Positions 1 through 64,000 of a stretch of 64,000 nt of DNA are shown one piece after another. Made by a program: the position numbers and the translations under genes. The DNA lies in NCBI GenBank assembly GCA_030698625.1, contig JAUYMS010000028.1, positions 3,854 through 67,853 of the forward strand, given 5' to 3'. The first letter of the stretch is position 1, and each line of letters starts with the position of its first letter. The notes beneath the pieces are model-generated. The model made no database searches and was not told the DNA's origin. It saw nothing but the letters and a program-made list of their open reading frames with translations. This DNA comes from Candidatus Omnitrophota bacterium. Its GTDB lineage: Bacteria; Omnitrophota; Omnitrophia; Omnitrophales; Aquincolibacteriaceae.

Positions 1-821
1 AGGAAGCGATTGCCACAGTGATTGATAGCGTCCGGAATGCGCTAAAGGGCACATCCCACACCTATGAGCTCCTTGTTGTGGATGATTGCTCGGACGATAA
101 GACCGTTGAGATCGCCGCGTCGAAGGGCGTGAAGGTCATTCGGCGGCGGATGAGAGGCGGTTCTGGATCCTCCCGCCGAACGGGTATCCGGGAATCGCAA
201 GGAGCGATCATCGTCATGCTTGATGCCGACGGCTCTTACGAAGCAGGAGATATTCCGCGGTTACTCGAATATTTCCCGGAGTACGACCAGGTTAATGGCG
301 CTAGAACAAGCGAGCAGGGTACGTTGAAGCTTCTGCGCACGCCGGCGAAGTGGATCATTCGAAAGCTCGCGTGTTATTTAACAAGCCAGAACATACCGGA
401 TTTGAATACCGGACTCAAGGCGTTCAAAAAAGATATCATGAAAAAGTACCTATGGGTACTCCCTGATGGGTTCTCATGCGTCACGACGATGACTCTGGCG
501 TTTCTAGCTAATGGCTTTGCCGTAAAATATATCCCTACGACGTATCACAAGCGGATAGGCAAATCGAAGTTTCATCCGGTAAAAGACACCGCTTCATACC
601 TCAATACAGTTGTTCGTATGGTGATGTACTTCAAACCCTTACGTGTTTTCATGCCCTTGGCTTTCGGGCTGCTTGCCTTTGGGCTGATTAAATCTGTTTT
701 GAGTCTTGTCTATACCTCGACGATTCAGGAGTCGGATATCATTATCATTATGACTGCTGTACTTCTTGGTGCCGTTGGGCTCCTCGCAGATTTGATTGTC
801 GCCTACCAGAATCGTGACTAG
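1..821 (+). CDS. GT2 glycosyltransferase with C-terminal TM helices, GtrB/CsbB-like; 5' end lies upstream of the window
   Basis: Reading frame is open to nt 1 with no upstream stop. Motifs LLVVDDCSDDKT and MLDADGSY(E) are GT2 DxD-type. The hydrophobic C-terminus (MPLAFGLLAFGLI..LGAVGLLADLIV) is typical of polyprenyl-phosphate hexose synthases. Confidence 0.8.
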   Translation, partial: EAIATVIDSVRNALKGTSHTYELLVVDDCSDDKTVEIAASKGVKVIRRRMRGGSGSSRRTGIRESQGAIIVMLDADGSYEAGDIPRLLEYFPEYDQVNGARTSEQGTLKLLRTPAKWIIRKLACYLTSQNIPDLNTGLKAFKKDIMKKYLWVLPDGFSCVTTMTLAFLANGFAVKYIPTTYHKRIGKSKFHPVKDTASYLNTVVRMVMYFKPLRVFMPLAFGLLAFGLIKSVLSLVYTSTIQESDIIIIMTAVLLGAVGLLADLIVAYQNRD

Positions 822-3141
822 ACGCTTCAAAGACTCCTTCGCCATTACTCTCATCATTGCCGCGATCGCGGTGGTGTTCTATGATCTCTTGACCCTGGAT
901 CAGGCCTTTCTTAGCGGGGATCACCGCGAACAGCAATATCCCTGGGCGTTTATATTTCAGGAGGCTCTGAGGGGCGGGCATCTACCGTGGTGGACACGTG
1001 CCATTCATTGCGGATTTCCAATCCTTGCGGAGGGGCAGATCGGTGCTTTTTACCCGGTCAACATCCTGTTCTACGCGCTCTTGCCCATCAAGTGGGCATA
1101 CAACTACAGCATTCTATTCCATTATGTCGTCGGCGGGCTGCTGTTCTACGCATACCTGCGTCGGTCTGGGCGTTCCACAGAAGCATCCTTTATCGCGGCC
1201 GTTATTTTCCTTTTTGGTTCCAGTCAAGGGGGATACTTTTATTATAATTACATCTCTCAGAAAGTAGTTATTTGGCTCCCGCTGACTCTTCTATTGATAG
1301 ATCGCCTGCGTGAGAGGAAGCAGGCGCTGGATGCGTTTCTGCTGTCGTTAGTATTTGCCTTACAGATATTTGGCGGGTATCTCCAAGTGGCGATTTACTC
1401 TGTTCTTTATTCATCAATCTATTTCCTTTTCTTCTGGTTTCGTGAGCGAAGCACGAAAGTGGTCCTCCTTTTTACGGCATCGGGGTTGCTGGCTATCTTT
1501 TTTTCGCTAGTCCAACTGCTGCCGACGCTTGAGCTTGCACTTCTCTCATCGCGAGCCGAGGCAGTGAAAGGGATAGCGTATCTGGGATCCGCTACACCCA
1601 TGGCCTGGCTAACGCTGTTTTTCCCGTCCTGGGATTCCTTCCTTAGGTCGGAGTTTTACGTGGGCATTTTGGGCCTATTTTTCGCAATCATGAGTTTTTC
1701 GGGAGAGAGGGATACAAAGCGTAATTTTTTTGTTTTCGGAGCAGCCCTTTTCTTTCTGCTGGCGTTGGGGCAGTACAGCCCCCTTTATGTGGGTATCGTG
1801 GAGATGACCGGGTTTAATGGGTTTCGCACTCCCATTAAATTTCTTTTTTTTGTGACTTTTTCAATGGGGGTCTTGGCGGCTTATGGCTGGGATTCATTTT
1901 TCCAGGAAACTCGAAGGGTGGGGGCGCTGAAGTCGTATCGTTTCTTTGTGATTGTGGTGGGCGCCATGGTCCTCGCTCCTCCGGTCATTGAGTTTGTCCT
2001 CACGGCTTTCCGAGAGACCTTTCTCCCGGTACTCAAGGATTATGTAACTGACCATATATTCGGAAGGCCGGGCCATCACCATTCGTTGGAACATTATATG
2101 AGTCAGGCGGTTTCTTTCTATGACAGTACAATTGATATGGTGACGCTTAAGAATAAATACACATTGAGTGCGTGGCTGTCGCTGGTAGTTGGTTTGGTGG
2201 TCGCGCTAGGGATGGGCCGAGCCGGTTTTAAATCGGTCCGCGGGGTACAGCTCCTGTGCACGTTACTTCTCTTTGTGGACCTGTTCTTTTATGGTTTTAA
2301 CAGCATCAAGCCGAACTATATGCCGTTCGATAGTATCGGGGACAAAAGGGGAGAATCCGCGATTGTCGACGAAATAAAGAAGGATCCGGGTCTGTTCAGA
2401 ATAAGCGAGGTCTACGGCGAGTTGTGGCATAACGACGTCTACCCGATGGTGCCTAGCTCTAATATGCTCCACGGGATCGATGATGTCGGGGCATACTCTC
2501 CGCTCGCCATGAAGGATTACGGTGCCTTCTTGAAGGGCTGGGCCTATGTCAATGATTCCCTCTCTGTCAATTTTGTGACGGCCGACGGTGTTCTTGCTAA
2601 TCTCGAGCGGCTGAGTTTGTTGAACGTGAAGTATATTCAGTCGACCGTTCCGTTGGAACATGAGGATCTGACTCTCTTGATGACCGACAAGGATGTCTTG
2701 CTGTATAGGAATGATGCGGTCCGCTCGCGAGCGCTATTCGCCCCGGGGATGAGAGGGCCGTCGAGTTTGGACCAGATCATGAAAGCGCGTCTTATCGATA
2801 TTCCGATCGAAAGTTATGAGAATCAGCGGGTCCGCATACAATTCGAGGCCGTAACCGACGGTCTTTTCTTGCTCTCAGACATGGCCTATCCGAATTGGGG
2901 GGTGCGTGTGAACGGTGCGGATTCAGCTGTTCTGAAATGGGCCGGTCTATTTCGCGCCGTGGAGGTTCGGCGGGGCGTAAACGACATCGTCTTTGAGTAC
3001 ACGCCGAGACTTTACCGATCCGTGGGTTTGGCGGCAGCGATGACGGCTATCTTGCTGAGCCTGTTCTTTTTGTCTCGATCAGTTCCTGCTTATACGCGAA
3101 GGTTGACGGCCGAGGTTAAAGGCCGGGGGGCAATCGGATGA
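796..3141 (+). CDS. YfhO-family GT-C membrane glycosyltransferase, 781 aa
   Basis: Many predicted TM helices. N-terminal YfhO-like block 'W...GFPILAEGQIGAFYPVNILFY' with a large C-terminal periplasmic domain. Overlaps the upstream GT2 by 26 nt. Confidence 0.7.
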   Translation: MSPTRIVTRRFKDSFAITLIIAAIAVVFYDLLTLDQAFLSGDHREQQYPWAFIFQEALRGGHLPWWTRAIHCGFPILAEGQIGAFYPVNILFYALLPIKWAYNYSILFHYVVGGLLFYAYLRRSGRSTEASFIAAVIFLFGSSQGGYFYYNYISQKVVIWLPLTLLLIDRLRERKQALDAFLLSLVFALQIFGGYLQVAIYSVLYSSIYFLFFWFRERSTKVVLLFTASGLLAIFFSLVQLLPTLELALLSSRAEAVKGIAYLGSATPMAWLTLFFPSWDSFLRSEFYVGILGLFFAIMSFSGERDTKRNFFVFGAALFFLLALGQYSPLYVGIVEMTGFNGFRTPIKFLFFVTFSMGVLAAYGWDSFFQETRRVGALKSYRFFVIVVGAMVLAPPVIEFVLTAFRETFLPVLKDYVTDHIFGRPGHHHSLEHYMSQAVSFYDSTIDMVTLKNKYTLSAWLSLVVGLVVALGMGRAGFKSVRGVQLLCTLLLFVDLFFYGFNSIKPNYMPFDSIGDKRGESAIVDEIKKDPGLFRISEVYGELWHNDVYPMVPSSNMLHGIDDVGAYSPLAMKDYGAFLKGWAYVNDSLSVNFVTADGVLANLERLSLLNVKYIQSTVPLEHEDLTLLMTDKDVLLYRNDAVRSRALFAPGMRGPSSLDQIMKARLIDIPIESYENQRVRIQFEAVTDGLFLLSDMAYPNWGVRVNGADSAVLKWAGLFRAVEVRRGVNDIVFEYTPRLYRSVGLAAAMTAILLSLFFLSRSVPAYTRRLTAEVKGRGAIG

Positions 3142-3242
3142 AGAATTGGATAATTGTGATTTGGGCGTTCAGCGTAATCCTGGTGTATTGCTGGAATATG
3201 TGGGTGAATAAGGTTGCGGAATCCGTGGGAGGGTTGCTGTGA
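3138..3242 (+). CDS. Candidate 34-aa hydrophobic micro-protein (MKNWIIVIWAFSVILVYCWNMWVNKVAESVGGLL)
   Basis: Found by manual translation. Its ATG overlaps the YfhO stop (ATGA at 3138-3141) and its TGA overlaps the GTG of the next gene (GTGA at 3239-3242). It is a single TM helix. Below the 60-aa cutoff of the ORF track. Confidence 0.3.
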   Translation: MKNWIIVIWAFSVILVYCWNMWVNKVAESVGGLL

Positions 3243-5092
3243 TTCTGTGGTTTGCAATGCCAGCTGTGACCTTCCTGTGTTTTAGTGCGGGGCGCCTGTG
3301 CATCACGAGATGGCGGATTACAATGGAGAAAGACGAGCAGGTGCTTTTCGGGACAGCGGTCGGCATGGGGATGCTTTCTTACGGCGTGCTTCTCCTCGGC
3401 CTTATGGGGCAACTCCGCCTGGTTTCTCTATGCGGATTGCTGATCGTTTTGTTGATTATGAGCGCGATGAACTGGGGACATTCCTGGGCGGCACTGAAAA
3501 GGGCGGTTGCCTTGTGGGAACCTAAAGCTCATCCGTGGAATACGGCTATTTTTTTAGGCAGCGGCCTATGTCTTGCGACTGCCTTTTTGGGCGTTCTTGC
3601 TCCGGAGACGACTAATGATTCTCTATGTTATCACCTCCATTTACCTAAACTTTTTTTAGTCTCGGGCACCATAGGGCCAATCCCGTACGAAGTGAATTCG
3701 TTGTTCCCGTTTTTTATGGAGATGCTTTATACGGCGGGATTGACTGTGGGAGGAGAGGCCCTTTCTAAGTATTTTCATTTCTTGACCGGAATCTTGGCAG
3801 CCATGGCAGTGCTGGTATACGCCCGTCGATACACTTCACGAGTCTATGCCTGGTGGGCGGCGCTGCTGTTTCTAACTACGCCCGGAATTATTAACCAGTT
3901 GTCTACGACTTACGTCGATGTTGGCCTGACATGCTACGGCGTACTTGCGTTGTACGGATACCTGCGTTGGCGTGAGACTCGTGAAACGAGCTGGGCCGTC
4001 CTCGCGGGGATGTGTGCCGGTTTTATGCTGAGCATCAAGTACCTGGCATTGATTGCGTGTCTCGGGATGGGCTTGTTGCTGATCTATGAATTAATTCGAA
4101 GGCGGCAGCTCCTGCGTGGGCTTATCTCGGTCATTCCGTGGTTCTTGATTCCGATGTGTCTGTGTGCGGGCTATTGGTATGTGCGTGCTTATGTGGAGCT
4201 GGGTAACCCCGTCTACCCGTATTTTTATTCGATCTTTAAAGCCGGGGATCCAACGATCCATTACAACGATATCGGTGTTTCGAAGAATATCCTTTCTTTT
4301 GTAGCGGTGCCGTGGCTAATGACCATGCGCCCGGATATTTTTGAAGGTTTTGGCGTGCAGATCGGACCCGGATATTTAGCGTTTCTGCCTTTGGCGTTCA
4401 TGTCGCGGAGCAAGATTCCAAATGCGGGGAGCTTGGCCTTTTTTAGTCTTTTCTATCTCGTGTGCTGGTTTTTCCTGGGGCAGAGCTTGAGATTTCTCTA
4501 CCCCATCCTGCCGGTCCTGGCAATGCTGATGGCGGGTGGTTTTGCCTACAGCTCTTCATTGGGCAATGTAGGGCGTTGGGTTCCGGCCATGGTGGCAGCT
4601 GTGATATGGATTCATGCGGGAGTTGCTTTCTATCATCATCGAAGCATTTATCAAGTCGCGCTGGGGCTTGAATCAGGCACTGAGTATCTCAGCAAGCGTG
4701 AGCGGAGTTTTGACGTCGCGCAATGGGTAAATAAGAACTTGGATGCAGACAGCAGAATCATGAACGTTGACGAGACTCACATGTACCACTTCGAACGGCC
4801 GATTGTACGCGAGATCGTCTATGCCGGCCGTACCGAATATTATGAGGGGGCCGAGTCGGCCGCGGATGTGGTTCGGCGTCTTCTGGCAGATGGTTTTACA
4901 CATATTCTGGACGTGAGTCGTCCGAGCGATGGGAGTCACTCCGGGCAGTCTCCTTTCCGGCTGCCCCGCCTTCTTCGGGAAGGGCAAAAGGAGCTTGCCC
5001 TTCATTTGGATCTCCTCTACACTCATGCGTTTAGAGAGGACTCTGGCGAGGCGGTGCGATACCGCCTGTATTATCTGAATCCCAGTATCTGA
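3239..5092 (+). CDS. PMT/ArnT-like GT-C membrane glycosyltransferase (GT39/GT83-like), 617 aa
   Basis: Polytopic membrane protein with a PMT_2-like hydrophobic architecture and a soluble C-terminal domain. GTG start. An alternative ATG at 3257 is possible. Confidence 0.6.
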   Translation: MILWFAMPAVTFLCFSAGRLCITRWRITMEKDEQVLFGTAVGMGMLSYGVLLLGLMGQLRLVSLCGLLIVLLIMSAMNWGHSWAALKRAVALWEPKAHPWNTAIFLGSGLCLATAFLGVLAPETTNDSLCYHLHLPKLFLVSGTIGPIPYEVNSLFPFFMEMLYTAGLTVGGEALSKYFHFLTGILAAMAVLVYARRYTSRVYAWWAALLFLTTPGIINQLSTTYVDVGLTCYGVLALYGYLRWRETRETSWAVLAGMCAGFMLSIKYLALIACLGMGLLLIYELIRRRQLLRGLISVIPWFLIPMCLCAGYWYVRAYVELGNPVYPYFYSIFKAGDPTIHYNDIGVSKNILSFVAVPWLMTMRPDIFEGFGVQIGPGYLAFLPLAFMSRSKIPNAGSLAFFSLFYLVCWFFLGQSLRFLYPILPVLAMLMAGGFAYSSSLGNVGRWVPAMVAAVIWIHAGVAFYHHRSIYQVALGLESGTEYLSKRERSFDVAQWVNKNLDADSRIMNVDETHMYHFERPIVREIVYAGRTEYYEGAESAADVVRRLLADGFTHILDVSRPSDGSHSGQSPFRLPRLLREGQKELALHLDLLYTHAFREDSGEAVRYRLYYLNPSI

Positions 5093-5100
5093 AAGGACTT

Positions 5101-6405
5101 ATGAAGGTTGCACTTATTGATCTGAAGGAGAGCCGTAACGGCTGTAATAATAAGGACAAGGCAGGCGGTTTCGGCAACAAGTCACACGGCGAAGATCTGA
5201 TCTCTCGCATTTATGCTTATTTTAAGCATAGTCAAGTCGATGTTCCCGTAATGCACTTTGGCTATATGGCCGCTATCTTTCGCCAGCATGGGCATACAGT
5301 CAAATTCTACGATGCAGAGCCCGAGGACGAGGAACTGGTCATCATGGCTTCCTCGATCGTTGGTTATGACGAAGAACTCTCGTTTGCTCGCCGCATCCAA
5401 AAGCCCGGCAGGAAGATCGGTTTCATCAACGCATTTGCCACTGTGAAGCCGGAGATCTTTCTCAATGCGTCAGACTTTGTGATTAAGGGGGAACCGGAGC
5501 AGGCCACGATTGAAATTGCCAAAGGGAACGTGAAGCCAGAGGGGGTGATTGACAGCGCCTTGATCTTTGACCTCGAGAGTCTTCCGTTTCCGGACTGGGA
5601 TGGTTTTCCTGTTTCCCGGTACGGCTATTACCCGGTCTTGAAGAAGAAACCGCTTATTTCTATCCTCACGAGCCGGGGCTGTTCGTTTGACTGCAGCTAT
5701 TGTCCGTATATGGTCACTCAGACGGAAAGGTGGCGCAGGCGTTCCGCCAAGCATGTCTGCGATGAAATTGAATACCTTCAAAAGAAGTACAAGGTGCGCA
5801 GCCTCGTTTTCCGCGACATCATGTACACCCAAAGCAAACAGCGCGCCATTCAGATTTCTGAGGAGATCATTCGGCGCGGAATTCGCGTCGAGTGGAGTTG
5901 TGAAACTCGAGCCGATTGCTTGGAAGAGGATACACTGAGACTACTCCACCGGTCGGGGCTGCGAGTTATTCACTTAGGGATCGAGTCGCCAGAGGATCAG
6001 ATCGTCAAAGATTCGGGACGCATCCCAATCAAAGAGATGCAACAGGAGAAGATCGTGCGGCTGTGCGAGAAGATCGGAATCGACGTTATCGGATTTTATA
6101 TCCTCGGCTTTGTCGCGGACACTCAGAAATCCATGCGGCGAACGATTGATTACGCCAAACATTTGAATACGCCTCTGGCGCAGTTCGATGTCATGACGCC
6201 GTATCCCGGTACAAAATTCTATGATGAGATGAGGGACCGTATCTTGAGCCACAATTGGAAGGAATACACAACCCATCATCCGGTCGTTCGACTGGATAAT
6301 GTCTCTCACGAAGAAGTGCTCGACTTCAAGAATCGCGCTTACCGGGAGTATTATTTTCGGTCGAGTTGGATGCTCAAGCACGGACTGAAGACCGTCCTCG
6401 GATAA
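5101..6405 (+). CDS. B12-binding domain radical SAM protein
   Basis: CxxxCxxC radical SAM cluster motif 'SRGCSFDCSYCPY'. N-terminal Rossmann-like B12-binding region. The fold is class B radical SAM. Confidence 0.8.
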   Translation: MKVALIDLKESRNGCNNKDKAGGFGNKSHGEDLISRIYAYFKHSQVDVPVMHFGYMAAIFRQHGHTVKFYDAEPEDEELVIMASSIVGYDEELSFARRIQKPGRKIGFINAFATVKPEIFLNASDFVIKGEPEQATIEIAKGNVKPEGVIDSALIFDLESLPFPDWDGFPVSRYGYYPVLKKKPLISILTSRGCSFDCSYCPYMVTQTERWRRRSAKHVCDEIEYLQKKYKVRSLVFRDIMYTQSKQRAIQISEEIIRRGIRVEWSCETRADCLEEDTLRLLHRSGLRVIHLGIESPEDQIVKDSGRIPIKEMQQEKIVRLCEKIGIDVIGFYILGFVADTQKSMRRTIDYAKHLNTPLAQFDVMTPYPGTKFYDEMRDRILSHNWKEYTTHHPVVRLDNVSHEEVLDFKNRAYREYYFRSSWMLKHGLKTVLG

Positions 6406-6419
6406 GCGGAGAGATCACC

Positions 6420-7322
6420 ATGATTGCAATCACCGGAGCCACAGGCTTCATCGGTGTGCATCTTATCAAGGCCCTGCAGGAAAGGGGGGTGGCGTTTCGC
6501 TGCCTCGTCCGCGCTAATTCCACTAGGGTGAGCCAAGTAAAGGCTCTGACCGAGCATGTCGTCCAGGTCGACTACAGTCGACCCGAGACTTTGCGTAAAG
6601 CGTTTACGGGGTGCGATGTCCTTGTACATGCCTTGGGTCTCATTAACGGGAGTGAGGAAGAACTGCGCGAGGCCAATATTGAGTGCCCGCGCAGAGTGTT
6701 TGAGGCCGCAACGAAGGCCTCGGTCGAGCGCGTTGTTTTTATCAGCTCCGTAGCCGCTTTGAGACGGCATGGACCCTATGGCGTGACCAAGTCCGAGGGT
6801 GAGGATGTGCTGAGGAGTTCCGGGATTCCCTACATCATTCTACGTCCGGCATACGTTTATGGGGTGGGTGACGAAAACAATACGGCTCTGATGCTGCGAA
6901 CCTTAAAACGATTCCCGGTGATCCCTGTACTGGGAGGCGGGCAGTTCCGGTTACAGCCCGTGTACGTCGACGACGTCTGCGATCTGATCGTTCAAGCGCT
7001 CAGATGCAAAACCTGGAATCGGGCGTACACGGTTGCAGGACCGGAACAGATTACATTGTGGTCCATGCTGAAGTTGCTTGCCGGAGGTCTCGGGGTGAGT
7101 CGACTTCTTGTACCGATCCCGCTAAAACCGGTTCAGGCGTTGATGCGTTTTTATCTTCGCTTTTTTCCCGAGACCAAGCTCCCGGCCAAGCAGATACTCG
7201 AGTTGGATAAACACGAGGCCTTTGATATCTCAGAGACACAATCGAATTTTAATTTTAAGCCCCGGCCTTTTCGCGAAGGGGTTGAGGGGATGTTTACCGG
7301 CGACCTATGTGCGGCATTGTAG
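6420..7322 (+). CDS. NAD(P)-binding NmrA/NDUFA9-like SDR, sugar epimerase/reductase family
   Basis: Motif 'IAITGATGFIGVHLIKAL' GxxGxxG. Start chosen at ATG 6420 with upstream GGAGAG. Confidence 0.7.
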   Translation: MIAITGATGFIGVHLIKALQERGVAFRCLVRANSTRVSQVKALTEHVVQVDYSRPETLRKAFTGCDVLVHALGLINGSEEELREANIECPRRVFEAATKASVERVVFISSVAALRRHGPYGVTKSEGEDVLRSSGIPYIILRPAYVYGVGDENNTALMLRTLKRFPVIPVLGGGQFRLQPVYVDDVCDLIVQALRCKTWNRAYTVAGPEQITLWSMLKLLAGGLGVSRLLVPIPLKPVQALMRFYLRFFPETKLPAKQILELDKHEAFDISETQSNFNFKPRPFREGVEGMFTGDLCAAL

Positions 7323-9223
7323 GCTATTTTACTCCTGATCCCAAACAGGCCGACGGCTCTTTTTTGGCCGCGATGAATGAAACTCTAGTGCACCGGGGCC
7401 CCGATGCTTCGGGGTTGCTTCGACGACCGCATGCGGGTTTGGCGATGCGGCGTTTGAAGGTCATTGATCTCGAGACCGGAGACCAGCCGATTTCAAGCGA
7501 ATCCGGATCCTGCCATATTGTTTTCAACGGGGAGATATACAATTTCCGGGAGTTGCGGGACCGTCTTGAAAAGAAAGGGCATCATTTCCGAACTCGGTCT
7601 GATACGGAGGTTTTGCTACACGCCTACGTTGAGAAACGCGAAAAGTGTCTCGATGATCTCAATGGCATGTTTGCCTTTGCCGTCTACGATGAGAAAGATA
7701 AGAGCCTATTTGTGGCTCGAGACCGGCTTGGAATTAAGCCGCTCTTTTATGCGGAGACAGACAAAGGACTGGTCTTTGCTTCCGAGCTGAAGGCCTTTCT
7801 GGCTTGCCCGTGGATTTCCTGTGAACTTGATCTGCAAGCGCTTTCCCATTTTCTGAGCTTGAATTATTTGCCCCCTCCGTGGACACCCCTTAAGGGAATA
7901 AGACAATTGCTGCCGGGTCACTGGATGCGTGTTCAGGCCGACAAAGTTGAGGTGAAATCCTACTGGGAGATTCCGCTTGAAGAGAACCGTGACATCTCGG
8001 AGCGGGAGGCCGTCACAGAAATTACACGCCTTTTGCATCGCTCCATCGAAAGGCAGTTGATTGCCGATGTGCCCGTAGGCGCTTTCCTCAGCGGGGGGAT
8101 GGACTCAAGCACTCTGGTTGCTCTCATTAAAGAGCATCGGCACGATAAGATTAAAACCTTTTCGGTGGGCTTTGAAGACCCGGTCTATGACGAGACGCCT
8201 TATGCGAGGGAAGTGGCAAAGTACTTTGGCACCGAGCACTATGAAATGCTCTGTAAACCAGAAGATGTGAGCCGCTCTTTATCCCGCATTGCCTTTCAGG
8301 CGGACAACCTGTTGGCGGACCAGGCAGCCCTGCCTCTGTATCATGTCTCGCAATTGGCTAAACAGCATGTGACGGTCGCCTTGTCGGGTGATGGGGGTGA
8401 CGAATTATTTGTCGGATACCCGACATTTCATGCTGACCATTATCACTCTTTGTATACTCGTTTGCCGCGGTTCTTGCGGAAGAATGTGATCGAGGCCGGA
8501 ATACGGGCCCTGCCGGCCTCGACAGGAAAGCTCAGTTGGGACTATCGCGCCAAGAAATTTATTCAGGCGGGCGACATGTCTCGAGAGAAGGCGCATTACT
8601 GGTGGCGAACTATTTTTACGACCGACGAAAAGGAAAGCATTCTCACCGAGGCAGCGTGGCGTGCCATCCCCGACAAAGATGCCTTCGGGCTTTATGCCGA
8701 ATACTTTAACAGATCGACGGGCTCCAGTTTTGTGAATCGCGCTCTTTATGCGGACCAAAAGGTATGGCTGCCCGGCAATAACCTTTGTAAGGTAGATACC
8801 ATGTCGATGGCCCATGGGTTGGAAGCGCGTGTTCCCTTCCTGGATCACGAGTTGGTCGAAACCGTCGCGCGCCTGCCGGCCGAGATGAAGTTTCGCGGCC
8901 GCATATTGAAGTACCTGCTCAAGAAAGCGATGAAGGGCCGCCTACCCGAATCAATTATCAAGAGACGGAAGGCCGGATGGCATATGCCCATTGCCGGCTG
9001 GTTGCGGGGGCCCATGGCGGGTTATGCTCAGGATTTACTCCTACAGCAGAAGACGCCGGTCCATGGGCTATTTAAACAAGATGCGCTTGCGGCATTGATT
9101 CGAGAACATCGTGTCGGCAGGCATAATCACGCCTTCAAGATATGGGGACTTCTGGTTTTGAATCATTGGTCGGGCCAGTTCTTAAGCAAGCAGCAGGTCG
9201 GGCAGGCGGTGAGTGCGTCATGA
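7307..9223 (+). CDS. asnB: Asparagine synthase (glutamine-hydrolysing)-like amidotransferase
   Basis: N-terminal 'MCGIVGYF' with the class II glutamine amidotransferase Cys2. Central PP-loop 'SGGMDSS'. Length 638 aa. Confidence 0.85.
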   Translation: MCGIVGYFTPDPKQADGSFLAAMNETLVHRGPDASGLLRRPHAGLAMRRLKVIDLETGDQPISSESGSCHIVFNGEIYNFRELRDRLEKKGHHFRTRSDTEVLLHAYVEKREKCLDDLNGMFAFAVYDEKDKSLFVARDRLGIKPLFYAETDKGLVFASELKAFLACPWISCELDLQALSHFLSLNYLPPPWTPLKGIRQLLPGHWMRVQADKVEVKSYWEIPLEENRDISEREAVTEITRLLHRSIERQLIADVPVGAFLSGGMDSSTLVALIKEHRHDKIKTFSVGFEDPVYDETPYAREVAKYFGTEHYEMLCKPEDVSRSLSRIAFQADNLLADQAALPLYHVSQLAKQHVTVALSGDGGDELFVGYPTFHADHYHSLYTRLPRFLRKNVIEAGIRALPASTGKLSWDYRAKKFIQAGDMSREKAHYWWRTIFTTDEKESILTEAAWRAIPDKDAFGLYAEYFNRSTGSSFVNRALYADQKVWLPGNNLCKVDTMSMAHGLEARVPFLDHELVETVARLPAEMKFRGRILKYLLKKAMKGRLPESIIKRRKAGWHMPIAGWLRGPMAGYAQDLLLQQKTPVHGLFKQDALAALIREHRVGRHNHAFKIWGLLVLNHWSGQFLSKQQVGQAVSAS

Positions 9224-10143
9224 GTGAGACTCAGATGCAGACGGGGCGCATGGACTGGGTCCGGGAGTATTTGAAGGAGCTGCCTCATTGCCCGCTGTGC
9301 CATGGCCGTGGCGCAACGCCGTTGCTGGAATTAGGACCCTTGCGAGTTTGGCGCTGCAAAGATTGCAGATTGATGTATTTGAACCCATGTCTTTTTCCCG
9401 ACGAACAGAAAATGATTTTTTCCTCACCCGATTTCCTAACCCGTGTCAGCGAGTTCTTCGCGGATTATTATCAAGGCGAAACTTGGAACACTCCGCGGAC
9501 CCTAGCGGTTTATAACGGCGTGATGCGGGAGTTGGCCTCTTTGTTTCCGGCGAAAGGGAAAATTGTCGACATCGGGTGCGGCCGCGGCGCTTTTTTGAAG
9601 GCGGCGAAGGCCGGCGGGTGGACCGCTAGCGGAGTCGAACCCAACTTTGATGATGCTGAACACTTGCGGCGTGATCATGATATTGAAGTATTCCAAGGCG
9701 ACTTTTTTGAAGCCGCGCTTCCTGAGTCAGGATTCGATGTGGTTTCCATGTGGGATCTCATAGAGCATGTCCCCGAGCCGGGTGATTGGGTAAGGCGCTG
9801 TGCCAAACTACTCAGGCCGGGCGGCGCTCTCTTGCTGGCTACTCCGAATCATTTTAGCTTCTTAGATTTTCTGGCGTTCACGTCGTATCGTCTTAGCTTC
9901 GGAAATTTTTCTTACGCTTTGGAGAAGCTTTATACCGTCGATCATACCCTTTACCTGACACAGCATACCTTAAGGGACCTCTTTGAGCGCTCGGGGTTTA
10001 CCGTAGTTAAGACAATTAAGGTCAATACGGATCTGAGCCGCTATGCGATGGGCCCTTTGTTTCGCGGTATTGCGGAGGGATTGCTGGCGGTTGGCGGCCT
10101 GATGCAGCTTCACAATCGCGTGATAATGATTGCTATTAAATGA
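9220..10143 (+). CDS. Zn-ribbon class I SAM methyltransferase (paralog 1 of 3)
   Basis: N-terminal 'CPLCHG...CKDCRLMYLNP' four-Cys ribbon. SAM motif I 'VDIGCGRGAF'. Start at ATG 9220 (ATGA overlap with asnB). Confidence 0.8.
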   Translation: MSETQMQTGRMDWVREYLKELPHCPLCHGRGATPLLELGPLRVWRCKDCRLMYLNPCLFPDEQKMIFSSPDFLTRVSEFFADYYQGETWNTPRTLAVYNGVMRELASLFPAKGKIVDIGCGRGAFLKAAKAGGWTASGVEPNFDDAEHLRRDHDIEVFQGDFFEAALPESGFDVVSMWDLIEHVPEPGDWVRRCAKLLRPGGALLLATPNHFSFLDFLAFTSYRLSFGNFSYALEKLYTVDHTLYLTQHTLRDLFERSGFTVVKTIKVNTDLSRYAMGPLFRGIAEGLLAVGGLMQLHNRVIMIAIK

Positions 10144-10164
10144 TCAGTTTTCGGTCGGGTGAGG

Positions 10165-10193
10165 TTGACTTTTTTTCAGCCCGCTGTTAGAGT
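10165..10193 (+). promoter_or_regulatory. Sigma70-like promoter TTGACT-N17-TAGAGT
   Basis: Read in the 59-bp gap 10144..10202 upstream of the epimerase gene. Confidence 0.4.
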
Positions 10194-10202
10194 GTTGCCC
10201 TT

Positions 10203-11231
10203 ATGCCCCAACAATCACAAGCCAATCAGCAGACTTTAACCCCCGAACAGACCTACTTCACAGGCAAGCAGATCCTTGTAACCGGAGGCGCTGGGTTCCT
10301 GGGTAGTTTTCTATCTGAGGATCTTGTTGCCTGCGGTGCCAAAGTCACGATTTTTGACCGCTTCACTCACGGGCGAAGCCGTGTGCGGGGTCTCGAGAGC
10401 CATGAGTCGGTGGAGGTCATTCAGGGCAATGTGCAAAATTACAAAGAGCTTGTGCGTGCCGTTCGGGGTAAGGACTTAATCTGGCATTTGGCGGGTAACA
10501 CGGATATTCCTGCGGGACTTCGCGACACGAGTCTTGATCTGAAGGACGGCATCATTGCGACGCAAAATGTGCTGGAGGCCATGCGTGAGGCCGGTGTGAT
10601 GAAACTAGCTTTTCCTTCCTCGGGTGCCATCTACGGAGAACAGACATCCGGATTGCGCCGTGAAGATAAGGGCCCGACCCTCCCGATATCCCTTTACGGT
10701 GCGGGCAAGGTTTCCTGCGAAGCGTTTATAAGCGCTTATGCGCACTTATTTGATATTCAAGCATGGATCTTCCGCTTCGGCAATGTTATCAGCGGACGCA
10801 TTACGCACGGCGCTATCCGTGATTTTATCCGTAAGCTGCGTGCGAATCCGAAAGAGCTGGAAGTTCTTGGTGACGGGACTCAGACGAAGAGCTATCTCCT
10901 GGCGGAGGAATGTATCGAGGGTATGCGTTATACCATAGCGCACACAAACATTGAGGACGGCGCGGGCTTCTGCCACCTCTACAATCTCGGTGCTCCCGAC
11001 GAAACGGCTGTGCTCGACATTGCAAAGATCGTTATCGGGGAAATGGGCCTGCCGGGCTGCACGATCAAACTGAAGGGCGGAGAGCGCGGGTGGAGAGGCG
11101 ATCAAGCCAAGATTGCGCTCGACATCTCAAAGCTCCGCGCTTTCGGATGGGAACCCAAACACTCCTCCGATGATGCCGTGCGGATTTCCGTACGCCGGAT
11201 GATTGAGCAGAAGGGGATTGAGGATGAATAA
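10203..11231 (+). CDS. NAD-dependent sugar epimerase/dehydratase (extended SDR)
   Basis: 'ILVTGGAGFLGSFL' motif and YxxxK 'YGAGK'. Confidence 0.8.
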   Translation: MPQQSQANQQTLTPEQTYFTGKQILVTGGAGFLGSFLSEDLVACGAKVTIFDRFTHGRSRVRGLESHESVEVIQGNVQNYKELVRAVRGKDLIWHLAGNTDIPAGLRDTSLDLKDGIIATQNVLEAMREAGVMKLAFPSSGAIYGEQTSGLRREDKGPTLPISLYGAGKVSCEAFISAYAHLFDIQAWIFRFGNVISGRITHGAIRDFIRKLRANPKELEVLGDGTQTKSYLLAEECIEGMRYTIAHTNIEDGAGFCHLYNLGAPDETAVLDIAKIVIGEMGLPGCTIKLKGGERGWRGDQAKIALDISKLRAFGWEPKHSSDDAVRISVRRMIEQKGIEDE

Positions 11232-12543
11232 GGTCTGTGTCGCAGGTCTGTGGCATTTGGGGCTCGTAAGCGCGGCGACGCTCGCGGAGCTGGGTTTTCG
11301 TGTGACAGGCTTCGAGGCCGATACTCCGAAAATTGAGAATTTGCGTCAGGGAAAGCTCCCGCTTTATGAGCCCGGGTTGGAGGAGCTCGTCAGCGCTCAC
11401 CTTAAGAAGTCTTCGCTCCAGTTCGAAGATGACCCTGTCCGGGCCGTGAGCCAGGCGCAGGTCGTACTGATTACCTTTGATACTCCGGTTGATGACGAAG
11501 ACCGCGTGGACCTATCTGAGTTAGACAGCACCATCACACTAATCACGCCGCATCTGGATAAGAATGCGGTTGTGATTATTCATAGTCAGGTTCCCGTCGG
11601 TACGTCCGAGCGATGGCAAGTTGAGATCGACACAAAACGCCCCGGGGCGAGTATTGACGTCGTGTGTAGTCCCGAAAATTTGAGGTTGGGATGCGCCTTG
11701 GAACTTTACAAGAAGCCCGACATGATTGTCGTGGGAAGTGATTCGGAGCGCGCTCGAAAGAAGGCTGCGACATTCTTCGCTTTTTTTGATGCTCAAAAGA
11801 TTTATGTTTCACGGCGTACGGCTGAAATGGCTAAGCATGCCCTGAATGTTTTTTTTGCGACGAGTATCAGTTTTGCCAATCAGCTCGGAAACCTGTGCGA
11901 TCAAGTGGGCGCTGACGGCATGGAGATCGCGAGGATCTTGAAAGCAGACGGCCGTATCGGAAAACGGGCACAGGTAAGGCCGGGGCTGGGATTTGCCGGG
12001 GCTACCCTTGCGCGGGACCTTCGAGCCTTGCAGCGCTTGGGACATGAGGTCGGCGAGCCAACGCCGTTGATTGATGCGGTTCTTGACATTAACCAGCGCC
12101 AGACAGAGCGTGTGGTCCGGCTGATAGCACAGTATTTTGAAGGGGATATGCGGGGGAAGGTGGTCACGGTTCTGGGCTTAACGTACAAGCCGGGGACCAG
12201 TACGTTGAGGCGTTCTGCGGCACTCGAAATTATCCAGAAATTGCAGAACTTGGGAGCCGAAGTGCGGGCTCACGATCCGAAGGCTGACATTGGCGAGTAC
12301 TCGGGTAAGGTCCCTTTTGAATTTATCCGGGATCCCTATGAAGCGGTAGCCGGCGCTCATGCAATCTTGCTCACGACGGAATGGCCGGAGTATCGAGATC
12401 TCGACTTCGCAAAGATTCGCGAACGCATGAGCGGGGCTGTGATTCTTGATGCAAAAAACCATCTGGATGCAAAAAAAATCCGTGAGAAGGGTTTCGTCTA
12501 CCTGGAACTAGGGCGAGGGCAGTTAGCCGGGGAGAAAGTATGA
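11224..12543 (+). CDS. UDP-sugar 6-dehydrogenase, UDP-glucose/GDP-mannose dehydrogenase family
   Basis: N-terminal 'KVCVAGLWHLGLVSAATLAELGF' Rossmann fold. Central and C-terminal dehydrogenase domains. Start at ATG 11224. Confidence 0.8.
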   Translation: MNKVCVAGLWHLGLVSAATLAELGFRVTGFEADTPKIENLRQGKLPLYEPGLEELVSAHLKKSSLQFEDDPVRAVSQAQVVLITFDTPVDDEDRVDLSELDSTITLITPHLDKNAVVIIHSQVPVGTSERWQVEIDTKRPGASIDVVCSPENLRLGCALELYKKPDMIVVGSDSERARKKAATFFAFFDAQKIYVSRRTAEMAKHALNVFFATSISFANQLGNLCDQVGADGMEIARILKADGRIGKRAQVRPGLGFAGATLARDLRALQRLGHEVGEPTPLIDAVLDINQRQTERVVRLIAQYFEGDMRGKVVTVLGLTYKPGTSTLRRSAALEIIQKLQNLGAEVRAHDPKADIGEYSGKVPFEFIRDPYEAVAGAHAILLTTEWPEYRDLDFAKIRERMSGAVILDAKNHLDAKKIREKGFVYLELGRGQLAGEKV

Positions 12544-13559
12544 TGAGGGTCGGAATTGTCGGAGCGGGATTGCAGACCAAACGCCGTGCGCCGGTGTTTT
12601 CTCAGTCGAAAGACGCGGAGCTTGTGGTTATCTCAGCGGAGCATGAAGAGCACGCGAAGGCCATGGCGGAACAATTTAATTGCGAGTTTGCGCGGGGATG
12701 GGATTGGGTGGGCGAACGCGACGATTTGGATGTGATCCTAGTGTGCACGCCTCCCGATTTACATGAGAAAATCTCGATATTGGCGATGCGCACGGGCAAG
12801 CACGTGCTGTGTGAAAAGCCGCTTGCGCGCACGTTGGAAGAATGCCGGAACATGATAGCCGTCTCGAAGGAGACGGGCAAGGTGTTGAAATGTGGTTTTA
12901 ACCACCGCCATCACCCTGCCGTCTTAGAAGCCAAGCGGCAAGTTGATGCGGGCAAGATCGGCAAGCCGCTTTTTGCGCGAAGCCGCTACGGGATTATCGG
13001 TATGCCGGGCCGCGAGAAGGAATGGCGTGCGGATCCGGCGCGTGCCAGCGGCGGCCATCTGATGGAGCAGGGGATTCACGCGGTGGATTTGTCCCGGTGG
13101 TTCCTCGGAGATTTCCAGGAAGTGGCCTGTTTTCGGGAGACTCAGTATTGGTCCTTCGGTGACCTCGAAGACAACGCTTTCATGATGCTGAGAGGAAACG
13201 AGGGGCGCATGGCGTCGATCCATACTTCGCTCCTGCAATGGAAGAATCTGTTTTCCCTCGAGATCTACGGCGAAGAAGGGTATTTTGAGATCGAGGGGCT
13301 TGGGGGCTCTTATGGCACCGAAAAACTGCACTATTGTCCGAAGCACTATGACAGGCCCTTTGAGGTGCAGACGACCGAGTTCCGCGGAGGAGATACGTCG
13401 TGGCAGTTGGAGTGGGACGAATTTGTTGCCGCCATCAACGAAGATCGTGAACCCTTAGGGAGCGCGTTTGACGGGATGGAGGCGATGCGTCTTGTTTTTG
13501 AAGGTTATCGCTTTTCGGATGAACAGTCAGCGCGTCGGTCGGCGAACCCTGTTAGCTAG
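12540..13559 (+). CDS. Gfo/Idh/MocA-family oxidoreductase, WbpB-like candidate UDP-sugar 3-dehydrogenase
   Basis: 'MRVGIVGAGLQ' N-terminal Rossmann fold and conserved 'EKP' motif 'HVLCEKPLA'. Confidence 0.75.
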   Translation: MMRVGIVGAGLQTKRRAPVFSQSKDAELVVISAEHEEHAKAMAEQFNCEFARGWDWVGERDDLDVILVCTPPDLHEKISILAMRTGKHVLCEKPLARTLEECRNMIAVSKETGKVLKCGFNHRHHPAVLEAKRQVDAGKIGKPLFARSRYGIIGMPGREKEWRADPARASGGHLMEQGIHAVDLSRWFLGDFQEVACFRETQYWSFGDLEDNAFMMLRGNEGRMASIHTSLLQWKNLFSLEIYGEEGYFEIEGLGGSYGTEKLHYCPKHYDRPFEVQTTEFRGGDTSWQLEWDEFVAAINEDREPLGSAFDGMEAMRLVFEGYRFSDEQSARRSANPVS

Positions 13560-14168
13560 TCTTCTCTTTTCAATTGCGGCGATCTTCCGAGCCGCCTCCC
13601 AAAGATCCTTCACGATGTAGTCGGGTTTTGCGCCTTTTTTTTCCATGAGCCTCAACCAATCCAACTTAACTTGACCGACTAATAGGGTCGTGCAGCCGGC
13701 TCGCTTTCCTGCCTGGATATCATTGATGCCGTCCCCAACCATATAGGAAGTCCTTAGGTCGATATTAAGATCGCGTGCCGCTTGTTTCAAAAGCCCCGGT
13801 TTAGGTTTGCGGCAGGGGCAATTCCTACGCAGGCGCCCATAACCTTTGGTAGGATGACAGACGCAGTAATAGATTCCGTCGAGGGCGGCCCCCTCTTTCT
13901 TGAGCAGTCGCACCATCTTTCGGGTGATATCGTTCAAGGCTTTTTCGGTGAAATGCCGCATGGCCAATCCGGGTTGGTTTGAGGCGATGACGGCCTTTAG
14001 ACCGATACAGTTTAGTCGCCGTACGGCTTTAGCTGCGTGCGGCAGGAGCCGGAATTGTTTTGCGGTGAAGGGTGTCTCTATGATTCCCATCTCTTCATGG
14101 AAGATAATATCGTTGATGACGCCGTCACGATCGAGAAAAACCGCACTCGACTTCTGGTTAACTGACAT
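13527..14168 (-). CDS. gmhB: D-glycero-D-manno-heptose 1,7-bisphosphate phosphatase (HAD, histidinol-phosphatase-like)
   Basis: 'VFLDRDGVIN' HAD motif I. Zn-binding 'CVCHP..CPCRKPKPG' typical of GmhB. Start chosen at the internal Met (MSVNQKS). Confidence 0.75.
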   Translation of the reverse strand: MSVNQKSSAVFLDRDGVINDIIFHEEMGIIETPFTAKQFRLLPHAAKAVRRLNCIGLKAVIASNQPGLAMRHFTEKALNDITRKMVRLLKKEGAALDGIYYCVCHPTKGYGRLRRNCPCRKPKPGLLKQAARDLNIDLRTSYMVGDGINDIQAGKRAGCTTLLVGQVKLDWLRLMEKKGAKPDYIVKDLWEAARKIAAIEKRRLANRVRRPTR

Positions 14169-14880
14169 GCGTTCTCCTGCTCGTGCGCAGAAGCTTCTCC
14201 CGCACATTGGCAAGTCCGTCGGGTGTGCCGACGTCGAGAGGAGGTTCGGCGATCGGGTAGGCCTGCAGGCCGCCCTCTGCGGCAATTTTCGCGAGTACAT
14301 CGACTTCGAGCGAAAACTTCACGTCGGATTCGAAATAGTCAAACAGGGCCTTCGAGAACAGCTTGATCCCGCTATCGACATAATCCTTGCCGGCCGGGTT
14401 TATATAATCGTAGGCCTCAATGATGCGGCGATCCTCGGACAATTTTACATTGCTGCGAAATAAGGGCGGCGAGTTCCTCCAGCATGCGAGCAAGCCGATA
14501 AAACGAGACGCATCAAACCGGTCATCAAAATCGCGGTAATCAAGTGTGAGATAATTATCACCGCTGACGACAAAGAATCGGTCATGTAAAAGCCCTCGTG
14601 CCTGCTTGATTGCCCCGCCGGTGCCGAGCAGCTCCTTTTCAAAGGAATATTGAATCTTATAGCCCCACGCTGATCCGTCAGCAAAATACTCTTGGATTTT
14701 GTCGGCTCGGTGGCCGACGCATAGCACGAAATTCTTTATGCCGTAACTGCCTAAATGATCAAGCAGCCACTCGAGAAAAGGCTTATCGCCGACGGGCACC
14801 ATAGGTTTCGGCAGGTCCCGGGTAATGTCGCCGAGTCGGGTACCCAATCCGCCGGCTAAGATTAAGGCTTGCTCAGTCAC
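14158..14880 (-). CDS. hddC: D-glycero-alpha-D-manno-heptose 1-phosphate guanylyltransferase-like sugar nucleotidyltransferase
   Basis: 'LILAGGLGTRLGDITRDLPKPMVPV' nucleotidyltransferase signature. Sits in an operon with gmhA, gmhB and hddA. Confidence 0.7.
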   Translation of the reverse strand: MTEQALILAGGLGTRLGDITRDLPKPMVPVGDKPFLEWLLDHLGSYGIKNFVLCVGHRADKIQEYFADGSAWGYKIQYSFEKELLGTGGAIKQARGLLHDRFFVVSGDNYLTLDYRDFDDRFDASRFIGLLACWRNSPPLFRSNVKLSEDRRIIEAYDYINPAGKDYVDSGIKLFSKALFDYFESDVKFSLEVDVLAKIAAEGGLQAYPIAEPPLDVGTPDGLANVREKLLRTSRRTHVS

Positions 14881-14883
14881 GTG

Positions 14884-15534
14884 CTAGGCGAGAGTTTTCG
14901 TTCCCTGCCAAGCGTTGAGAAACTCCTGGATGGTCAACTCTGTTTGGGGGTGATAAGCCAGGGCAGGGAAGAATTTGTAGGGAACTGTGATAATGTCGGC
15001 GCCCGCCAAGGCGGCGTCATTAATCTGGGTGAGCAGGCGGATGCTCCCCACGATAATTTTGGTGGTGAAATTACTTTGTTTGAACAGCTGTGCCGACTGA
15101 CGGATGACATCCAACCCGTCATGGCCCAGATCCGAGATGCGGGAATAGAAGATGCTTGCATAAGTTGCACCCGCACTGGCCGCCAACATCGCCTGATTGA
15201 CTGTCATGATGGCCGTGACATTTGTCTTGATTCCCTTATTCTTGAGAACGCTTGCAGCTTCAAGGCCGGCTGGCGACATCGGCAGCTTGACGACAATGTG
15301 TTTGCTCCACGCCGCAAGCTTCTGGGCTTCGATAATCATTTCGGCGGGGTCATTGGTCGTCACTTCAACGCTCAGAGGTCCGGAGACGATCTCAAGAATC
15401 TCCTCGACACGCGTGCGCAGATCAACACCCTCCTTGGCGAAGATCTTGGGGTTGGTGGTCACGCCGCGTATAACACCCCAGCGTGCGATTTCGCGTATCT
15501 CGTCAATATTGGCCGTATCGATAAAAAGTTCCAT
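14884..15534 (-). CDS. tal: Transaldolase / fructose-6-phosphate aldolase family (short type)
   Basis: 'MELFIDTANIDEIREI..GVTTNP' motif. About 216 aa, matching short transaldolases. Confidence 0.8.
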   Translation of the reverse strand: MELFIDTANIDEIREIARWGVIRGVTTNPKIFAKEGVDLRTRVEEILEIVSGPLSVEVTTNDPAEMIIEAQKLAAWSKHIVVKLPMSPAGLEAASVLKNKGIKTNVTAIMTVNQAMLAASAGATYASIFYSRISDLGHDGLDVIRQSAQLFKQSNFTTKIIVGSIRLLTQINDAALAGADIITVPYKFFPALAYHPQTELTIQEFLNAWQGTKTLA

Positions 15535-15552
15535 GGGTCTCTCCTTTAGGGG

Positions 15553-16194
15553 TTATGCCGAGGCGCAGGTGGTGATTCGCGATTCGGCTCCCTCGGTGGA
15601 TGCGATTTTCTCGATCAGACGGTTACAGACCAAATGACCGAGGGCCAAGTGAAAACTTTCGACATGCTGAGTGTTATGAAAGGGGACGGTAACGCAGATG
15701 TCGCAGATTTCCTTCATGACACCTCCGTCGTAGCCGCTAAAGCCGATGGTTTTCACGCCGTGTTCCTTGGCGATGAGATAAGCTTTCAGAAGATTCTGCG
15801 ACCACATGCCTGCTTTGTCTTTGCCGGAGCCGCCGTGCGCACTGAAGCCGACGAGTGTGTCGCCGGGCTCGATAAAATTGAGCATTTGTTCGGAGTAGAG
15901 ATTGTCGAATCCGTTATCGTTGACGAGCGCCGTCGTTAGAGCCATGTTGTCGGTCAAGCCGATGACCTTGAATCTCTTCTTGCCGGGCAGGGCTGTGCAC
16001 TTGCCGAAATCATTAACGAGATGCGAAGCGGTCGAACCGGAGCCGCCATTTCCCATCAGGTACATGCGTTTACCGTTTGCCCAGGTTCCGTAGACAGCGT
16101 CGATGATCTGATCGATCTTGTCACGGTCGAGGGTGTCGACGATGGATTTCATTTCACTCAAATATTGATCGATGTAATCACGGTTTGTTTTCAC
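15553..16194 (-). CDS. gmhA: SIS-domain sedoheptulose-7-phosphate isomerase (copy 1)
   Basis: 'MYLMGNGGSGSTASH' SIS motif. Length 213 aa. Confidence 0.8.
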   Translation of the reverse strand: MKTNRDYIDQYLSEMKSIVDTLDRDKIDQIIDAVYGTWANGKRMYLMGNGGSGSTASHLVNDFGKCTALPGKKRFKVIGLTDNMALTTALVNDNGFDNLYSEQMLNFIEPGDTLVGFSAHGGSGKDKAGMWSQNLLKAYLIAKEHGVKTIGFSGYDGGVMKEICDICVTVPFHNTQHVESFHLALGHLVCNRLIEKIASTEGAESRITTCASA

Positions 16195-16226
16195 TCGGTT
16201 TCTCCTTTAATTTACGCCTACTGGTT

Positions 16227-17252
16227 CTAGACCAGAGCCGCTTTGGTATGTTTGTTCCGGATTCCGTCATCGACGAGTACCGTCGTGCCGGTAAAATCAA
16301 ATGAGAACTTGAGTTCTTCCAGTTCCTCGGCGGCCATAGCTTCGCGCAATCTCTGCCGGTTGACCGGGTCGGAAGAGTGAAGCATGAGATATCCGCCGCC
16401 GCCGGCGCCTATGATCTTGCCCGCACTCGCACCGTTGTCCAGGGCCGTTTCGTAGAGGCGGTGAATACGTCCGTTTGAAACCATGTCGGAAAGCTTCTGT
16501 TTTGCTTCCCAATGCTCGCGCAGGAAATCGGCATAGCGGTCAATCTCTCCTGTGCGAAGAATCTCCTCGATCTGGATTCCGAGATTCTTAATTCTGTGAA
16601 GATTGTCCAGCGTCCGGGTTTCTTTTTTTACGCCTCGAACCAGTGCCTGCTGAACCTTGAAGGAGTTTCTTTTGATGCCGGTATAGAAGAGAAGGATGTC
16701 ATTTTCGAGGCGATCGATGGATTCGTGCGAAATTTGAACGGGGCTCACAACAACGCCGCCGCCCGGCTCAAAGACCATGCGTGAGATTCCGCCGAAAGCC
16801 GCAATGTACTGATCCTGCTTGCCGCCGGCTTCGGCCAGAATTTCGCGCTCAATGCGACATGCCATGTGTGCAATCTCGTATTGGGTCATGCGCAGACCCT
16901 TGTGGGCCGCCAATGCCGCGATGAGACCGACCGTAAAACTGCTCGAACTGCCAAGTCCCGTGTCCGAGGGGACATCGGCAAAAGAAATAATTTCGATGCC
17001 TGTATCCTTGATGCGGAACAGTTTCATGGCTTCTCGGACTACCGGATGCTGAACTTCATCGGCCGTGTTGACGATTTCGCGCTTGGAGTAACAAATGCGG
17101 ATACTCTTATCAAAACTGCTGTGGATGACAATATAGATATACTGATCTAGTGCCGCGCTTACGACGTAGCCGCCGAACTGCTCGTAATATTCCTTTACGT
17201 CAGTACCGCCGCCGCCGAGACAAATCCGGAGTGGTGTACGAGTGATGATCAT
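16227..17252 (-). CDS. hddA: GHMP kinase, D-glycero-alpha-D-manno-heptose 7-phosphate kinase-like
   Basis: GHMP motif 'PSDTGLGSSSSF'. Start chosen at the internal ATG (MIITRTPLRI). Confidence 0.7.
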   Translation of the reverse strand: MIITRTPLRICLGGGGTDVKEYYEQFGGYVVSAALDQYIYIVIHSSFDKSIRICYSKREIVNTADEVQHPVVREAMKLFRIKDTGIEIISFADVPSDTGLGSSSSFTVGLIAALAAHKGLRMTQYEIAHMACRIEREILAEAGGKQDQYIAAFGGISRMVFEPGGGVVVSPVQISHESIDRLENDILLFYTGIKRNSFKVQQALVRGVKKETRTLDNLHRIKNLGIQIEEILRTGEIDRYADFLREHWEAKQKLSDMVSNGRIHRLYETALDNGASAGKIIGAGGGGYLMLHSSDPVNRQRLREAMAAEELEELKFSFDFTGTTVLVDDGIRNKHTKAALV

Positions 17253-17401
17253 ATGGCTGGGTATTATATCGGCGCGATTCGGAGGTTGTAAAGCGGTTAT
17301 TTTTGTAATCCATGTAGGCACAATATCTTACGATGATGCTGTAAGTTATTTAAAACAATGCGCTTAGCTCGATATAAAGCTGAATGGCCCCTTAATAAGG
17401 G

Positions 17402-17429
17402 TTGATTCTCGCCTAAATTTCTCTAAAAT
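17402..17429 (+). promoter_or_regulatory. Sigma70-like promoter TTGATT-N16-TAAAAT in the divergent intergenic region
   Basis: Lies in the AT-rich 188-bp divergent gap 17253..17440 between hddA (-) and the GT2 gene (+). Confidence 0.4.
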
Positions 17430-17440
17430 GTGAGCAATCT

Positions 17441-18181
17441 ATGAAGCCCTTTGTCATGCTCCCTACGTATAATGAAAGCGAGAATATCGCTCTTTTAATT
17501 GAGCAGATATTACGCGTATGCCCAAGTTGCCAGATCGTCGTCGTCGATGACGATTCCCCGGATGGGACATGGCGGATTGTGGAAGAGATTCGCGAGAGGG
17601 ATTCCAGGGTGCACCTAGTGCACCGCAAGAGCAATCGCGGCCGCGGTATTTCGGGGATTAAGGGGTTTCTTTATGCCCTCGACCACGGTGCGGATGCGGT
17701 TCTGGAAATGGACGCCGATTTTTCGCATGACCCATCTTATTTGCCGCACTTCTTTTCTTCAATTCAAGAATATGATGTGGTCTCCGGTTCAAGGTTCGTG
17801 CAGGGCGGTCGCGATGCCGACCGGGGATGGCTGCGGCAAAGGATTACCTACTTTGCTAATTTATATATACGTATCGTATTGCGCATTCAGCTTACCGACT
17901 GCAGTTCGGGGTTCCGTTGTTATCGCCGTGAAGTCTTGCAGAATTTGAATCTCCCCTCCATGGTCTCGATTGGCCCGTCGATCGTGCAGGAAATGCTCTT
18001 GCGGGCATGTCAATTGGGATACGATGTTTTGGAAATTCCCATTGAGTTCCGTGACCGCCAGAGGGGAAAGACAAAACTGACCTATCGGCATTTGATCAAC
18101 GGATTTCGGATGGTTTTGAAATTGCGTTTTTCAAAACCGCGGAAAAAACTCAAAGAGGGATCCCCTGAGGTTCCGGTATGA
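17441..18181 (+). CDS. GT2 glycosyltransferase, DPM1-like polyprenyl-phosphate hexose synthase (no TM tail)
   Basis: 'VMLPTYNESENI', 'VVVDDDSPDGT' and 'DADFSHDP' motifs. Length 246 aa. Confidence 0.8.
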   Translation: MKPFVMLPTYNESENIALLIEQILRVCPSCQIVVVDDDSPDGTWRIVEEIRERDSRVHLVHRKSNRGRGISGIKGFLYALDHGADAVLEMDADFSHDPSYLPHFFSSIQEYDVVSGSRFVQGGRDADRGWLRQRITYFANLYIRIVLRIQLTDCSSGFRCYRREVLQNLNLPSMVSIGPSIVQEMLLRACQLGYDVLEIPIEFRDRQRGKTKLTYRHLINGFRMVLKLRFSKPRKKLKEGSPEVPV

Positions 18182-19164
18182 AAGAAGTTGATATTCGCCC
18201 GGCTCATCTTGCCGATGAGTGTCAGAAGCTGTTCGAGAAGGAGTCCCGCTCAATGCTTCAAAGCGAAAGAGACTTCGTGGAAGTCTCTTGCCCTGCGTGT
18301 TCATCGGTATCGGGCGCTCTGGACTTCACGAAAGGGGGATATCAATTTAAAAAATGCGCCGAGTGCCGTACGGTTTACGTTAGTCCCCGGCCGACGGCAG
18401 AGATGCTGGGGGAGTATTACCGGAATAATGCGGCGGCCCATTTCTGGCAAACCCATATTTTTCCTCAAACGGAGAAGGCCCGGTTGCAAGGCATTCACAG
18501 GCCGCGCATCGACTTGGTGCTTAATGAAGCCGATAAGAATGGGGCGGGTGGAGAGGTCTTTGTAGAGGTCGGCGCGGGCTCAGGTATTTTTGGCCGCGAG
18601 CTGGCGAAGCGGAACCGCTTCAAAAAAGTAGTTTTGATTGAACCCGGGCCTATGAATCTTGAGAGTTCGGGGGTGATTGAGGTGATTAACTCGTCAATCG
18701 AGGAAGTTAACGTGGATCTGAAGGCGGATATGGCGGTCAACTTCGAGTTGATCGAACACCTGTTTTCGCCCGATGATTTTCTGAGCAACATTAGTCGCTC
18801 ATTGAATCCGGGAGGCCTTTTTTTATTTACGACACCCAATATGGAGGGATTGGAACTGTTGACCCTCTATGAAAAGTCGCCGGGCCTAGTAGCGCCGAAT
18901 CATCTGAATAATTTCAATCGGGACTCGATCCGGACGCTGGTTGAGCGGAACGGATTCGAGGTTGTCAGTGTGAGTACTCCCGGAGAGCTCGACTGCGATA
19001 TAGTCAGAAATAAACACCTTGAGGGCGTCATTGACCTCTCAACCCAGCCTTTCTTAAAGCACGTTCTTATCGATAGGCCCGAAGACTGTTTGGGTGCATT
19101 TCAACAATTTCTGAAAGAATCAGGGTTGTCTTCACATATGATGGTTGTGGTGAGGAAGCCATAA
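18178..19164 (+). CDS. Zn-ribbon class I SAM methyltransferase (paralog 2 of 3)
   Basis: 'CPACSS...CAECRTVYVSPRP' ribbon and 'VEVGAGSGIFG' SAM motif. C-terminal 'GLSSHMMVV' is shared with paralog 3. Confidence 0.8.
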   Translation: MKEVDIRPAHLADECQKLFEKESRSMLQSERDFVEVSCPACSSVSGALDFTKGGYQFKKCAECRTVYVSPRPTAEMLGEYYRNNAAAHFWQTHIFPQTEKARLQGIHRPRIDLVLNEADKNGAGGEVFVEVGAGSGIFGRELAKRNRFKKVVLIEPGPMNLESSGVIEVINSSIEEVNVDLKADMAVNFELIEHLFSPDDFLSNISRSLNPGGLFLFTTPNMEGLELLTLYEKSPGLVAPNHLNNFNRDSIRTLVERNGFEVVSVSTPGELDCDIVRNKHLEGVIDLSTQPFLKHVLIDRPEDCLGAFQQFLKESGLSSHMMVVVRKP

Positions 19165-19251
19165 TGGATGCCGCCCGAAAAGCGGTATTAGATCCGGTCG
19201 TGGAGCGTTAAGCTTCCCTCACAGACCCCCCTAGAATTTCTAGCGACACGT

Positions 19252-20841
19252 ATGTCCATCCCTAAGCTCTCGCGATTTCTTCCCGGTCTGATCATCAGCG
19301 CAAGCGTCGGTATTCGCTTAGCAGGAATAACAAGGCCCCTATTGGGGAATTTTGCGGTCTACGGATCGGCACAAGCGATGATCGCGCGGTTTTTTTTGGA
19401 AGGTCCGTTCTCGAGTCTTCTGTATCCGCGTATTAATGTGCTGGTCAACGGAGAGCCGTCTCTTATTCTGCTCTACTATCCGATTAGTTCACTCATCGCA
19501 GCTGCTATGCATACGCTCTTCGGCGGCTCTCTGGATGTGTGGGGCAGGCTTCAAGCCGTCGTGTTCTTTGGCTTGGCGGCGGCATTCCTTTATCGATTAA
19601 TTAGGAAAGTTGCGGATGAAAAAATGGCGGTCGCAGGTTTGACTGCCTTCTGCCTCTTTCCGCTCACGATTATCTACGGGCAGAGCTTTCAAAATGAGAT
19701 GGCTACCATCTTTTTCAGTGTGGGTTTCTTTTGGTACTGGTTACGTCTCGTCGAAACGGGAAAAAAATACCACATTCTCACTGCGGCGATGATGCTGACC
19801 GGAGTTCTTCTGACGCGTCCGAATAATCTATATCTCCTGCTGCCGGCTCTCTATCTGGCGCTGATAAAGGGAAATAAGATTTCTATGGGGCGATTGCTGT
19901 TCTTTAGACTCGTGCCGTGCTTGCTCTTGAGCGCGGTCATCCCGGCCTTATGGTATTTTCATGTCTGGCGGGTATCGGTCGAAGAAAGTAATATTTACAG
20001 CACGATGTTTGCCCAGTTGATGGTGCGGTCGAGCTTTGTGAATCCAATCATTTTGACGGCCGACTATTACAAGAAGCTGTTCGATATGCTGGTAACTATG
20101 TCGTTTACCCCGATAGGTTTCACTCTCTTTGTGGCCGGATGTTTTCTGGCGATCCCCAGATGGCGCGAGGCCGGCTTTTTTGTGCTCTGGTGTCTGGCGT
20201 TTCTCGGTAGCTCCTTGCTCATTCCGAGGAAACTAATTGACCACGAGTTCTATCTGCTGCATTTTGTAACAGCCGGAGCCCCCCTTGTCGGGTTGGGGTT
20301 TTGTGCGATTGCGAGCATGTTTGGGCGTGAAATGCGCGGGCGAGGGGTGTTGCTTGGCTTTTTTTTGCTGTTGGCACTGGGCATGACAATGCGCTATGCC
20401 GCGCATCCTGCATTTAAGACTCCTGCCAGTGAAAGGCATTTCATCGAATTGGCCCAGAAGGTGAATTCGTTAACGGAGAAAGCGAGAAGTCGAATCGTCT
20501 TTCAGGGGACTCATACGCTTTTGTACTATTCGGATCGCTACGGGTGGGGGTTTCACCTAAACCGGACCGGTGATATCGGGGATTACTATAAGCATATGAA
20601 TTGGCAAAAGCTCTCAGAGGAAGAGAGAGGAGCTCGCAACGAGGCGCGCCGTGAAGCAACCACGGATCTTGAATATCTGAGGGAGCATGAGGGGGCAACT
20701 CATTTTGTGGTAACGGATCTTGGCGAGTTTTACACGGATGCCAAGTTTGCCGACCATATGCACCAAACCTACCAGACCCTCTTTGTCGACAAAGAAGTCG
20801 GCATCATCTTTTCTCTAAGTTCTGAAGCCGTATCGCCTTAG
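19252..20841 (+). CDS. ArnT/PMT-like GT-C membrane glycosyltransferase (GT83-like), 529 aa
   Basis: More than 10 predicted TM helices. N-terminal region resembles 4-amino-4-deoxy-L-arabinose transferase-like proteins. Confidence 0.6.
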   Translation: MSIPKLSRFLPGLIISASVGIRLAGITRPLLGNFAVYGSAQAMIARFFLEGPFSSLLYPRINVLVNGEPSLILLYYPISSLIAAAMHTLFGGSLDVWGRLQAVVFFGLAAAFLYRLIRKVADEKMAVAGLTAFCLFPLTIIYGQSFQNEMATIFFSVGFFWYWLRLVETGKKYHILTAAMMLTGVLLTRPNNLYLLLPALYLALIKGNKISMGRLLFFRLVPCLLLSAVIPALWYFHVWRVSVEESNIYSTMFAQLMVRSSFVNPIILTADYYKKLFDMLVTMSFTPIGFTLFVAGCFLAIPRWREAGFFVLWCLAFLGSSLLIPRKLIDHEFYLLHFVTAGAPLVGLGFCAIASMFGREMRGRGVLLGFFLLLALGMTMRYAAHPAFKTPASERHFIELAQKVNSLTEKARSRIVFQGTHTLLYYSDRYGWGFHLNRTGDIGDYYKHMNWQKLSEEERGARNEARREATTDLEYLREHEGATHFVVTDLGEFYTDAKFADHMHQTYQTLFVDKEVGIIFSLSSEAVSP

Positions 20842-20856
20842 CGGAGAGCCAAGTGC

Positions 20857-20890
20857 CTGTCCTGACACTGTCCTGACATCTTATGACATC
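20857..20890. repeat. Tandem 11-bp direct repeat (ctgtcctgaca x2) giving three TGACA half-sites spaced 11 and 10 bp
   Basis: Read directly from the sequence: TGACA at 20863, 20874 and 20884. Located immediately upstream of the promoter -35. Confidence 0.6.
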
Positions 20891-20902
20891 TAATGAATAG
20901 TG

Positions 20903-20931
20903 TTGACCAGTGCCAATGCAGATGCTATTTT
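20903..20931 (+). promoter_or_regulatory. Sigma70-like promoter TTGACC-N17-TATTTT
   Basis: Lies in the 120-bp gap, the largest one on the + strand, ahead of the HTH gene and pse operon. Confidence 0.45.
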
Positions 20932-20962
20932 ACACGAAACTAACCAGAAGTAGGTCCTAGCG

Positions 20963-21265
20963 ATGGAAATCAAAGAGAACGAAATCTATACCCCGAAGGA
21001 AACCCAGGGGTTGCTTAAAGTCAGCGCGAGCACGATGACGCGCCTGATCAAAAGCGGTCTCATTCGTACGGCGAAGGTCGGAAAGCAATATCGCATCATG
21101 GGAAAAGAAATTTTGCGCATGCTGTCTCCCGAATTAGAGGACACGGTGGGCATGTTGTACAACAAGGGGAGGAATTGGGCTCATGAGAATCCCCGGCCGG
21201 AAAAGGCCCCTGAGTCGACTGCAAAAAAACTAAGCGGAGGAAACAGCAATGAATTGGAAAGATAA
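20963..21265 (+). CDS. Excisionase/MerR-family helix-turn-helix DNA-binding protein, 100 aa
   Basis: 'TPKETQGLLKVSASTMTRLIKSGLIRTAKVGKQYRI' HTH_17-type motif. Overlaps pseB by 17 nt. Confidence 0.65.
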   Translation: MEIKENEIYTPKETQGLLKVSASTMTRLIKSGLIRTAKVGKQYRIMGKEILRMLSPELEDTVGMLYNKGRNWAHENPRPEKAPESTAKKLSGGNSNELER

Positions 21266-22235
21266 AGTAGTTCTTATCACGGGCGGAACGGGGTCGTTCG
21301 GACAGAAGTTCGTGAAGACGATGCTCGAACAGTATCACCCTAAAAAGATCGTTATATTTAGCCGTGACGAACTCAAGCAGTTCGAAATGAGCCAGCGCAT
21401 CAATCACGCAAGCGTGCGTTATTTTATCGGAGACGTCCGCGACGTCGAACGGTTAAGGCGCGCTTTTTTCGGAGTGGATATCGTGGTTCATGCCGCGGCT
21501 CTGAAACAGGTCCCGTCATGTGAATATAACCCGTTCGAAGCGATCAAGACGAATGTCATCGGCGCTGAGAATGTGATTACGGCAGCTATTGACCGGGGCG
21601 TAAAAAAGGTGATCGCCCTGAGCACCGATAAAGCCGCAAACCCGATCAACCTTTACGGAGCGACAAAACTTTGTTCGGATAAACTTTTTATTGCAGGGAA
21701 TGCTTATGCCGGTGATCAGCCTACGCGTTTTAGCGTGGTTCGTTACGGAAATGTTATCGGATCGCGCGGAAGTGTTATCCCCGTGTTTAAGAAGAAGAGA
21801 GCTGAGGGGATGATTCCCATTACGGATGAGAGGATGACACGCTTCTGGATCACGCTGGAAAAGGGTGTCGAATTTGTGATTAAGTGTTTTGACATCATGC
21901 ATGGCGGCGAGCTTTTTATCCCCAAGATTCCCAGTATGCAGATTCTGAGTTTGAAACGGGCCATTGCACCCGAGTGTGCGCATACGGTTACCGGAATTAG
22001 GCCGGGAGAAAAGCTGCACGAGGTCCTACTGCCTACCGAGGAGGCGCATCGCGCGATTGAATTTGATGACATGTATGTTGTTGAGCCCAATTTCGAATGG
22101 TGGAAACCCGGTAATCACAGCGGCGGTAAGAAAATACCGGAAGATTTTGAATACCGCAGCAACACGAATGCCGATTGGTTATCGGAAGACGAACTCAAAC
22201 GCTGGCTAGAGGAATCTGACGCAAGTCATGGCTAA
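21249..22235 (+). CDS. pseB: UDP-N-acetylglucosamine 4,6-dehydratase (inverting), FlaA1/PseB-type
   Basis: Near-collinear similarity to H. pylori FlaA1 as I recall it: 'ITGGTGSFG', 'IFSRDELKQ', 'IGDVRD', 'ALSTDKAANPINLYGATKLCSDKLF', 'VVRYGNV.GSRGSV.P'. Confidence 0.9.
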   Translation: MNWKDKVVLITGGTGSFGQKFVKTMLEQYHPKKIVIFSRDELKQFEMSQRINHASVRYFIGDVRDVERLRRAFFGVDIVVHAAALKQVPSCEYNPFEAIKTNVIGAENVITAAIDRGVKKVIALSTDKAANPINLYGATKLCSDKLFIAGNAYAGDQPTRFSVVRYGNVIGSRGSVIPVFKKKRAEGMIPITDERMTRFWITLEKGVEFVIKCFDIMHGGELFIPKIPSMQILSLKRAIAPECAHTVTGIRPGEKLHEVLLPTEEAHRAIEFDDMYVVEPNFEWWKPGNHSGGKKIPEDFEYRSNTNADWLSEDELKRWLEESDASHG

Positions 22236-23385
22236 AAGCCTACTGCCTTACGGCAAGCAGTGGATTGACAAAGACGACGTTCGGGGCGTGGTGCGCACGC
22301 TGCAATCCGATTTCATCACGCAGGGCCCGCGTATTGAGGAGTTCGAAAGACGGATCGCTGATTTTTGCGGGGCTCGATACGCGGTGGCATATTCGAGCGG
22401 TACTGCCGCGCTTCACGCCGCTTCTTATGCGATTGACCTTGGTCAGGGCGACGAGGCGATCACGTCGCCGATCAGCTTTATTGGGACTGCTAATGCCATC
22501 GTTTTCCAGCGTGCGCGTCCGGTTTTTGCCGATATCGAGCTCGACACGGTCAATCTTGATCCGAGTGAGGTCGAGAAAAGGATCACTTCACGCACGAAGG
22601 CCATTTTTGCCGTTGATTTCGCGGGCCATCCGGCCCCGCTCAGAGAACTCAAGCGTATCGCGAAAGCAAAAGGGCTCTATGTTGTCGAAGACGCGGCGCA
22701 TGCGCTAGGTGCGAAATATCACGGGCGTCGCGTTGGGGCATTGAGTGACATCTCCATTTTTAGCTTTCATCCGGTCAAGCATATCACGACAGGCGAAGGA
22801 GGCATGGCGCTGACAAACAACGCGAAATTGTGCCGCCGCCTGAGGTTGTTCAGAAATCACGGCATGGTTCGAAGCGATGAGCTTTCCGAAAAGCACGGGC
22901 CGTGGTACTACGCCATGGAAGACCTTGGGTACAACTACCGGGTGAGTGACATTCAATGTGCTTTGGGATTATCACAGTTCCGAAAAGTGGAGCGCTTTTT
23001 GAGATTACGCAGAAAATTGGCGGCTTCTTATCTTAAAAAGTTGAAGGGTGTGAGCGGGATCATCTTGCCGAAAGAGAAGATGGGGATTGAATCCTCCTAC
23101 CATCTCTTCGTGATTCAACTGAAGACGGCGCTTAAAGCACAGAGGCGTATTCTGTTTGAGGAGATGCGCCGTCGCGGCATCGGTGTGAACGTCCACTATA
23201 TTCCGATACACCTTCAACCCTATTATATTAAAAACTTTGCTTATAAAGCGGGAGACTATCCGAACGCCGAACTGTATTACTCTCGGGCATTGACATTGCC
23301 TTTGTTCCCCGCCATGCGTGAACGGGACGTAGACCAGGTCGTTCAGGTGCTTGTGAAAAGCCTGGCCGGGCTAAGGAGCGCCTAG
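22228..23385 (+). CDS. pseC: DegT/DnrJ/EryC1 PLP aminotransferase, UDP-4-keto-6-deoxy sugar transaminase
   Basis: DegT-family architecture with a conserved Lys region. Positioned directly after pseB. Confidence 0.8.
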   Translation: MAKSLLPYGKQWIDKDDVRGVVRTLQSDFITQGPRIEEFERRIADFCGARYAVAYSSGTAALHAASYAIDLGQGDEAITSPISFIGTANAIVFQRARPVFADIELDTVNLDPSEVEKRITSRTKAIFAVDFAGHPAPLRELKRIAKAKGLYVVEDAAHALGAKYHGRRVGALSDISIFSFHPVKHITTGEGGMALTNNAKLCRRLRLFRNHGMVRSDELSEKHGPWYYAMEDLGYNYRVSDIQCALGLSQFRKVERFLRLRRKLAASYLKKLKGVSGIILPKEKMGIESSYHLFVIQLKTALKAQRRILFEEMRRRGIGVNVHYIPIHLQPYYIKNFAYKAGDYPNAELYYSRALTLPLFPAMRERDVDQVVQVLVKSLAGLRSA

Positions 23386-24872
23386 TGATGGGCGCAATAC
23401 TTTTACGTGCAGACGGTAACGCTCATATTGGGGTGGGGCACCTTATGCGGTGCCGCGCATTAGCGGAAGCCGCGAGCGTGCAGGGGATTCGCGCCTCGAT
23501 CGCGTCCGCTGACGATAGGACGGATGTTCCTGTTCTTCGTGTGAATGCGGCAAGCGGCACGGACAAGGACGCCAAGGCGACGATCGGTCTCGCGCGGCAG
23601 TGCGAATCATCGTGGATTGTCGTTGACGGTTATCAGTTTGGGGCCGGCTACCAGCGCGCTCTTAAAGATGCGGGGCTTTCGGTTCTCGTAATGGATGACG
23701 GAGGGCATTCGGAACATTATTCCGCGGACGTTATCGTGAATGCGAATGTGCATGCACACGATGACTTTTATCGCAGCCGTGAGCCTTACACGAAATTGTT
23801 GCTTGGCACGCGTTACGTTTTTATGCGGCAGGAGTTTCTAGAGTTCCGGAGGCAACGTAAGGCGCGTGGCAGTGTGAAGCGCGTCCTTGTGACGCTAGGC
23901 GGGGGCGACGCACCCAATGCCACGCTCGCTGTGCTGTTGGCGCTTAGCAAAATCACGAAGATGGACTTCGAAGTTGTTGTCGCGATCGGGCCCGAGAATC
24001 CTCATCGCGAGAGTTTGGAAGCCTTTGCTGCCGAAAGTGCTTTGGACGTGAAGCTTGAATCGGGCTTGAATCAAATGGCGCGTTTAATGGCTGAGTCAGA
24101 CATCGCTATCGCGGGTGCCGGATCAACGAGTTGGGAATTGGCATACATGGGCGTACCGCAATTGGCGGTGGTGATAGCGGAGAATCAACGTCCTGTTGCC
24201 GAGGAGCTGGAACGTCTTGGGGTTGTCATGAGGCTCGGGGATACTAGGGATCTCAAGGGCGAGGCTACCGCAAAAAAAATCGCCGAAGTATTCGGAGACG
24301 ATGGGATCCGGGAGCAGATGCGCCTTCGAGGGACGGCGCTTGTCGACGGATTAGGGGTAAGGCGGGTGCTGGCTGAAATGGGGCTCGGGGAGTTTTCGTT
24401 GAGACGAGCGCGTCCCGATGACTGCGAACATCTCTATGAGTGGAATAATCAGGCGGATGTGCGGGCCGTCTCATTTTCGACGGATCCTATTCCTTACGAG
24501 AGTCACCGGAAATGGTTTGCTGCAAAATTGAGTGATCCGGCATGTCGGATCTATATTGCCTTGGATCGCCAGGGTGCGCGAATGGGCCAGGTTCGTTATG
24601 AAATCAGCGGAAATGAAGCCGAAGTCGCCATCGTGGTGGATTCGCGTTATCGAGGCAAGCAGTACGGGGCTCTCATGATAGAACGTGCCACCCAAATTGT
24701 CAGAGCGGAGGGCGCAATCGAAATCGTTCACGCTTATATAAGGGGTGATAATGAAAAATCGAGCGGTGCTTTCCGTGCCGCCGGGTTCGTCGACGCGGGA
24801 AAGGTGAGTATTAAAGGCTGTGAGGCGGCGCACTATCTATATGAAAAGCAAAATATTACCGCAGGCATCTAA
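23385..24872 (+). CDS. Fusion of PseG-like UDP-sugar hydrolase (N-terminal) and GNAT N-acetyltransferase PseH-like (C-terminal)
   Basis: N-terminal 'ILLRADGNAHIGVGHLMRCRALAEA' is the PseG signature. The C-terminal ~170 aa is a GNAT fold 'EWNNQADVRAVSF...RYRGKQYG'. Confidence 0.7.
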   Translation: MMGAILLRADGNAHIGVGHLMRCRALAEAASVQGIRASIASADDRTDVPVLRVNAASGTDKDAKATIGLARQCESSWIVVDGYQFGAGYQRALKDAGLSVLVMDDGGHSEHYSADVIVNANVHAHDDFYRSREPYTKLLLGTRYVFMRQEFLEFRRQRKARGSVKRVLVTLGGGDAPNATLAVLLALSKITKMDFEVVVAIGPENPHRESLEAFAAESALDVKLESGLNQMARLMAESDIAIAGAGSTSWELAYMGVPQLAVVIAENQRPVAEELERLGVVMRLGDTRDLKGEATAKKIAEVFGDDGIREQMRLRGTALVDGLGVRRVLAEMGLGEFSLRRARPDDCEHLYEWNNQADVRAVSFSTDPIPYESHRKWFAAKLSDPACRIYIALDRQGARMGQVRYEISGNEAEVAIVVDSRYRGKQYGALMIERATQIVRAEGAIEIVHAYIRGDNEKSSGAFRAAGFVDAGKVSIKGCEAAHYLYEKQNITAGI

Positions 24873-25914
24873 GATCCATATAGGCGGACGACGGATAGGT
24901 CCGGGGGAACCCGTCTATATTGTGGCCGAGATGTCTGCGAACCATCATCAAGATTATGAGGAGGCCGTAAACATTCTGCGTGCGGCTAAAGACGCCGGAG
25001 CGGATGCCGTGAAAATCCAGACTTATACGGCTGATACGATTACCCTCCGTTCGGACAAAGATTTTTTTCGCCTTAGCGGCGGGACTCTTTGGGATGGGCG
25101 TCAGCTTCACGACCTTTATCGCGAGGCCTATACTCCGTGGGAGTGGCAGCCCAGACTTAAAGCCATCGCGGAGGAGATCGGCCTGGATCTTTTTTCGGCG
25201 GCATTTGATCCGACCGCTGTCGAATTTTTGGAAAATATGGGCGTGCCTGTACACAAGGTTGCATCCTTTGAAATTGTAGATATCCCGCTCATTCGGTGCA
25301 TGGCTCGAACAGGAAAGCCTCTAATTATTTCAACAGGCATGGCCTCCCGTGAAGAAATTGGGGAGGCCGTGGAGGCTGCCCGCCAAAGCGGTGCTGTGGA
25401 AATCGCCATTTTGAAATGCACCAGCGCTTATCCGGCCCCGCCAGCAGAAATGAATCTTTTGGCCATTCCCGATTTGGCAGCTGCCTTTGAGGTGCCTGTA
25501 GGGCTTTCCGATCACACCCTCGGGATTACCGTCCCGGTGGCAGGCGTAACTTTGGGAGCGTGCATTGTTGAAAAGCATCTGACGATGACACGCTCAAAGC
25601 CGGGGCCGGATTCCGCCTTTTCTCTAGAACCTCATGAATTTAAATACATGGTAGATGCAATTCGGACCGCCGAAAAGTCGCTAGGGCGGGCGGACGCTTT
25701 GCCGAGTGAGCGTGAGCTTCCGATGCGCTCGCTCAGGCGCTCTCTCTTTGTGGTTGCCGATGTAAAGGCCGGAGATTTGATTACCGAAAGGAATGTTCGT
25801 TCCATTCGGCCTGGGTATGGACTTCACACGCGCCACATGGGCGAGGTGATCGGCAGACGAGCCGTGCGCGATCTTGAAAAAGGGACTCCGTTGGCATGGG
25901 AGATGCTGACATGA
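24841..25914 (+). CDS. pseI: Pseudaminic acid synthase, NeuB family with C-terminal SAF domain
   Basis: 'IGGRRIGPGEPVYIVAEMSANHHQD' NeuB N-terminus. Start moved to ATG 24841. Confidence 0.85.
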   Translation: MKSKILPQASKIHIGGRRIGPGEPVYIVAEMSANHHQDYEEAVNILRAAKDAGADAVKIQTYTADTITLRSDKDFFRLSGGTLWDGRQLHDLYREAYTPWEWQPRLKAIAEEIGLDLFSAAFDPTAVEFLENMGVPVHKVASFEIVDIPLIRCMARTGKPLIISTGMASREEIGEAVEAARQSGAVEIAILKCTSAYPAPPAEMNLLAIPDLAAAFEVPVGLSDHTLGITVPVAGVTLGACIVEKHLTMTRSKPGPDSAFSLEPHEFKYMVDAIRTAEKSLGRADALPSERELPMRSLRRSLFVVADVKAGDLITERNVRSIRPGYGLHTRHMGEVIGRRAVRDLEKGTPLAWEMLT

Positions 25915-26477
25915 GCATCCTAAGCGAAACTCAGAATAAATTGCGCGGCAAAAAGTTCAATCTGCGCCCGCTAGTCGTCGCAGACGTTTCGGACGCATAT
26001 ATAGGCTGGCTCAATGACCCGGTTGTGAATCAGTTTCTTGAAGCAAGATTTTCAAAACAGAGCACCGAAACGGCGCGTGCCTATGTTGCGGGTTATTACG
26101 AGGGTGGCGAGAAATATATTTGGGGAATTTATCCTCAAGGATCTAAAGACTTCATCGGAACGGCGACGCTTAGTGAGATTCGACCGGAGCACGGATGGGG
26201 AGAAATCGGACTGCTGATCGGAGATAAGCTTTTTTGGGGCAAAAATGCTTCAACGGAGGCGCTGGATTTAGTCGTCAAGTTCGGTTTTCAGGTCTTGAAG
26301 CTCCGGCGGCTCACCGGGGGCAGTTACGCACCAAATCTTGGTATGAACTTTACTTTTAAGCGTTGCGGTTTCCGCTGCGAGGCGAAATTGGTTCGGGCCT
26401 ATCGGCTAGGCGAGAATCAGTACGTCGACGGTTACCGTTGGGGCTTGTTGGCAGAGGAATGGAGGGAACGCAAGTGA
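25911..26477 (+). CDS. GNAT-family N-acyltransferase (RimL-like)
   Basis: GNAT fold motifs. ATGA overlap with pseI. Confidence 0.7.
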   Translation: MSILSETQNKLRGKKFNLRPLVVADVSDAYIGWLNDPVVNQFLEARFSKQSTETARAYVAGYYEGGEKYIWGIYPQGSKDFIGTATLSEIRPEHGWGEIGLLIGDKLFWGKNASTEALDLVVKFGFQVLKLRRLTGGSYAPNLGMNFTFKRCGFRCEAKLVRAYRLGENQYVDGYRWGLLAEEWRERK

Positions 26478-28270
26478 ACGCCATATTCGATGCCCTCAAG
26501 CCGACGCCTGCGTCCTATCTAAAAGCAGAACGGGAGATTTCGACGGGAAAGGAGGGCTCGCTCAGGCATGTGCGCGTTGCCGTGCTTGGGACTTTCACGA
26601 CAAACTATTTGAAGCCTTATCTTACTGTAGAGGGCGCGCGCCGCGGATTGTCGATTGATGCCTATTTCGGTCCGTTTAACCAAATGGAGCAGGAAACCCT
26701 TGATGAATCGAGTGCGCTCTATCAGTTCGACCCCGACGTTGTGATTGTTGCCTCGCGCCTGGAAGAAATGACGCCCGATCTGGTAAACCGGTTCTTGAAG
26801 TTAAGCGCAGAGGAAATCGATGCTCTCGGTGAGCGTTCTCTGGAGCGCTTACGGGCGCTTCTGCAGGCTGTGCGGCAGAAGACGGCCGCCACAGTTCTTC
26901 TATTTAACTTTGCGCCGCCGTCGCTGCTCAACGCGGGTCTGGCAGATGCGGGAATGGTAGATTCGCAGACCGCTGTGATTTCGCGGCTCAACGGGAGCTT
27001 GGCGCGAGTGGCCGGAAGTCTGAGCGGGGTTTTTGTTTTTGATTTGGCTCGCGTCATTACCGAGGTCGGGATTCGGAGGGCATTTGATGCCAAGCTCTGG
27101 CATATGGCACGACTCCCGTTTAGCGTGGATGCCCAGATTGCGATCGGGGAGCGTTTGGCTCGTACAATTCGTGCTGCGGTTTTGCCGCCGTGTAAATGTC
27201 TCGCCGTCGATCTGGATAATACGCTATGGGGCGGTGTGGTTGGGGAGGACGGCCTCGGAGGGATTGCGCTCGGAGATGAATGCCCGGGCAATGCTTATAA
27301 GGATTTCCAGCGCGAATTGCTTTCTCTGCGCGATCGCGGCGTGTTGTTGGCTATTGCGAGCAAGAATAACGAGGACGACGCGCTGGCCGTATTCGACAAA
27401 CACCCGGACTGTCTTTTAAAGCGAGAGCATTTTGCTGCAACGCAGATTCACTGGGGGGATAAGGCGGAAAGTTTGCTTGCGATTGCTCAGGAACTCAATT
27501 TGGGGCTCGACTCGGTGGCGTTCCTCGATGACAGCCCTGCAGAAAGGGAGTGGGTGCGCATGAAAATGCCGGAAGTCCTGGTCTTGGATTTTCCGGCAGG
27601 ACCGCCGACTTTTCGAACGATCGAGGAGTCGGGTGCCTTTGACCAACTTGTCATATCCGGAGAGGATCGAGAGAGGACGATTTTTTACCAGCGCGAGAGT
27701 GAAAGGTCGAAGCTGCAAACCCAAAGTGTTTCATTAGAAGAATTCCTGGGGGACCTCGATATTACGGTATCCATCGGTCAAGTGGATAACGATACGCTGC
27801 CTCGCGTCGCTCAGCTCGTAGGAAAGACAAATCAATTCAATCTGACCACGCGGCGGCATACCGAAGGGGCCATTTCAGACATGCTTAGCCGGGGTTGCAT
27901 CGCGCTTTGGATGCGCGTTAAGGACCGCTTCGGTGACTACGGACTGGTGGGGGTTGCGTTGGCGATGCCGTTAACAGCAAAGCGTTGGGAAATTGATACG
28001 TTTCTACTCAGCTGCCGCATGATCGGACGCCGCGCCGAAGATGCGCTTCTGGCTGTTCTGATCAGGCAGATTAGCGCCCGGGGAGGGGAAGTGGTTGAGG
28101 GGGTGTATATCCCCACAGCCAAGAATGCGCAGGTTAAAGCCTTTTTCCCCGCACGCGGCTTTCGGGTATGTGGGACGGAAACCGACCGCTGGGAGTGGGA
28201 TCTTTCTCAGGGGAGCTATCTCGCGCCGGATCTTTTGAAAGTGAGATTTGATGATGAGTCCGATGACTGA
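26459..28270 (+). CDS. FkbH-like HAD-superfamily (IIIC) domain protein
   Basis: 'CLAVDLDNTLWGGVVGEDG' HAD motif I typical of FkbH. About 600 aa with a C-terminal GNAT-like domain. Confidence 0.75.
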   Translation: MEGTQVNAIFDALKPTPASYLKAEREISTGKEGSLRHVRVAVLGTFTTNYLKPYLTVEGARRGLSIDAYFGPFNQMEQETLDESSALYQFDPDVVIVASRLEEMTPDLVNRFLKLSAEEIDALGERSLERLRALLQAVRQKTAATVLLFNFAPPSLLNAGLADAGMVDSQTAVISRLNGSLARVAGSLSGVFVFDLARVITEVGIRRAFDAKLWHMARLPFSVDAQIAIGERLARTIRAAVLPPCKCLAVDLDNTLWGGVVGEDGLGGIALGDECPGNAYKDFQRELLSLRDRGVLLAIASKNNEDDALAVFDKHPDCLLKREHFAATQIHWGDKAESLLAIAQELNLGLDSVAFLDDSPAEREWVRMKMPEVLVLDFPAGPPTFRTIEESGAFDQLVISGEDRERTIFYQRESERSKLQTQSVSLEEFLGDLDITVSIGQVDNDTLPRVAQLVGKTNQFNLTTRRHTEGAISDMLSRGCIALWMRVKDRFGDYGLVGVALAMPLTAKRWEIDTFLLSCRMIGRRAEDALLAVLIRQISARGGEVVEGVYIPTAKNAQVKAFFPARGFRVCGTETDRWEWDLSQGSYLAPDLLKVRFDDESDD

Positions 28271-28505
28271 AGACAGGCTTTGCCGGGTCCTTGCCGAAGT
28301 ATTCGGTGTGCCGGCGGAACAGATTAACGAAGACAGCAGCCCGGATACCATCGAGAATTGGGATTCCGCATCGCATATCAATATGATCTTGTCTCTTGAA
28401 TCGGAGTTCGATGTGAAGCTGACCCCCGAGCATGCCATGGAGATGTTGTCGGTAAAGCTCATTCGGATGATTTTGGAAGAGCTCGGGGTTAAAGATTTCA
28501 AATGA
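28248..28505 (+). CDS. Acyl carrier protein
   Basis: 85 aa. 'ENWDSASHINMILSLE' phosphopantetheine-attachment Ser context. Confidence 0.7.
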   Translation: MMMSPMTEDRLCRVLAEVFGVPAEQINEDSSPDTIENWDSASHINMILSLESEFDVKLTPEHAMEMLSVKLIRMILEELGVKDFK

Positions 28506-29683
28506 AGACAGCCGTCCGGTCACAATATGAAGTAGGCCAGGTATTTCGGACCAGCATCGATGTGGACCAGAAACTGGTCGAACGGTTTGCCGATTTTTCC
28601 GGCGACCGTAATCCGCTTCATATGGACGCAGGCGAAGCTCAGTCTTACGGGTATGCGCGCAGGGTTGCGCACGGGGGAATCCTCATCGCCTTTTTATCAA
28701 AACTGATCGGTATGGAAATCCCCGGACCGGGAGCGGTGTGGATGAACCAGCAGGTGGATTGGACAAGTCCGGTGTTTGTCGGAGATGTCGTGGAATTGGC
28801 TGTGACCGTCGAGAAAATATCGACCGGCGCGGGAATGCTTACGCTGGATGTCACGGCGGCAAATCAGAAAGGGAAGACGGTTATGAAAGGGAAAGCGAAT
28901 GTTAAGGTTGCGGAAAAGATCGAGCAGAAAAGTGCTCAAAAAAAAAGCGTGAAGACGGCCCTCGTAACGGGTAGCGGCCGCGGTATCGGCGCAGAGATAG
29001 CTCGCAAACTGGCGGCAAGCGGGGTGAAGGTTATCGTCAATTGTCGCAAGTCGGTTCACGAGGCTGAGGGGGTTCAGCAGGAGATCAGGGCCTTGGGCGG
29101 CACAGCGGAAGTGATGCAGGCAGATCTCTCGGACTATGCGCAGACGGAAGCGATGATCGATAGCATTATTAAGCAATTCGGTAGTTTGGATATTGTGGTG
29201 CATGGCGCGTCGCCTATGGTCACTCCGGCGATGGCCGATCAAGTGACGCAGGAGCGGCTCGATCATTTTTTTAGGGCTTATGTCGGAGGGGCCAGGAGTC
29301 TTGTCGCAAAGGCGGCGCCTGCGATGGCGGAGAGAAAATTTGGGCGCTTCATTTTCTTGGGAACGTCGTTCATGTTTGGAATCCCTCCGGCAGGCATGAG
29401 TGCTTACGTTACCGCAAAGGAAGCCTTGTGGGGATATGTGAAGTGTCTGGCCGCAGATCTCGGGCCGTCGGGCATTACATCCAATATGGTCTCTCCGAGC
29501 ATGACGGTCACTGATTTTACCGCCGATATTCCGGCTCGCATGAAAGAGCTCGAGGCACGGAAGAGTCCGATGCGACGCATGGCTTCCGTGGCAGATACCG
29601 CAGCAGCCGTGGTTTTCTTGGCGGGCGAGGATGCGTCTTATATTAACGGCAGCAATCTGCCGGTCACCGGAGGGCCCATTTGA
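28502..29683 (+). CDS. MaoC-like hot-dog dehydratase fused to FabG-like SDR reductase
   Basis: N-terminal hot-dog region 'GDRNPLHMD...'. C-terminal 'ALVTGSGRGIGAEIARKLAASG' SDR. Confidence 0.75.
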   Translation: MKTAVRSQYEVGQVFRTSIDVDQKLVERFADFSGDRNPLHMDAGEAQSYGYARRVAHGGILIAFLSKLIGMEIPGPGAVWMNQQVDWTSPVFVGDVVELAVTVEKISTGAGMLTLDVTAANQKGKTVMKGKANVKVAEKIEQKSAQKKSVKTALVTGSGRGIGAEIARKLAASGVKVIVNCRKSVHEAEGVQQEIRALGGTAEVMQADLSDYAQTEAMIDSIIKQFGSLDIVVHGASPMVTPAMADQVTQERLDHFFRAYVGGARSLVAKAAPAMAERKFGRFIFLGTSFMFGIPPAGMSAYVTAKEALWGYVKCLAADLGPSGITSNMVSPSMTVTDFTADIPARMKELEARKSPMRRMASVADTAAAVVFLAGEDASYINGSNLPVTGGPI

Positions 29684-30681
29684 GCCAAGCTATCGAGCAA
29701 ACCAGGGTACTGGTAAGCGGTTGCGGATCGATCGGTAAGCGGCATATCGCAAACTTGCAAGCGCTGGGGCTCTCCGCGATTACGGCAGTAGACCCGGATA
29801 AGAGCGCTTGCATGGAGGCCGAGCGAAAACTTGGCGTCCGGATAGCGGTCTCTTTTGAGGAAGCTCTTCGGGAGCGGCCCGACATTGTTGTCGTGGCCAG
29901 CCCCAATCACGTGCACATGGAACAGGCATTGCAAGCGGCGAAGGTTGGCGCGGACCTTTTCATCGAGAAACCTCTATCTCATGAAATGACCGGTGTCAAC
30001 GAGCTCTTGACTTACGTGGAGCAGAACCGGCTTGTGGGTATGGTGGGTTGCAATATGCGTTTTCATCCGGCGATCTCGAAGATAAAAGAGGTCCTGTCCG
30101 AGCAAAAACTAGGCAAGGTCTATTCCGTTCAAGCCGAGTTTGGCTTTTATTTGCCATGGTGGAGGCCGGGCAAGGACTACCGTGAAAATTACGGCGCCAG
30201 AAAAAGGACGGGCGGAGGTGTGATTCTTGATGCCATCCATGAAATCGATGCCTTGTGGTGGTTTTTTGGCCCCGTTCGCCAGGCAATGACGTTGTCGCAG
30301 AAGCAAAGTGATCTCGAAATTGAAACTGAGGACGTGGCGGAAATCTCGCTCAGGTTTGCAAACGGTGTGCTGGGGCATATTCACCTGGACTATCTTAACC
30401 GCCATTATGCACGTAACCTTAAAATTATCGGCAAGCAGGGGACGCTCGAGTGGGACTGGAACCAGGAATTCATACGGATCTTTCGCGAAGGGGACAGCCC
30501 GGCCGAGGAGTATGCGGTGCCCGCTCGTGAGAACCCGAACGAAATGTATCGTGATGAAATGCGCCATTTTCTCAGCTGCGTGGCAGAAAGAAAAACTACG
30601 ATTTGTCCGATTGAGGATGCGGCTGAAGTTCTGAGCGTGGCGATGTCGGCAAAAAGATCTTCAGAGATGGTACCGCAATGA
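29680..30681 (+). CDS. Gfo/Idh/MocA-family oxidoreductase
   Basis: 'VLVSGCGSIGKRHI' Rossmann fold and 'EKPL' motif. Confidence 0.75.
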   Translation: MSQAIEQTRVLVSGCGSIGKRHIANLQALGLSAITAVDPDKSACMEAERKLGVRIAVSFEEALRERPDIVVVASPNHVHMEQALQAAKVGADLFIEKPLSHEMTGVNELLTYVEQNRLVGMVGCNMRFHPAISKIKEVLSEQKLGKVYSVQAEFGFYLPWWRPGKDYRENYGARKRTGGGVILDAIHEIDALWWFFGPVRQAMTLSQKQSDLEIETEDVAEISLRFANGVLGHIHLDYLNRHYARNLKIIGKQGTLEWDWNQEFIRIFREGDSPAEEYAVPARENPNEMYRDEMRHFLSCVAERKTTICPIEDAAEVLSVAMSAKRSSEMVPQ

Positions 30682-31523
30682 AAAAGAGTATTTTTGTCCA
30701 GGCCCGGATGGGATCAAGCCGATTGCCCGGAAAGGTGATGGCGGATCTCTTCGGGCGCCCGCTTCTCGAGCGTCTGGTGGAGCGGCTGCGGCGATCGACG
30801 AGCGCAGATCAAGTGGTGGTGCTTACTAGCAGTGCGGAAGCGGATCAAGCGATTGAGGACTTGGCATATGCAATGGACGTTCCCGTTTTCCGGGGCGACG
30901 AAGATGATGTGTTAGACCGTTATTTTCAAGCGGCAAAGAAGTTTCAGCCGGATGCCATTATCCGCGTCACAGGGGATTGCCCTCTGATTGACCCAAGAGT
31001 CATTGACCAGGTTGCGTCTTTTTTTGAAACGGAAGACCGGGATTATGTGAGCAATATCCTTATCCCGACTTTTCCCGACGGGTTGGATGTGGAGATTTTT
31101 AGGATTGAGGCGCTCGAGAGCTGCTGGCGTAACGCGCGGGAAAAGTACCAGCGCGAGCATGTGACGTCGTACTTCTACGAAAACCCGGACCTCTTTCGTC
31201 TGGCTAATTTCCGGTCCCCTGTCGATCGTTCCGCTATGCGCTGGCTAGTCGACGAGGCTCCGGATCTCGTGTTTGTGCGAAAAGTGTATGAGCGTCTTTA
31301 TCCGGATAACGCAACATTTTTATACGCCGACATTCTTGCCCTTTTGGACCGCGAGCCGGAATTACAGACATTGAATGCGCACCTGCGCAGGAACGAAGGA
31401 TTTTTTAAGAGTAAAGACGGAGCGTCGGCCCATGCGGCGGAAGATGCGCGTTCCGGCTGGGCGCGCTATATCCAAGAAATTATGCAGAAAAAGGGATGTG
31501 AGCTATATGAATCTGTCGGTTGA
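30678..31523 (+). CDS. pseF: CMP-nonulosonic acid cytidylyltransferase (acylneuraminate cytidylyltransferase / SpsF family)
   Basis: 'VQARMGSSRLPGKVMADLFGRPLL' N-terminal signature. Confidence 0.75.
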   Translation: MKKSIFVQARMGSSRLPGKVMADLFGRPLLERLVERLRRSTSADQVVVLTSSAEADQAIEDLAYAMDVPVFRGDEDDVLDRYFQAAKKFQPDAIIRVTGDCPLIDPRVIDQVASFFETEDRDYVSNILIPTFPDGLDVEIFRIEALESCWRNAREKYQREHVTSYFYENPDLFRLANFRSPVDRSAMRWLVDEAPDLVFVRKVYERLYPDNATFLYADILALLDREPELQTLNAHLRRNEGFFKSKDGASAHAAEDARSGWARYIQEIMQKKGCELYESVG

Positions 31524-32799
31524 CGGGTTGAAGGAATCGGTTGCGTTGTGGAAAAAGGCCGCGGACTTGATCCCCGCAGGAACCCAAACGCTCAGTAAGG
31601 CGCCCAATCAATTTGTTGAAGGGGTTTACCCGAAATTCATCGAGCGGGGTAAGGGAAGCCATGTCTGGGATGTTGACGGTAACGAGTATATCGATTACCC
31701 GTTATCACTAGGCGCTGTTTTACTGGGTCACTGCTACCCGGTGGTGGATAAGGCGATTACAGACCAGCTGAAGAAGGGGATCGTTTTTTCGTTGATGCAC
31801 CGGTTGGAAGGTGAAGTCGCCGAGCGGGTTCGCGCGCTGGTTCCTTGTGCCGAGCAGGTGCGGTTTTCAAAGACAGGCTCGGAGGTGACTACGGCGGCCG
31901 TGCGTGTTGCGCGTGCGGCGACGGGCCGTAAGAAGATTGCCTACTGCGGGTATCACGGATGGCATGATTGGTATGCCGTGACCACCACACGTTCCAAGGG
32001 GATTCTTCCCGAACTTTCGGAGTACATGCTCCCTTTTACCTATAACGACATTACGACACTGGAAAGGATTTTTCAGGAGAACCCCGATGAGATTGCGGCG
32101 ATCATCATGGAGCCGGTTGGGCTTGAGGCCCCGAAAGGGGATTTTCTTAACAGTGTCCAGAAATTGACGAAACAACACGGCAGTCTGCTTATCTTTGACG
32201 AAATGATCACGGGTTTCCGCATGGCGAGGGGCGGGGCCCAAGAATATTATGGAATAACCGCGGACCTGGCGACCTTCGGGAAGTCGGTTGCCAACGGAAT
32301 GCCGCTCAGTATCTTGGCGGGTAGGAAGCAATTCATGAAAGAATGCGAAGAGATCTTTTTTTCCACAACATTCGGAGGCGAGGCATTATCTCTGGCGGCT
32401 GCGCGTGCGGTCTTGGATGAGATCGTTGAAAAGCCAGTGGTGGCTCATCTGTGGACTCAGGGGAGGAAATTAAAAGACGGTTTTGCACAACTTGCGGCGG
32501 AAACCGGAGTGCAAGCCGCGTTTTCAGGGTTTCCGGTTCGGCAGTTTCAGGTATTTAGGGATGCTGAGGGCGAAATCTCTACAATTCATAAAGCTCTGTT
32601 CTGGCAGGAAACGATCAAGCGTGGTGTGCTTTTCGGAAACGCTCAAATGATTTCATATTCGCATTCTGACGAAGACATCAAACGCACTCTGGAAGTGTGC
32701 GGAGAAGCCCTGCATGTTGTAGGGTGCGCCGAAAGAGAAGGCCGTTTGGAAACGGCTATGGAAGGAAAACTTCCTACAGAGATATTCAGAAAGCCCTGA
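31507..32799 (+). CDS. Class III PLP aminotransferase (glutamate-1-semialdehyde aminomutase-like)
   Basis: The signature region of glutamate-1-semialdehyde aminomutase-type class III PLP aminotransferases ('YCGYHGWHDWY'). Internal ATG 31507 chosen as start. Confidence 0.7.
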   Translation: MNLSVDGLKESVALWKKAADLIPAGTQTLSKAPNQFVEGVYPKFIERGKGSHVWDVDGNEYIDYPLSLGAVLLGHCYPVVDKAITDQLKKGIVFSLMHRLEGEVAERVRALVPCAEQVRFSKTGSEVTTAAVRVARAATGRKKIAYCGYHGWHDWYAVTTTRSKGILPELSEYMLPFTYNDITTLERIFQENPDEIAAIIMEPVGLEAPKGDFLNSVQKLTKQHGSLLIFDEMITGFRMARGGAQEYYGITADLATFGKSVANGMPLSILAGRKQFMKECEEIFFSTTFGGEALSLAAARAVLDEIVEKPVVAHLWTQGRKLKDGFAQLAAETGVQAAFSGFPVRQFQVFRDAEGEISTIHKALFWQETIKRGVLFGNAQMISYSHSDEDIKRTLEVCGEALHVVGCAEREGRLETAMEGKLPTEIFRKP

Positions 32800-32806
32800 G
32801 GAATTC

Positions 32807-33418
32807 ATGATAGCGATTATTGATTATGAAATGGGAAATTTAAAGTCGGTGGCAAATGCCTTTAAGGCCGTGGGTGTTGAGCCCTGCATTACACGTGATC
32901 CGTCTGAGCTTTCAGCGGCGGATCGGATTGTTTTGCCGGGGGTTGGCGCATTCGGCAACGGAATGGAGCGGCTTCGACGATTGGGTTTTGTCAGGGCCTT
33001 GGAGGAAAACGTCCGAGAGAAAAAGAAACCCTTCTTGGGTATTTGCCTTGGGATGCAGCTTCTGGCAACCAAAGGTTTTGAGTTCGGAGAGCATGCAGGG
33101 CTGGGCTGGATTGAGGGAGAGGTCCGCAGACTCGAATCCCCGGACTTGCCCGTGCCGCATGTCGGATGGAATGACGTGGCTGTCACACAGTCGTCGCCGC
33201 TGCTCGAGGGGATAGGCGATAAAGCCGACTTCTATTTTGTTCACAGTTATCATTTCGAAGCAGCGCAACCCGATAGCGTTACAGCCACTTGTGAGTACGG
33301 TCAACGCTTCGCAGCGAGCGTGAGCCATGGGAATATCTTTGGGGTCCAGTTTCATCCCGAGAAGAGTCAGAAGGCCGGTAAACATTTGCTCGAAAACTTC
33401 CTGAGGATCAGCGCGTGA
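32807..33418 (+). CDS. HisH-like class I glutamine amidotransferase subunit
   Basis: 'MIAIIDYEMGNLKSV' plus the Cys-His-Glu triad context. Sits in a sugar locus, not a his operon. Confidence 0.8.
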   Translation: MIAIIDYEMGNLKSVANAFKAVGVEPCITRDPSELSAADRIVLPGVGAFGNGMERLRRLGFVRALEENVREKKKPFLGICLGMQLLATKGFEFGEHAGLGWIEGEVRRLESPDLPVPHVGWNDVAVTQSSPLLEGIGDKADFYFVHSYHFEAAQPDSVTATCEYGQRFAASVSHGNIFGVQFHPEKSQKAGKHLLENFLRISA

Positions 33419-34236
33419 AGAAAAACCGTTTAATCCCTGTACTCCTTTTGAAGAACGGCTGGCTGGTACAGAGCAAATCATTCCAGCGTTATCAGAATCT
33501 AGGCGACCCGATTACATCTGTTCGGCGCCTGAGTAATTGGGCGTCAGACGAGCTCATCTTTTTGGATATGACGCGAGAGGGAGGCTATGACATGCGTCGG
33601 GATGACAAAGGCCACCCGAATCGGCATGATATCCTGGAGATTATCGAAGACGTTTCTAAGGAATGCCTAATGCCGATTGCAATCGGCGGGCGCATTAGAA
33701 CGCTTACGGATATTATGGTAAGGCTGGCGTCGGGCGCCGACAAGGTTTGCGTTAATACGAAACCGTTGGAGGACCCCGCGTTTATTACCGAAGCCGCGAG
33801 GGAATATGGGTCCCAATGCATTATCATTTCGATCGACGCGAAGGTTTCGGGCGAGGGGCGGTGGGAGGTCTATAAGGACGGCGGCAAGGTCGCGACAGGA
33901 CGGGACCCGGAGTCTTGGGCACGTGAAGTGGAATCGCGCGGTGCCGGCGAAATTCTGATCAATTGTATTGACCGCGACGGTGCGCGTACCGGCTACGATC
34001 TGGATCTCGTAGGCCGCGTCAGTGATGCCGTGAGTATTCCGGTGATTGCCATGGGCGGCGTTGGGGAGTGGGAGCATTTTGCCGAAGCGCTGAGCCGCAC
34101 AAAGGCGGATGCGGTCGCGGCTGCGAACATCTTTCATTACTATGATCAGAGCGTCTATTTGGCAAAGAAGTACCTGCACGACCGGAACTTCAACGTGCGC
34201 GCTCCGGACCTCATACCCGTTGAAGTGACAACGTGA
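33415..34236 (+). CDS. HisF-like cyclase/synthase subunit
   Basis: 'LIPVLLLKNGWLVQSKSF' (beta/alpha)8 HisF-like N-terminus. Confidence 0.8.
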   Translation: MKKNRLIPVLLLKNGWLVQSKSFQRYQNLGDPITSVRRLSNWASDELIFLDMTREGGYDMRRDDKGHPNRHDILEIIEDVSKECLMPIAIGGRIRTLTDIMVRLASGADKVCVNTKPLEDPAFITEAAREYGSQCIIISIDAKVSGEGRWEVYKDGGKVATGRDPESWAREVESRGAGEILINCIDRDGARTGYDLDLVGRVSDAVSIPVIAMGGVGEWEHFAEALSRTKADAVAAANIFHYYDQSVYLAKKYLHDRNFNVRAPDLIPVEVTT

Positions 34237-35273
34237 CTTCGATAACAGATCCCAAGCCTAACGATGCATGCGCCCCGCTCCGGGAGTCCGCTATTCGCGC
34301 TCCGGAACTCAGGCCGGAGGCACTCGAGTGCCAGGAAAGAGACCGTCAGTTCCTGCTTGCACAGCAGCACCGCTTTGCCGAAGTCGCTTGCCCTGCTTGT
34401 GAAAGTGACAAAAAGACGATCAAGTTTATTAAGGCCGATTTTCATTATTGCAGCTGCTCTGACTGTGCGACCGTGTATATCAGCCCGAGGCCGAGCGCTG
34501 AGCTCTTGGAAGAGTTTTATTCAATTTCAGAGAATTACATTTATTGGAATAAATATATTTTTCCCGACTCCGAGAAGGTCAGACGCGAGCAGATCTTCAT
34601 ACCGCGCGTCAATCGGATTCTGGACATTTGCCGTAAATACAGCGTCGGAAGGGAAGCTATTATGGAAGTGGGGGCGGGCTTTGGCATCTTCTGCGAAGAG
34701 ATGATAAAAAAGAGACAGTTTGAGCGGGTCATCGCCGTCGAGCCTACAGCAGATCTTGCGGCGACATGCCGGTCCAGAGGTCTCGATGTGTTGAATCTGC
34801 CGGTCGAGAAGGTTCAACTTCCAGAGCGCTCACTGGACGTCGTGGTGAGCTTCGAAGTGATCGAGCATCTTTTTTCACCGCGCGACTTCGTAAGGGCTGC
34901 GGCCCGGTTTCTGAAGCCGAAGGGTTTGTTTATTCTTACTTGTCCTAATATTATGGGGTTTGAAACACAAGTCGCGGGCCCTGCGACATGCACCTTTCAC
35001 TACGAACATTTGAATTATTTTCATCCCGGCTCAGTTTCCCGGCTTCTGGCGGATGTCGGGTTCAAGATTCACGAGATCCTGACGCCCGGCGAATTGGATG
35101 TGCAGGTCGTGAAACGTGTTTTTGATTCGGGCGATATCACACTCGAGGATAACCGGTTCTTCCGGATGCTCCTCAGCTCAGGCCGGGATGAAACGCTTAA
35201 CGCATTTCAGCGTTTCCTAGCCGAGAACGGTCTTTCGTCTCATATGTGGATAGTGGCTTCGCGTAATAATTAA
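34233..35273 (+). CDS. Zn-ribbon class I SAM methyltransferase (paralog 3 of 3)
   Basis: 'CPACESD...CSDCATVYISPRP' and 'MEVGAGFGIF'. C-terminal 'GLSSHMWIVASR'. Confidence 0.8.
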   Translation: MTSITDPKPNDACAPLRESAIRAPELRPEALECQERDRQFLLAQQHRFAEVACPACESDKKTIKFIKADFHYCSCSDCATVYISPRPSAELLEEFYSISENYIYWNKYIFPDSEKVRREQIFIPRVNRILDICRKYSVGREAIMEVGAGFGIFCEEMIKKRQFERVIAVEPTADLAATCRSRGLDVLNLPVEKVQLPERSLDVVVSFEVIEHLFSPRDFVRAAARFLKPKGLFILTCPNIMGFETQVAGPATCTFHYEHLNYFHPGSVSRLLADVGFKIHEILTPGELDVQVVKRVFDSGDITLEDNRFFRMLLSSGRDETLNAFQRFLAENGLSSHMWIVASRNN

Positions 35274-35282
35274 GGAGATTCC

Positions 35283-36425
35283 ATGCGTTATTGCAAACGT
35301 TGTGTTTACCCGGAAGTGGCTGTTAACCTTTATTTTGACGAGGACGGGATTTGCAGTGCATGCCGGACATTTGAAAAATTCGAGGCCCTGACGGACGATT
35401 TTTGGATTGAGCGCAAGAAAAAGTTCGAAAGGCTTCTAGAAGAGGCTCGCAGGACCAAATCGATCTACGACTGTATTATTCCGGTCAGCGGCGGCAAGGA
35501 CAGCTATTACCAGACCCATAAGATGGTTACTGAATACGGCCTGAAGCCGCTTTTGGTGACTTATCACGGCAATAATTTCCTGACCGAGGGAGATTATAAC
35601 CGCGACCGCATGCGGCAAGTCTTCGACGCCGATCATTTAGTTTTTGGGCCGAGCGTTCACGTGCTGAAGAAGCTCAACCGCCTATGCTTCCGCAAGATGG
35701 GGGATATGAATTGGCATGCTCACTGCGGCATCTTCACGGTGCCGATTCAGATGGCCGTGCGCTTCGGTGTACCCCTCGTGATATGGGGAGAAACGAATTG
35801 GGACATCTCGGGAATGTACGAACCTGAGGATTTCGTTGAGTTCAGCGCTCGCGTTCGCCACGAGCATGATCTTCGCGGATTCGAATGGTATGACATGATG
35901 AATGACTCTTCCGAAAAGCTGACTGAAAAAGACATGCTGTGGGCCCAGTATCCGTCAGACGAGGAAATTCTGAAGGTGGGAGTTCGGGGGCTCTATGTCG
36001 GAAATTTCTTCAAGTGGGACCCAAACTGGCACGCAAAGATGATTCAGGAAAGGTATGGGTGGAAGCCGATCGAGGGGGTCTTCGAGCGCACGTATCGTTC
36101 GTTTTCAAATCTGGACGACCGCTATGAAAACGGCGCGCACGATTTGCTGAAATATATCAAGTTCGGCTATGGACGTGCCTCTGACCATGGGTCAAAGGAT
36201 ATTCGCATGGGTTATATGACGCGCGAGGAGGGGATCGAAAAAATTCGAAAACATGACCACATCATCCCGAGCGACCTTGATTATTGGTTGGAATATGTGG
36301 GTATGAAGAAGGAGTTGTTTTGGGAAATCGCAAACTCATTTCGCGACAGCCGAGTGTGGCGCCAAGAAGACGGCGTGTGGGTAAAAGATAATATTTGGGA
36401 TGAGGTCGCTTCTGCTGCTAAATGA
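35283..36425 (+). CDS. N-acetyl sugar amidotransferase (PP-loop ATPase; WbpG/WbuZ/PseA-like)
   Basis: N-terminal 'CKRCVYPE....CSAC' Zn ribbon and PP-loop 'IPVSGGKDS'. Confidence 0.8.
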   Translation: MRYCKRCVYPEVAVNLYFDEDGICSACRTFEKFEALTDDFWIERKKKFERLLEEARRTKSIYDCIIPVSGGKDSYYQTHKMVTEYGLKPLLVTYHGNNFLTEGDYNRDRMRQVFDADHLVFGPSVHVLKKLNRLCFRKMGDMNWHAHCGIFTVPIQMAVRFGVPLVIWGETNWDISGMYEPEDFVEFSARVRHEHDLRGFEWYDMMNDSSEKLTEKDMLWAQYPSDEEILKVGVRGLYVGNFFKWDPNWHAKMIQERYGWKPIEGVFERTYRSFSNLDDRYENGAHDLLKYIKFGYGRASDHGSKDIRMGYMTREEGIEKIRKHDHIIPSDLDYWLEYVGMKKELFWEIANSFRDSRVWRQEDGVWVKDNIWDEVASAAK

Positions 36426-38347
36426 GTACACCCGTTAAGTATTACTTTCTAGAAACGTGCTCGCCGCGCTTTACGGAACGGGATGCGAAAGTAATCTCGC
36501 TTACGCCGCAGGTGTCCTACGAGCTTGGCCGGCGTGGTATTCCTTACCGGATCCTGGAAGACTTCTATAGTGAGCGGGATCTACGCAGCGGGGAAGACGA
36601 GTATTTTACTGACCAACTTAACTGGTTTAAGCGATTCGATGCTTTTTTGGGAGAGCACATCGCCTGGTCTTCGAGCGACAGATGTGCGCTGGCGCGTACC
36701 CACTACGACCACCTAAAGTATTTCGTCGACACCATCATCATTCAATCCTACATCTTATCGAAAGTGATTGCGTCGATTGCTCCCGAAAATCCCTCGATCG
36801 AATATATCAAGGCATCGTACTTGAGCGAGCGTAAGCAGACCATGGAGCAATTCCGATACGGGGAGCAATCAACTTTGTTCGCTGAGCTCATGCCCTATGT
36901 TTGCAAGAAATTTCCGAATGTGAAGTTTACGGTTACCTGCGAAGAAGTGACTCCTTCGGACAAGGCAAGCACAACCCCCGGGACAGTCCCTGGATGGTTT
37001 GAGGCCGGCATGCAATACGTCAAGGAGCGCGTTCGAGCCGTTTACTATCCGCTGAAATATCGCTCGTCGTCAAGTGGTGGATCGCCTGCGAATAATCTGC
37101 GTTGTCTCTTCATCCATACGGGGAGCAGGCATCTCGACCCGGTGATCCGCCAATTAATCGGAGCTGGTGCTGTAGTCTATGGCCTGAATGGCGATGCGGC
37201 CTATCGCTTGGACTGTATCCGTCCCGGGCCAAACGATAAGATCAACGCAGCGCAACAGGATGAGTTGAGCGGTGATCTGAAGCGGCAATGCGAGGCGGCC
37301 TCTCGGGAATTGTTCGGAGGAGAAGCCGAGATTGTAAGGTGGATAGAAAATCGATGCGGGCTCCAACTGCGAGACTTTTTACGACCTTACCTCACGGCCT
37401 TTGTGAAAGATGCCCTCTCGGAGACCCTGAAGTTGGCGAACGCATTCAAGCATTTCTACGAGGAAAGGAACATCACTCATGTTTTTAGTCACACCGGCTC
37501 GGATAAGCACTCCCGCGCGGGGATTTTAGGTGCGAAAATGGTTGAGGGCACTATGTCGGTGGGGATACAGCACGGTTGTGAAATATTCGAGGACAAGGTC
37601 TGGGATATTAGGGATATTGATACTTTTGATCATTATCTGGCGACAGACGATTATTCGCAGGAAAAATTCAGGAAGTCCCTGGAGTTTGACTATGTGGGTC
37701 ACCACCGCATCGAGCAGTCGTCGCATTATCTTCAGAGTATTAAGGCGCGGCACGCGGCACTTCCGAGGAGACGGGGATCCGCGAGGAAGTGTTTCCTCTA
37801 TCTGCCGTCCAAGCTGTCCGTACACCGGCGCTGTTTTAACAGCATGGTTTATCCGGTTCTGTGGTACTACGAGTTTCAAAAGAATCTCTTAGATTTTATG
37901 GGAAGCCAGGCCGCGGAATACGACTTCATTTACAAACAAGCCCCTGCGAGGAATCCGTATGCCAAGGAATCCGTTATACGCTATTTACACGACCGTCAAT
38001 TTAGTAACATTAGGGTGGAAACGGCACCTCCCGTTGAATTCTTCAACACCGTAGACGGGGTTATCATGGACCGTGCCACGACAGCCTTTTTTGAAGCGGC
38101 TGTTTGCAACGTCCCGACTCTGGTCATCTATCCTTCTTTCATGGGCGAGATCATCAATGAAATGACAAGCGCGGAAAATAGGCGATGCACCGCGTCATTT
38201 TCTTCCTGGGAAGAAGCCTTTCGGAACATCGCGGAGTTCATCAGAGAGCCCTCGCGTAGACATACCCCTAAACTCAGCCTCACGAAGGACAGTGTCGTGG
38301 ATGCCGTAGCGAAGATGTCGGCAAATATCCTGGGATCCTCTGTGTAG
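36422..38347 (+). CDS. Hypothetical 641-aa soluble protein, candidate glycosyltransferase (GT-B-like C-terminal half)
   Basis: No motif I can assign confidently. Sits between pse/acetamidino genes and the flippase. The C-terminal 'VIMDRATTAFFEAAVCNVPTLVIYPSF' resembles GT-B / capsule-synthesis family donor-binding segments. Confidence 0.4.
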   Translation: MSTPVKYYFLETCSPRFTERDAKVISLTPQVSYELGRRGIPYRILEDFYSERDLRSGEDEYFTDQLNWFKRFDAFLGEHIAWSSSDRCALARTHYDHLKYFVDTIIIQSYILSKVIASIAPENPSIEYIKASYLSERKQTMEQFRYGEQSTLFAELMPYVCKKFPNVKFTVTCEEVTPSDKASTTPGTVPGWFEAGMQYVKERVRAVYYPLKYRSSSSGGSPANNLRCLFIHTGSRHLDPVIRQLIGAGAVVYGLNGDAAYRLDCIRPGPNDKINAAQQDELSGDLKRQCEAASRELFGGEAEIVRWIENRCGLQLRDFLRPYLTAFVKDALSETLKLANAFKHFYEERNITHVFSHTGSDKHSRAGILGAKMVEGTMSVGIQHGCEIFEDKVWDIRDIDTFDHYLATDDYSQEKFRKSLEFDYVGHHRIEQSSHYLQSIKARHAALPRRRGSARKCFLYLPSKLSVHRRCFNSMVYPVLWYYEFQKNLLDFMGSQAAEYDFIYKQAPARNPYAKESVIRYLHDRQFSNIRVETAPPVEFFNTVDGVIMDRATTAFFEAAVCNVPTLVIYPSFMGEIINEMTSAENRRCTASFSSWEEAFRNIAEFIREPSRRHTPKLSLTKDSVVDAVAKMSANILGSSV

Positions 38348-38349
38348 TC

Positions 38350-39882
38350 ATGAAGACATCAAGCGGTGGTCGCGCGCGAATCGCCAAGGATGCGGGTTTG
38401 TATCTAGCCGGATCTTATGGCGCTCAGTTCTTTGATATCATTAACGGAATTCTTATCCGGCGATTTCTCGGACCGGAGAATATGGGCATCTGGGCGTTCC
38501 TTCAGGTAATTTTGAATTACGCGAAGCATTCGGCGCTGGGTGTTACGGCGGCAACATCAAGAGATGTGCCGTATTACCGCCGCAAAGGTGAAAATGACAA
38601 GGCCGAACGCGTTAAGAACATGGTGTTTAGTTTCACGGTTGTTACAGCTACGTTAGCCGGGCTGGGGGTTATCGTCTATGCGTTGATGAATCGAGATAAA
38701 TATGATACCCCATTCTTTTTCGGCCTTGTGGTAATAGGAATCCTTATCGTCTTGCAGCGTCTGTTTAATCTCCACATAGTTCTGCTGCGCGCCCTCAAGG
38801 AATTTGCATTCGCCTCTACGGCCAATGTTTGTTCTAGTGTGCTTACGGTCCTGTTCACGGTGAGTTTGGTTTGGCGTTTCGGGCTCTATGGTCTTTTTGC
38901 AGGGCTTATCTTGAACTATATCCTGATGATTGCCGGCATCAGCATTAAATCGGGAATTCGTTTCCGTTTTATTTTCCGATTCGGGGAGTTGTCTCCGATA
39001 TTTAGCCTTGGTTTTGCCATGTTGGTATACGGTGTACTCACAACGATTTTGATGAGTGTGGACCGTATCATGATTACGAAGTATATGGGTTTTGAGGCTC
39101 TCGGGATTTACAGTATCGCGCTGATGGCGGGCAATTATCTTTTTAGTTTGCCGACAATGCTGGCCGTGGCTTTCTCCCCGTATTTACAAGAGGCCTATGC
39201 GGAAAGAGATGTCGCGAAGGATCTGGAGAAATTCCTCGTGGTGCCGACACTGGTGATTGGGTATCTTTTTCCGTGCCTCATCGCTCTTGTGTGGGTGGTG
39301 TCGGACTGGCTCATTCCGTTGCTTTTGCCCGCCTATGTCGCCGGCATTCCTGCCCTTAAGTGTCTTATCCTAAGCAGCTTTTTTCGAGGCCTCTTGCACC
39401 CGTTTCTTTCTTTTTTTGTGACAGTTCGAAAACACTGGCACCTATGCCCTATCCAGGGATTTCTGGCACTCTTATGCTTCGGGCTGACTTGGGCCTTTAT
39501 GAAGAGCGGGATGGGATTGCTGGGGGTGGCTCTCGCAAGCGTGATTACGTACGGATTGGGGTTTGGGCTTATTTCGGCCTATTGCTATCGGCGAATCCAG
39601 TCTTTGAAGAAGGCTCTTGGGATTTACATCAGGATATTCGGTGTGTTTGTTTATTTTTCGGGCGCACTGTACCTCATGGACTCTTATGCACAGACTTTTC
39701 CTCCGACGATACTTCGGTTTTCTTTGCAGTTTGCAGTGTTCATGGTGCTGATGCTGCCGTGGATATTTCTGGCGGAGAGGGAAACGAAAGCCTTAACGAC
39801 GCTAAGGGCGGTTGTGAAGAGTTGGCTCGAGAAGCGTGCTAACCGGGGAAACCCTTCAGTTCCGAACGAAGAAAGTCAATAA
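38350..39882 (+). CDS. Wzx-like oligosaccharide flippase (polysaccharide biosynthesis protein, MOP superfamily)
   Basis: About 14 predicted TM helices. N-terminal 'RIAKDAGLYLAGSYGAQF' is typical of Wzx proteins. Confidence 0.75.
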   Translation: MKTSSGGRARIAKDAGLYLAGSYGAQFFDIINGILIRRFLGPENMGIWAFLQVILNYAKHSALGVTAATSRDVPYYRRKGENDKAERVKNMVFSFTVVTATLAGLGVIVYALMNRDKYDTPFFFGLVVIGILIVLQRLFNLHIVLLRALKEFAFASTANVCSSVLTVLFTVSLVWRFGLYGLFAGLILNYILMIAGISIKSGIRFRFIFRFGELSPIFSLGFAMLVYGVLTTILMSVDRIMITKYMGFEALGIYSIALMAGNYLFSLPTMLAVAFSPYLQEAYAERDVAKDLEKFLVVPTLVIGYLFPCLIALVWVVSDWLIPLLLPAYVAGIPALKCLILSSFFRGLLHPFLSFFVTVRKHWHLCPIQGFLALLCFGLTWAFMKSGMGLLGVALASVITYGLGFGLISAYCYRRIQSLKKALGIYIRIFGVFVYFSGALYLMDSYAQTFPPTILRFSLQFAVFMVLMLPWIFLAERETKALTTLRAVVKSWLEKRANRGNPSVPNEESQ

Positions 39883-40882
39883 TAAGCCGCGTCACTTCCG
39901 CATGGCCGCTGCTATTGAGATGGGTGTCCAGGGGAAAGTAAAGAGTTCCATAATCCTCCCTGGTCCTAAAAACTCTCCAAAGACTTAGTAGCGGGATAGT
40001 CCTGCTCGCGGCGTAGCGCTCCAAATAGGTATGCGTCAGGAATTGTTCGGGTTTGAGTATCTCCTCACGGCGGGGGATGTAGATAATGGCGAATTGAATG
40101 CCTCTGCTATCGGTAAAGCCTTTGATGCGCTCAAGCCACTCTGCTGTAGCGGCAAATTCCGTGTCGGTGATTGTGTACGGGATAACGAAATTGCGCTTGA
40201 AGTTTACGACGAACGCATAGAGGGCGCTTCGGCCATAGAAAAGATGATCAAGCGTTTGGCTGATCCGGCCAAACGCCCGATAGAAAAATGAAAGAAATGG
40301 CGACGGATTATAGTGGTTTGTCTTATCAAGGGCCTTCTGAAAGTTGTCTTGAATGTCATTCTGGAAAAAACAGAGCACTACGGAATCCGGGGAGTACTTG
40401 ATCCCTTCTGACTGCAGAAAACGAAATTCATCGGCAGTTGACGAACCGGGCGCGCCGCCGTTGATAGCTTCGCCGTAGGCCGCGATCTTCTTGTTGACCC
40501 CCGCCACAAAAGTTTGGTGTTCCTCTACGCCCGTTCCGTAGGTGAATGAATCTCCGAGAAACAGGATGCGGTAGCGTGAAGGCGACTTTTCGTAGGGCGT
40601 CTCGGGATTTCGCAACCCTTTGGTGTTAATGCCGACCGTCATTTCGTACTCGCGTCTTTTGACGACTGCCTGGCTGCCCGGGATATTCCATTCTCCGAGA
40701 GTCGGGTGCTTGCCGAAAGTCGGCTGTGACGAGGGATGGCGGATGTTGAATTGATGATTGAGGAATTCGCTGCGCGCCGGCGAAGGGAATATTCGAAAAG
40801 CAATTTCGAGGAAAAGAATGAATATCAGCGTTGAAATTGCGGCTGCGGTGATGTTATTCGCTATTTTCGTTTTTGTGCTCAT
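39839..40882 (-). CDS. Membrane-anchored SGNH/GDSL hydrolase (paralog 1 of 3)
   Basis: N-terminal TM helix. 'ILFLGDSFTYG' block I. C-terminal 'DTHLNSSGH' DxxH block V. Confidence 0.7.
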   Translation of the reverse strand: MSTKTKIANNITAAAISTLIFILFLEIAFRIFPSPARSEFLNHQFNIRHPSSQPTFGKHPTLGEWNIPGSQAVVKRREYEMTVGINTKGLRNPETPYEKSPSRYRILFLGDSFTYGTGVEEHQTFVAGVNKKIAAYGEAINGGAPGSSTADEFRFLQSEGIKYSPDSVVLCFFQNDIQDNFQKALDKTNHYNPSPFLSFFYRAFGRISQTLDHLFYGRSALYAFVVNFKRNFVIPYTITDTEFAATAEWLERIKGFTDSRGIQFAIIYIPRREEILKPEQFLTHTYLERYAASRTIPLLSLWRVFRTREDYGTLYFPLDTHLNSSGHAEVTRLIIDFLRSELKGFPG

Positions 40883-43368
40883 GCCGCTATTTTTTTCCGC
40901 CCCGCTTTTTTCCGCTTCGTAGTTTTTGACGCCCATAGAAAGAGGCATGCGCTGACGACCAGTCCCGCGCCGTACGGCACCCGCGGGAATGGATCGAGAT
41001 AAAAACGGACGACATGATTACCGGGTGGAACACGGACGGCCCTAAAGGCGTGATAGGCAATGTAGAGCGGTGTGTCCCTGCCGTCAAGAGTGCTTTTCCA
41101 GCCCGGATGATAGGTGTCTGTGAGGACAAGGATCCTTTCATCGTCTGTGTGAACTTCAACTTCAACTCGGTGGGGGGTGTACTCGGCGATCGTCACCTTA
41201 TCCTCGGCTGAGAGCGCCTTGGAACTGATTGCGGGGGCGTTTTTACCTTCGAGTATGGCTACTTCTCGCGGATCAGTGCTGCTGTCTTCGAGCCATGCCA
41301 ATGATTGAGCCGCATCTCGCGCGACGGCGGACTCGGCAACCAGAAATGCGCGGTCCAGTGCATTCCGGTTCTGGTAAACGAGAAATTCCGTGTCTTCAAA
41401 AACGGGAGTGCGCCCCGGGAGAATATCGGGCTTTGTTGTTATGACGTATTTCACGTTAAGTAGATCTGCGAGCTGATCATCGTACTGGTAAATGTCATGA
41501 AGGCGGATGGTATCAATCGCCTCATTGTGCGCAAGCAGTTTGAAGACATCGCTGTAGCGCCTTAGCGTCAGCGCTTGATACCCGTGAACGGAAGACAGGC
41601 CATGCACTAACTGCTGATCCGCGGGAAGGAACTGGGTGTGCCCCCAGGGGAAACCGACCTCGTCCCTGGGTTTCAAGGAGAGGAAGCGGAAGTATGACGC
41701 GTCTTGTTTGAGAAAGGCGATCGTTGGGTTGACGGGATACGCAGTGTTACGCGGCACGAGAGTGTTGAACGGGAGGGGGTGGGCCACAAAGCCATCCCAT
41801 ATCACCATTCCAAAGAAAACAATACCAAGTACGAGTCTTGGGGCCTTCCGTTTTTTGAAAGTCACAAACAGAACAGTGCCTGCCCCGTAGAGGATAAGCG
41901 GTACGAATATAGCCGGGGATCGCCAGTTTGCCCATGTCTCGAGCCATAGGAGAAAGTCAGTTATGCGCTCACGGTAAAAACTCTCGGTCTGTTGATAAGC
42001 GCCGCGCGTCATGATGAAGCCGAGCGTCTTTTCATGGAGAGCTTCGAGCGCAAAAGAATTAATAGCCATAACGATAAGATCCTTGATCAGAAAAAACGCG
42101 AGGAGGATCAAGAGAAATCTTGCGAATCGCCTCACCCAAGTTGCGGCCAGGGTATGCGGTGAACTTGTAACCGTGATACTGTTCATAAAGGCGGCCATGC
42201 CGGCGGCCGCAAGAATGGGTATCGTGACGGTCGTGAGCACAGTCATCCGTTGCGTGTTGATGAGCATGTTGACGAGCGGGATATCACGCAAGAGCGGCAA
42301 GATAAATACCTCGCCGCCCAGCACATAAGCGAGTGTGGCAAGAAAGGTAATCCAGTGCGGCAGCAGCCACGCGGTGATCTTGCGGGCAGACCAGGCGCAG
42401 CAAATAAAGAAAGCGGCAAACAGCCCCGGGTACCAGAAGTCGTGCAGACGGATCTTCCGCCCTGACATTGCAACGCCGATCGCTTGCATGAGCCGATCAT
42501 GAATGTGAGGGGATTGGATTGAATGGTGTGTCAGAAAGTCCGGAAATAGTACGGTTAAAAGACTGAAAGGACTGATGAAAAGCGGGGTCGTTTCCGCCAA
42601 CGTCTCGCGCGTCGAGTTTAATCCCACGACGCCGAGAATATAGGTCCGAAACCACACCACGGATAGAAACGTCACTATGTAAGTTAACGCATAGAAGAAT
42701 AGCTGCCGTCTGCCGCCCGCCGACTCATCATTTGATTGCAGAATCCGAATAAAGAAGTAGACGGTAGCGATGGGGATGAGATAAATAGGGTAATTGGCAT
42801 GGGAGCCCAGGAAGAGCAAGGCAGTGCTTGCTGTGGCGAGAAGTAAATAACGCGTCCTTCTGGTTTCGATGAGGCACTCGAAGAAGAGCAGCACCAACGG
42901 GAATAAGAAGAGTTGAATCTGGGGTTCCACGAGACAATCGGTGACCCATTCCGATCGCATGAAAAGAATGGCTCCAAAGAGACTCGCGATGCGGTGCCCT
43001 GTCATTCGCGATAAGTAGGCATACATGCAGAGTCCGGCGAGGAGATACGTCAAAATGAAAATAAGAAACCAAGCGGTTTCCGTCTGAAACAATAGAATGA
43101 GCGGCATAAACAAAAGCCAGGCGGGATTCGATACAGCCGTGTCCGCCATGTTGCCGGCCACCGATCCTGTGACCCACCACACGGGGAAATGGCCGGCCAA
43201 TGCCCAACGCTTGAAATAGGCCATGGCAGGGTAGGACATGAATCGCCCGTCCGTATGTAGCGGCATCGTCCCGGAAACGATCGGCTCCCAGAACACGACA
43301 AGAGAGACAGCCGCTAGCACGACGAGGCTCAGCGCAAGTTCGTAGGATTTTTTGGTGGAATGGCTCAT
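40879..43368 (-). CDS. YfhO-family GT-C membrane glycosyltransferase (second copy), 829 aa
   Basis: Polytopic N-terminal half with a YfhO-like block 'FPVWWVTGSVAGNMADTAVSNPAW'. Large C-terminal periplasmic domain. Paralogous in architecture to 796..3141. Confidence 0.65.
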   Translation of the reverse strand: MSHSTKKSYELALSLVVLAAVSLVVFWEPIVSGTMPLHTDGRFMSYPAMAYFKRWALAGHFPVWWVTGSVAGNMADTAVSNPAWLLFMPLILLFQTETAWFLIFILTYLLAGLCMYAYLSRMTGHRIASLFGAILFMRSEWVTDCLVEPQIQLFLFPLVLLFFECLIETRRTRYLLLATASTALLFLGSHANYPIYLIPIATVYFFIRILQSNDESAGGRRQLFFYALTYIVTFLSVVWFRTYILGVVGLNSTRETLAETTPLFISPFSLLTVLFPDFLTHHSIQSPHIHDRLMQAIGVAMSGRKIRLHDFWYPGLFAAFFICCAWSARKITAWLLPHWITFLATLAYVLGGEVFILPLLRDIPLVNMLINTQRMTVLTTVTIPILAAAGMAAFMNSITVTSSPHTLAATWVRRFARFLLILLAFFLIKDLIVMAINSFALEALHEKTLGFIMTRGAYQQTESFYRERITDFLLWLETWANWRSPAIFVPLILYGAGTVLFVTFKKRKAPRLVLGIVFFGMVIWDGFVAHPLPFNTLVPRNTAYPVNPTIAFLKQDASYFRFLSLKPRDEVGFPWGHTQFLPADQQLVHGLSSVHGYQALTLRRYSDVFKLLAHNEAIDTIRLHDIYQYDDQLADLLNVKYVITTKPDILPGRTPVFEDTEFLVYQNRNALDRAFLVAESAVARDAAQSLAWLEDSSTDPREVAILEGKNAPAISSKALSAEDKVTIAEYTPHRVEVEVHTDDERILVLTDTYHPGWKSTLDGRDTPLYIAYHAFRAVRVPPGNHVVRFYLDPFPRVPYGAGLVVSACLFLWASKTTKRKKAGRKKIAA

Positions 43369-43459
43369 GGTGATAACTGTAACGGCAGATGATACTTGAT
43401 TCGATCGGGAACCTCAAGAACATGTGGTCAAGGTGGGATTTGACTCCTATAATAAAAAG

Positions 43460-44683
43460 ATGAAAAAAGCCGAAAAGAACAGTACCCGGAACTGGATGCT
43501 CCTCGCGGCGGCTGTCGTCGCTCCACTCCTAATTGCTGAAATTGCATTGCACGGGTTTATCCCGGCAGCAGATCGGCCGGAGGCTTTTGCTCATCAGTTA
43601 AGCGAAAACCCCAAACTCTTTTATGATCCTGTGCCGAGAGCGAGTCGGGAAGTCACCTATTTTGAGGGGACCGTGGATGAGACCGCGGTCCGTTATGAGA
43701 TCAATGCGGCCGGTTTCCGGGATCGGGATTATTCGGTCAAGCCGCCTAGCGGCGTGGAGCGAATTGTTTTTCTTGGAGATTCGATTGTTTTTGGTTTTTC
43801 AGTAGACGGGCACGACGCTATGCCTAAACAGCTGGAACAGCGATTTCGGGATCATGATGATGCGACGCAAGTTCTTAATATGGGGGTATCGGGTTATGAC
43901 ACCGAGCAGGAGGTGGAATTTTTTAAGGTCAAAGGCGCCGCGTATGAACCGGATCTGGTTGTTGTGGGGTACGCATTGAATGATGCCCGTTATGCCTCGT
44001 GGGAACTCGATGTCTTACGGAATAATTGGGAGGCATTTGTCCGGCAGCCTGCGACGAACATTCGAACAAAGACCCTAGCATTCCTATTCAAAAACTCCCG
44101 AATCCTCGATCTTCTCAACCGACAATTTCATATTCAGAAGAGGGCATCATTCCTTCAGGCCTATCCGCTACTGTTTGATTTCGTTGAGGAGAAGTACTTG
44201 AGTCAGCGAGATCCGGAAGGGAGCCCGTATCGCCGTTTGGAAGCACTCATACAGCAAGAGGCGACTCGCCTGGGGACACCCGAACCGGCTCTCAACTACA
44301 TGATGCAGGGCATCGGTTTCCGTAATGAGAATCCTGTATTCTCATCGCACTGGCAGTTGAGTGAAGCCGCTTTTCGGGATCTGGCCCAGTTGTCGAAAGA
44401 GCGGGGGTTTGGCGTTGCGGTGGTACTATGGCCGCTCATGAGTTCCATGGCGACGTATCCGCTGGGTCCCTTGCATCAGTTTTTGCGAGTTAAGTTGGAG
44501 GCGATGGGCTTTGAAGTCATTGACCCGAAAGACTATCTGCAAGAACTCTGGATGAGTCATGGCGATAAATTGAGTCTCGACGGTATCCATTTTACACCCT
44601 GGGCGAATGAGAAAATCTCGAACTTCCTTTATCCCCGAATAAGAGACATTCTGAGGGCTCAAGCCTCAGATAATGATGGCTAG
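43460..44683 (+). CDS. Membrane-anchored SGNH/GDSL hydrolase (paralog 2 of 3)
   Basis: 'IVFLGDSIVFG' block I and 'DGIHFT' block V with an N-terminal TM helix. The alternative start 43424 was not preferred. Confidence 0.65.
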   Translation: MKKAEKNSTRNWMLLAAAVVAPLLIAEIALHGFIPAADRPEAFAHQLSENPKLFYDPVPRASREVTYFEGTVDETAVRYEINAAGFRDRDYSVKPPSGVERIVFLGDSIVFGFSVDGHDAMPKQLEQRFRDHDDATQVLNMGVSGYDTEQEVEFFKVKGAAYEPDLVVVGYALNDARYASWELDVLRNNWEAFVRQPATNIRTKTLAFLFKNSRILDLLNRQFHIQKRASFLQAYPLLFDFVEEKYLSQRDPEGSPYRRLEALIQQEATRLGTPEPALNYMMQGIGFRNENPVFSSHWQLSEAAFRDLAQLSKERGFGVAVVLWPLMSSMATYPLGPLHQFLRVKLEAMGFEVIDPKDYLQELWMSHGDKLSLDGIHFTPWANEKISNFLYPRIRDILRAQASDNDG

Positions 44684-44765
44684 GCCAGTTATTAGTCGTA
44701 AGGCTTTATGATTAATAGGCTTATGACGCCGGCATGAAGCGCCTAAATGGTCGAATAAGGGGTCC

Positions 44766-44794
44766 TTTACAGCCCTCAAGATTTCCTGTAAAAT
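44766..44794 (+). promoter_or_regulatory. Sigma70-like promoter TTTACA-N17-TAAAAT
   Basis: Lies in the 212-bp gap before the epimerase gene. Confidence 0.4.
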
Positions 44795-44831
44795 ACGTCG
44801 CTTCAAGCATTTATCGCAGATTTCGCGGGTC

Positions 44832-44845
44832 GGTGAGTGCTCACC
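44832..44845. promoter_or_regulatory. Perfect inverted repeat GGTGAG-TG-CTCACC between promoter and start codon
   Basis: Seen directly in the sequence. No T-run follows, so it looks like an operator or leader hairpin rather than a terminator. Confidence 0.35.
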
Positions 44846-44895
44846 CCGAAGCGTTGTGAATTCCCGCCAAAATACCGTAAGGAGCTCAAAGGATT

Positions 44896-45909
44896 TTGAG
44901 AATGCAGAATTGTCTTGTTACAGGTGGTGCAGGTTTTATTGGAAGTCATTTGGTAGAGCGCTTGTTGCGTGACGGTCACCGAGTGACTGTGCTGGATAAC
45001 CTTAGTACAGGTCGCCTGAGCAATCTGTCGTTTGCGCAAGATAATACCTCTCTGACTTTTCATCAACAGGATGTCGCGGAGGCGTCTGCCATTGAGGGGT
45101 TCTTCAGCGGAGTTGATTGGGTGTTTCACTTGGCGGCGTTAGCAGATATTGTCCCGTCGATAGAGCGGCCGCTTGATTACCATCGCGCGAATGTCGACGG
45201 TACGGTTGCTGTGCTGGAAGCTTCGCGAAAGGCGGGAGTTAAAAGATTCGTCTACACGGCGTCATCTTCCTGTTACGGCATCCCCGATAAATACCCTACT
45301 CCCGAGTCCGCGCCTATTCGTCCCCAATACCCCTATGCCCTAACCAAATACATCGGCGAGACGACAGCGATGCACTGGACGCAGGTATACGGGTTGCCCG
45401 TTGTGTCTCTGCGGCTCTTTAACGTTTATGGACCGCGGTCGCGGACATCAGGAACATATGGCGCCGTATTTGGAGTGTTTTTGGCCCAGAAGCTTGCCGG
45501 TAAGCCATTTACGGTTGTTGGTGACGGAAAACAAACGAGGGACTTCACTTTTGTCTCGGATGTGGTTGATGCCTTCGTCGCAGCGGCGGCTTCAGATAAG
45601 TCCGGTGAGATCTTGAACATTGGTTCGGGCAATACGTACAGCGTTAATCTTCTGGTGAGTCTCCTGGGCGGAGAGGTTGTTTATATTCCCAAGCGCCCAG
45701 GGGAGCCCGACTGCACGTTTGCGGACACGGCAAGGATCCGCGACGTGCTCTCATGGACTCCGCGAGTCAGTTTTGAAGAGGGCGTCCAAGTGATGCTCGA
45801 CAATATCGAATGTTGGCGGGAGGCCCCTGTCTGGAACGAGTCGTCCATCGCTGAAGCGACACGGGGTTGGTTCCAATATCTTAGTCCCGAAGGAGCTTCG
45901 AAGCAATGA
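44896..45909 (+). CDS. NAD-dependent sugar epimerase/dehydratase (UDP-glucuronate decarboxylase / 4-epimerase-like)
   Basis: 'CLVTGGAGFIGSHLVERL' motif and YxxxK 'YALTK'. Confidence 0.8.
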   Translation: MRMQNCLVTGGAGFIGSHLVERLLRDGHRVTVLDNLSTGRLSNLSFAQDNTSLTFHQQDVAEASAIEGFFSGVDWVFHLAALADIVPSIERPLDYHRANVDGTVAVLEASRKAGVKRFVYTASSSCYGIPDKYPTPESAPIRPQYPYALTKYIGETTAMHWTQVYGLPVVSLRLFNVYGPRSRTSGTYGAVFGVFLAQKLAGKPFTVVGDGKQTRDFTFVSDVVDAFVAAAASDKSGEILNIGSGNTYSVNLLVSLLGGEVVYIPKRPGEPDCTFADTARIRDVLSWTPRVSFEEGVQVMLDNIECWREAPVWNESSIAEATRGWFQYLSPEGASKQ

Positions 45910-47447
45910 CCACCAAACTGGAAATTATTAAAGAAAAGATTTTCGAGATCGACCGCATCGATGGCGAACTGGATGCAGCGCGTAGCCAAGGGAAAAAGGT
46001 CGTGCAATGCCACGGGGTTTTTGACCTTCTTCACATCGGTCATATTCGGCACTTAAACAGGGCCAAGAAGATGGGGGATGTGCTCGTTGTTTCGATTACG
46101 CCGGACCGCTTTGTGAACAAGGGCCCCCACCGCCCCGCGTTTCCGGACCAATTGCGCGCGGAGGCTATTGCCGCGCTCGACTGTGTCGACTATGTCGTGA
46201 TCAACAACTGGCCCAAGGCAATTGAAGCAATCAAGCTCATCAAGCCGGATATGTACGTCAAAGGACGTGACTACCGTGATGCGGCCAAGGATCACACCGG
46301 CGGAATTTTGGAAGAAGAGTCGGCCGTGCAATCGATCGGCGGCAAGCTCGTCTTCACCGATGAGATTGAGTTCAGTTCCACAAGCCTGATCAATCAGCAC
46401 CTCGGCGTTTTTCCGAAAGAAGTCACGCAGTATCTGACCGATTTTGCCAAGCGCTATTCCTCAGACGATGTGATCGGATTTATCAAGCAAGAGCAGCCCC
46501 TTAAGGTCCTGGTAATCGGTGAGGCCATTGTCGACGAGTATCAGTATTGTGAAGCCATCGGGAAGTCATCGAAAGAGCCCATGCTTGCGGTTAAGCGTCT
46601 TTCGACGGAAAAATTTGCGGGGGGTATCTTGGCGGTTGCCAATCACGTCGCGAATTTCTGCGATGAAGTCGGCCTTGTCACAATGCTGGGCACGAGGCAT
46701 TCTCAGGAAGAGTTTATCCGAGAGAAGATGAACGAGAAAATCCACAATGTGTTCCTCTATCGAGAGGATTCGCCCACGATTGTGAAGCGCCGCTTTGTGG
46801 AGAGCTACTTCTTTACGAAGATGATGGAACTCTATGAGATTAACGATGGCTTGCTCACAGTTGAAGACAATCGCGCACTTTGCAAAGCCCTTGAGGCCGA
46901 GGTTCCTAGGTATGACGTTGTGATCGTTGTTGATTTCGGGCATGGCCTGATGAGTTCGGACGCGGTTAAAGTTATTTGCGATAAAGCCAAGTTTTTGGCC
47001 GTTAACGCGCAGTCGAATGCCGGCAATATCGGATACCAGACGATTTTAAAATACCCTCGAGCGGATTATATTTGCATGGCCGAGAATGAGATTCGAATGG
47101 AAGCGCGTGACCGGCGAGGTGACCTGAGACAGATGATTATCGACTTAGCGAAGAAAGTTAAATGTGAGCGTATTACGGTGACCCGCGGTAAAAACGGGTG
47201 TTTGTGCTATTGCCGTGAGGAAGGTTTTTCGGAAGTCCCGGCATTTGCCGGCCAAGTACTTGACCGCATGGGTGCGGGCGATTCATTTCTTTCGCTGACC
47301 TCGGGGTTGGTTGCCCGAAAAGTGCCCACCGAAGTTGTGGGCTTTGTTGGGAATGTAACTGGGGCACAAGCGGTGGCTACGGTGGGCCATCGGCGTTCCG
47401 TGGAACGTGCGCCGCTTTTTAAGCACATCGAATCATTGCTGAAGTAA
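45906..47447 (+). CDS. Bifunctional cytidylyltransferase-like nucleotidyltransferase (N-terminal) and PfkB sugar kinase (C-terminal); HldE-like with reversed domain order
   Basis: N-terminal 'CHGVFDLLHIGHIRHL' H/TxGH motif. C-terminal PfkB 'GAGDSF' signature. Confidence 0.7.
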   Translation: MTTKLEIIKEKIFEIDRIDGELDAARSQGKKVVQCHGVFDLLHIGHIRHLNRAKKMGDVLVVSITPDRFVNKGPHRPAFPDQLRAEAIAALDCVDYVVINNWPKAIEAIKLIKPDMYVKGRDYRDAAKDHTGGILEEESAVQSIGGKLVFTDEIEFSSTSLINQHLGVFPKEVTQYLTDFAKRYSSDDVIGFIKQEQPLKVLVIGEAIVDEYQYCEAIGKSSKEPMLAVKRLSTEKFAGGILAVANHVANFCDEVGLVTMLGTRHSQEEFIREKMNEKIHNVFLYREDSPTIVKRRFVESYFFTKMMELYEINDGLLTVEDNRALCKALEAEVPRYDVVIVVDFGHGLMSSDAVKVICDKAKFLAVNAQSNAGNIGYQTILKYPRADYICMAENEIRMEARDRRGDLRQMIIDLAKKVKCERITVTRGKNGCLCYCREEGFSEVPAFAGQVLDRMGAGDSFLSLTSGLVARKVPTEVVGFVGNVTGAQAVATVGHRRSVERAPLFKHIESLLK

Positions 47448-47459
47448 AGGGAGAACCCA

Positions 47460-48071
47460 ATGGATTTTCAGTATCTGCCGATCACGAATTACCTTCGGCG
47501 TCTTGGGGAAATTGCCTTATGGACGGAGGTGAACGCCGGTGCGGGAGAGAACACGAATGCTATTTCGCTGGATGACGGCTCGAAGCGGGCGGTGCAGATG
47601 ATTCTGGACGCCAAGTTTGGGCAATCGAAGATCATGCTGGTCGGTAACGGTGGAAGTGCCGCGATCGTCAGTCACATGCAAAACGATCTCTGCGATTCCG
47701 TCAAAGCCCGGGCGATGGTCTTTAACGAGCCGCCTTTCTTGACTGCCGTATCGAATGACCACGGATACGCGACGTTTTTTGAAGACGCTGTGAAACTCTG
47801 GGCAGAGCCCGGAGATGTACTGATTGCAATCAGCAGCTCAGGGAAGTCCGAGAATATTCTGCGCGCGGTGCGTGCGGCTCGGGCCAAAGATTCAGAAGTG
47901 ATCACCCTGTCGGGATTCGATGAGAAGAACCCGCTAAGAAGTTTGGGTGACCTCAACTTTTATGTGCCTGCAAATGAATACGGTATTGTCGAAACGGCGC
48001 ACGGAATCCTATGCCACTATATGAGCGACGCTGCTCTGGCAGCTTTAAACGTGCCGAGGCCGGTCGCTTAA
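47460..48071 (+). CDS. gmhA: SIS-domain phosphoheptose isomerase (copy 2)
   Basis: 'IMLVGNGGSAAIVSH' SIS motif. Confidence 0.7.
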   Translation: MDFQYLPITNYLRRLGEIALWTEVNAGAGENTNAISLDDGSKRAVQMILDAKFGQSKIMLVGNGGSAAIVSHMQNDLCDSVKARAMVFNEPPFLTAVSNDHGYATFFEDAVKLWAEPGDVLIAISSSGKSENILRAVRAARAKDSEVITLSGFDEKNPLRSLGDLNFYVPANEYGIVETAHGILCHYMSDAALAALNVPRPVA

Positions 48072-48073
48072 GC

Positions 48074-49102
48074 ATGAGAAAGTTCCAAGAAATACTGGTC
48101 ACGGGTGGGGCTGGATACGTCGGCGCGCGGTTAGTGCCTAAGCTCCTCAAACGCGGCTATAAGGTGCGCGTCCTTGACCTGTATCTTTTTGGCGAAGGAT
48201 TCTGGCCGGAGTGGGATGGATCCGCAAAACTGACCGAAATCAAAGGGGATTTGCGGGATACGGAAACGGTCCGCCGGGCGGTTCAAAGATGTGATGCGGT
48301 CATCCATTTAGCGTGCATTTCAAATGACCCAAGCTTCGAGTTAAACCCGGATCTCGGGCGCTCCATCAATTACGATGCTTTTCGACCGCTCGTGACCATG
48401 AGCCGGGATGCGGGTGTGAAACGGTTTATCTACGCGTCTTCCTCGAGCGTATACGGAATCAGTGACCGCCCAAACGTGACCGAAGATCACCCGCTTAAGC
48501 CGCTCACAGATTACAGCAAGTATAAAGCGCTCTGCGAAGAGATTCTTGCCGAGTACGAGAGCCCCGACTTTACAACGGTGGTTCTGAGGCCGGCGACGGT
48601 TTGCGGGTATTCGCCCAGGCAACGCCTCGACTTAACGGTGAATATTTTGACGAATCACGCTGTGCATAACGGCAAGATTAAAGTTTTTGGCGGAGAGCAG
48701 CTGCGCCCCAATATCCACATTGAGGACCTTACGGACCTGTATGTTCAATTGTTGGAACTACCTGCTGAAAAGGTGGCGGGTAAGACGTACAACGCGGGTT
48801 ACGAAAATCAAAAGGTGAAGGACATTGCGATGGCTGTCAGCAGCGTGGTTCGTGCAATGATACCGGAGCGCTCAGACCTCGCAATAGAGACAACACCGAC
48901 TGACGACAATCGCTCGTATCACATTTCTTCTGCAAAAATAAAGGGCGAGTTGGGATTTGCCCCCAAGAGGACCATCGAAGATGCGGTCAAGGATTTAGTG
49001 GCTGCTTTCCAGGCAGGCAAAATTCCGAATGCGATGACGGACAGCCGCTATTTTAATATCAAGACCATGCAGGAAAGCGTACTGGCGCAGCCGCAGTCAT
49101 GA
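48074..49102 (+). CDS. NAD-dependent sugar epimerase/dehydratase
   Basis: 'ILVTGGAGYVGARLV' motif. Internal ATG start chosen. Confidence 0.75.
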   Translation: MRKFQEILVTGGAGYVGARLVPKLLKRGYKVRVLDLYLFGEGFWPEWDGSAKLTEIKGDLRDTETVRRAVQRCDAVIHLACISNDPSFELNPDLGRSINYDAFRPLVTMSRDAGVKRFIYASSSSVYGISDRPNVTEDHPLKPLTDYSKYKALCEEILAEYESPDFTTVVLRPATVCGYSPRQRLDLTVNILTNHAVHNGKIKVFGGEQLRPNIHIEDLTDLYVQLLELPAEKVAGKTYNAGYENQKVKDIAMAVSSVVRAMIPERSDLAIETTPTDDNRSYHISSAKIKGELGFAPKRTIEDAVKDLVAAFQAGKIPNAMTDSRYFNIKTMQESVLAQPQS

Positions 49103-50067
49103 AAACGCATCCCTCTATCGAATTATATCGCGAAATGTTGCGCATTCGGCGCGTCGAAGAACGTATTGCCGAGCTCTATCCGGAGCAGGAAATCCGCTGC
49201 CCTGTCCATTTGTGTATCGGCCAAGAGGGTGTGGCTGTCGGCGTATCTGCAAACCTGAAGCCCCAAGATTATGTCCTCAGCGGCCATCGTTCGCACGGGC
49301 ATTACTTAGCACGCGGCGGAAACTTGAAGGCCATGATGGCAGAGCTGTGGGGCAAGGTTACGGGTTGCTGTCAGGGTAAGGGCGGCTCGATGCACTTGAT
49401 TGATTTGTCGGTCGGATTTCTGGCATCGACGCCGATTGTGGCCAGTACGATTCCGATCGCCGTCGGCGCCGCCTTGGGTTCGGTGATGAAGAACGAGGAT
49501 CGTGTCACGGTCGTGTACTTTGGCGAAGCCGCGACTGAGGAGGGCACGTTCCACGAAGCGGCTAATTATGCGGTCTTGAAGAAGTTGCCCGTGGTTTTTG
49601 TTTGCGAAAATAACCTTTATTCTGTCTATTCGCCGTTGGAAGTACGCCAACCGCCCGAACGCTCCCTCGTCGAGTTAGCGCGGGGCCACGGAATGGAAAG
49701 TCACTGGGAAGATGGCAACGATGTCCTTGCGGTGAAACGCTTGAGTGAACACGCCATCGATCATGCCCGCGCGGGTAAAGGTCCCAGCCTTCTGGAGTTT
49801 TCGACCTACCGTTGGTATGAGCACTGCGGTCCGAATCTTGATAACCATATCGGTTATCGCACGGAAGAAGAATTCCTCACATGGAAGAAGACTTGCCCCC
49901 TTTTGAAGTTAAGAGAGTCTTTACTTGCTGAAGGGATTTGTGCTGAGCCGGATCTGTCGTTGATCGAAGAAGATTTGAAGGCTGAAATTGATGACGCAGT
50001 TCGGTTTGCAAAAGAAAGCCCGTTTGGTGAAGAAGATTTGGCCTATCAACATATCTATGCAACCTGA
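49099..50067 (+). CDS. Thiamine-diphosphate-dependent dehydrogenase E1 alpha subunit
   Basis: TPP motif region 'GQEGVAVG...YRSHGH...GKGGSMH'. Confidence 0.8.
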   Translation: MKTHPSIELYREMLRIRRVEERIAELYPEQEIRCPVHLCIGQEGVAVGVSANLKPQDYVLSGHRSHGHYLARGGNLKAMMAELWGKVTGCCQGKGGSMHLIDLSVGFLASTPIVASTIPIAVGAALGSVMKNEDRVTVVYFGEAATEEGTFHEAANYAVLKKLPVVFVCENNLYSVYSPLEVRQPPERSLVELARGHGMESHWEDGNDVLAVKRLSEHAIDHARAGKGPSLLEFSTYRWYEHCGPNLDNHIGYRTEEEFLTWKKTCPLLKLRESLLAEGICAEPDLSLIEEDLKAEIDDAVRFAKESPFGEEDLAYQHIYAT

Positions 50068-50075
50068 CGAGCGTC

Positions 50076-51293
50076 ATGCCTGCAGACAAGTTTGATATTG
50101 CGATCATCGGTGGCGGGATCGTCGGGCTGGCGACAGCGCTAAGTCTTGCTAAAAGCCGGCCCGATTTACGGCTGTGCGTGTTTGAGAAGGAAGCATTGAT
50201 CGGGGAGCATCAGACATCGCATAATAGCGGCGTGATTCATTCCGGCATTTATTACGCGCCGGGCTCTTTGAAAGCGAGTCTTTGTGTGAAAGGCGTCGGC
50301 GCGATGATTTCTTTTGCTAAGGAAAACGGCGTGCCCTTTGAGCAGTGCGGGAAAGTTATTGTGGCAACCCGAGAAGAACAGAGACCGAGACTCAGAGCGC
50401 TATTCGAGCGGGGAATAGCAAACGGCGTTCCCGGTCTGCGTATACTTAACCGAACGGAGCTCCTTGAGCTCGAGCCGCATGCTGAAGGACTCGAAGCCAT
50501 TCACTCGCCGACTACCGGCATCATTGATTTTCGAAGGGCGGCCGAAGTCATGGCCGAAAAGTTTAAGGCCGGCGGCGGTAGCGTAGAGACCATGGCGAAA
50601 ATGGTTTCAGCTGAACATACCGGCTCCGAGCTTGTGTTGAAAATAGGCCGGATGGAAATCCGGACAAAGTATTTGATTAATTGCGGCGGTCTTTATTCGG
50701 ACACGATCGCCTTGATGCTCGGGGTTGAGCCGGGCGTGAGGATTATTCCGTTTCGCGGCGAGTACTATCTTATCCGGAATGAAAAGCGGCATTTAGTGAA
50801 GAATCTTATTTACCCGGTTCCAGACCCGGACTTACCTTTTTTGGGTGTTCATCTGACGCGTACAGTGGACGGGAAATTGGAAGCCGGACCGAACGCGATC
50901 CTGGCAACAGCGCGTGAGGGGTATCGGCGATCCGATTGGAAGACCGGAGAGTTTCTTGCAACATTGAGTAGCCCGCATTTTTGGAACATGGCGCGCCGTT
51001 ATTGGAAGACCGGTATTTTGGAGTGTTACCGTGCGGTGAGTAAGCGATCATTTGCGCGAGAGCTGCAAGGTCTGATAAAGGGCATTAGCGAAGATGATCT
51101 GGTGGATGGGCCAAGCGGCGTGCGGGCCCAATGCGTGGCAGAGGATGGCACGCTGGTTCACGATTTCAAGATTGTTGAAGGGCCGCGGTCAATTCACGTT
51201 GTAAACGTACCGTCACCGGCGGCAACGGCATCACTGGCGATCGGGGAGTATATCGCGGGGCTCGGAATTAAATCCTATGACGAGAGAACTTAA
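50076..51293 (+). CDS. FAD-dependent oxidoreductase (L-2-hydroxyglutarate oxidase / DAO family)
   Basis: 'FDIAIIGGGIVGLATA' dinucleotide fold and a 'SGVIHSGIYY' motif typical of this 2-hydroxyacid oxidase (LhgO-type) family. Confidence 0.75.
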   Translation: MPADKFDIAIIGGGIVGLATALSLAKSRPDLRLCVFEKEALIGEHQTSHNSGVIHSGIYYAPGSLKASLCVKGVGAMISFAKENGVPFEQCGKVIVATREEQRPRLRALFERGIANGVPGLRILNRTELLELEPHAEGLEAIHSPTTGIIDFRRAAEVMAEKFKAGGGSVETMAKMVSAEHTGSELVLKIGRMEIRTKYLINCGGLYSDTIALMLGVEPGVRIIPFRGEYYLIRNEKRHLVKNLIYPVPDPDLPFLGVHLTRTVDGKLEAGPNAILATAREGYRRSDWKTGEFLATLSSPHFWNMARRYWKTGILECYRAVSKRSFARELQGLIKGISEDDLVDGPSGVRAQCVAEDGTLVHDFKIVEGPRSIHVVNVPSPAATASLAIGEYIAGLGIKSYDERT

Positions 51294-52338
51294 ATATTTT
51301 CAAGCAATTCGCGAAGCGTTGGACCTGAGTCTGGAGCAGGATCCCTCTGTGTACTTGATGGGGCTGGGTGTGCCGGACCCTAAGGGGATCTTTGGCACGA
51401 CGCTGGGTCTTCAGGAGAAGTATGGCCCGGAGCGCGTGATGGATATGCCGACGGCAGAGAATGGCATGACGGGTGTTGCCCTGGGGTCAGCGATTGCGGG
51501 GATGCGGCCGGTCATGGTTCATCAGCGACTCGACTTCGCACTGCTGGCAGTGGAACAGATCGTGAATCAAGCTGCGAAATGGCATTACATGTTTGCCGGT
51601 AAGAGCTCGGTGCCGATGGTGATTCGATTGGTGATCGGACGAGGTTGGGGCCAAGGGCCGCAACATTCGCAGAGTCTCCAATCGTGGTTTGCTCATGTCC
51701 CGGGTCTCAAGGTTGTTATGCCGGCAACACCTTACGATGCGAAGGGATTAATGCTTTCCAGTATACGGGATGATAACCCGGTCATATTCTTGGAGCATCG
51801 CTGGCTTCACAATATGTTTGGTGCAGTGCCGGAAGGTGATTATGAAGTGCCGATCGGGAGAGCTCATGTTATTCGCGAGGGAAGGGATGTTACGATTGCC
51901 GCAGTGTCGCATATGGTCGTAGAAGCTCTGCAGGCGTCGAAAATGCTGGCAGAAGTAGGTATTGAAGCCGAGGTTGTTGACGTTCGCACCCTGCGTCCCC
52001 TGGATACGGAAACCATCGCAGCCTCGGTGCGTAAGACGCGGCGTATCCTGGTGGCCGATACCGACTGGAAAACAGGCGGCTTCAGCGCTGAAATTGTCTC
52101 ATGGGTGTGTGAAAACCAGTTTGATATCTTGAAGACAGCGCCGAGACGCGTGGCGTTGTCGGATTGCCCCGTGCCGACATCGCAGGTTCTTGCGAATCCT
52201 TGTTACCCACGGCCGGTAGATATTGCGCGCCAGGTATGCGAGATGGTGGGGCAGTCGACAGCGGATATTCAAGTACCCGTTGAATCAAGCGGAATACCGT
52301 TGGACATTCCGGATGCAAGTTTTGCGGGGCCTTTCTAA
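51277..52338 (+). CDS. Thiamine-diphosphate-dependent dehydrogenase E1 beta subunit (transketolase-like Pyr and C-terminal domains)
   Basis: E1-beta-like organisation with no lipoyl or E2 domain nearby. Confidence 0.8.
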   Translation: MTRELKYFQAIREALDLSLEQDPSVYLMGLGVPDPKGIFGTTLGLQEKYGPERVMDMPTAENGMTGVALGSAIAGMRPVMVHQRLDFALLAVEQIVNQAAKWHYMFAGKSSVPMVIRLVIGRGWGQGPQHSQSLQSWFAHVPGLKVVMPATPYDAKGLMLSSIRDDNPVIFLEHRWLHNMFGAVPEGDYEVPIGRAHVIREGRDVTIAAVSHMVVEALQASKMLAEVGIEAEVVDVRTLRPLDTETIAASVRKTRRILVADTDWKTGGFSAEIVSWVCENQFDILKTAPRRVALSDCPVPTSQVLANPCYPRPVDIARQVCEMVGQSTADIQVPVESSGIPLDIPDASFAGPF

Positions 52339-52339
52339 T

Positions 52340-53494
52340 ATGACAACAAGAGCAGCCGATAAAGAGACAGTCTCCGAAACACGACAGGTGCCGTACGTGA
52401 ATATTACGGGACAGCATGCGGGTCTCAAAAAGCAATTGCTCCGGGAATTCGAACGCGTTATCGATAGCGGCCAATTCGTGCTAGGTGAGGATGTGGGGAT
52501 ATTTGAAAAGCGTTTCGCCGAATTGTGCGGTGTTTCGTATGCTGTTGCCGTCAATTCCGGCACAGACGCACTCCTCTTAGCGTTGCGCGTCCTGAAGGTG
52601 GGTGAGGGCGACGAAGTTATTACGGCGCCAAACTCGTTTGTGTCGACGGCGAGTTGCATACGTCTTACCGGTGCGATGCCGGTCTTTGCCGACGTCGGGG
52701 AAGACTACAACATCGATCCCTCCAAGATTGAGGCTGCAATAACTGAGCGCACGAAGGCGATTTTGCCGGTGCATCTTACGGGACGCACTGCCGACATGGA
52801 TGCCATACTCGCGATAGCCAAAAGACATGAGATTCTCGTTGTTGAGGACGCCGCGCAAGCCGTCCTATCGGAATATCGCGGACGTCGCGCGGGTTCCTTC
52901 GGTGTTCTTGGGTGTTTCAGTCTTCATCCGCTAAAAACGCTCAATGCCTGCGGCGACGGCGGAGTTATTACAACAAACGACGAGAGGCTCTACAAACGGC
53001 TTCAGGTTTTACGTAACTTGGGTCTGGAGCATCGCGACGATTGCGTGGTCTGGACGGGGAACTCTCGCTTGGATACGATACAGGCTGCCGCGTTGCTCGT
53101 GAAGATGGACTATCTCGAGGCGTGGACTGCGGGCCGACGGAAGAACGCTGAATTTTATCGGCGTGAACTAGCCGGTGTTGCCGGGGTGCGGTGCCCGGAG
53201 CCGAAGAATCACGAAAGACCGGTGTACCACACGTTCGTGATTCGTGCCGAGCGGCGCGACAACCTCAAAAAGTATTTGGCAGATCAGGGAATCGGCTCGG
53301 CGGTGCATTACCCTGTTCCTATCCATATGCAAACGGTCGCCAAAGATCTTTGTGTGGCTGAGGGCAGTTTGCCTGAGGCCGAGACGCAATCGAAGGAAAT
53401 ATTGAGCCTTCCTGTTTATCCTGAGCTCGGCAAAGAAGACCTCGCCTATGTTGTTTTTTACATAAAAAAATTCTATCGGAGCGAAAATATATGA
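52340..53494 (+). CDS. DegT/DnrJ/EryC1 PLP sugar aminotransferase (tandem copy 1)
   Basis: DegT family. Start at ATG 52340. Confidence 0.8.
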
Positions 53495-54615
53495 GCACAA
53501 AGACAATGCAAGTGAAGTTCTCATATTTGGACCGCCAGTTTGAGAACATCGAGGACTACTTAGACGATATCCGTCAGGTGGTGAAGTCCGGTGATTTTAC
53601 GCTGGGGGTCGCGGTTCGTGAATTCGAGTCACGTTTTGCAAGGCTCTCCGGAGTCGCCCATGCCGTCGGAGTGGGAACGGGAACTGATGCGCTTGCGATG
53701 CCGCTCAAGGTGTTAGGCGTGGGGCCGGGCGACGAGGTGATTACGACGCCGATGACCTTCATCGCGACGGTCGGTGCTATTGCGAAGACGGGCGCCACCC
53801 CGGTTTTTGTTGATAGCGAAGACGGCTTTGTGATTGATCCCGACAAAATTGAGGCTGCTATCACGCCGCGGACAAAGGCGATTCTTCCGGTGCACTATAC
53901 CGGGAATGTGGCTGATATGCCGCGTATTGCGGCAATCGCCCAAAAACACAACCTCCTGATCGTCGAAGATGCCTGCCAATCGATCGCAGGGGCCATCGAC
54001 GGCAAACCGGTGGGCTCCTGGGGAGAGGCCGCAGGATTTAGCCTCCACCCATTGAAGAACTTGAATGTTTGGGGTGACGGGGGAATGATCATTACGCGCT
54101 CCGAAAAGTTGGCCGAACACTTAAGACTTTTTCGTAATCACGGGCTTGTAAATCGTGACGAGGTCTCCCTGTTCGGTTGGAACTGCCGCCTAGACAGTCT
54201 ACAAGCGGCCATCGGCAACCGTCTGATTGACCAGGTCGATTTTATTACCGACGGCCGAATTGCCAATGCCGCTCGTTATGATGACGGGTTGAAGGATTTG
54301 GCTGAATCAATATCCATTCCCGTAAGGCGGCCCGGAGTCAAGCATGTCTACCATCTCTACGTGATACGCGTTACGGAGCGCGATCGGTTGCTTAAGCATC
54401 TAATCGAAAACGGGGTTGAAGCAAAGGTGCACTACCCGATCCCGGTTCATTTGCAGGAGGGGGCCCGATCGCTGGGGTACAAGAAGGGCGACTTCCCTAA
54501 GTGCGAAGAGGATTGTGAGGATATCATTACTTTGCCCGCTCATCAGCATCTGGGCAATGATGAGATTGACTACACGATTGAGCAGGTAAGAAATTTTTAC
54601 AGGGGTAAGTCATGA
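53491..54615 (+). CDS. DegT/DnrJ/EryC1 PLP sugar aminotransferase (tandem copy 2)
   Basis: DegT family and paralogous to copy 1. Confidence 0.8.
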
Positions 54616-55868
54616 CGCTTAGTCTCAGAGAAGCAAGAATACGGAAGAAACAGCCTTATCGGCCGTTACTCGTGAATCTTGCCTTGCTGGTTTTTGTATG
54701 CGTTTTGGCGGTAGGCGCCGCCGAGGGCGTCCTACGCATAACGAAGTCCGTCAATCGCCTTCACAATCGAGCCACGAACATCTTTGATCCGGACATTGGC
54801 TACTACCATGGCCCGAAACAAAGTACGATATTCCGGTTCGAAGGACAGCGAATTCCGTATGGAACCAATAATTTAGGGTTCCGTGATAGGGACAGGGAAG
54901 TCCCCAAACCCGCGGACACTTACCGCGTTTTGTTTCTTGGCGACTCCTTCCTCGAGTCGCCGTGGTTGCCGAGTGAAGCCATTTTCCCGGCGGTTCTTGA
55001 GGAACGCTTCCGGGAGCGTGAGGTCGCTTCGGGCAAAAAGGTTGAATTTCTTAATTTTGGGGTCCTCGGTTATGGAACGGGTGTTCAGTACAATCAGCTT
55101 CTGAAAATAGGCGTTCAAACGGAGCCTGATTTTGTAGCGGTTGCATTCTTCATCAATGACATTTTAGACAACTATACGACTCCTCTTTTGCCGGGCGGCC
55201 GCCCGGATCCCGAATTTCTAGATCCGATCGATTATCACTTGGCTCATTATGCTAAGGATAGTACGGGGGGATGGCGGTTTATTCCGGCAGAGCCGTATCC
55301 GCATCGCGGCGCCGTGCGTACTTTTTTGAATAAGGAATTTCACCTCTATCAGTTTTTGGGAGACAGCTTTCCGGCTCTCAAAAAAGTGCTCCGCCTATTT
55401 GAGCGTAAGGCGCCGGAAGAGCATGTGACCGAAACCTCTGAGCGGAGGCTTGAACCGAACCAAATGTTTAATTTTCTTCAGTCTCCCCCGGTTGAGGTGG
55501 TGATCGGTTGGGAAGCTACCGAGTATATCCTTGGTGAAATGAAATCCTATCTGAGTCTGAAGGGAATCCCGATGATGTTAACCTTCCTGCCACCGGACTA
55601 TCTCCTATCGCGAGAGGCATGGGAAGCGGAAATGAAGGCCAGGGGTCTGAATCCTGACGAAGGGGCTATCGATCTTCCCGAGCAAAAGGTTAAGGCAATT
55701 TGCGAGAAGCTCGACATTGAGTTTGTGAGCCCGACAGCGAAGTTTCGCGCCTCGGGCAAGCAACTTCATTTTAAATCCGACCCTCACTTTAATGCGAGCG
55801 GGCACGCGCTTATGGCAGATGTGATGGAGACTTATTTCCAGAACCGGCTCGCGCCGGGAAGGAAATGA
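54612..55868 (+). CDS. Membrane-anchored SGNH/GDSL hydrolase (paralog 3 of 3)
   Basis: N-terminal TM helix. '[11 protein letters not shown]' block I and 'DPHFNASGH' block V. Confidence 0.7.
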
Positions 55869-56869
55869 ACAACATGGGAAAAGAAACGGTAGCAGTCATA
55901 GGCAGTAATTGTTTCACGGGAAGCCATGTCGTGGATCGTTTGCTGCAAGATAAGGATTTGAGGGGAATCGGTCTGAGCCGGTCGCCCGAAAAAAAGGACT
56001 TCTTCCTGCCATACAAGAGCCGGGCAGAGGCCGACTTCCAGTTCTTCCAAGTGGACTTAAATCGGCAGAGTGAGGAATTGATTCGTATTCTCGATGAGTT
56101 TGAACCGAGCACGGTGATCAATGTAGCGGCTTTAAGTGAAGTGGCACTTAGTAATTTTCAGCCTATGGACTACTTCGATACGAACACGATGGGGGTTGTG
56201 AAGTTGTGCAGCCAACTGCGCGAGCGCTCCTATTTGAAGAGGTATGTCCATATATCGTCTGCGGAAGTCTACGGCAGCTGTCCCGAACCGCTTTTGGAAT
56301 CAGCTCCGTTGAATCCTTCGACGCCGTACGCGGTTTCAAAGGCGGCCGGTGATATGTACCTGCAGACGCTCTACAAGAATTTTGATTTCCCTATGATGCT
56401 AATCCGGTCTACGAATGTCTACGGCCGGCACCAACAGCTTTTCAAGATCATCCCTCGAACGATTATTTATTTGAAGCAGGGGAAGACGCTCGAGCTTCAC
56501 GGCGGCGGAATGGCTGTGAAGACGTGGCTGCATATTCGCGATGTCTCCGAAGGGATTTACCAGGCGATGAAGAAGGGCAAGCCGGGGGAGATCTACCACT
56601 TTGCGGATGCGCACTCTTATACAATTCGGGATCTCGTGGAGCGCATCTGCCGGCTTATGGGCAAGGATTTCTCAGCGTGCACGAAAGACGTGGGCGAGCG
56701 TCTGGGGCAGGATGCGCGCTATGAGCTTGATTACGGAAAGGCGAAGCGGGAACTGGGGTGGCAACCGCGAGTTTCGTTCGAAGAGGGGTTGCGCGAGACC
56801 ATAGAGTGGCTGGAGAATGATCCGAATGAAATCGAAGGAGAGTCCTTGGTGTACGTTCACCAGGCTTAA
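55865..56869 (+). CDS. Extended-SDR sugar nucleotide dehydratase/epimerase with an atypical dinucleotide motif
   Basis: 'VAVIGSNCFTGSHVVDRL' replaces the canonical GGAGFIGS, while YxxxK is still present. Confidence 0.7.
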   Translation: MNNMGKETVAVIGSNCFTGSHVVDRLLQDKDLRGIGLSRSPEKKDFFLPYKSRAEADFQFFQVDLNRQSEELIRILDEFEPSTVINVAALSEVALSNFQPMDYFDTNTMGVVKLCSQLRERSYLKRYVHISSAEVYGSCPEPLLESAPLNPSTPYAVSKAAGDMYLQTLYKNFDFPMMLIRSTNVYGRHQQLFKIIPRTIIYLKQGKTLELHGGGMAVKTWLHIRDVSEGIYQAMKKGKPGEIYHFADAHSYTIRDLVERICRLMGKDFSACTKDVGERLGQDARYELDYGKAKRELGWQPRVSFEEGLRETIEWLENDPNEIEGESLVYVHQA

Positions 56870-56877
56870 GGAGCGTT

Positions 56878-57636
56878 ATGGAACTTGGTCTTGAAGGAAA
56901 AACGGCATTAATAGTGGGCGCAAGCCGCGGCATCGGACGGGCCGCAGCAATAACGCTCGCACAATACGGTGCGCAGATTACTGCGGTTGCCCGCTCGAAA
57001 GACGCACTGACCTCCCTGATCACAGGGCTTGGCGGAGAGGCCAAAGGACATTTGGGTATCGCCAAGGATCTCATGCCGGCAGAGGGTCCCGCAGAGATTC
57101 TCAGACAGTTGCAGGAAATGGGGCGCGACATCGACATTGTCATCCACTGTTTGGGCGGAACGCTCGGAGTCAAAGAACCGTTTTGTGACCCGGAGGCATG
57201 GCGCCGGGTTTTTCGTCTAAACCTTGATATTGCCGTAGAACTTAACCGTTATCTTATTCCGTTGATGCAGAAAAGAAAATGGGGCCGTGCCCTGCACGTC
57301 TCGTCAATCGCGGCAACGCTCACGCGAGGCTCTCTGGCATATTGTGCTGCAAAGGCTGCGTTGAATGCGTATGCGAGAAATCTCGGCTGCACGGTTGCCA
57401 GCGACGGTGTCGTGATTTCTGCTTTAATGCCGGGGGCGGTTCGATTCGACGATAATCCATGGGATAAGCTCTCAAAAGAGAAGCCCGAGCAGGCGGCGGC
57501 GTATCTGGAAGAGCGAATGGCGATCAAACGTTTTGCCAAGCCCGAGGAAATATCGGATTTTATTGCCTTTATGTGTTCCGAAAAGGCGGAGTTTGCGACG
57601 GGTGCCGTCGTGCCGATTGACGGGGGTTCGTGGTGA
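56878..57636 (+). CDS. Classical SDR oxidoreductase
   Basis: 'ALIVGASRGIGRAAA' motif. Confidence 0.75.
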   Translation: MELGLEGKTALIVGASRGIGRAAAITLAQYGAQITAVARSKDALTSLITGLGGEAKGHLGIAKDLMPAEGPAEILRQLQEMGRDIDIVIHCLGGTLGVKEPFCDPEAWRRVFRLNLDIAVELNRYLIPLMQKRKWGRALHVSSIAATLTRGSLAYCAAKAALNAYARNLGCTVASDGVVISALMPGAVRFDDNPWDKLSKEKPEQAAAYLEERMAIKRFAKPEEISDFIAFMCSEKAEFATGAVVPIDGGSW

Positions 57637-57655
57637 AGGTGTCTCTGTGGTGAAA

Positions 57656-58576
57656 ATGAAGACAAAACGGCAGCTGGGTATTTGCGACAGCCGCCTTGCA
57701 AGTTCAATACTTGGCGATTTTCTGATCTTGTTGGAGGAGCTCCAGATTAATTCGGCAATTCGTCAGATAGAGGCGCCGACTGATATTGCCATTCTCGGGG
57801 ATAATCCCGGATCGGATTTTCTCGCGATGGCGAAGGGTTTCAATGGAGTAGGGGAAATCTTTGTGCTTGCGTCCTATCGGGAACTCGAGGCCTTGATGGC
57901 CGAATCGGTCTATGAATACACTCCCTGGCCGGGGCTCGGCCCTGAGGGGGTATCGGGTTATCAATATGGCTATACGCTCTTCATCCAGGATTATTTCGGA
58001 AAGACGGGCGCAATTCCCTCGCTTGCACTCAAACCGGAATATCGCACTTGGGCGTGTGATTGGCTTAGGGAACAGGCCGGTTCCGTGAACACTATTGCCG
58101 TTCACCTGAAGAATAAGATCCGGCCTTCGGGGAAACCCGACTGGTACAACGCCCGGTTGGACGAATGGGAGACATTTTTTAGAACGATTCGCGGCCGTTA
58201 TGATGTGAAGTTCATCCTGGTTGGTAATGAAAGGGTGCCCGATGGGATTCGTAATCTCGAGAATATAATCGTGACGCACGAATGCGGCGGTACGATATTG
58301 AAAGACCTGGCTTTAATTGAGAACACACAGGCCTTTATGGGGGTTGCCAGCGGGCCCTGCCAGATGGCCATGTTTGGCCGACGGCCCTATGTTATTTTCA
58401 AGAACCCCGAACGGCATGTCGACCGGATGTTTGAAGAGCTCGGGAACCGGAATCAGTACGTTTTTGCTGCGCCCACGCAGAGATTTTTGCGGCGCTTCGA
58501 AACGAGTGCGACGTTGCTCGAAGAATTCGAAGCTGTTTATGCCGGCATTGAGACCACCGTTACACAAGGAAATTAA
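57656..58576 (+). CDS. Candidate GT9-like (heptosyltransferase family) glycosyltransferase
   Basis: C-terminal 'FMGVASGPCQMAMFGRRPYVIF' resembles the GT9 'DSGPMHLAAALG.P.VALFG' segment. Start chosen at ATG 57656. Confidence 0.45.
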   Translation: MKTKRQLGICDSRLASSILGDFLILLEELQINSAIRQIEAPTDIAILGDNPGSDFLAMAKGFNGVGEIFVLASYRELEALMAESVYEYTPWPGLGPEGVSGYQYGYTLFIQDYFGKTGAIPSLALKPEYRTWACDWLREQAGSVNTIAVHLKNKIRPSGKPDWYNARLDEWETFFRTIRGRYDVKFILVGNERVPDGIRNLENIIVTHECGGTILKDLALIENTQAFMGVASGPCQMAMFGRRPYVIFKNPERHVDRMFEELGNRNQYVFAAPTQRFLRRFETSATLLEEFEAVYAGIETTVTQGN

Positions 58577-58577
58577 T

Positions 58578-59426
58578 ATGACAAACAGTCAAGAAAAACG
58601 CTTTACCGATAAGGTCGTCGCAGTTACGGGTAGTGCTCGAGGCATCGGTAAGAACATTGCGGCTGCATTTGCCGGAGAAGGCGCCTTTGTTTTTATTTGC
58701 GATATAAACACGGAAATGGGGAAGGCGACCGAAGACGAGTTTCGCAATCGCGGTCTGGCCTGTGAGTACCTGAAAGTGGATTTAGCCAAGAGCGGTGCTG
58801 CGGCAAAAATGGTGCAAGAGATCGTAAAGCGGAAAGGCTGTTTGGATGTGCTCGTCAACAATGCGCGCTCACGGCATCGTGTTTCGATGCTGGAAGAGAC
58901 CGAAGAATCCTGGGAGCAAGGGATGGCCGTTACCCTCAAAGGGGCATTTTTCGCCTCCCAGGAAGCGATCCGGGTCATGTCCGAAAGGTCCGGCGGCAGC
59001 ATTGTCAACATCAGCTCGGTGATGGCGGAAATGACATGCCATGAATCGCCCGTTTATCACATTGCGAAGGCCGGCGTGTCGCATATGACCCGTTACTTTG
59101 CAACTCATGGATCACCGCTGGGCGTGCGCGTCAATGCGGTTGTGCCGGGTTTCATCGTCCAGGACGAAAATCGCGAACGTTACGCCGGAACAGATAACAA
59201 AAGTTACCGGGAGGTCGGCGAATTCACGCATCCGGTGCGCACCGTAGGCAAATCGGATGATGTCGCTTACGCCGTGCTTTTCCTTGCCTCGACCGAGTCG
59301 TGTTTTATCACGGGGCAATGCCTCGTCGTCGACGGCGGCGCGACATTGCAGGAACAAAACAGCTTGATACATCGGTTTTCAAAAACGGGGCATGAGGGAC
59401 TTGAGAAGGCGGGCAAACGCATATGA
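58578..59426 (+). CDS. Classical SDR oxidoreductase (FabG-like)
   Basis: 'VVAVTGSARGIGKNIA' motif and YxxxK. Confidence 0.75.
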   Translation: MTNSQEKRFTDKVVAVTGSARGIGKNIAAAFAGEGAFVFICDINTEMGKATEDEFRNRGLACEYLKVDLAKSGAAAKMVQEIVKRKGCLDVLVNNARSRHRVSMLEETEESWEQGMAVTLKGAFFASQEAIRVMSERSGGSIVNISSVMAEMTCHESPVYHIAKAGVSHMTRYFATHGSPLGVRVNAVVPGFIVQDENRERYAGTDNKSYREVGEFTHPVRTVGKSDDVAYAVLFLASTESCFITGQCLVVDGGATLQEQNSLIHRFSKTGHEGLEKAGKRI

Positions 59427-60106
59427 CGGAAACGGGCAGCAAAATCGGACGTGAAATTAATTTGATGGACCGGTATCCGAGAAGTAAGCGGCCGATCGAC
59501 GAGCGGGCAATGCTAATCACCGAAGAGCATCGAAAGATAGCTCGCCGCTTTGAAAAGGATTTTTTCGACGGCGACCGCCTCTATGGATATGGAGGATATC
59601 GTTACCACCCGCGTTTTTGGAAGGAAACCGTGATGCGCTTCCGCGACTTTTACGGTTTGAAGCCCGATGCGGCGGTACTGGACGTGGGATGCGGTAAAGG
59701 CTTTATGCTCCATGATTTTAAGGAGTTGATGCCCGATATGACGGTTGCGGGAATTGATGTTTCGGAATACGCCATCGAGAATGCGATGGAGACGATGAAG
59801 CCGTATGTGCGTGTGGGGAATGCTAAAGACTTGCCTTACGAAGAAAACTCCTTTGATTTGGTGATTTCGATTAATACGGTGCACAACCTGCCGCCGGAGG
59901 AATGTAAGCGATCGCTCAGGGAGCTCGCGAGAGTATCACGTGCCCATGCATTTATCATTGTCGATGCTTGGAGAAATGACGCCGAGAGAGACAGCATGAT
60001 GAAGTGGAATTTGACGGCACTTACCTACAGCCATGCCGATGACTGGAAGAAACTCTTCCGAGAGGCCGGATACGGCGGCGATTATTATTGGTTTATCGCC
60101 GAATGA
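59423..60106 (+). CDS. Class I SAM-dependent methyltransferase
   Basis: SAM motif I 'VLDVGCGKGFM'. Confidence 0.75.
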   Translation: MTETGSKIGREINLMDRYPRSKRPIDERAMLITEEHRKIARRFEKDFFDGDRLYGYGGYRYHPRFWKETVMRFRDFYGLKPDAAVLDVGCGKGFMLHDFKELMPDMTVAGIDVSEYAIENAMETMKPYVRVGNAKDLPYEENSFDLVISINTVHNLPPEECKRSLRELARVSRAHAFIIVDAWRNDAERDSMMKWNLTALTYSHADDWKKLFREAGYGGDYYWFIAE

Positions 60107-60116
60107 GCCGAGGAAA

Positions 60117-61937
60117 ATGACACAAACTACAGCAAATCCCAATATTTCGCACGAGGCACTCAAGGCTTACGGAGAGTTTATAGCCGGGCTCAAGATCCGC
60201 AGGCCCAAAGAGCTTGTTCTCATCAATCCGCAGCTTGTGCCGGAGGGGGCATTTGATCCGCTTGTGGCCCGTAACCGGGGCTATTATGCGTTCCCGCCGG
60301 TAGGCCTGTTATATATCGCGGCAGTTGCCAAGAAGGTGCACCCAGAACTCAAGGTGCGCATCGTCGATCTTAATCTTGAAGTCTTGCGCCGCGCTCAGCG
60401 GGACGATTTTCGCTATGATGTTTGGAAGGACATCATTGCCGATGTCTTGAATTCCTGTGAGGCCCCTCATGTGGGAGTGACATGCATGTTCGGTGCCACG
60501 AAACCCATATTTCTTGAAGTGACACGCTGGTTACGCGAAGAATTCCCCGACTATCCGATTTTAGCCGGGGGTGTTCAGGCGACCTACGATGCGGTCGAGC
60601 TTTTGGAAAGTAATTGCTGTGATCTTCTGTTTCGGAGAGAGGCCGAAGACCAGTTCTTAAATTATATGCTGAATTTACTCGGTGATGATTCGGTATTTCC
60701 TGTTGGGGCGCTCTTTCGCTTCGACGGAAAGACGTATGAACTCGGCCGTGCCGAGGGGGATCCTCCCGTCGACTGGGATATCAGTGAGTTCTACGAAATG
60801 ATTGATGTGAAGGACTATTACCTGTACGGATCGTTGGCAGCGTTTTCCCGGTATAACGGAGAAGACAAACCGTTCGCTACGGTGCTGACCAATCGGGGAT
60901 GTCGTGCCCGCTGTACTTTTTGCACGGTTCGCGATTTTAACGGGTTTGGTGTCCGCGGACGTCCTATCCAAAGTGTCATCGACGAAATAAAATTTCTTGT
61001 ATCCGAGAAGGGTGTAAAGCAGATTGACTGGTTGGATGATGATTTGCTTTGGGATCCGGCACGGGCCGTTGAACTCTTCAAAGGGTTAGCTGAACAGGTT
61101 CCCGGACTGGAATGGATCTGTAATAACGGGTTGATTTCGGCCGCGGTTACCGACGAGATCATGGAGTGGATGGTCAAATCAGGCCTCAGAGCATTTAAGA
61201 TTGGAATCGAATCGGGTAATGATGAGATGCTGCATAAGATCAAGAAGCCCACGACGAAGGTGAAGCTGCGGCAAGGGCGAGCCTTGTATAGAAAATACCC
61301 TGAGGTATTTGTGAGTGCCAACTTGATCGTGGGATTTCCGAATGAAACATTTTCGCAGATGCTCGACACATTCAATTTTGCCAATGAACTGAAATGGGAT
61401 TGGTCAAGTTTTTACATTTGCCAGCCGCTGAAGGGCACTGAGATGTTTTCCGCATTTCAGGCATTAGGAGATGACCGTACCGAGGTCGAAAGTTATGACA
61501 AGACGCTCAACCCGGGCCGCGCGGCGGCCCGAGGCGAATTCGGATACCGTTTCAAGGAGGGGGGAGAGGTGGTGGCGACCGGACGTGATGTGTTTAAGCT
61601 GCCGCCGGACTTGATCCCGAGCCAAGAGCAAAACAAGGAGATTTGGTTTGCGTTCAACTTGGTTGCCAATTTTTTGGAAAACTTCAATTTCGGGCCGGGG
61701 GGGAATCCAAAAAAAATCGTCAAATGGTTAGAGTCGATTGCTCATGCCTATCCGTACGATGCGTCGATGTGTGCCGGATTGGCGAAGGGTTATAGCCTCC
61801 TGGGCCGCGTGGATCGCGAGCGGTTTTACCGCGAAAAATTTATCGAGATCCTTCGGGAGTCGTCTTATTGGCAGAAGCGGACCAAGGAATTTCCGGAGCT
61901 TCTTGAAATGGCGGATGTGCCCGCGGTGATGTTGTGA
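60117..61937 (+). CDS. B12-binding domain radical SAM protein (second copy)
   Basis: 'NRGCRARCTFCTV' CxxxCxxC and an N-terminal B12-binding-like domain. Start at ATG 60117. Confidence 0.8.
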   Translation: MTQTTANPNISHEALKAYGEFIAGLKIRRPKELVLINPQLVPEGAFDPLVARNRGYYAFPPVGLLYIAAVAKKVHPELKVRIVDLNLEVLRRAQRDDFRYDVWKDIIADVLNSCEAPHVGVTCMFGATKPIFLEVTRWLREEFPDYPILAGGVQATYDAVELLESNCCDLLFRREAEDQFLNYMLNLLGDDSVFPVGALFRFDGKTYELGRAEGDPPVDWDISEFYEMIDVKDYYLYGSLAAFSRYNGEDKPFATVLTNRGCRARCTFCTVRDFNGFGVRGRPIQSVIDEIKFLVSEKGVKQIDWLDDDLLWDPARAVELFKGLAEQVPGLEWICNNGLISAAVTDEIMEWMVKSGLRAFKIGIESGNDEMLHKIKKPTTKVKLRQGRALYRKYPEVFVSANLIVGFPNETFSQMLDTFNFANELKWDWSSFYICQPLKGTEMFSAFQALGDDRTEVESYDKTLNPGRAAARGEFGYRFKEGGEVVATGRDVFKLPPDLIPSQEQNKEIWFAFNLVANFLENFNFGPGGNPKKIVKWLESIAHAYPYDASMCAGLAKGYSLLGRVDRERFYREKFIEILRESSYWQKRTKEFPELLEMADVPAVML

Positions 61938-62830
61938 CGGTAAAACATTTAGGCCGCATCGCGGTCATTGGGGCATCGGGACTGATCGGGAGCGCCGTGA
62001 TGCGGTATTTCGAAGGGCGCCGAGGAGTCGACGCCAGCGGGTACTCATCAACGGATATTGACCTGCGTAAAGCGGAGAGCGTAGAGATCCTCGGGCGACT
62101 TGCGGATGAGGATACGACGCTGCTTATCGTTTCCGGCGTAATTTCAGATAAGAGCGGTGACCATGTCGCCAATTTTGCGGCCAACGTAGAAATGGCCGTC
62201 CATGTGGCGAGTTTTCTGGAGAACCACCGGGTGCGCAAATGCGTTTATTTCGGCGCCTTTTCCGTTTACGGTGATCATCAAACGAACCTGGCGATAGACG
62301 AACAGACGGCGGTGTCTCCTTCGACCTATTATGCCTTGGGCAAATACGCGTCTGAGCGCTTGATTCAGAATGCGGCTCAAAACAGCGGAAGTCCTTTCCT
62401 GGGATTACGGATTTCACGCGTGTACGGCCCCGGAGTTCAATATGCCAGTTACGGACCGGCTGCCTTTATTCGATCGATTCTGGAGTCCGGGAGAGTTCAG
62501 ATATACGGTCAGGGGGAAGAGACGCGGGAGATGGTTTACTTGGACGATCTCTGCAGGGCTGTCGGCGGATTGTTGGAAGCCGATGGCGCTGGGATCTATA
62601 ATCTAACAAGCGGCAAGAGTCCAAACTTTTCACGTGTCCTGGAAATCATAAGAGACATCATTCCTGATCCCTTTGATGTGGAGAGCGTAAACAGGACACG
62701 CCCTCTTGTGGACCAGCGCTGTAGCGGCGAGAAGTTGAATTCTATAATGCCGAATTTCAGGTGGACATCTTTCGAGGATGGTTTGAAGGCGACTTATGAC
62801 TATTATGCGGGGATCCGTCATGTCGCGTGA
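61934..62830 (+). CDS. NAD(P)-dependent sugar epimerase/reductase (SDR)
   Basis: 'IAVIGASGLIGSAV' motif. GTG start overlapping the upstream TGA. Confidence 0.7.
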   Translation: MTVKHLGRIAVIGASGLIGSAVMRYFEGRRGVDASGYSSTDIDLRKAESVEILGRLADEDTTLLIVSGVISDKSGDHVANFAANVEMAVHVASFLENHRVRKCVYFGAFSVYGDHQTNLAIDEQTAVSPSTYYALGKYASERLIQNAAQNSGSPFLGLRISRVYGPGVQYASYGPAAFIRSILESGRVQIYGQGEETREMVYLDDLCRAVGGLLEADGAGIYNLTSGKSPNFSRVLEIIRDIIPDPFDVESVNRTRPLVDQRCSGEKLNSIMPNFRWTSFEDGLKATYDYYAGIRHVA

Positions 62831-63860
62831 AACAAAGGCCGCAGTATTATGTGAACTGGGGAAACCTTTGCAGTTGATGTCGCTTACACTTCCCTCGTTG
62901 AAGCCGGGGCAGGTTCTCGTCGAGATGGCTTACAGCGGCGTATGTCACACACAGCTTCTGGAGGCTCGCGGAAGGCGAGGGCTGGATCCGCATTTGCCGC
63001 ATACTCTGGGACATGAGGGCGCGGGAACGGTGTGTGAAATCGGGCCTGGGGTCGAGAAGGTGAAGCCCGGTGACCGCGTAGTCCTGACTTGGATTAAAGG
63101 GCAAGGACAGGATGTGCCGTCCACCCAGTATAAAAGTGACATGGGACGCGTGAATTCAGGCGCCATCAGTACATTTATGCGCCATACTGTTACGTGCGAA
63201 AATCGGCTGATTCCGATTCCGGAGACAATGCCGCTCAGGGAAGCTGCGCTGCTTGGCTGTGCCGTTCCCACCGGCAGCGGCATTATTCACAATGCGGCGC
63301 AGGTAAACAGTGGCAGCACGATCGCCGTTTTTGGAATCGGCGGTATCGGATTAAGCGTCATTCTGGCGGCAAAGGCAACTGCTCCTAAAATGCTGATTGC
63401 CGTCGATGTAGTCGACGCGAAGCTTCGGCATGCGACACAACTCGGGGCAACGCATGAAATTAATGCCGCCAAGGTTGAGGCGTTGGCGGTCCTGCGGGAA
63501 CTCACCGGAGGGCGGGGCGTCGACTATGCGATCGAAGCGGCCGGCCGGCGCGTGACAATGGAAACAGCCTTCTCTTCGGTAAGGGAGCAGGGCGGTTTAT
63601 GTGTTATTGCCGGAAATCTTCCGCACGGGGAACGGATATCGATTGACCCCTTTGATCTCATTAAGGGCAAGCGGGTGATCGGAACCTGGGGAGGGGAAAC
63701 CTCTCCGGATCGGGACATTCCGAAGTACGTTGAGCGTTATCTGGCGCGGGAATTAGATCTGGAATCACTCATTACCCATGAGTATTCGTTAGATCAAGCC
63801 AATCAGGCCCTAGACGATCTCGAAGAGGGAAAGGTCGGGCGGGGAATAATTAAATTTTAG
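62820..63860 (+). CDS. Zinc-dependent medium-chain alcohol dehydrogenase-family oxidoreductase
   Basis: 'GVCHTQL...GHEGAG' Zn-binding motifs and a 'GIGGIG' Rossmann fold. Confidence 0.8.
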   Translation: MSRETKAAVLCELGKPLQLMSLTLPSLKPGQVLVEMAYSGVCHTQLLEARGRRGLDPHLPHTLGHEGAGTVCEIGPGVEKVKPGDRVVLTWIKGQGQDVPSTQYKSDMGRVNSGAISTFMRHTVTCENRLIPIPETMPLREAALLGCAVPTGSGIIHNAAQVNSGSTIAVFGIGGIGLSVILAAKATAPKMLIAVDVVDAKLRHATQLGATHEINAAKVEALAVLRELTGGRGVDYAIEAAGRRVTMETAFSSVREQGGLCVIAGNLPHGERISIDPFDLIKGKRVIGTWGGETSPDRDIPKYVERYLARELDLESLITHEYSLDQANQALDDLEEGKVGRGIIKF

Positions 63861-63873
63861 GCGGATATTGTTT

Positions 63874-64000
63874 GTGACTTATCAATCGAGTCCAGAAATT
63901 TCTTTTATAGTTCCGTGTTACAACGAAGCGGGTAATATTGCTTCGACGCTGGAAACAATTATGACATTCATGAAAGATCATGATTGTTTGTATGAAATCC
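63874..64000 (+). CDS. GT2 glycosyltransferase, 5' fragment that continues beyond the window end
   Basis: Manual translation gives 'SFIVPCYNEAGNIASTLETI', the classic GT2 N-terminus. GTG start at 63874. Confidence 0.5.
   Translation, partial: MTYQSSPEISFIVPCYNEAGNIASTLETIMTFMKDHDCLYEI

Follow-up and report, generated by a model that had tools for sequence, protein, structure and literature searches.

Which kind of glycosylation would a bacterium carry out with a run of genes in which one GT2 glycosyltransferase is followed by two different GT-C enzymes, and is the very short reading frame between these two enzymes a gene at all? Most of what has been characterized of YfhO and PMT_2 enzymes concerns the glycosylation of teichoic acids and cell-wall polysaccharides in Gram-positive bacteria, and the DNA discussed here belongs to Omnitrophota, an uncultured lineage. 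Throughout, "the window" denotes the whole stretch of 64,000 nt that was analyzed.

Organization of the Locus

Four ORFs in the order GT2, YfhO, micro-ORF and GT-C lie on the + strand at the beginning of the window, all of them where the preliminary description had placed them. These are the 3′ part of a GT2 gene (1..821, 272 of 308 codons; identified by PF00535, NCBIfam matches and a membrane tail), a YfhO-family GT-C of 775 aa (814..3141, GTG start; PF09586, AlphaFold model and Foldseek), a micro-ORF of 34 aa encoding a single hydrophobic helix (3138..3242; overlaps and orthologues), and an ArnT/PMT_2-like GT-C of 617 aa (3239..5092, GTG start; PF02366, PF13231, AlphaFold and Foldseek). The run is connected through the overlaps GTGACTAG, ATGA and GTGA. 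At the first junction (cGTGacTAG) the GTG start of YfhO overlaps the GT2 stop by 8 nt, and the micro-ORF shares ATGA with the YfhO stop and GTGA with the GT-C start.

Positions 1-5092 had been described as a coupled unit, "Module A," and although the overlaps are real, the unit is not self-contained. The next gene begins at 5101, 8 nt beyond 5092, and packed co-directional genes continue to 13559, adding seven more coupled genes on the 3′ side, while the DNA just upstream of the window encodes a further GT2, a flippase-like protein of MprF type and a third GT-C. Rfam and repeat scans of 1-14000 returned nothing meaningful, and a promoter and terminator scan gave counts at or below those of shuffled controls. 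The best hairpin (5049-5067) was considered as a unit boundary and rejected, as it falls within GT-C coding sequence and its T-tail is poor. Two antisense ORFs of 132 and 117 aa in 1-5092 fall wholly inside conserved sense genes and were disregarded.

The Glycosyltransferases

The GT2 gene starts 105 nt before the window, its full product being P0201 (308 aa). The GT2 matches PF00535 at 79.7 bits against a cut-off of 23.3 and carries a membrane tail of two C-terminal hydrophobic helices (residues ~251-306 of the full protein). With few exceptions, the highest-ranking NCBIfam families are polyprenyl-phosphate glycosyltransferases, namely AglJ, Dol-P-hexose transferase, ArnC, PpgS and PgfS, and all NCBIfam matches stay below the equivalog cut-offs (ArnC, 67 bits vs. 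529). Homologues that are 65-78% identical carry the JGI name "polyisoprenyl-phosphate glycosyltransferase," and more than 120 homologue clusters exist at 65-80% identity. Judged by family membership, the protein is a membrane-anchored enzyme of the polyprenyl-phosphate glycosyltransferase type (GtrB/CsbB/ArnC/AglJ type); the earlier proposal that a GtrB/CsbB-like GT2 makes a polyprenyl-P-sugar here is supported by these names and by the NCBIfam matches, which are below equivalog level.

The start of the YfhO protein agrees with the NCBI record (P0001). PF09586 is matched at 101.2 bits (cut-off 28.5) over residues 14-644, and homologues carry precomputed PF09586; within the profile, positions 1-589 of 835 are matched, which corresponds to the membrane core alone. 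In the AlphaFold model (pLDDT 90.4), a helical membrane core extends from residue 1 to ~497 and is followed by a beta-rich domain at ~500-730; the last helix (732-774) ends in a basic tail. The same layout is seen in Bacillus subtilis YfhO, where many membrane helices are combined with a large domain on the outside that separates the last two helices (PMC5836110). When solved structures were ranked by Foldseek, ArnT (5f15) came out best, followed by PglB, AftD and AftA. Conserved motifs include a near-invariant L-S-G-D36-H-x2-Q-x2-P-W and an invariant GFPxxAEGQ. Both ends of the protein are basic (N-terminus MTRRFK; 4 K/R in 18 residues of the C-terminal tail), so that both the beta-rich domain and the conserved loop with GDH would lie outside. 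PF09586, fold, charge and a csbB-yfhO-like gene order therefore agree with the previous assignment as a YfhO-type GT-C acting on the outer face.

The second GT-C exceeds the cut-offs of PF02366 (39.6 bits vs. 22.7) and PF13231 (29.1 vs. 26.1); together with PF09586, all three profiles against which it had been suggested to check the two membrane proteins are above cut-off. The PF02366 match extends only over residues 177-319 (profile positions 86-224 of 245), and a Pfam search gave no MIR domain. In the AlphaFold model (pLDDT 91.6, pTM 0.92), the protein begins with about four additional helices, and the canonical first GT-C helix comes only after them; behind the membrane core, an alpha/beta domain occupies the C-terminus (~480-617). 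Foldseek placed ArnT (5ezm/5f15) first, with an E-value of 4e-9 and TM of 0.55 (query) and 0.62 (target) over ~580 columns, followed by STT3, ALG9/12, Pmt4, PglB and Emb. At the sequence level no ArnT match was obtained, either in NCBIfam or in a profile search of PDB sequences. As modeled, the second GT-C is thus an enzyme of ArnT fold and domain order, not a sequence-level ArnT. Of its previous label, PMT/ArnT-like, the ArnT/PMT_2-like part holds, whereas a true protein O-mannosyltransferase is disfavored by the partial PMT match, the missing MIR domain and ArnT as the best fold.

P122, D127, L129 and Y131 are invariant in the loop that follows the helix at about 99-120. In the loop before this helix (taken as 101-122 for the charge counts) there are 3 K/R, while the D127 loop after it contains 1 K/R and 5 D/E; the hydropathy script was crude, with overlapping segments, and served for these loop charge counts only, not for topology prediction. 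Charge distribution and GT-C fold put the conserved Asp loops of both enzymes outside the cytoplasm, consistent with the topology expected in the preliminary description. D36 of YfhO and D127 of the ArnT-like enzyme, both situated in the loop behind the first canonical helix, are putative catalytic residues. Profile A1 and A2 searches of PDB sequences gave no GT-C match, for A2 even at E≤10, and with no sequence-level link to solved GT-Cs the evidence for this role is their conservation and position rather than a superposition.

A Conserved Micro-Protein

The most distinctive feature of the module is the micro-ORF, which the preliminary description had named only in passing. It encodes a protein of 34 aa (MKNWIIVIWAFSVILVYCWNMWVNKVAESVGGLL) and is one of a set of conserved single-helix peptides, 31-44 residues long, with a basic N-terminus and the pattern W-x4-W-x2-V-x4-5-Y. 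In the source annotation it was not called by gene finders; no Pfam or NCBIfam match was obtained, and the protein is missing from the protein collection searched. Orthologues occupy the identical position in 14 loci, and a micro-ORF lies directly upstream of the ArnT-like GT-C clade in more than 30 loci, some of them without YfhO, keeping its place upstream of the GT-C where YfhO is elsewhere or missing. In the metagenome set, 15 of 16 matches to the micro-protein HMM with E<1 are immediately upstream of a GT-C on the same strand. The micro-protein is the genetic partner of the downstream GT-C.

The peptide is also conserved between loci that share only 29-50% identity in the GT-C and differ in gene context, and from such sequence comparison we consider that the micro-ORF is a real gene. 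We infer that its product forms a distinct subunit of the ArnT-like enzyme in the membrane; both this role and its topology are drawn from gene order and charge only. None of 200 homologues has the micro-protein fused to YfhO or GT-C. It may represent a split-off N-terminal helix of the GT-C, since its basic N-terminus suggests an N-in/C-out orientation and the first helix of the GT-C appears to run from outside to inside.

Conservation among Relatives

An orthologue of the ArnT-like enzyme is present in 25 of 36 distinct YfhO-clade loci, with only 3 lacking it where the DNA sufficed to judge. A GT2 orthologue (48-79% identical) occurs within 10 kb in 15 of those loci, and it is directly upstream of YfhO in five loci and in the window. 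The pattern repeats in independent metagenome loci (L089-L093, L099), and the trio of GT2, YfhO and PMT-like GT-C, for which a synteny search had been suggested, indeed recurs across Omnitrophota. In L002, L008, L089 and L092 the place before YfhO is taken by a B12-radical SAM gene instead of the GT2, so the GT2-YfhO adjacency is not universal. The rearranged locus L016 retains GT2, YfhO, micro-ORF, GT-C, radical SAM, SDR and AsnB.

Downstream Genes and Donor Sugar

The genes that follow lie on the + strand. A B12-binding-type radical SAM enzyme of 434 aa (5101..6405; PF04055, 47.8 bits) is found, at 63-77% identity, directly 3′ of the GT-C in L002, L005, L008, L010, L013, L027 and L089-L094. 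It is followed, as in relatives, by an NAD-dependent SDR (epimerase/dehydratase/reductase) of 300 aa (6420..7322, the start being taken from the gene call in L001; PF01370, 97 bits). The nearest NCBIfam families of these two are HpnJ (188 bits vs. a cut-off of 578) and HpnA (91 vs. 368), and a hopanoid reading was rejected on these scores and on the absence of hopanoid core genes. Next comes a glutamine-dependent AsnB-like amidotransferase of 638 aa (7307..9223; PF00733, 349 bits), which scores 585 bits against TIGR03108 (XrtA/PEP-CTERM amidotransferase; cut-off 817) and is conserved in the block at 51-62% identity.

Farther on, Pfam identifies a SAM methyltransferase (9220-10143), a second SDR (10203-11231) and a Gfo/MocA oxidoreductase (12540-13559), and between the latter two lies a nucleotide-sugar (UDP-sugar) 6-dehydrogenase (11224-12543), with 338 bits against a cut-off of 190 for the NCBIfam NDP-sugar dehydrogenase and 318 bits for a TuaD-like family. 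These genes are joined via ATGA or 8-nt overlaps, and their order is repeated in L002-L004. By family assignment, the four genes of 9220-13559 point to the supply of a uronic-acid-type sugar.

Proposed Mechanism and Alternative Explanations

Taken together, the module is probably a variant of the three-component transmembrane (periplasmic) glycosylation system, with two different GT-Cs and a micro-protein. The membrane-tethered GT2, to go by its family, would load polyprenyl phosphate with a single sugar taken from a nucleotide sugar at the cytoplasmic face. This donor sugar, possibly a uronic acid or uronamide derivative, is probably produced or modified by the neighboring dehydrogenase, SDRs, AsnB-like protein, radical SAM enzyme and methyltransferase. 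The lipid-linked sugar would then be flipped outward, which is the weakest step of the scheme, with the MprF-type protein or a Wzx flippase (38350-39882) as candidates. No small flippase (GtrA/GtcA or Wzx/MATE) is encoded within 1-13559, and no GtrA/GtcA-type flippase was found in or near the module. The MprF-type protein (PF03706/TIGR00374; 82 bits vs. a TIGR00374 cut-off of 43) is encoded 1.9-2.9 kb before the window start, with a comparable gene in L007, and its candidacy as the flippase is only an analogy to HexF, itself not required (PMC10128005). At the periplasmic face, where fold and topology place them, YfhO and the ArnT-like enzyme would each use the lipid-linked donor to modify an envelope acceptor, presumably through the conserved Asp in the first outside loop of each GT-C, and the 34-aa protein, linked by gene order, would serve the ArnT-like enzyme as a separate membrane subunit. 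One synthase is probably common to the two unrelated GT-Cs; similarly, GttA works with both GtlB and GttB (PMC8035078), and RgtE feeds RgtD and RgtF on lipid A (PMC7663294).

As for the acceptor, the balance tips slightly toward an LPS-type glycolipid or an envelope polysaccharide and away from a protein. This leaning comes from ArnT being the best structural match, from a distant micro-ORF/GT-C pair directly after a GT9 heptosyltransferase gene, and from ADP-heptose-type genes in the window; nothing in the analysis favors a protein acceptor. The preliminary description had proposed periplasmic glycosylation of a protein or polymer rather than a classic O-antigen line. The outside location of the GT-Cs agrees with this, but the weak hints concern an LPS-type glycolipid or glycan rather than a protein, and the module is embedded in a large sugar-nucleotide and Wzx locus, so that it would complement a conventional glycan assembly line and not replace one.

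Several other explanations have to be weighed. In mycobacteria, mannan and arabinan arise through the action of MptA/B, Emb and Aft enzymes, and by the same principle the GT-Cs of the region could build or extend a glycan stepwise from polyprenyl-P-monosaccharides instead of decorating a finished polymer. Five mutually divergent GT-Cs (≤21% identical) and three different polyprenyl-P transferase-type GT2s (26-29% identical) in the region, up to four contiguous GT-Cs plus GT2s in relatives L006 and L007, and AftD, AftA and Emb among the structural matches speak for such a periplasmic line, which we nevertheless regard as unlikely: Wzx and many cytoplasmic sugar-nucleotide pathways are typical of conventional repeat-unit assembly, the number of GT-Cs equally fits several independent side-branch additions, and no lipid-anchored primer pathway was identified.

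In protein O-glycosylation of the kind carried out by actinobacterial and eukaryotic PMTs, the PMT-like enzyme, perhaps with YfhO, would attach the lipid-borne sugar to Ser/Thr residues of secreted, pilus or S-layer proteins, in line with PF02366 (PMT) being above cut-off, with Pmt4 and Pmt1/2 among the fold matches and with AglJ, from archaeal S-layer glycosylation, as the nearest NCBIfam of the GT2. Such a role is quite unlikely all the same, given that the PMT match is confined to residues 177-319, that a MIR domain is missing, that Pmt4 and Pmt1/2 come no higher than 16th among the fold matches, far behind ArnT, STT3 and ALG (TM 0.28-0.40 vs. 0.55 for ArnT), and that no candidate acceptor protein gene is conserved beside the module in relatives. 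Finally, the micro-ORF could be a short coupling ORF or overlap by-product and one of the GT-C-like proteins non-catalytic, for example an Agl23-like flippase-associated factor. That the micro-ORF lacks a family match and was left uncalled in the source, and that the sole NCBIfam match of the ArnT-like protein is a very weak one to Agl23 (16.9 bits vs. a cut-off of 126), would fit this idea; conservation of the peptide sequence itself across divergent GT-Cs and contexts, together with the acidic and aromatic positions that are invariant in each GT-C's first outside loop, makes it highly improbable.

Comparison with Known Systems

Read as a variant three-component system, the module resembles CsbB/GtcA/YfhO and GtlA/GtcA/GtlB of Firmicutes teichoic acid in having a two-helix-tailed GT2 directly upstream of a co-oriented YfhO (PMC5836110; PMC8035078). 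YfhO architecture and the predicted polyprenyl-P-sugar chemistry are also like those of CsbB/GtcA/YfhO, and GttA, serving two GT-Cs, corresponds to the single GT2 proposed here. In contrast to CsbB/GtcA/YfhO, the host is a member of Omnitrophota with LPS-core-heptose-type genes and no teichoic-acid genes were seen in the window, a GtcA/GtrA flippase is absent from the module, a second unrelated GT-C and the micro-protein are part of the coupled unit, the radical SAM/SDR/AsnB set is linked, and the PF09586 match is limited to the membrane core.

In the Arn pathway, which like the Rgt system modifies lipid A/core in the periplasm, an ArnC-type GT2 supplies a polyprenyl-P-sugar to ArnT, the best solved structural match of the second GT-C over nearly its full length. 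Such a supply, as proposed here, is also found in the RgtE/RgtA-D,F system, where a single synthase serves several ArnT-like enzymes (PMC7663294). Arn and Rgt have Ugd, and the module is likewise linked to a sugar 6-dehydrogenase. It differs from ArnC/ArnT in giving no equivalog-level ArnT or ArnC HMM match, in the extra N-terminal helices and partner micro-protein of its GT-C, and in that no ArnA/B/D or ArnE/F homologues were seen here. The GtrA/GtrB/Gtr(type) and GT136 pentofuranose systems represent extracytoplasmic post-polymerization glycosylation in diderms, acting on Gram-negative O-antigens, with the logic of lipid-sugar synthase, flippase and GT-C in common and with auxiliary sugar-modifying enzymes alongside (PMC11127046). 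Their GT-C families differ from those of the module, which has two GT-Cs per synthase and a PF03706-type or Wzx candidate flippase rather than GtrA or MATE.

The micro-protein finds a parallel in Ost4, a 36-residue single-helix subunit of the eukaryotic oligosaccharyltransferase (OST) that packs against the GT-C subunit STT3, and the Foldseek matches include the OST complexes 6ezn and 7oci. Both are single-pass membrane proteins of ~35 residues that go with a GT-C, the association here coming from gene order only; there is no sequence relationship, and the GT-C is of a bacterial monosaccharide type, not an oligosaccharyltransferase. A far-reaching reading, which we regard as speculative and rather doubtful, would combine these observations: the 34-aa protein would be the first member of a new family of single-helix subunits that a bacterial clade of ArnT-like GT-Cs cannot do without, in effect an N-terminal helix permanently separated from its enzyme and the bacterial equivalent of Ost4. 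The pair would, in Omnitrophota, have recruited YfhO, one polyprenyl-P-sugar synthase and the B12-radical-SAM/SDR/amidotransferase set, and all of these together would add an unusual radical-SAM-modified uronamide-type sugar to lipid A or the LPS core at the periplasmic face.

Implications

The kind of machinery proposed, a three-component transmembrane glycosylation system, is already known; what is new is the conserved 34-residue micro-protein preceding one of the transferases. In Omnitrophota the YfhO/PMT_2 logic forms a conserved, phylum-wide module, and GT2, YfhO, micro-protein, ArnT-like GT-C, radical SAM, SDR and AsnB provide a concrete gene set for work on envelope glycans. The micro-protein is conserved and yet slips past routine annotation, and if it is indeed a GT-C subunit, it would be relevant to expressing members of this GT-C clade or solving their structures.

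Gene content and extent of the module

The four coupled, co-directional ORFs that the preliminary description placed in 1-5092 of the window are borne out. GT2 reading frame 3 is open from the window edge to the TAG at 819-821, and the 272 C-terminal residues encoded there (1-821, forward strand) match PF00535 with 79.7 bits. The complete protein was recovered as the database record P0201 (308 aa, 100% identical), which places the gene start 105 nt before the window. Its top NCBIfam matches, AglJ, Dol-P-hexose transferase, ArnC, PpgS, and PgfS, are all polyprenyl-phosphate glycosyltransferase models and all score under their equivalog cut-offs; several homologues, 65-78% identical, carry the JGI name “polyisoprenyl-phosphate glycosyltransferase.” Like GtlA/CsbB (PMC5836110), the protein ends in two hydrophobic helices. 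The YfhO gene (775 aa, forward strand) starts at GTG 814, overlapping the GT2 stop by 8 nt. The 34-codon micro-ORF begins at ATG 3138, in an ATGA overlap with the YfhO stop, and its TGA in turn overlaps GTG 3239 (GTGA), the start of the ArnT-like GT-C (617 aa, forward strand). NCBI records the identical start for both large proteins (P0001, YfhO; P0121, ArnT-like GT-C).

The boundary formerly drawn at 5092 does not stand, as the following gene begins at 5101, 8 nt past the GT-C stop, and tight packing continues up to a strand switch after 13559. This gene (forward strand) encodes a B12-type radical SAM protein with HpnJ as its nearest family (188 bits vs. a cut-off of 578), and is followed in order by an SDR, an AsnB-like amidotransferase, a methyltransferase, another SDR, a TuaD-like nucleotide-sugar 6-dehydrogenase (over cut-off), and a Gfo/MocA oxidoreductase. 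The top terminator-like match is an 8-bp GC-rich hairpin at 5049-5067, AGGCGGTG-cga-TACCGCCT, located 23 nt ahead of the GT-C stop codon; its T-tail is poor, and total match counts did not exceed those of shuffled controls.

Conservation among related loci

The entire run from YfhO to Gfo/MocA is collinear in locus L002 (YfhO 53% identical). Radical SAM, SDR, and AsnB genes come after the GT-C in L005, L008, and L013, the order GT-C, radical SAM, SDR, AsnB is the same to the contig ends in L010, L027, and the metagenome loci L089-L094, and L016 retains every one of GT2, SDR, AsnB, micro-ORF, GT-C, radical SAM, and YfhO in a rearranged order. Within the YfhO clade, 36 distinct loci were compared, mostly Omnitrophota MAGs with some labelled Planctomycetia or other. 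An ArnT-like orthologue is found in 25 of these, and among loci with enough flanking DNA it is absent only in L019, L021, and L022. In 15 of the 36, a GT2 orthologue is located no more than 10 kb away, and it stands directly 5′ of YfhO in the window, L005, L010, L011, L012, and L027; a different B12-radical SAM gene occupies this place instead in L002, L008, L089, and L092. Across relatives, GT2 (48-80% identity) and radical SAM (63-77%) are both better conserved than the GT-Cs (29-54%). Additional radical SAM genes of the B12-binding kind are found repeatedly beside YfhO (window 60033-61937, L002:8432-9967, L008:7316-8890, L089:1948-3528), a 511-aa type standing directly 5′ of it in several Omnitrophota loci, and others adjoin YfhO in the Scalindua MAGs L021 and L022.

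Structure and topology of the two GT-C enzymes

The family assignments of the preliminary description hold, since in addition to the PF00535 match of the GT2, YfhO reached 101.2 bits on PF09586 (cut-off 28.5) and the 617-aa protein exceeded the cut-offs of both PF02366 (39.6 bits) and PF13231 (29.1 bits). Confident AlphaFold models, built from alignments of 32 and 34 homologues, were obtained for the ArnT-like protein (pLDDT 91.6, pTM 0.92) and YfhO (pLDDT 90.4, pTM 0.89). When compared with the PDB by Foldseek, the YfhO model matched, in ranking order, ArnT, PglB, AftD, STT3, and AftA, and the ArnT-like model matched ArnT best (5ezm/5f15, E 4e-9, TM 0.55/0.62, ~580 columns), followed by STT3, ALG9/ALG12, Pmt4, PglB, AglB, Emb, AftD, and PimE. 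These matches, together with the confidence of the models, indicate that both proteins are GT-C enzymes. The 617-aa enzyme is ArnT/PMT_2-like and not a true PMT, because the PMT model matches residues 177-319 only, the MIR domain is absent, and PMT structures rank low.

In the model of YfhO, a helical core extending to ~497 is followed by a beta-rich domain (~500-730) and a final helix (732-774), in agreement with the published YfhO topology (PMC5836110). Both termini are basic (MTRRFK at the N-terminus, and the C-terminal tail), which places outside both the near-invariant loop L-S-G-D36-H-x2-Q-x2-P-W and the beta-rich domain. In the ArnT-like GT-C, the loop preceding helix 101-122 contains 3 K/R, and the loop after it, bearing the invariant P122, D127, L129, and Y131, contains 1 K/R and 5 D/E. 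Judged from sequence, the charge counts of both enzymes fit the expected membrane orientation. No sequence-level match of either enzyme to any solved GT-C was found, and a catalytic role of D36 and D127, the conserved Asp residues in their first outside loops, is thus putative.

The surrounding glycan locus

Beyond the module, the window is occupied by a large glycan locus. It contains two heptose-nucleotide sets, one of GDP-heptose type (13527-17321, reverse strand; HAD phosphatase, nucleotidyltransferase, transaldolase, SIS isomerase, and GHMP kinase) and one of ADP-heptose type, which is used for LPS core (44896-48071, forward strand; epimerase, PfkB-kinase/adenylyltransferase fusion, and SIS isomerase). 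A pseudaminic/legionaminic-acid-type pathway (21249-36425) includes PseB-, PseC-, PseG/H-, and NeuB-like genes and a cytidylyltransferase, along with an FkbH-like protein, a MaoC-dehydratase/SDR fusion, a class-III aminotransferase, HisH/HisF-like genes, and a WbuX amidotransferase (314 bits, over cut-off). WbuX and the HisH/HisF-like genes point to an acetamidino sugar, and the gene content as a whole is suggestive of a nonulosonic acid bearing acetamidino and unusual N-acyl groups. A Wzx flippase gene is also present. The module, which had been set apart from a classic O-antigen assembly line, is embedded in a conventional glycan locus and is no alternative to one.

Further synthase and GT-C genes occur on both sides. 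At 17441-20841 lies a third GT2/GT-C set, consisting of a 246-aa Dol-P-hexose/PgfS/PpgS-type GT2, a methyltransferase, and a PMT_2 GT-C of 529 aa; in L005, L006, and L007, comparable GT2/PMT_2 pairs border the YfhO module. Upstream DNA was obtained from Logan contig L088 (window position = L088 position − 3852), where L088:238-3606, between 3.6 and 0.25 kb upstream of window position 1, carries a second synthase/flippase/GT-C set: a 238-aa polyprenyl-P-type GT2, a 313-aa MprF-type flippase-like protein (PF03706; TIGR00374, 82 bits vs. a cut-off of 43), and a third GT-C of 574 aa with PMT, GT87, and PMT_2 matches, directly 5′ of the GT2 gene of P0201. A similar flippase-like gene adjoins the micro-ORF and GT-C of L007. 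A second YfhO-like gene (40879-43368, reverse strand; 828 aa) is 21% identical to the first, its PF09586 match being confined to the C-terminal 70 residues. The region's five GT-Cs and three GT2s show deep mutual divergence.

GDSL/SGNH-family genes lie on either side of the second YfhO-like gene (span 39839-44683), with a third, weaker GDSL-like gene at 54612-55868. At 49099-52338, an FAD oxidoreductase gene lies between those for E1 dehydrogenase alpha-like and transketolase-like beta subunits; to our knowledge, thiamine-dependent reactions are uncommon in sugar tailoring. Two ORFs of the glycan locus, 36422-38347 (641 aa) and 57533-58576 (347 aa), had no Pfam match, and the 641-aa protein had neither an NCBIfam match nor a hydrophobic helix.

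A plausible mechanism and acceptor

The evidence best supports a periplasmic glycosylation module of the three-component type. The earlier functional idea is reasonable but gains only partial support, its boundary and its stand-alone status not being upheld. One GT2 synthase would feed two unrelated GT-Cs, for which GttA with GtlB and GttB (PMC8035078) and RgtE with RgtD and RgtF (PMC7663294) are precedents. The donor sugar would be synthesized or modified by the linked cytoplasmic enzymes, among which the dehydrogenase and amidotransferase suggest a uronic acid or uronamide. Least well supported is the flippase step, for which the PF03706 protein is a candidate by analogy with HexF (PMC10128005).

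A protein acceptor, formerly proposed alongside a polymer, found no support, and three weak hints point instead to a glycolipid or glycan of LPS type: the closest structure is that of ArnT, and two relatives bear on the same question. In the distant metagenome locus L098 (GT-C 31% identical, no YfhO nearby), a micro-ORF/GT-C pair directly follows GT2, GT2, GT4, and GT9 heptosyltransferase genes (L098:1541-7839), an arrangement resembling an LPS-core gene set. The YfhO homologue P0074 (ENA ERZ27296333, a 2958-bp contig; 612 aa) joins a YfhO membrane core, its first 340 residues being 43% identical to residues 35-365 of the window YfhO, to an LptC-like domain in the C-terminal part, which matches LptC/LptD_N; it is either a natural fusion of YfhO with an LPS-transport domain or an assembly chimera.

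The micro-ORF

The micro-ORF (3138-3242) is a genuine conserved gene linked to the ArnT-like enzyme. An ORF of 31-44 aa with one hydrophobic helix lies between YfhO and the GT-C in 14 related loci, six of which keep the ATGA overlap with the YfhO stop. An HMM made from sequences of these loci detected more copies exactly upstream of GT-Cs parted from YfhO (L029, L035, and L040), and inspection added L017, L020, L016, and L007, including loci with the GT-C before YfhO. When metagenomes were scanned independently with the GT-C as seed, the HMM gave 16 matches at E<1, all but one (15/16) immediately 5′ of a GT-C on the same strand, including loci in which the GT-C is just 29-34% identical and no YfhO occurs inside 6 kb.

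The micro-proteins share a basic N-terminus followed by W-x4-W-x2-V-x4-5-Y. No fusion of the peptide with YfhO or the GT-C was seen among 200 homologues. The window's own copy has no match in Pfam or NCBIfam and was not found in a collection of 15 billion proteins, which holds two orthologues, both without a name. The orientation is likely N-in/C-out. In the GT-C, the basic loop GRLCITRWRIT after the first helix makes that helix appear outside-to-inside, and the micro-protein helix likely complements it; together with the first and next helices of the GT-C, it would contribute to four ahead of the canonical first GT-C helix. These complementary orientations suggest that the micro-protein may be a split-off N-terminal helix serving as a subunit. 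The most original element of the module is this conserved, unannotated micro-protein partner of the ArnT-like GT-C clade.

Follow-up and report, generated by a model that had tools for sequence, protein, structure and literature searches.

A GT-C-rich surface-sugar island in an uncultured Omnitrophota bacterium pairs a Wzx-type flippase with an unannotated GT-B-fold protein

The 64,000-nt stretch of DNA analysed here (the window) comes from a metagenome-assembled genome of Candidatus Omnitrophota, an uncultured bacterium, and is the middle part of a surface-sugar and cell-envelope glycan island of at least 78 kb. Surveyed with Pfam scans, the window contains 56 non-overlapping ORFs, with the longest intergenic gap no more than 231 nt. 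Together with 3.9 kb upstream and 9.9 kb downstream, on a 132-kb contig, we read 77.7 kb in all. Both flanks belong to the same genome: contig L001 matches the window without a difference along 11,205 nt, and the window start lies within L006. The findings are observations of gene content, to which a chance statistic is not applicable. Coordinates are on the plus strand unless the minus strand is given.

In the window, a single Wzx-type flippase is accompanied by four GT-C enzymes, of which two are YfhO and two PMT-like, and by two GT2s of the polyprenyl-phosphate type. The first GT2 (1 to 821; Pfam Glycos_transf_2, 76.6 bits) is cut by the window start. Its full protein, P0001 (308 aa, 100% identical, with two C-terminal TM helices), carries the record name "GT2 [Candidatus Omnitrophota bacterium]", and more than 100 cluster representatives match it at 65-80% identity. 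Its best NCBIfam matches are AglJ, Dol-P-hexose transferase and ArnC; the second GT2 (17441 to 18181; 246 aa, Pfam 99.8 bits), a candidate Ppm/DPM-like polyprenyl-phosphate sugar synthase, scores best against Dol-P-hexose transferase, PgfS, PpgS, AglJ and ArnC. For both proteins, all NCBIfam matches to polyprenyl- or dolichyl-phosphate sugar synthases fall below the equivalog cut-offs. Beside the first GT2 lie a YfhO-family GT-C (796 to 3141; 781 aa, Pfam YfhO 101 bits, nine hydrophobic peaks), which has orthologues at 37-49% identity in contigs L003, L004, L009 and L013, and a PMT/ArnT-type GT-C (3239 to 5092; 617 aa, Pfam PMT 39.6 and PMT_2 29.1 bits, nine hydrophobic peaks) with orthologues at 31-42% identity. 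A radical SAM enzyme (5101 to 6405; Pfam Radical_SAM), conserved beside this GT-C pair, is 63% identical to a partial ORF at the end of L003. The second GT2 is separated by a SAM methyltransferase gene (18178 to 19164; Pfam Methyltransf_23) from a PMT_2-type GT-C (19252 to 20841; 529 aa, Pfam PMT_2 37 bits, at least seven hydrophobic peaks); this GT2 is 36% identical to an L009 GT2 that adjoins a PMT_2 gene, and the GT-C is 32% identical to the L009 PMT_2 protein.

The Wzx-type flippase, of the MOP class (38350 to 39882; 510 aa, Pfam Polysacc_synt_3 64.6 and Polysacc_synt 44.4 bits, eleven hydrophobic peaks), has orthologues at 31-33% identity in L007, L010 and L011. It is followed on the minus strand by a GDSL/SGNH hydrolase or acyltransferase (39839 to 40948; Pfam Lipase_GDSL_2 36.3 bits), whose N-terminal membrane segment gives TM peaks at residues 29-40, and by the second YfhO-family GT-C (40879 to 43368; 829 aa, ten hydrophobic peaks). 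The latter matches Pfam YfhO (34.5 bits) on its C-terminus and aligns over its full length with the 781-aa YfhO protein (E 2e-18); it has no orthologue in the related loci and is strain-specific. A second GDSL/SGNH protein (43424 to 44683; Lipase_GDSL_2 48 bits) is 43% identical to the product of the GDSL gene after Wzx in L011, and a third, weak GDSL-like protein (54612 to 55868) scores 28.7 bits, below the gathering score; both carry an N-terminal membrane or signal segment, with a TM peak at residue 19 in the third. At the window end, a 245-aa GT2 begins (63874 to 64000, cut; positions 11079-11816 of L001 map from window position 63874), and NCBIfam matches to its N-terminal GT2 region are mixed.

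Between these genes lie cassettes for sugar synthesis, assigned by Pfam except where NCBIfam is named. A sugar-nucleotide tailoring block (6366 to 13559) encodes an epimerase, an AsnB-like amidotransferase, a methyltransferase, a dehydratase/epimerase, a member of the UDP-Glc/GDP-Man dehydrogenase family and a GFO/MocA oxidoreductase. Two heptose routes can be matched, at family level only. The GDP-heptose-type route (13527 to 17321, minus strand) comprises a GmhB-like HAD phosphatase, an HddC-like nucleotidyltransferase, a transaldolase/FSA-like protein, a GmhA-like SIS isomerase and an HddA-like GHMP kinase, with best NCBIfam matches (HddA 222 bits, HddC 132 bits) below the equivalog cut-offs. 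The ADP-heptose-type route (44896 to 49102) comprises an HldE-like bifunctional enzyme and a GmhA-like isomerase (gmhA family matches of 79-87 bits, below cut-offs) between two epimerases; the HldE-like enzyme has a swapped domain order, with the nucleotidyltransferase at residues 11-163 and the kinase at 196-496 (NCBIfam, below cut-offs).

The pseudaminic acid (Pse) cassette starts with an HTH_17 DNA-binding protein of the excisionase/AlpA-like kind (20963 to 21265; 38.8 bits). Its core (21249 to 25914) encodes PseB, PseC, a PseG-GNAT fusion and PseI, all above the NCBIfam cut-offs given here in brackets: PseB 521 (407), PseC 467 (423), PseG 209 (153) and PseI 456 (340) bits. The PseH-like GNAT domain of the fusion occupies residues 339-469. 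Next to the core is an acyl-decoration module (25896 to 30681) of a GNAT protein, an FkbH-domain protein (NCBIfam 288 bits, cut-off 146), an 85-aa ACP-like ORF (28248-28505) in which we read a WDSASH motif, a MaoC dehydratase-SDR fusion and a GFO oxidoreductase. The presumed PseF equivalent is a CMP-sugar synthetase (30678 to 31523; CTP_transf_3 128.8 bits) whose NCBIfam matches are only weak and of the KdsB family. A class III aminotransferase, HisH-like and HisF-like amidotransferase subunits of the WbuY/WbuZ type and a methyltransferase (31375 to 35273) precede a WbuX-type N-acetyl sugar amidotransferase, which forms the acetamidino group (35283 to 36425; TIGR03573 314 bits, cut-off 203; 50% identity to orthologues in L007 and L010). 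Further on, a TPP-dependent dehydrogenase E1 alpha, an FAD oxidoreductase and an E1 beta (49099 to 52338; E1_dh 236 bits, DAO 186 bits, Transket_pyr/Transketolase_C) may provide a sugar with a C-branch or an acyl group. They are followed by two DegT/DnrJ/EryC1 sugar aminotransferases (52223 to 54615; 378 and 362 bits) and by a deoxy-sugar tailoring block (55874 to 63860; gene boundaries taken from an identical Logan contig) with a 4,6-dehydratase family member, an SDR, a 324-aa unknown, a second SDR, a methyltransferase, a B12-binding radical SAM protein, an epimerase and a Zn-dependent alcohol dehydrogenase.

Translationally coupled to both WbuX and Wzx is the gene for a soluble 641-aa protein, X641 (36422 to 38347), with no sequence match in Pfam, NCBIfam or the PDB. 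Its family is large (1078 cluster representatives at E<=1e-3), and members show weak Glyco_trans_1_2 and DUF6716 matches. The AF2 model (pLDDT 90.7, pTM 0.92) retrieves GT-B enzymes in Foldseek, the best matches including UDP-GlcNAc 2-epimerases as well as transferases; X641 is a confidently predicted GT-B fold from an unannotated family. In four of five contexts a Wzx gene directly follows the X641 family gene, and four of five have nonulosonic-acid genes, or the modification genes that usually go with them, close by (NeuB, CTP_transf_3, WbuX, formyltransferase). X641 is probably a transferase for pseudaminic or another nonulosonic acid, although the donor cannot be read from the fold.

Together the flanks contribute three further GT-Cs and two or three further GT2s, along with a GT4, a CDP-alcohol phosphotransferase and a flippase-like protein. 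Upstream are GT2-238, the flippase-like protein (313 aa; TIGR00374 82 bits, above cut-off) and a 574-aa GT-C; downstream are GT2-245, the GT4, a methyltransferase, CDP-OH_P_transf, a GDSL-TPR protein, DUF2079, GT2-249, a second methyltransferase and GT87. Within this larger region we recognize two backbones that are also conserved elsewhere among Omnitrophota contigs; the sugar cassettes inserted between the two are strain-specific. Backbone A, an array of GT2, GT-C and flippase-like genes after rml/UGD genes (after LptD in one contig), maps gene by gene onto compact clusters at 31-71% identity, and one further context contains an array of the same kind. Backbone B (WbuX, X641, Wzx, the GDSL gene at 43424, GT4, methyltransferase and CDP-alcohol phosphotransferase, then GT9 in one contig) has counterparts in L007, L010 and L011 at 27-69% identity. 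Since related contigs carry three to six GT-C-type or same-position unannotated genes within about 10-20 kb, the GT-C-rich pattern is typical for this lineage rather than a chance feature of the window.

The first-pass annotation had pointed to a Wzx flippase lacking an initiating phosphoglycosyltransferase, Wzy, Wzz and an ABC exporter, against four GT-C enzymes, and both searches of the window bear this out. Among the 56 ORFs, Pfam detects no Bac_transf (WbaP), Glycos_transf_4 (WecA), Wzy/Wzy_C, Wzz, ABC2_membrane/ABC_tran, Maf or STT3, and a hydropathy scan of the window reveals no polytopic membrane protein beyond the flippase, the four GT-Cs and the 2-TM GT2. The suggestion that the missing parts may sit outside the window finds no backing in the same-genome flanks: neither supplies any of them, and a Wzy/Wzz/WbaP set is absent from the 3.9 kb upstream and the 9.9 kb downstream. 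This agrees with the annotation's view that the locus is not a standard O-antigen or capsule locus. Neither Wzy nor Wzz occurs in the 77.7 kb or in the syntenic loci of at least five other Omnitrophota contigs. The 77.7 kb contain seven GT-Cs, a Ppm-like GT2 adjoining four of the seven or lying one methyltransferase gene away, and four GDSL/SGNH proteins that begin with a membrane or signal segment, all of which fits the extensive periplasmic tailoring proposed earlier.

From the gene content, family assignments, synteny and conservation described above, and from the computed fold of X641, we infer the substrates, step order, topology and acceptor of the pathway. The reading we favour, at slightly better than an even chance, is a lipid-linked envelope glycan that Wzx flips and that several three-component modules then lengthen in the periplasm. 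Cytoplasmic enzymes would make about ten unusual activated sugars, among them CMP-pseudaminic acid decorated with an acetamidino and an ACP-delivered acyl group, heptoses of the GDP and ADP types, uronic/amido sugars, as well as amino-, methyl- and possibly C-branched deoxy sugars. A few soluble transferases (the downstream GT4 and GT2s, and X641, which probably adds Pse from CMP-Pse) would build a short lipid-linked glycan for the adjacent Wzx to flip. Initiation would fall either to a phosphoglycosyltransferase encoded elsewhere or to a GT2 that uses polyprenyl monophosphate, as happens in the AglJ pathway of archaea. Most other sugars would be added periplasmically: a Ppm/GtrB-like GT2 would attach the sugar to polyprenyl phosphate, a flippase (as a guess, the LPG_synthase_TM-like protein and possibly also Wzx; no GtrA-type flippase is present) would move it across the membrane, and a dedicated GT-C (YfhO, PMT, PMT_2, DUF2079 or GT87) would transfer it to the growing glycan. 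Membrane-anchored GDSL/SGNH enzymes would then add or remove acyl groups. Such a design would need no Wzy, Wzz or ABC exporter. Three-component systems have precedents (PMC11127046, PMC8035078, PMC5836110), and a pathway free of phosphoglycosyltransferase combines an AglJ-type GT2, the Wzx-like AglR/Agl15 and the Dol-P-mannose-dependent mannosyltransferase AglS (PMC3892788).

As for the acceptor, an LPS-like or other envelope glycolipid seems somewhat more likely than a protein, and the LptD and GT9 heptosyltransferase-family neighbours, seen in one contig each, lean weakly the same way. Two or three of the GT-Cs match the PMT family, the GT2s score best against AglJ, an archaeal S-layer N-glycosylation enzyme, and Pse is classically found on flagellins and pilins. 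The glycan, or single polyprenyl-phosphate sugars, might be destined for a surface protein such as flagellin, pilin or an S-layer protein, with the PMT-type GT-Cs acting as protein O-glycosyltransferases. The Haloferax S-layer pathway (PMC3892788) likewise combines a GT2 with a Wzx-like flippase and a polyprenyl-P-sugar-dependent transferase and has no phosphoglycosyltransferase. The S-layer of Kuenenia, a PVC relative, is heavily O-glycosylated (PMC5088730), and in streptococci membrane proteins are O-glycosylated by systems of GtrB plus a GT-C (PMC11092751). We nevertheless judge this reading, to which the first-pass annotation had inclined, unlikely. Genes for Maf, STT3 (PglB/AglB) and Wzy_C (PglL/PilO) enzymes, flagellin, pilin and S-layer proteins are absent from the 77.7 kb and from eight related loci. 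The Pfam PMT family also takes in lipid-A-modifying ArnT-type enzymes, so a PMT match does not imply a protein acceptor. Finally, the translational coupling of Pse genes to a GT-B enzyme and Wzx indicates that Pse enters a lipid-linked glycan instead of being put directly on flagellin, and the backbones adjoin LptD and a GT9 gene in relatives.

We also considered a conventional Wzx/Wzy O-antigen or capsule locus whose phosphoglycosyltransferase, Wzy, Wzz and ligase lie elsewhere, the GT-C/GT2 pairs being clustered side-branch modifiers of the seroconversion type. The enterobacterial initiating enzyme WecA is indeed encoded outside the O-antigen cluster; here, Wzx is present, O-antigen-typical sugar pathways abound, and the inspected flank is only about 14 kb. 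LPS and capsule glycosyltransferase genes are among the hypervariable loci of complete Omnitrophota genomes, according to a preprint (10.64898/2026.06.07.730766). This reading is nonetheless quite unlikely given the absence of Wzy and Wzz from the syntenic loci as well, a ratio of seven GT-Cs to only about three non-Ppm Leloir transferases, opposite to the usual one, and the level of conservation of the first GT2, which marks the GT2/GT-C array as a conserved core and not a variable add-on.

Very unlikely, in our view, is a phospholipid-anchored lipoglycan like mycobacterial PIM/LM/LAM, in which the CDP-alcohol phosphotransferase would make an inositol- or polyol-phospholipid anchor for a GT4 to prime, Wzx to flip and GT-Cs to extend from polyprenyl-P-sugars. 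In its favour, the region contains Ppm-like GT2s, DUF2079 and GT87 (the PimE family), and the trio of GT4, methyltransferase and CDP-OH_P_transf is 52-55% identical between L001 and L011. The GT4 matches include MshA (an inositol-phosphate GT) and glycolipid-anchor GTs, and CDP-OH_P_transf best matches archaetidylinositol-phosphate and phosphatidylinositol-phosphate synthases in NCBIfam, but at 47-52 bits against cut-offs of 170-180 and only over the shared CDP-alcohol motif region. No inositol-phosphate synthase gene was seen, and the key genes lie outside the window. Decorating the glycan with a phospho-alcohol would be an equally plausible role for CDP-OH_P_transf.

The favoured reading remains a lipid-linked, Wzx-flipped envelope glycan extended in the periplasm. 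Within it, the X641 family would represent a previously unannotated transferase family paired with a flippase.

Nearly every gene in the window has a role in glycan biosynthesis, as judged from Pfam scans of 56 non-overlapping open reading frames (ORFs), with selected ORFs also scanned against NCBIfam. The window contains no tRNA genes, its GC content is even (about 0.50-0.55), and none of its intergenic gaps is longer than 231 nt, which leaves no space for an overlooked gene of more than ~76 codons. Only six membrane proteins with at least two hydrophobic segments were found in a hydropathy scan. One is a 5'-truncated GT2 glycosyltransferase with two C-terminal helices (1-821). Four are GT-C enzymes that score above the Pfam gathering thresholds: a YfhO protein (796-3141, 101 bits), a PMT protein (3239-5092, 39.6 bits), a PMT_2 protein (19252-20841, 37 bits), and a second YfhO protein on the minus strand (40879-43368, 34.5 bits). 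The Pfam model matches the second YfhO at its C-terminus only, yet this protein aligns over its full length with the first (E = 2e-18). The sixth is a MOP-family Wzx flippase (38350-39882) with 11 hydrophobic peaks, which scores above the gathering thresholds of both Polysacc_synt_3 (64.6 bits) and Polysacc_synt (44.4 bits). PDB sequence searches with the four GT-Cs and Wzx returned no meaningful match.

The machinery expected of a standard O-antigen or capsule locus was sought in the same scans. Neither the 56 window ORFs nor the called flank genes gave a Pfam match to an initiating phosphoglycosyltransferase (PGT) of the WbaP (Bac_transf) or WecA (Glycos_transf_4) type. Wzy, Wzy_C, and Wzz were not matched in the window and are likewise missing from the flanks, and no ABC domain indicative of a Wzm/Wzt exporter (ABC2_membrane plus ABC_tran) was found in either. 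The window and flanks also gave no Pfam match to an oligosaccharyltransferase of the STT3 or Wzy_C family (PglB/AglB, PglL/PilO), and Maf-family transferases and flagellar genes were found in neither the window, the flanks, nor the related loci. The window has no GtrA or EamA-type ORF that would be a dedicated small flippase; the possible substitutes are an upstream TIGR00374/LPG_synthase_TM protein and Wzx. Four ORFs were considered as a disguised Wzy, ligase, or PGT and rejected: the second YfhO, an 829-aa protein that aligns end to end with the first; a 380-aa ORF, which is WbuX; and ORFs of 641 and 324 aa, which have no transmembrane (TM) segments. A promoter and terminator scan of the 13-22 kb region gave nothing clearly above shuffled expectation.

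We extended the view with Logan contigs from sample SRR13727534 that are identical to the window where they overlap, reaching 3,852 nt upstream and 9,860 nt downstream, for a visible total of 77.7 kb. The first-pass annotation, which had reported one Wzx and four GT-C enzymes without a PGT, Wzy, Wzz, or ABC exporter, proposed that a PGT/Wzy/Wzz set beside the window would indicate a conventional O-antigen locus. No such set was seen in these flanks, and the full 77.7 kb still contains no PGT, Wzy, Wzz, or ABC exporter; the gene-content observation is real and was correctly described. The upstream flank encodes a 238-aa Ppm-like GT2 (a candidate polyprenyl-phosphate sugar synthase), the flippase-like LPG_synthase_TM protein with seven TM segments (TIGR00374, 82 bits, above cut-off), and a 574-aa PMT/GT87-type GT-C. 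On L001, the same-genome contig that runs downstream, a 245-aa GT2 is followed by two adjoining small membrane proteins (178 and 199 aa, 2-3 TM segments each; 11813-12897) without a family match, and then by a trio of GT4, methyltransferase, and CDP-alcohol phosphotransferase (12908-15536). The downstream flank also encodes a GDSL-TPR protein, a DUF2079 GT-C with eight hydrophobic peaks, and a 249-aa Ppm-like GT2 followed by a methyltransferase and a GT87. Over the 77.7 kb, the count comes to seven GT-C-type enzymes, two flippase candidates, and four or five Ppm-like GT2s.

Both GT2s of the window, which the first-pass annotation had taken to be polyprenyl-phosphate sugar synthases, have AglJ, Dol-P-hexose transferase, PgfS, PpgS, and ArnC as their top NCBIfam matches, all far below equivalog cut-offs, and are candidates for that role. 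AglJ is the best NCBIfam match for three GT2s of the island (57-100 bits versus an equivalog cut-off of 325), and close homologues carry the JGI label "polyisoprenyl-phosphate glycosyltransferase". The GT2 truncated at the window start is 100% identical to a complete 308-aa protein (P0001), whose two C-terminal TM helices are typical of GtrB and ArnC. This protein is 65-80% identical to more than 100 cluster representatives, several labelled Omnitrophota or Omnitrophica, whereas its GT-C neighbours share 31-49% identity with their counterparts (37-49% for the adjoining YfhO). That it is far more conserved than its GT-C neighbours suggests that it makes a common housekeeping polyprenyl-phosphate-sugar donor. 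Its counterpart lies at 10001-10867 in both L009 and L013, two related Omnitrophota contigs. Directly after it in both contigs (10860-12467 in each), and in the P0066 context, is a protein of ~535-543 aa without a Pfam match, for which the window's genome has no equivalent in the same place.

The island also carries several sugar cassettes, whose gene content agrees with the decorations and pathways read from the sequence beforehand. For pseudaminic acid (Pse), PseB, PseC, PseG, and PseI score above NCBIfam cut-offs, the PseF equivalent is recognized by Pfam CTP_transf_3 only, and PseH is assigned from a GNAT domain fused to PseG. An acetamidino decoration is predicted from WbuX (314 bits, cut-off 203) with HisH- and HisF-like subunits, and a glyceroyl-type decoration from an FkbH domain (288 bits, cut-off 146) together with an 85-aa ACP-like ORF (28248-28505, plus strand; serine motif ENWDSASHINMILSLESEF) between the FkbH gene and a MaoC-SDR fusion. 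The ACP-like ORF and two GNATs suggest that an ACP-delivered glyceryl or hydroxyacyl group is used for N-acylation of Pse. An HTH_17 (excisionase/AlpA-like) gene on the plus strand (20963-21265) lies where this strain-specific cassette meets backbone A, a conserved gene set described below, and runs into the 5' end of pseB. It could encode a regulator or be left over from movement of the cassette.

Two heptose routes are present, both as family-level matches: an HddA/HddC/GmhA/GmhB-like operon on the minus strand and, on the plus strand, a group of HldE-like, GmhA, and epimerase genes. A transaldolase/fructose-6-phosphate-aldolase-like gene (14884-15534, minus strand) lies inside the GDP-heptose-type operon and presumably supplies sedoheptulose 7-phosphate. 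The HldE-like bifunctional enzyme (45906-47447, plus strand) has its domains in the reverse order of E. coli HldE, with the nucleotidyltransferase at residues 11-163 and the kinase at 196-496, and scores below equivalog cut-offs. Further along the plus strand (49099-52338), a sugar-tailoring operon contains an FAD oxidoreductase gene bracketed by genes for the E1 alpha and E1 beta subunits of a TPP-dependent 2-oxoacid dehydrogenase. Genes for two DegT aminotransferases and a B12 radical SAM protein adjoin this set, which may carry out a C-branch or acyl addition to a sugar.

Comparison with related Omnitrophota contigs resolves the island into a mosaic built on two conserved backbones. The first, backbone A, comprises, with lengths in aa, GT2-238, the flippase-like protein, GT-C-574, GT2-308, YfhO-781, PMT-617, GT2-246, and PMT_2-529. 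It has gene-by-gene counterparts (31-71% identity) in compact clusters in L009 and L013 and partly in L003 and L004; one more context, listed without DNA, has the same type of array. In related contigs, rmlABCD, UGD, and epimerase genes directly precede backbone A, and in one of them, L009, so does LptD. Backbone B begins with WbuX, the 641-aa protein, Wzx, and GDSL-419, and continues with GT4, methyltransferase, and CDP-alcohol phosphotransferase, and then GDSL-TPR, DUF2079, and GT2-249; its counterparts in L007, L010, and L011 are 27-69% identical. The GT4/methyltransferase/CDP-alcohol phosphotransferase trio is 52-55% identical to that at 14478-17094 in L011, where a GT9 (heptosyltransferase-family) gene follows it. 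In L010, Wzx is fused to a SAM methyltransferase domain in a 683-aa protein (9905-11956).

Strain-specific cassettes lie between and inside the two backbones. The related loci examined lack counterparts of the Pse/acyl module, of either heptose route, of the second YfhO and its GDSL gene, and of the E1/DAO/DegT/B12-radical-SAM block. A GTDB scan with the YfhO protein found two relatives only (46-49% identity), and a JGI metagenome scan found no match. In complete Omnitrophota genomes, LPS and capsule glycosyltransferase and polysaccharide genes are among the hypervariable loci (preprint 10.64898/2026.06.07.730766), which fits the picture of backbones and cassettes.

The 641-aa protein of backbone B (Q8R76_05010; 36422..38347, plus strand) has no Pfam, NCBIfam, or PDB sequence match, the last with either a single sequence or a profile as query. 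A word-indexed search retrieved two homologues only, and a repeat with a 62-sequence profile returned the same three proteins; a full HMMER profile search recovered 1078 cluster representatives at E<=1e-3 and 260 at E<=1e-30, nearly all about 600-650 aa. Weak matches to Glyco_trans_1_2 (10/62) and DUF6716, a putative glycosyltransferase family (6/62), occur among the aligned members. An AlphaFold2 model built from the 62-sequence alignment reached a pLDDT of 90.7 and a pTM of 0.92, compared with a pLDDT of only 41 from a three-sequence alignment. Foldseek matched this model to 89 PDB entries at E<=1e-3, led by GT-B enzymes (GT4/BshA/PglA, OtsA, TarM, UDP-GlcNAc 2-epimerases, and a polysialyltransferase). 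We thus predict from the model that the protein has a GT-B fold with two Rossmann-like domains. The modest TM-scores (0.25-0.38 on the query) agree with a GT-B core that bears a large helical insertion. D73, H384 (in a QHG motif), and K505 are invariant in the alignment and would suit an acid/base pair. The family profile is also matched in two stretches of P0124, a protein of 1274 aa encoded by an Omnitrophica MAG, the better match being at residues 643-1273.

On its upstream side, the gene has a 4-nt overlap with the WbuX stop codon; on its downstream side, 2 nt separate it from the Wzx start. Wzx directly follows the family gene in four of five contexts, and genes for nonulosonic acid (NulO) synthesis or its typical modification (NeuB, CTP_transf_3, WbuX, formyltransferases) are nearby, again in 4/5. 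We infer that the 641-aa protein is a candidate for the transfer of Pse onto a lipid-linked glycan just before flipping, the basis for a CMP-Pse or CMP-NulO donor being genomic association only (NulO genes in 4/5 contexts and coupling to Wzx).

A literature search found no publication on pseudaminic acid or GT-C arrays in Omnitrophota, or on the source samples. We compared the island with systems known elsewhere. Three-component periplasmic glycosylation (GtrA/GtrB/GtrC, ArnC/ArnEF/ArnT, CsbB/GtcA/YfhO, GacI/GacL, and pentofuranose systems) is well established in principle and shares with the island the pairing of a Ppm/GtrB-like GT2 with a GT-C, a flippase candidate close by, and the YfhO and PMT/ArnT-type GT-C families (PMC11127046, PMC8035078, PMC5836110). 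The island differs in clustering seven GT-Cs with four or five synthase-type GT2s rather than one module, in having an LPG_synthase_TM-like protein and Wzx as flippase candidates in place of a GtrA-family flippase, and in the nature of its array, which forms the conserved core of the locus in a diderm candidate phylum rather than a phage-borne or accessory seroconversion unit. Pse-containing Wzx/Wzy O-antigen loci resemble the island in having Wzx together with the whole Pse pathway, acetamidino formation of the WbuX/Y/Z type, and numerous genes for NDP-sugar tailoring. Unlike them, the island has no PGT, Wzy, or Wzz in or beside it and very few Leloir transferases, and its presumed Pse transferase comes from an unannotated GT-B family.

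We conclude that the locus is a variation on known machinery, combining Wzx-dependent lipid-linked assembly with three-component GT-C glycosylation, and not a categorically new system. We propose, as the reading with the most support, that many unusual sugars would be activated in the cytoplasm, where a few Leloir transferases would assemble a small lipid-linked glycan for Wzx to flip. Several three-component modules, each of a Ppm-like GT2, a flippase, and a GT-C, would then attach further sugars on the periplasmic side, where acyl tailoring would fall to membrane-anchored GDSL/SGNH enzymes. Unusual features are how many modules there are, a GT-C to Leloir enzyme ratio that is reversed, an array conserved as a core locus over a candidate phylum, and a GT-B partner of Wzx that lacks annotation.

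In relatives, the presence of LptD and GT9 beside the backbones weakly favours LPS or another envelope glycolipid as the acceptor. A protein glycosylation island is a live rival, favoured by the PMT-family enzymes and by an archaeal analogy. The Agl pathway of Haloferax volcanii (AglJ, AglD, AglR/Agl15, AglS), which N-glycosylates the S-layer, also has no PGT: an AglJ-type GT2 starts on polyprenyl monophosphate, the Wzx-like MOP protein AglR/Agl15 is linked to flipping, and AglS, a mannosyltransferase that depends on Dol-P-mannose, puts on the last sugar outside the cell (PMC3892788). The island, by contrast, is bacterial, and no AglB/STT3 oligosaccharyltransferase or S-layer gene was found in it. 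The first-pass annotation had favoured S-layer or flagellin glycosylation; we found nothing to support either target, and the proposed protein acceptor is unproven.

A phospholipid-anchored lipoglycan resembling LM/LAM is a weaker possibility, to which the conserved GT4/methyltransferase/CDP-alcohol phosphotransferase trio and GT87 point, but the best matches of the CDP-alcohol enzyme, inositol-phosphate lipid synthases, are weak, extend over residues 25-138 only, and fall far short of equivalog level (PIP and AIP synthase models, 52.3 bits against a cut-off of 180 and 46.6 against 170). As in mycobacterial PIM/LM/LAM and arabinogalactan assembly (PgsA1, PimA/B, Ppm1, PimE, Mpt, and the Emb/Aft GT-Cs), extracytoplasmic chain growth would depend on many GT-Cs supplied with polyprenyl-phosphate sugars, and a single island brings together GT87, GT4, and a CDP-alcohol phosphotransferase. 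The island nevertheless belongs to a diderm PVC-group bacterium, its CDP-alcohol enzyme is not a PIP synthase equivalog, Wzx is present, and the mycobacterial systems have nothing like its Pse and heptose chemistry.

Beyond the envelope glycolipid that we weakly favour as acceptor, a more far-reaching scenario strikes us as improbable, if worth stating. The main Omnitrophota envelope glycan would be built chiefly in the periplasm by at least seven GT-Cs fed by polyprenyl-phosphate sugars, on a primer other than the customary Und-PP repeat unit. Taken together with this, the primer would be polyprenyl-monophosphate- or phospholipid-linked and involve the GT4/methyltransferase/CDP-alcohol phosphotransferase trio, and the 641-aa protein would found a new glycosyltransferase family that adds NulO before Wzx flipping. 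If true, diderm bacteria would have a parallel to LM/LAM assembly in mycobacteria or to the extension of glycans in the lumen of the eukaryotic ER.

Bacteria of the Omnitrophota are widespread and very small, and most are uncultured; some are predatory or host-dependent, and to our knowledge their surface chemistry is essentially uncharted. Our results suggest an unusual division of labour in their envelope glycan, with few cytoplasmic transferases and many periplasmic GT-C enzymes, in a multi-GT-C architecture common to related Omnitrophota genomes. A system core conserved across the phylum with strain-variable sugar cassettes is the pattern expected under selection by phage, prey, or host. 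The unannotated GT-B proteins fall into more than 1000 sequence clusters, are closely paired with Wzx, and often lie beside nonulosonic acid genes; they are a testable candidate for a missing class of Pse/Leg transferases, which would be of use in glycoengineering and metagenome annotation.

Follow-up and report, generated by a model that had tools for sequence, protein, structure and literature searches.

An uncultured Candidatus Omnitrophota bacterium carries a cell-surface sugar locus of very large size that encodes two distantly related radical SAM enzymes, here named rSAM-1 and rSAM-2. We tentatively propose, with slightly less than even confidence, that they have different jobs in this surface-glycan island, rSAM-1 performing an AprD4-type deoxygenation and rSAM-2 a class-B methylation. 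The proposal builds on what was observed of the genes themselves, their domains, folds and conserved motifs, and on neighbourhood statistics, from which we infer the chemical steps, the cobalamin occupancy and the substrates. The window referred to below is the whole stretch of 64,000 nucleotides analysed; all of its features named here lie on the forward strand.

Two genuine radical SAM genes in one sugar locus

rSAM-1 (434 aa, 5101..6405) and rSAM-2 (606 aa, 60117..61937) are both genuine radical SAM genes. The original prediction had placed them correctly. Each carries a CxxxCxxC motif and exceeds the 29.5 bit threshold of the Pfam model Radical_SAM PF04055, with 47.8 bits for rSAM-1 and 62.2 bits for rSAM-2. 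The motif corresponds to C194/C198/C201 in the rSAM-1 translation (5680..5703), invariant in 105 relatives, and to C262/C266/C269 in rSAM-2 (60900..60923), invariant in the family alignment. The rSAM-1 ATG follows the upstream stop codon by 8 nt, with an aagga ribosome-binding site ahead of it. The longest ORF version of rSAM-2 begins at 60033; its ATG at 60117 lies 10 nt past the stop of a methyltransferase gene, and the NCBI protein MDP3920167.1 is the exact 606-aa form. Because each has strong homologues in the hundreds, with top E-values of 1e-240 to 0, they are not chance ORFs, and this reading was discarded. The notion of one gene in two copies was likewise abandoned, as the similarity between rSAM-1 and rSAM-2 is at superfamily level only and their lengths, partners and nearest structures differ.

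In an NCBIfam scan neither protein reached the cut-off of any named family. All matches of both were to families annotated as B12 radical SAM, with no GenK- or Fom3-specific model among them. Against TIGR04072 ("lipid biosynthesis B12-binding/radical SAM protein"), the model originally suggested for a check, both scored below the 360 bit cut-off (rSAM-1 104 bits, rSAM-2 57.3 bits). The TsrM model TIGR04428 gave 35.2 and 20.2 bits, respectively (cut-off 500), and the AprD4 model NF033070 104.8 and 40.5 bits, both below the equivalog cut-off of 500. The SDR, methyltransferase and epimerase neighbours that had been predicted are present by Pfam. Enzymes of this kind had also been called rare in surface-glycan loci, which the sampling contradicts: most sampled loci of both families contain sugar or glycan genes, two DPANN-type loci of the rSAM-1 family being without them.

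rSAM-2 has the marks of a class-B enzyme

Class-B enzymes are marked by a Gly-Gly on beta4, which forms the DMB pocket, and by a Gly-Glu at the start of alpha5 (PMC9204698). The Rossmann domain of rSAM-2 (aa 57-180, 60285..60656) scores 41.8 bits on the B12-binding model PF02310, against a threshold of 32.1 bits. The same domain was found in 120/120 relatives among the matches listed, and is above threshold in the Rhodopseudomonas palustris orthologue too. G151-G152 is invariant in 98 relatives and aligns with the Gly-Gly of TokK. E175 and E177 are invariant (100% for E177); alpha5 starts with A176-E177, and with G in 42% and S in 38% of the family at position 176, the Glu alone of the Gly-Glu is strict. 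The C-terminal domain (aa ~450-606, 61465..61934), helical in the model, is highly conserved but belongs to no Pfam family; its invariant residues include W510, F511, N514, N518 and W537.

The AF2 model of rSAM-2 (pLDDT 90.2) matches the folds of TsrM, AprD4, MgmA, CysS, TokK and OxsB with TM-scores of 0.47-0.57 at 14-19% identity. The best full-length NCBIfam matches were Sden_1168 (NF038361, 117.6 bits, cut-off 575) and PhpK (TIGR04479, 84.1 bits, cut-off 600). By HMM score, motifs and predicted fold, rSAM-2 is thus a credible class-B enzyme. As no PEP mutase was found among the window ORFs, a phosphonate pathway for rSAM-2 was discarded.

A recurring sugar-tailoring cassette surrounds rSAM-2

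The upstream part of the rSAM-2 cassette (44896..56869) comprises an SDR, an HldE-like kinase/nucleotidyltransferase, a GmhA-like SIS protein, a further SDR, PDH-E1 alpha, an LhgO-like oxidase, PDH-E1 beta, two DegT aminotransferases, a GDSL-like protein and a 4,6-dehydratase-like SDR. It is followed by two adh_short SDRs (56878-57636 and 58578-59426), separated by an orphan 324-aa ORF (57602-58576) for which neither Pfam nor the PDB gave a match and which is missing from the other loci examined. A class I methyltransferase (59423-60106) lies directly upstream of rSAM-2; downstream are an extended SDR (61934-62830), overlapping rSAM-2 by 4 nt, and a Zn-dependent alcohol dehydrogenase (62796-63860).

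Members of the rSAM-2 family keep 53-70% identity over many phyla and occur in Omnitrophota as well as in cyanobacteria, Nitrospina and Rhodopseudomonas; the cassette is kept in Nitrospina, Elusimicrobia, Woesearchaeota, Microcoleus, Opitutia, Prochlorococcus and others. At 24 close loci, a methyltransferase is found within two genes of rSAM-2 in 16, the Zn-dependent alcohol dehydrogenase in 18 and the 298-aa SDR in 10; the dehydratase-like SDR occurs in 71%, E1 beta in 62%, E1 alpha in 58%, the HldE-like protein in 46% and the SIS protein in 38%. This conserved cassette fits the making of an unusual branched or methylated sugar, and its product is probably a higher-carbon sugar or alditol phosphate that is branched or methylated. 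C-methylation by rSAM-2 is plausible; the enzyme would most likely methylate a sugar or alditol intermediate, activated as a nucleotide, at an unactivated carbon.

However, the evidence does not separate methylation from other class-B chemistry, and OxsB, BchE and ThnL are not methylases. Moreover, an NAD(P) oxidoreductase (the 298-aa SDR, adh_short SDRs or the Zn-dependent alcohol dehydrogenase) is located within a few genes of rSAM-2 in nearly all of 40 loci, whereas a methylase needs none. In Rhodopseudomonas, Tistlia and a Rhodospirillales MAG, paired adh_short SDRs lie 3' of rSAM-2, in Rhodopseudomonas together with a HAD gene. No recognisable sugar-nucleotide genes were found in the Rhodopseudomonas and Tistlia stretches examined around the orthologues, which speaks against a sugar role. 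rSAM-2 could therefore be a cobalamin-binding, non-methylating class-B enzyme catalysing a rearrangement, cyclisation, epimerisation or dehydration, with the adjoining SDRs and alcohol dehydrogenase handling a carbonyl product or substrate. The constant oxidoreductase and the minimal Rhodopseudomonas and Tistlia sets of rSAM-2 plus two SDRs would suit such an enzyme, and class-B non-methylases exist, for example OxsB and BchE (PMC9204698). Against this, the best full-length family matches are methyltransferases (Sden_1168 118 bits, PhpK 84 bits) and characterised class-B enzymes are mostly methylases (PMC12931638), and we regard a non-methylating rSAM-2 as somewhat unlikely.

The R. palustris orthologue adjoins an ars island. 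We took this arsenic link for a coincidence, since the ars genes run on the other strand and, in a survey not aimed at ars genes, nothing of the kind was seen at the other loci.

rSAM-1 resembles AprD4 in fold and core residues

The best PDB match of the rSAM-1 model (AF2, pLDDT 93.8) in Foldseek is AprD4 (6fd2), aligned over the full length and 465 columns with TMq 0.85, TMt 0.81 and an E-value of 8e-28; the next-best fold, TsrM, reached a TMq of 0.62. A profile of 105 rSAM-1 relatives recovered AprD4 with 170 bits (E 6e-49). At an overall identity of ~26%, AprD4 is identical at 18 of the 21 invariant residues of the rSAM-1 family (aa 154-403) and at 20 of the 31 near-invariant ones, while HpnJ shares 14 of the 21. 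The W-S-C-E-T-R-A-D motif of rSAM-1 (aa 265-272, 5893..5916) has the counterpart WWCETRID in AprD4 and WSCNAKAN in HpnJ. Among ~80 metagenome relatives, ETR is present in most, with T-H, T-K or T-S in a few, and FRD in nearly all.

Some of the residues common with AprD4 may serve in SAM binding or in structure and need not specify the reaction. Furthermore, the HpnJ model TIGR03471 (188.5 bits over profile positions 67-441 of 472, cut-off 577.6) outscores the AprD4 model on rSAM-1 (188 versus 105 bits), both being far under their cut-offs. The Sden_1168 and PhpK models gave 76 bits (cut-off 575) and 78.9 bits (cut-off 600), and the top three sequence families, HpnJ, BchE and AprD4, are all non-methylases.

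The N-terminal Rossmann-like domain of rSAM-1 (aa 1-150, 5101..5550), with five beta strands in the model, is a degenerate B12-type domain. Its PF02310 score of 24.4 bits, with only residues 44-80 aligned, is below the 32.1 bit threshold, and ~10 of 120 relatives among the matches listed carry the PF02310 flag; true B12 radical SAM paralogues in related loci score 76-88 bits. In the beta4 motif G107-F-I-N110-A111, the Gly-Gly position is occupied by N110-A111, and by G-A across the family (G 78%, A 71%). The loop N17-K-D-x-A-G-G-F-G25 is conserved, and GEPE 130-133 is invariant, including G130-E131 at the start of alpha5. The domain probably descends from the B12-binding Rossmann fold and has lost cobalamin binding, although rSAM-1 may still bind cobalamin, since the B12-typical GEPE is kept.

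Because the B12-domain score is sub-threshold, the Gly-Gly is lost, and AprD4 is closest in fold and core residues, rSAM-1 is not a credible B12 methylase. Both proteins had originally been described as B12-binding class-B enzymes of the GenK, Fom3 or TsrM type. The class-B architecture is supported for rSAM-2, by its PF02310 score, motifs and fold; for rSAM-1 the data speak against a B12 methylase. The Rossmann domain, whose absence was to have spoken against that description, is present in both models, degenerate in rSAM-1; its presence cannot tell a true B12 enzyme from one of the AprD4 type.

rSAM-1 relatives are often followed by an SDR or aminotransferase gene

The partner gene of rSAM-1 (6420..7322), whose ATG lies 14 nt past the rSAM-1 stop, encodes a 300-aa NDUFA9/HpnA-like extended SDR with an N-terminal GxxGxxG, R31 and an intact Y120-x-x-x-K124. 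Its best NCBIfam match is HpnA (91 bits, cut-off 368), and its PDB matches are complex I 39-kDa subunits. Among 64 rSAM-1-related loci with downstream room, the next same-strand gene encodes an SDR in 31 and a DegT sugar aminotransferase in 12, often with a 4-nt overlap. Upstream of rSAM-1, Pfam identified a GT2 (18-821, cut by the window start), a YfhO-type GT-C (796-3141) and, directly adjacent, a PMT-type GT-C (3239-5092). A PMT-type gene also directly precedes the rSAM-1 homologue in the closest relatives, loci L001 and L047-L054. The rest of the gene string (7307..13559) encodes an AsnB-type amidotransferase, a methyltransferase (9220-10143), an SDR epimerase/dehydratase, a nucleotide-sugar 6-dehydrogenase and a GFO oxidoreductase; the rSAM-1/SDR/AsnB trio recurs in L047, L048, L053 and the Planctomycetota locus L131. 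A search of plasmids by tblastn returned only distant matches (<30% identity), one of which, an annotated hpnJ, was gained for comparison; a Clostridium plasmid match lies in a RiPP cluster and was set aside as unrelated.

The AprD4-like fold and core, together with an SDR or aminotransferase as the next gene, suggest a keto sugar as the rSAM-1 product, by AprD4/AprD3 or DesII/DesV logic. AprD4 binds no cobalamin (PMC12931638), its partner is the NADPH reductase AprD3 (PMC12931638, PMC5461906), and DesII-type enzymes likewise yield keto sugars (PMC11434129). With no more than a [4Fe-4S] cluster and SAM, an AprD4-type rSAM-1 would abstract hydrogen at a carbinol carbon of the sugar, and loss of the neighbouring hydroxyl would give a deoxy-keto sugar. 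The adjoining NADPH-type SDR would reduce the ketone, so that the net reaction would be a deoxygenation; in a more distant branch, where a DegT aminotransferase takes the place of the SDR, an amino-deoxy sugar would result. rSAM-1 and the adjoining reductase gene thus probably make a deoxy sugar, and of the C-methylated or otherwise unusual deoxy sugars originally envisaged, the deoxy part fits rSAM-1 better. At odds with this sugar role, two relatives from DPANN-type archaea, 45% identical and with every motif intact, are surrounded by ribosomal genes and adjoin a DHH phosphoesterase, and neither locus has an SDR or glycan genes beside the homologue.

The substrate is probably a nucleotide- or polyprenyl-phosphate-linked hexose, hexosamine or uronate, and the adjoining GT2, YfhO and PMT-type GT-C proteins would deliver the modified sugar to the cell surface. 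In a more specific and, as we see it, unlikely version, rSAM-1 and the SDR would remodel a sugar loaded onto polyprenyl phosphate by the GT2 just before its transfer by the YfhO- and PMT-type GT-C outside the membrane. This would place a radical, cobalamin-independent deoxygenation (an amination in the DegT clade) within the GT2/flippase/GT-C three-component glycosylation of bacteria and archaea. Hints of it are the HpnJ-like sequence affinity of rSAM-1 (the substrate of HpnJ being a lipid-linked glucosamine), the SDR, which is NDUFA9/HpnA-like and may be membrane-peripheral, and the recurring GT2, LPG-synthase-TM and GT-C neighbours.

Alternatively, rSAM-1 might be a radical SAM sugar dehydrogenase, of the BtrN type or akin to a side activity of DesII, that converts a secondary alcohol to a ketone and keeps the oxygen. 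The SDR would then reduce the other face, with net epimerisation, and the DegT clade would form an amino sugar. Since the same keto product is predicted, this reading fits the SDR/DegT coupling equally well, and in DesII it is the substrate geometry that decides between lyase and dehydrogenase outcomes (PMC11434129). However, the closest fold and the active-site motifs are those of a dehydratase, and NAD-dependent SDRs and GFO enzymes, abundant here, usually carry out such oxidations without radical chemistry. We consider a dehydrogenase quite unlikely.

HpnJ converts the hopanoid BHT-glucosamine to a cyclitol ether, a chemistry itself based on genetics only. A similar HpnJ- or Cds-like ring contraction by rSAM-1, in which a hexose or hexosamine carried on a lipid would become a head group with a five-membered cyclitol, to be displayed or transferred by the GT-C, appears improbable. 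HpnJ gives the best NCBIfam score of rSAM-1 (188.5 bits), HpnA is the best family match of the partner SDR, and HpnJ also is sub-threshold on PF02310 (20.7 bits), with G-A in place of G-G. The hpnJ locus, ordered hpnJ, hpnI (GT2) and an LPG-synthase-domain gene, moreover shares with loci L001 and L004 of rSAM-1 relatives a pair of GT2 and LPG_synthase_TM genes. Yet rSAM-1 attains a third of the 577.6 bits set as the HpnJ cut-off, no squalene-hopene cyclase (SHC) or other hpn gene was found among ~55 window ORFs scanned, and HpnJ deviates at the FRD and CETRxD motifs. The ring contraction proposed for HpnJ leaves no ketone, so the coupling to an SDR or aminotransferase would be unexplained (PMC13459092).

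That rSAM-1 and rSAM-2 are both cobalamin-dependent class-B C-methyltransferases of surface sugars is very improbable: both have an N-terminal Rossmann-like domain before the radical SAM core, every NCBIfam match of both is to a B12-radical-SAM-annotated family, rSAM-1 keeps GEPE and some of its relatives are PF02310-flagged, but rSAM-1 itself is below the PF02310 threshold, lacks the Gly-Gly, is nearest to the cobalamin-free AprD4 by fold and core motifs, has only non-methylases (HpnJ, BchE, AprD4) as its top families, and has a reductase or aminotransferase as conserved partner.

Implications

A 2017 review named AprD4 as the sole radical SAM diol dehydratase then described, from aminoglycoside antibiotic pathways only (PMC5461906). 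If the rSAM-1 family, with >1000 detectable relatives, shares AprD4 chemistry, Omnitrophota, Planctomycetota, Thaumarchaeota and DPANN-type archaea would all deoxygenate sugars by radical chemistry, and this route would be widespread in the everyday making of cell-envelope glycans. rSAM-1 would then also be a concrete case against reading the annotation "B12-binding radical SAM" as "methylase". Wherever it recurs, the uncharacterised sugar-tailoring cassette is marked by the rSAM-2 family, whose orthologue ACF02564.1 in the genetically tractable Rhodopseudomonas palustris TIE-1 makes its function directly testable. Nothing on either family came up in literature searches that paired B12 radical SAM enzymes with heptoses and glycosylation islands, and radical SAM enzymes with GT-C, YfhO, undecaprenyl or archaeal N-glycans.

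Comparison with known systems

Like TsrM, TokK, CysS, OxsB and MgmA, rSAM-2 is built from a Rossmann B12 domain, a radical SAM barrel and a helical C-terminal domain, in this order. With class-B structures it shares the beta4 Gly-Gly and the Glu at the alpha5 start (PMC9204698), but it has no specific nearest neighbour among them, an invariant C-terminal motif set of its own and a sugar-tailoring context. The resemblance to the P- and C-methyltransferases Sden_1168, PhpK and Fom3 covers the B12 domain and the core. The substrate of Fom3 is cytidylylated, and in parallel the rSAM-2 locus holds a cytidylyltransferase-like HldE variant, with a CDP-alcohol phosphotransferase just beyond the window. 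Unlike these enzymes, rSAM-2 reaches one fifth of the family cut-offs, and neither PEP mutase nor other phosphonate genes were found in the window.

rSAM-1 is similar to HpnJ in length, in the glycine-rich loop past beta1 and in the degenerate B12 domain, but HpnJ has FDD and CNAKAN where rSAM-1 has FRD and CETRxD, and the SDR or DegT coupling of the rSAM-1 family is not described for hpnJ. In TDP-desosamine formation, the radical SAM deaminase DesII yields a 3-keto sugar that is passed to the aminotransferase DesV. A keto-sugar step followed by a DegT-family aminotransferase would fit the clade 35-37% identical to rSAM-1 in the same way (PMC11434129). DesII, unlike rSAM-1, has no Rossmann-like N-terminal domain, and it was absent among the sequence and fold matches of rSAM-1.

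AprD4/AprD3 pairs a radical SAM 1,2-diol dehydratase (PDB 6fd2) with an NADPH reductase and performs C3'-deoxygenation in apramycin and tobramycin formation. AprD4 is found in actinomycete aminoglycoside clusters, whereas rSAM-1 belongs to cell-surface glycan assembly with GT2 and GT-C proteins in Omnitrophota, Planctomycetota and archaea, and carries past beta1 a conserved 40-residue insert (the NKDxAGGFG loop and a helix) that distinguishes it from AprD4. Common to both are the full-length fold (TM 0.85) with its degenerate B12-like N-terminal domain, the motifs FRD, CETRxD, G-x-ES and TPYPGT and, compared as gene pairing only, a directly adjoining reductase gene.

Two radical SAM genes in a surface-glycan island

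Both radical SAM genes of the original prediction were recovered. rSAM-1 is an ORF of 434 aa (5101-6405, +); its ATG, with aagga in front of it, lies 8 nt past the stop of the PMT-type gene upstream. rSAM-2 (60117-61937, +; 606 aa) begins 10 nt beyond a methyltransferase stop codon and is the same as the deposited protein. The sole annotation of the two entries, MDP3920116.1 and MDP3920167.1, respectively, is 'radical SAM protein'. Both contain CxxxCxxC and lie above the Pfam Radical_SAM threshold, and each has homologues in the hundreds, with E-values as low as 0, which indicates that they are real genes.

Both proteins had been taken for B12-binding class-B enzymes, with neighbouring genes suggesting C-methylated or otherwise unusual branched or deoxy sugars. 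The B12-binding domain was found in rSAM-2, where PF02310 scored 41.8 bits (threshold 32.1) and is present in all 120 relatives listed, but not above threshold in rSAM-1, where it reached 24.4 bits, aligned residues 44-80 alone and was flagged in about one twelfth of the relatives listed. Neither protein belongs to any curated family, and no curated NCBIfam cut-off was attained by either: rSAM-1 scored 188 bits for HpnJ (cut-off 578), 131 for BchE (481) and 105 for AprD4 (500), and rSAM-2 118 for Sden_1168 (575), 85 for HpnJ (578) and 84 for PhpK (600). The suggested TIGR04072-like membership was not borne out, with 104 bits for rSAM-1 and 57 for rSAM-2 against a cut-off of 360. No description of either family, or of radical SAM enzymes within GT2/GT-C glycosylation systems, was found in the searchable literature.

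Scanning some 55 ORFs with Pfam and NCBIfam showed that a surface-glycan island fills nearly all 64 kb of the window (52% GC). Its genes include GT2, YfhO-type and PMT-type transferases, a minus-strand GDP-heptose set, a nonulosonate set, HisH/HisF paralogues and a Wzx flippase; a long string of sugar-tailoring genes runs from 44.9 kb up to the end of the window. The GDP-D-glycero-alpha-D-manno-heptose-type set (13527-17321, -) is complete, with a GmhB-like HAD protein, HddC-like nucleotidyltransferase, GmhA-like SIS protein and HddA-like GHMP kinase, and encloses a fructose-6-phosphate aldolase/transaldolase gene (230 bits, cut-off 246). Because this combination is reminiscent of the LmbR/N/P/K/O octose pathway, its product may be a heptose or an octose. 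The pseudaminic/legionaminic-type set (21249-31523, +) encodes a PseB-like dehydratase, DegT, a PseG-GNAT fusion, NeuB, GNAT and a CMP-transferase. An N-acyl group of unusual kind is suggested by two further products of this set, an FkbH_N-domain protein and a MaoC-dehydratase/SDR fusion. The HisH/HisF (imidazole glycerol phosphate synthase) paralogues are followed by a methyltransferase (32807-34236, +); in other loci, such pairs are tied to acetamidino groups on sugars. ORFs of 380 and 641 aa (35283-38347, +) and of 324 aa (57602-58576, +) had no Pfam match. The last sits between two SDRs upstream of rSAM-2, matched no PDB sequence and did not turn up in any other rSAM-2 locus.

rSAM-2 has class-B architecture and belongs to a recurring cassette

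In the rSAM-2 model (pLDDT 90.2), a radical SAM barrel lies between an N-terminal Rossmann domain and a C-terminal domain made up of helices, some 150 residues long. Foldseek matched the model to TsrM, MgmA, CysS, TokK, OxsB and AprD4 in the PDB (TMq 0.47-0.57), none of them a specific nearest neighbour. G151-G152, opposite the TokK Gly-Gly in the alignment, is invariant in 98 relatives, as are E175 and E177; position 176, where 80% of the family have G or S, is A in the window protein. The family has only one conserved Fe-S motif. We consider the predicted B12 domain credible. rSAM-2 has class-B architecture, and no characterised protein is closely related to it.

Relatives with 53-70% identity occur in Planctomycetia, Elusimicrobia, Woesearchaeota, Microcoleus and other cyanobacteria, Nitrospina, Opitutia, Lindowbacteria, Rhodospirillales, Tistlia and Rhodopseudomonas (57% for ACF02564.1 of R. 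palustris TIE-1); a Prochlorococcus homologue shows 43%. Among 24 close loci, counting neighbours homologous to window genes, the most frequent were a 227-aa methyltransferase (75%; 67% within two genes), Zn-ADH (75%), a 4,6-dehydratase-like SDR (71%), PDH-E1 beta (62%) and alpha (58%), followed by an HldE-like kinase/nucleotidyltransferase (46%), a 298-aa SDR (42%) and a GmhA-like SIS protein (38%). Nitrospina-type loci have the order SIS, HldE, E1 alpha, E1 beta, SDR, SDR, rSAM-2, methyltransferase, NUDIX, Zn-ADH. Given these shared neighbours and order, the region at 44.9-63.9 kb is one instance of a recurring cassette. In the window (49099-52338, +), a gene whose product scores above the L-2-hydroxyglutarate oxidase (LhgO) cut-off (511 bits, cut-off 299) separates the PDH-E1 alpha-like and beta-like genes; no homologue of this protein was detected in any of the related cassettes examined, most of which have the two E1 genes side by side. 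The HldE-like protein (45906-47447, +) scores below the HldE cut-offs and carries the nucleotidyltransferase N-terminally and the PfkB kinase C-terminally, the reverse of E. coli HldE. Past the window end the cassette runs on into GT2, GT4, methyltransferase and CDP-alcohol phosphotransferase genes, the last of them at L129 17388-18215. Along with the HldE-like protein and Zn-ADH, this phosphotransferase points to a possible CDP-alditol or CDP-sugar-phosphate product.

The top full-length family matches of rSAM-2 in NCBIfam are P-methyltransferases, and characterised class-B enzymes are mostly methylases (PMC12931638). Our leading guess is therefore that rSAM-2 would methylate an unactivated carbon on a nucleotide-activated sugar or alditol. 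A non-methylating reaction is well in play, since oxidoreductase genes are constantly present nearby. In Rhodopseudomonas and Tistlia, rSAM-2 occurs with two adh_short SDRs alone, plus a HAD hydrolase in Rhodopseudomonas; both SDR types also lie directly upstream of rSAM-2 in the window. The R. palustris orthologue, in a compact HAD, rSAM, SDR, SDR string (within CP001096.1 4359742-4381643), is the most testable lead. Directly beside this string is an arsenic island (ACR3, ArsC, LMW phosphatase, ArsR genes, ArsP and an ArsM-like methyltransferase), which we presume to be coincidental.

rSAM-1 is accompanied by a putative ketoreductase or, in some relatives, an aminotransferase

Neighbourhoods of rSAM-1 relatives were compared in 80 metagenome loci and several assembled contigs, with ORFs labelled via similarity to window proteins. 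Where there was room downstream (64 loci), the next same-strand gene was an HpnA/NDUFA9-like SDR in 30, another SDR in one, a DegT-family sugar aminotransferase in 12, these confined to the clade at 35-37% identity, a genuine B12 radical SAM gene in four and a mobile-element gene (AbiEi antitoxin or integrase) in three; the others were chiefly MBOAT, GT2, Wzy-type or unassigned ORFs. Many junctions are 4-nt overlaps. The SDR partner in the window (6420-7322, +) starts 14 nt past the rSAM-1 stop and has an N-terminal GxxGxxG, Arg31 following beta2, and Y120-x-x-x-K124; among solved structures it is closest to the 39-kDa (NDUFA9) subunits of complex I. In the closest relatives a PMT-type GT-C gene directly precedes the radical SAM gene; GT2 and LPG_synthase_TM genes turn up repeatedly in the vicinity, and the rSAM-1/SDR/AsnB trio is also found in a Planctomycetota locus (L131).

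As the constant companion is a ketoreductase or an aminotransferase, rSAM-1 would most simply be a keto-sugar maker. AprD4/AprD3 pairs a radical SAM diol dehydratase with a reductase via a keto product (PMC5461906), and DesII/DesV a radical SAM keto-sugar former with an aminotransferase (PMC11434129). Following this logic, we propose that rSAM-1 may catalyze radical dehydration of a sugar, which subsequent reduction would turn into net deoxygenation. The substrate could be a nucleotide sugar or a polyprenyl-phosphate sugar, making radical remodelling of lipid-linked sugars a possibility. Plain dehydrogenation leading to net epimerisation is a rival with the same companions.

Two DPANN-type archaeal relatives of about 45% identity (L003 8001-10693, L132 5762-8448) do not fit the keto-sugar and glycan reading: their motifs are all intact, SDR and glycan genes are absent around both, and the surroundings are conserved housekeeping genes (ribosomal proteins, TFIIB, Trm5), with genes for an overlapping DHH/DHHA1 phosphoesterase and a Whirly protein downstream of the radical SAM gene. 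In several loci from CPR, archaea and Planctomycetota, rSAM-1 relatives adjoin one or two genuine B12-binding paralogues (L064 5179-6582, L066 6407-7834, L131 2636-7026); some glycan loci therefore hold both enzyme types in one operon.

rSAM-1 resembles AprD4

The AlphaFold2 model of rSAM-1, built from 105 relatives (pLDDT 93.8), gave a single standout Foldseek match in the PDB over its full length, the radical SAM 1,2-diol dehydratase AprD4 (6fd2; TMq 0.85, E 8e-28), compared with TMq 0.56-0.69 for MiaB/RimO and the true B12 enzymes TsrM, MgmA, OxsB, CysS and TokK. The rSAM-1 family profile scored 170 bits against AprD4, in which 18 of 21 family-invariant positions (aa 154-403) are identical at an overall identity of 26%.

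An HpnJ-like ring contraction is the other rival to radical dehydration. Annotated HpnJ of Paraburkholderia graminis has 14 of these 21 positions in common, but F237-R-D of rSAM-1 is FRD in AprD4 and FDD in HpnJ, and W265-x-C-E-T-R-x-D272 is WWCETRID in AprD4 and WSCNAKAN in HpnJ; both motifs are outside the cluster loop. In some 80 relatives from metagenomes, the most distant at 35% identity, GEPE, FRD (I/LRD in three), G-[IV]-E-[SAT] and TP-x-P-G-T are conserved in all, the loop motif is NKDxxGGxG as a rule, and ETR is retained by most, about eight having T-H, T-K or T-S instead. An annotated hpnJ, hpnI, LPG-synthase-domain string lies on the 494-kb conjugative P. graminis plasmid pPHS1_P (L127 5794-9534), with an adjacent IS6 transposase and a second hpnI copy 3 kb on.

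The N-terminal domain of rSAM-1, Rossmann-like with five strands, is homologous to the B12 domain and aligns weakly with MgmA, GEPE facing GEGE. In OxsB, TsrM and TokK a Gly-Gly motif forms the dimethylbenzimidazole pocket (PMC9204698); rSAM-1 has N110-A111 at this place, and its family G-A. PF02310 scores 20.7 bits in HpnJ and 76-88 bits in the genuine B12 paralogues adjoining some rSAM-1 relatives. AprD4 itself is stated not to bind cobalamin, although it groups with B12 enzymes in similarity networks (PMC12931638). Altogether, the original prediction is confirmed in part and its interpretation supported in part: unusual sugar tailoring and a B12-type rSAM-2 are retained, and its reading of rSAM-1 as a B12 methylase is probably wrong. 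In fold, core motifs and partner rSAM-1 resembles AprD4; it differs in failing the family cut-off and in its wholly other biological setting.
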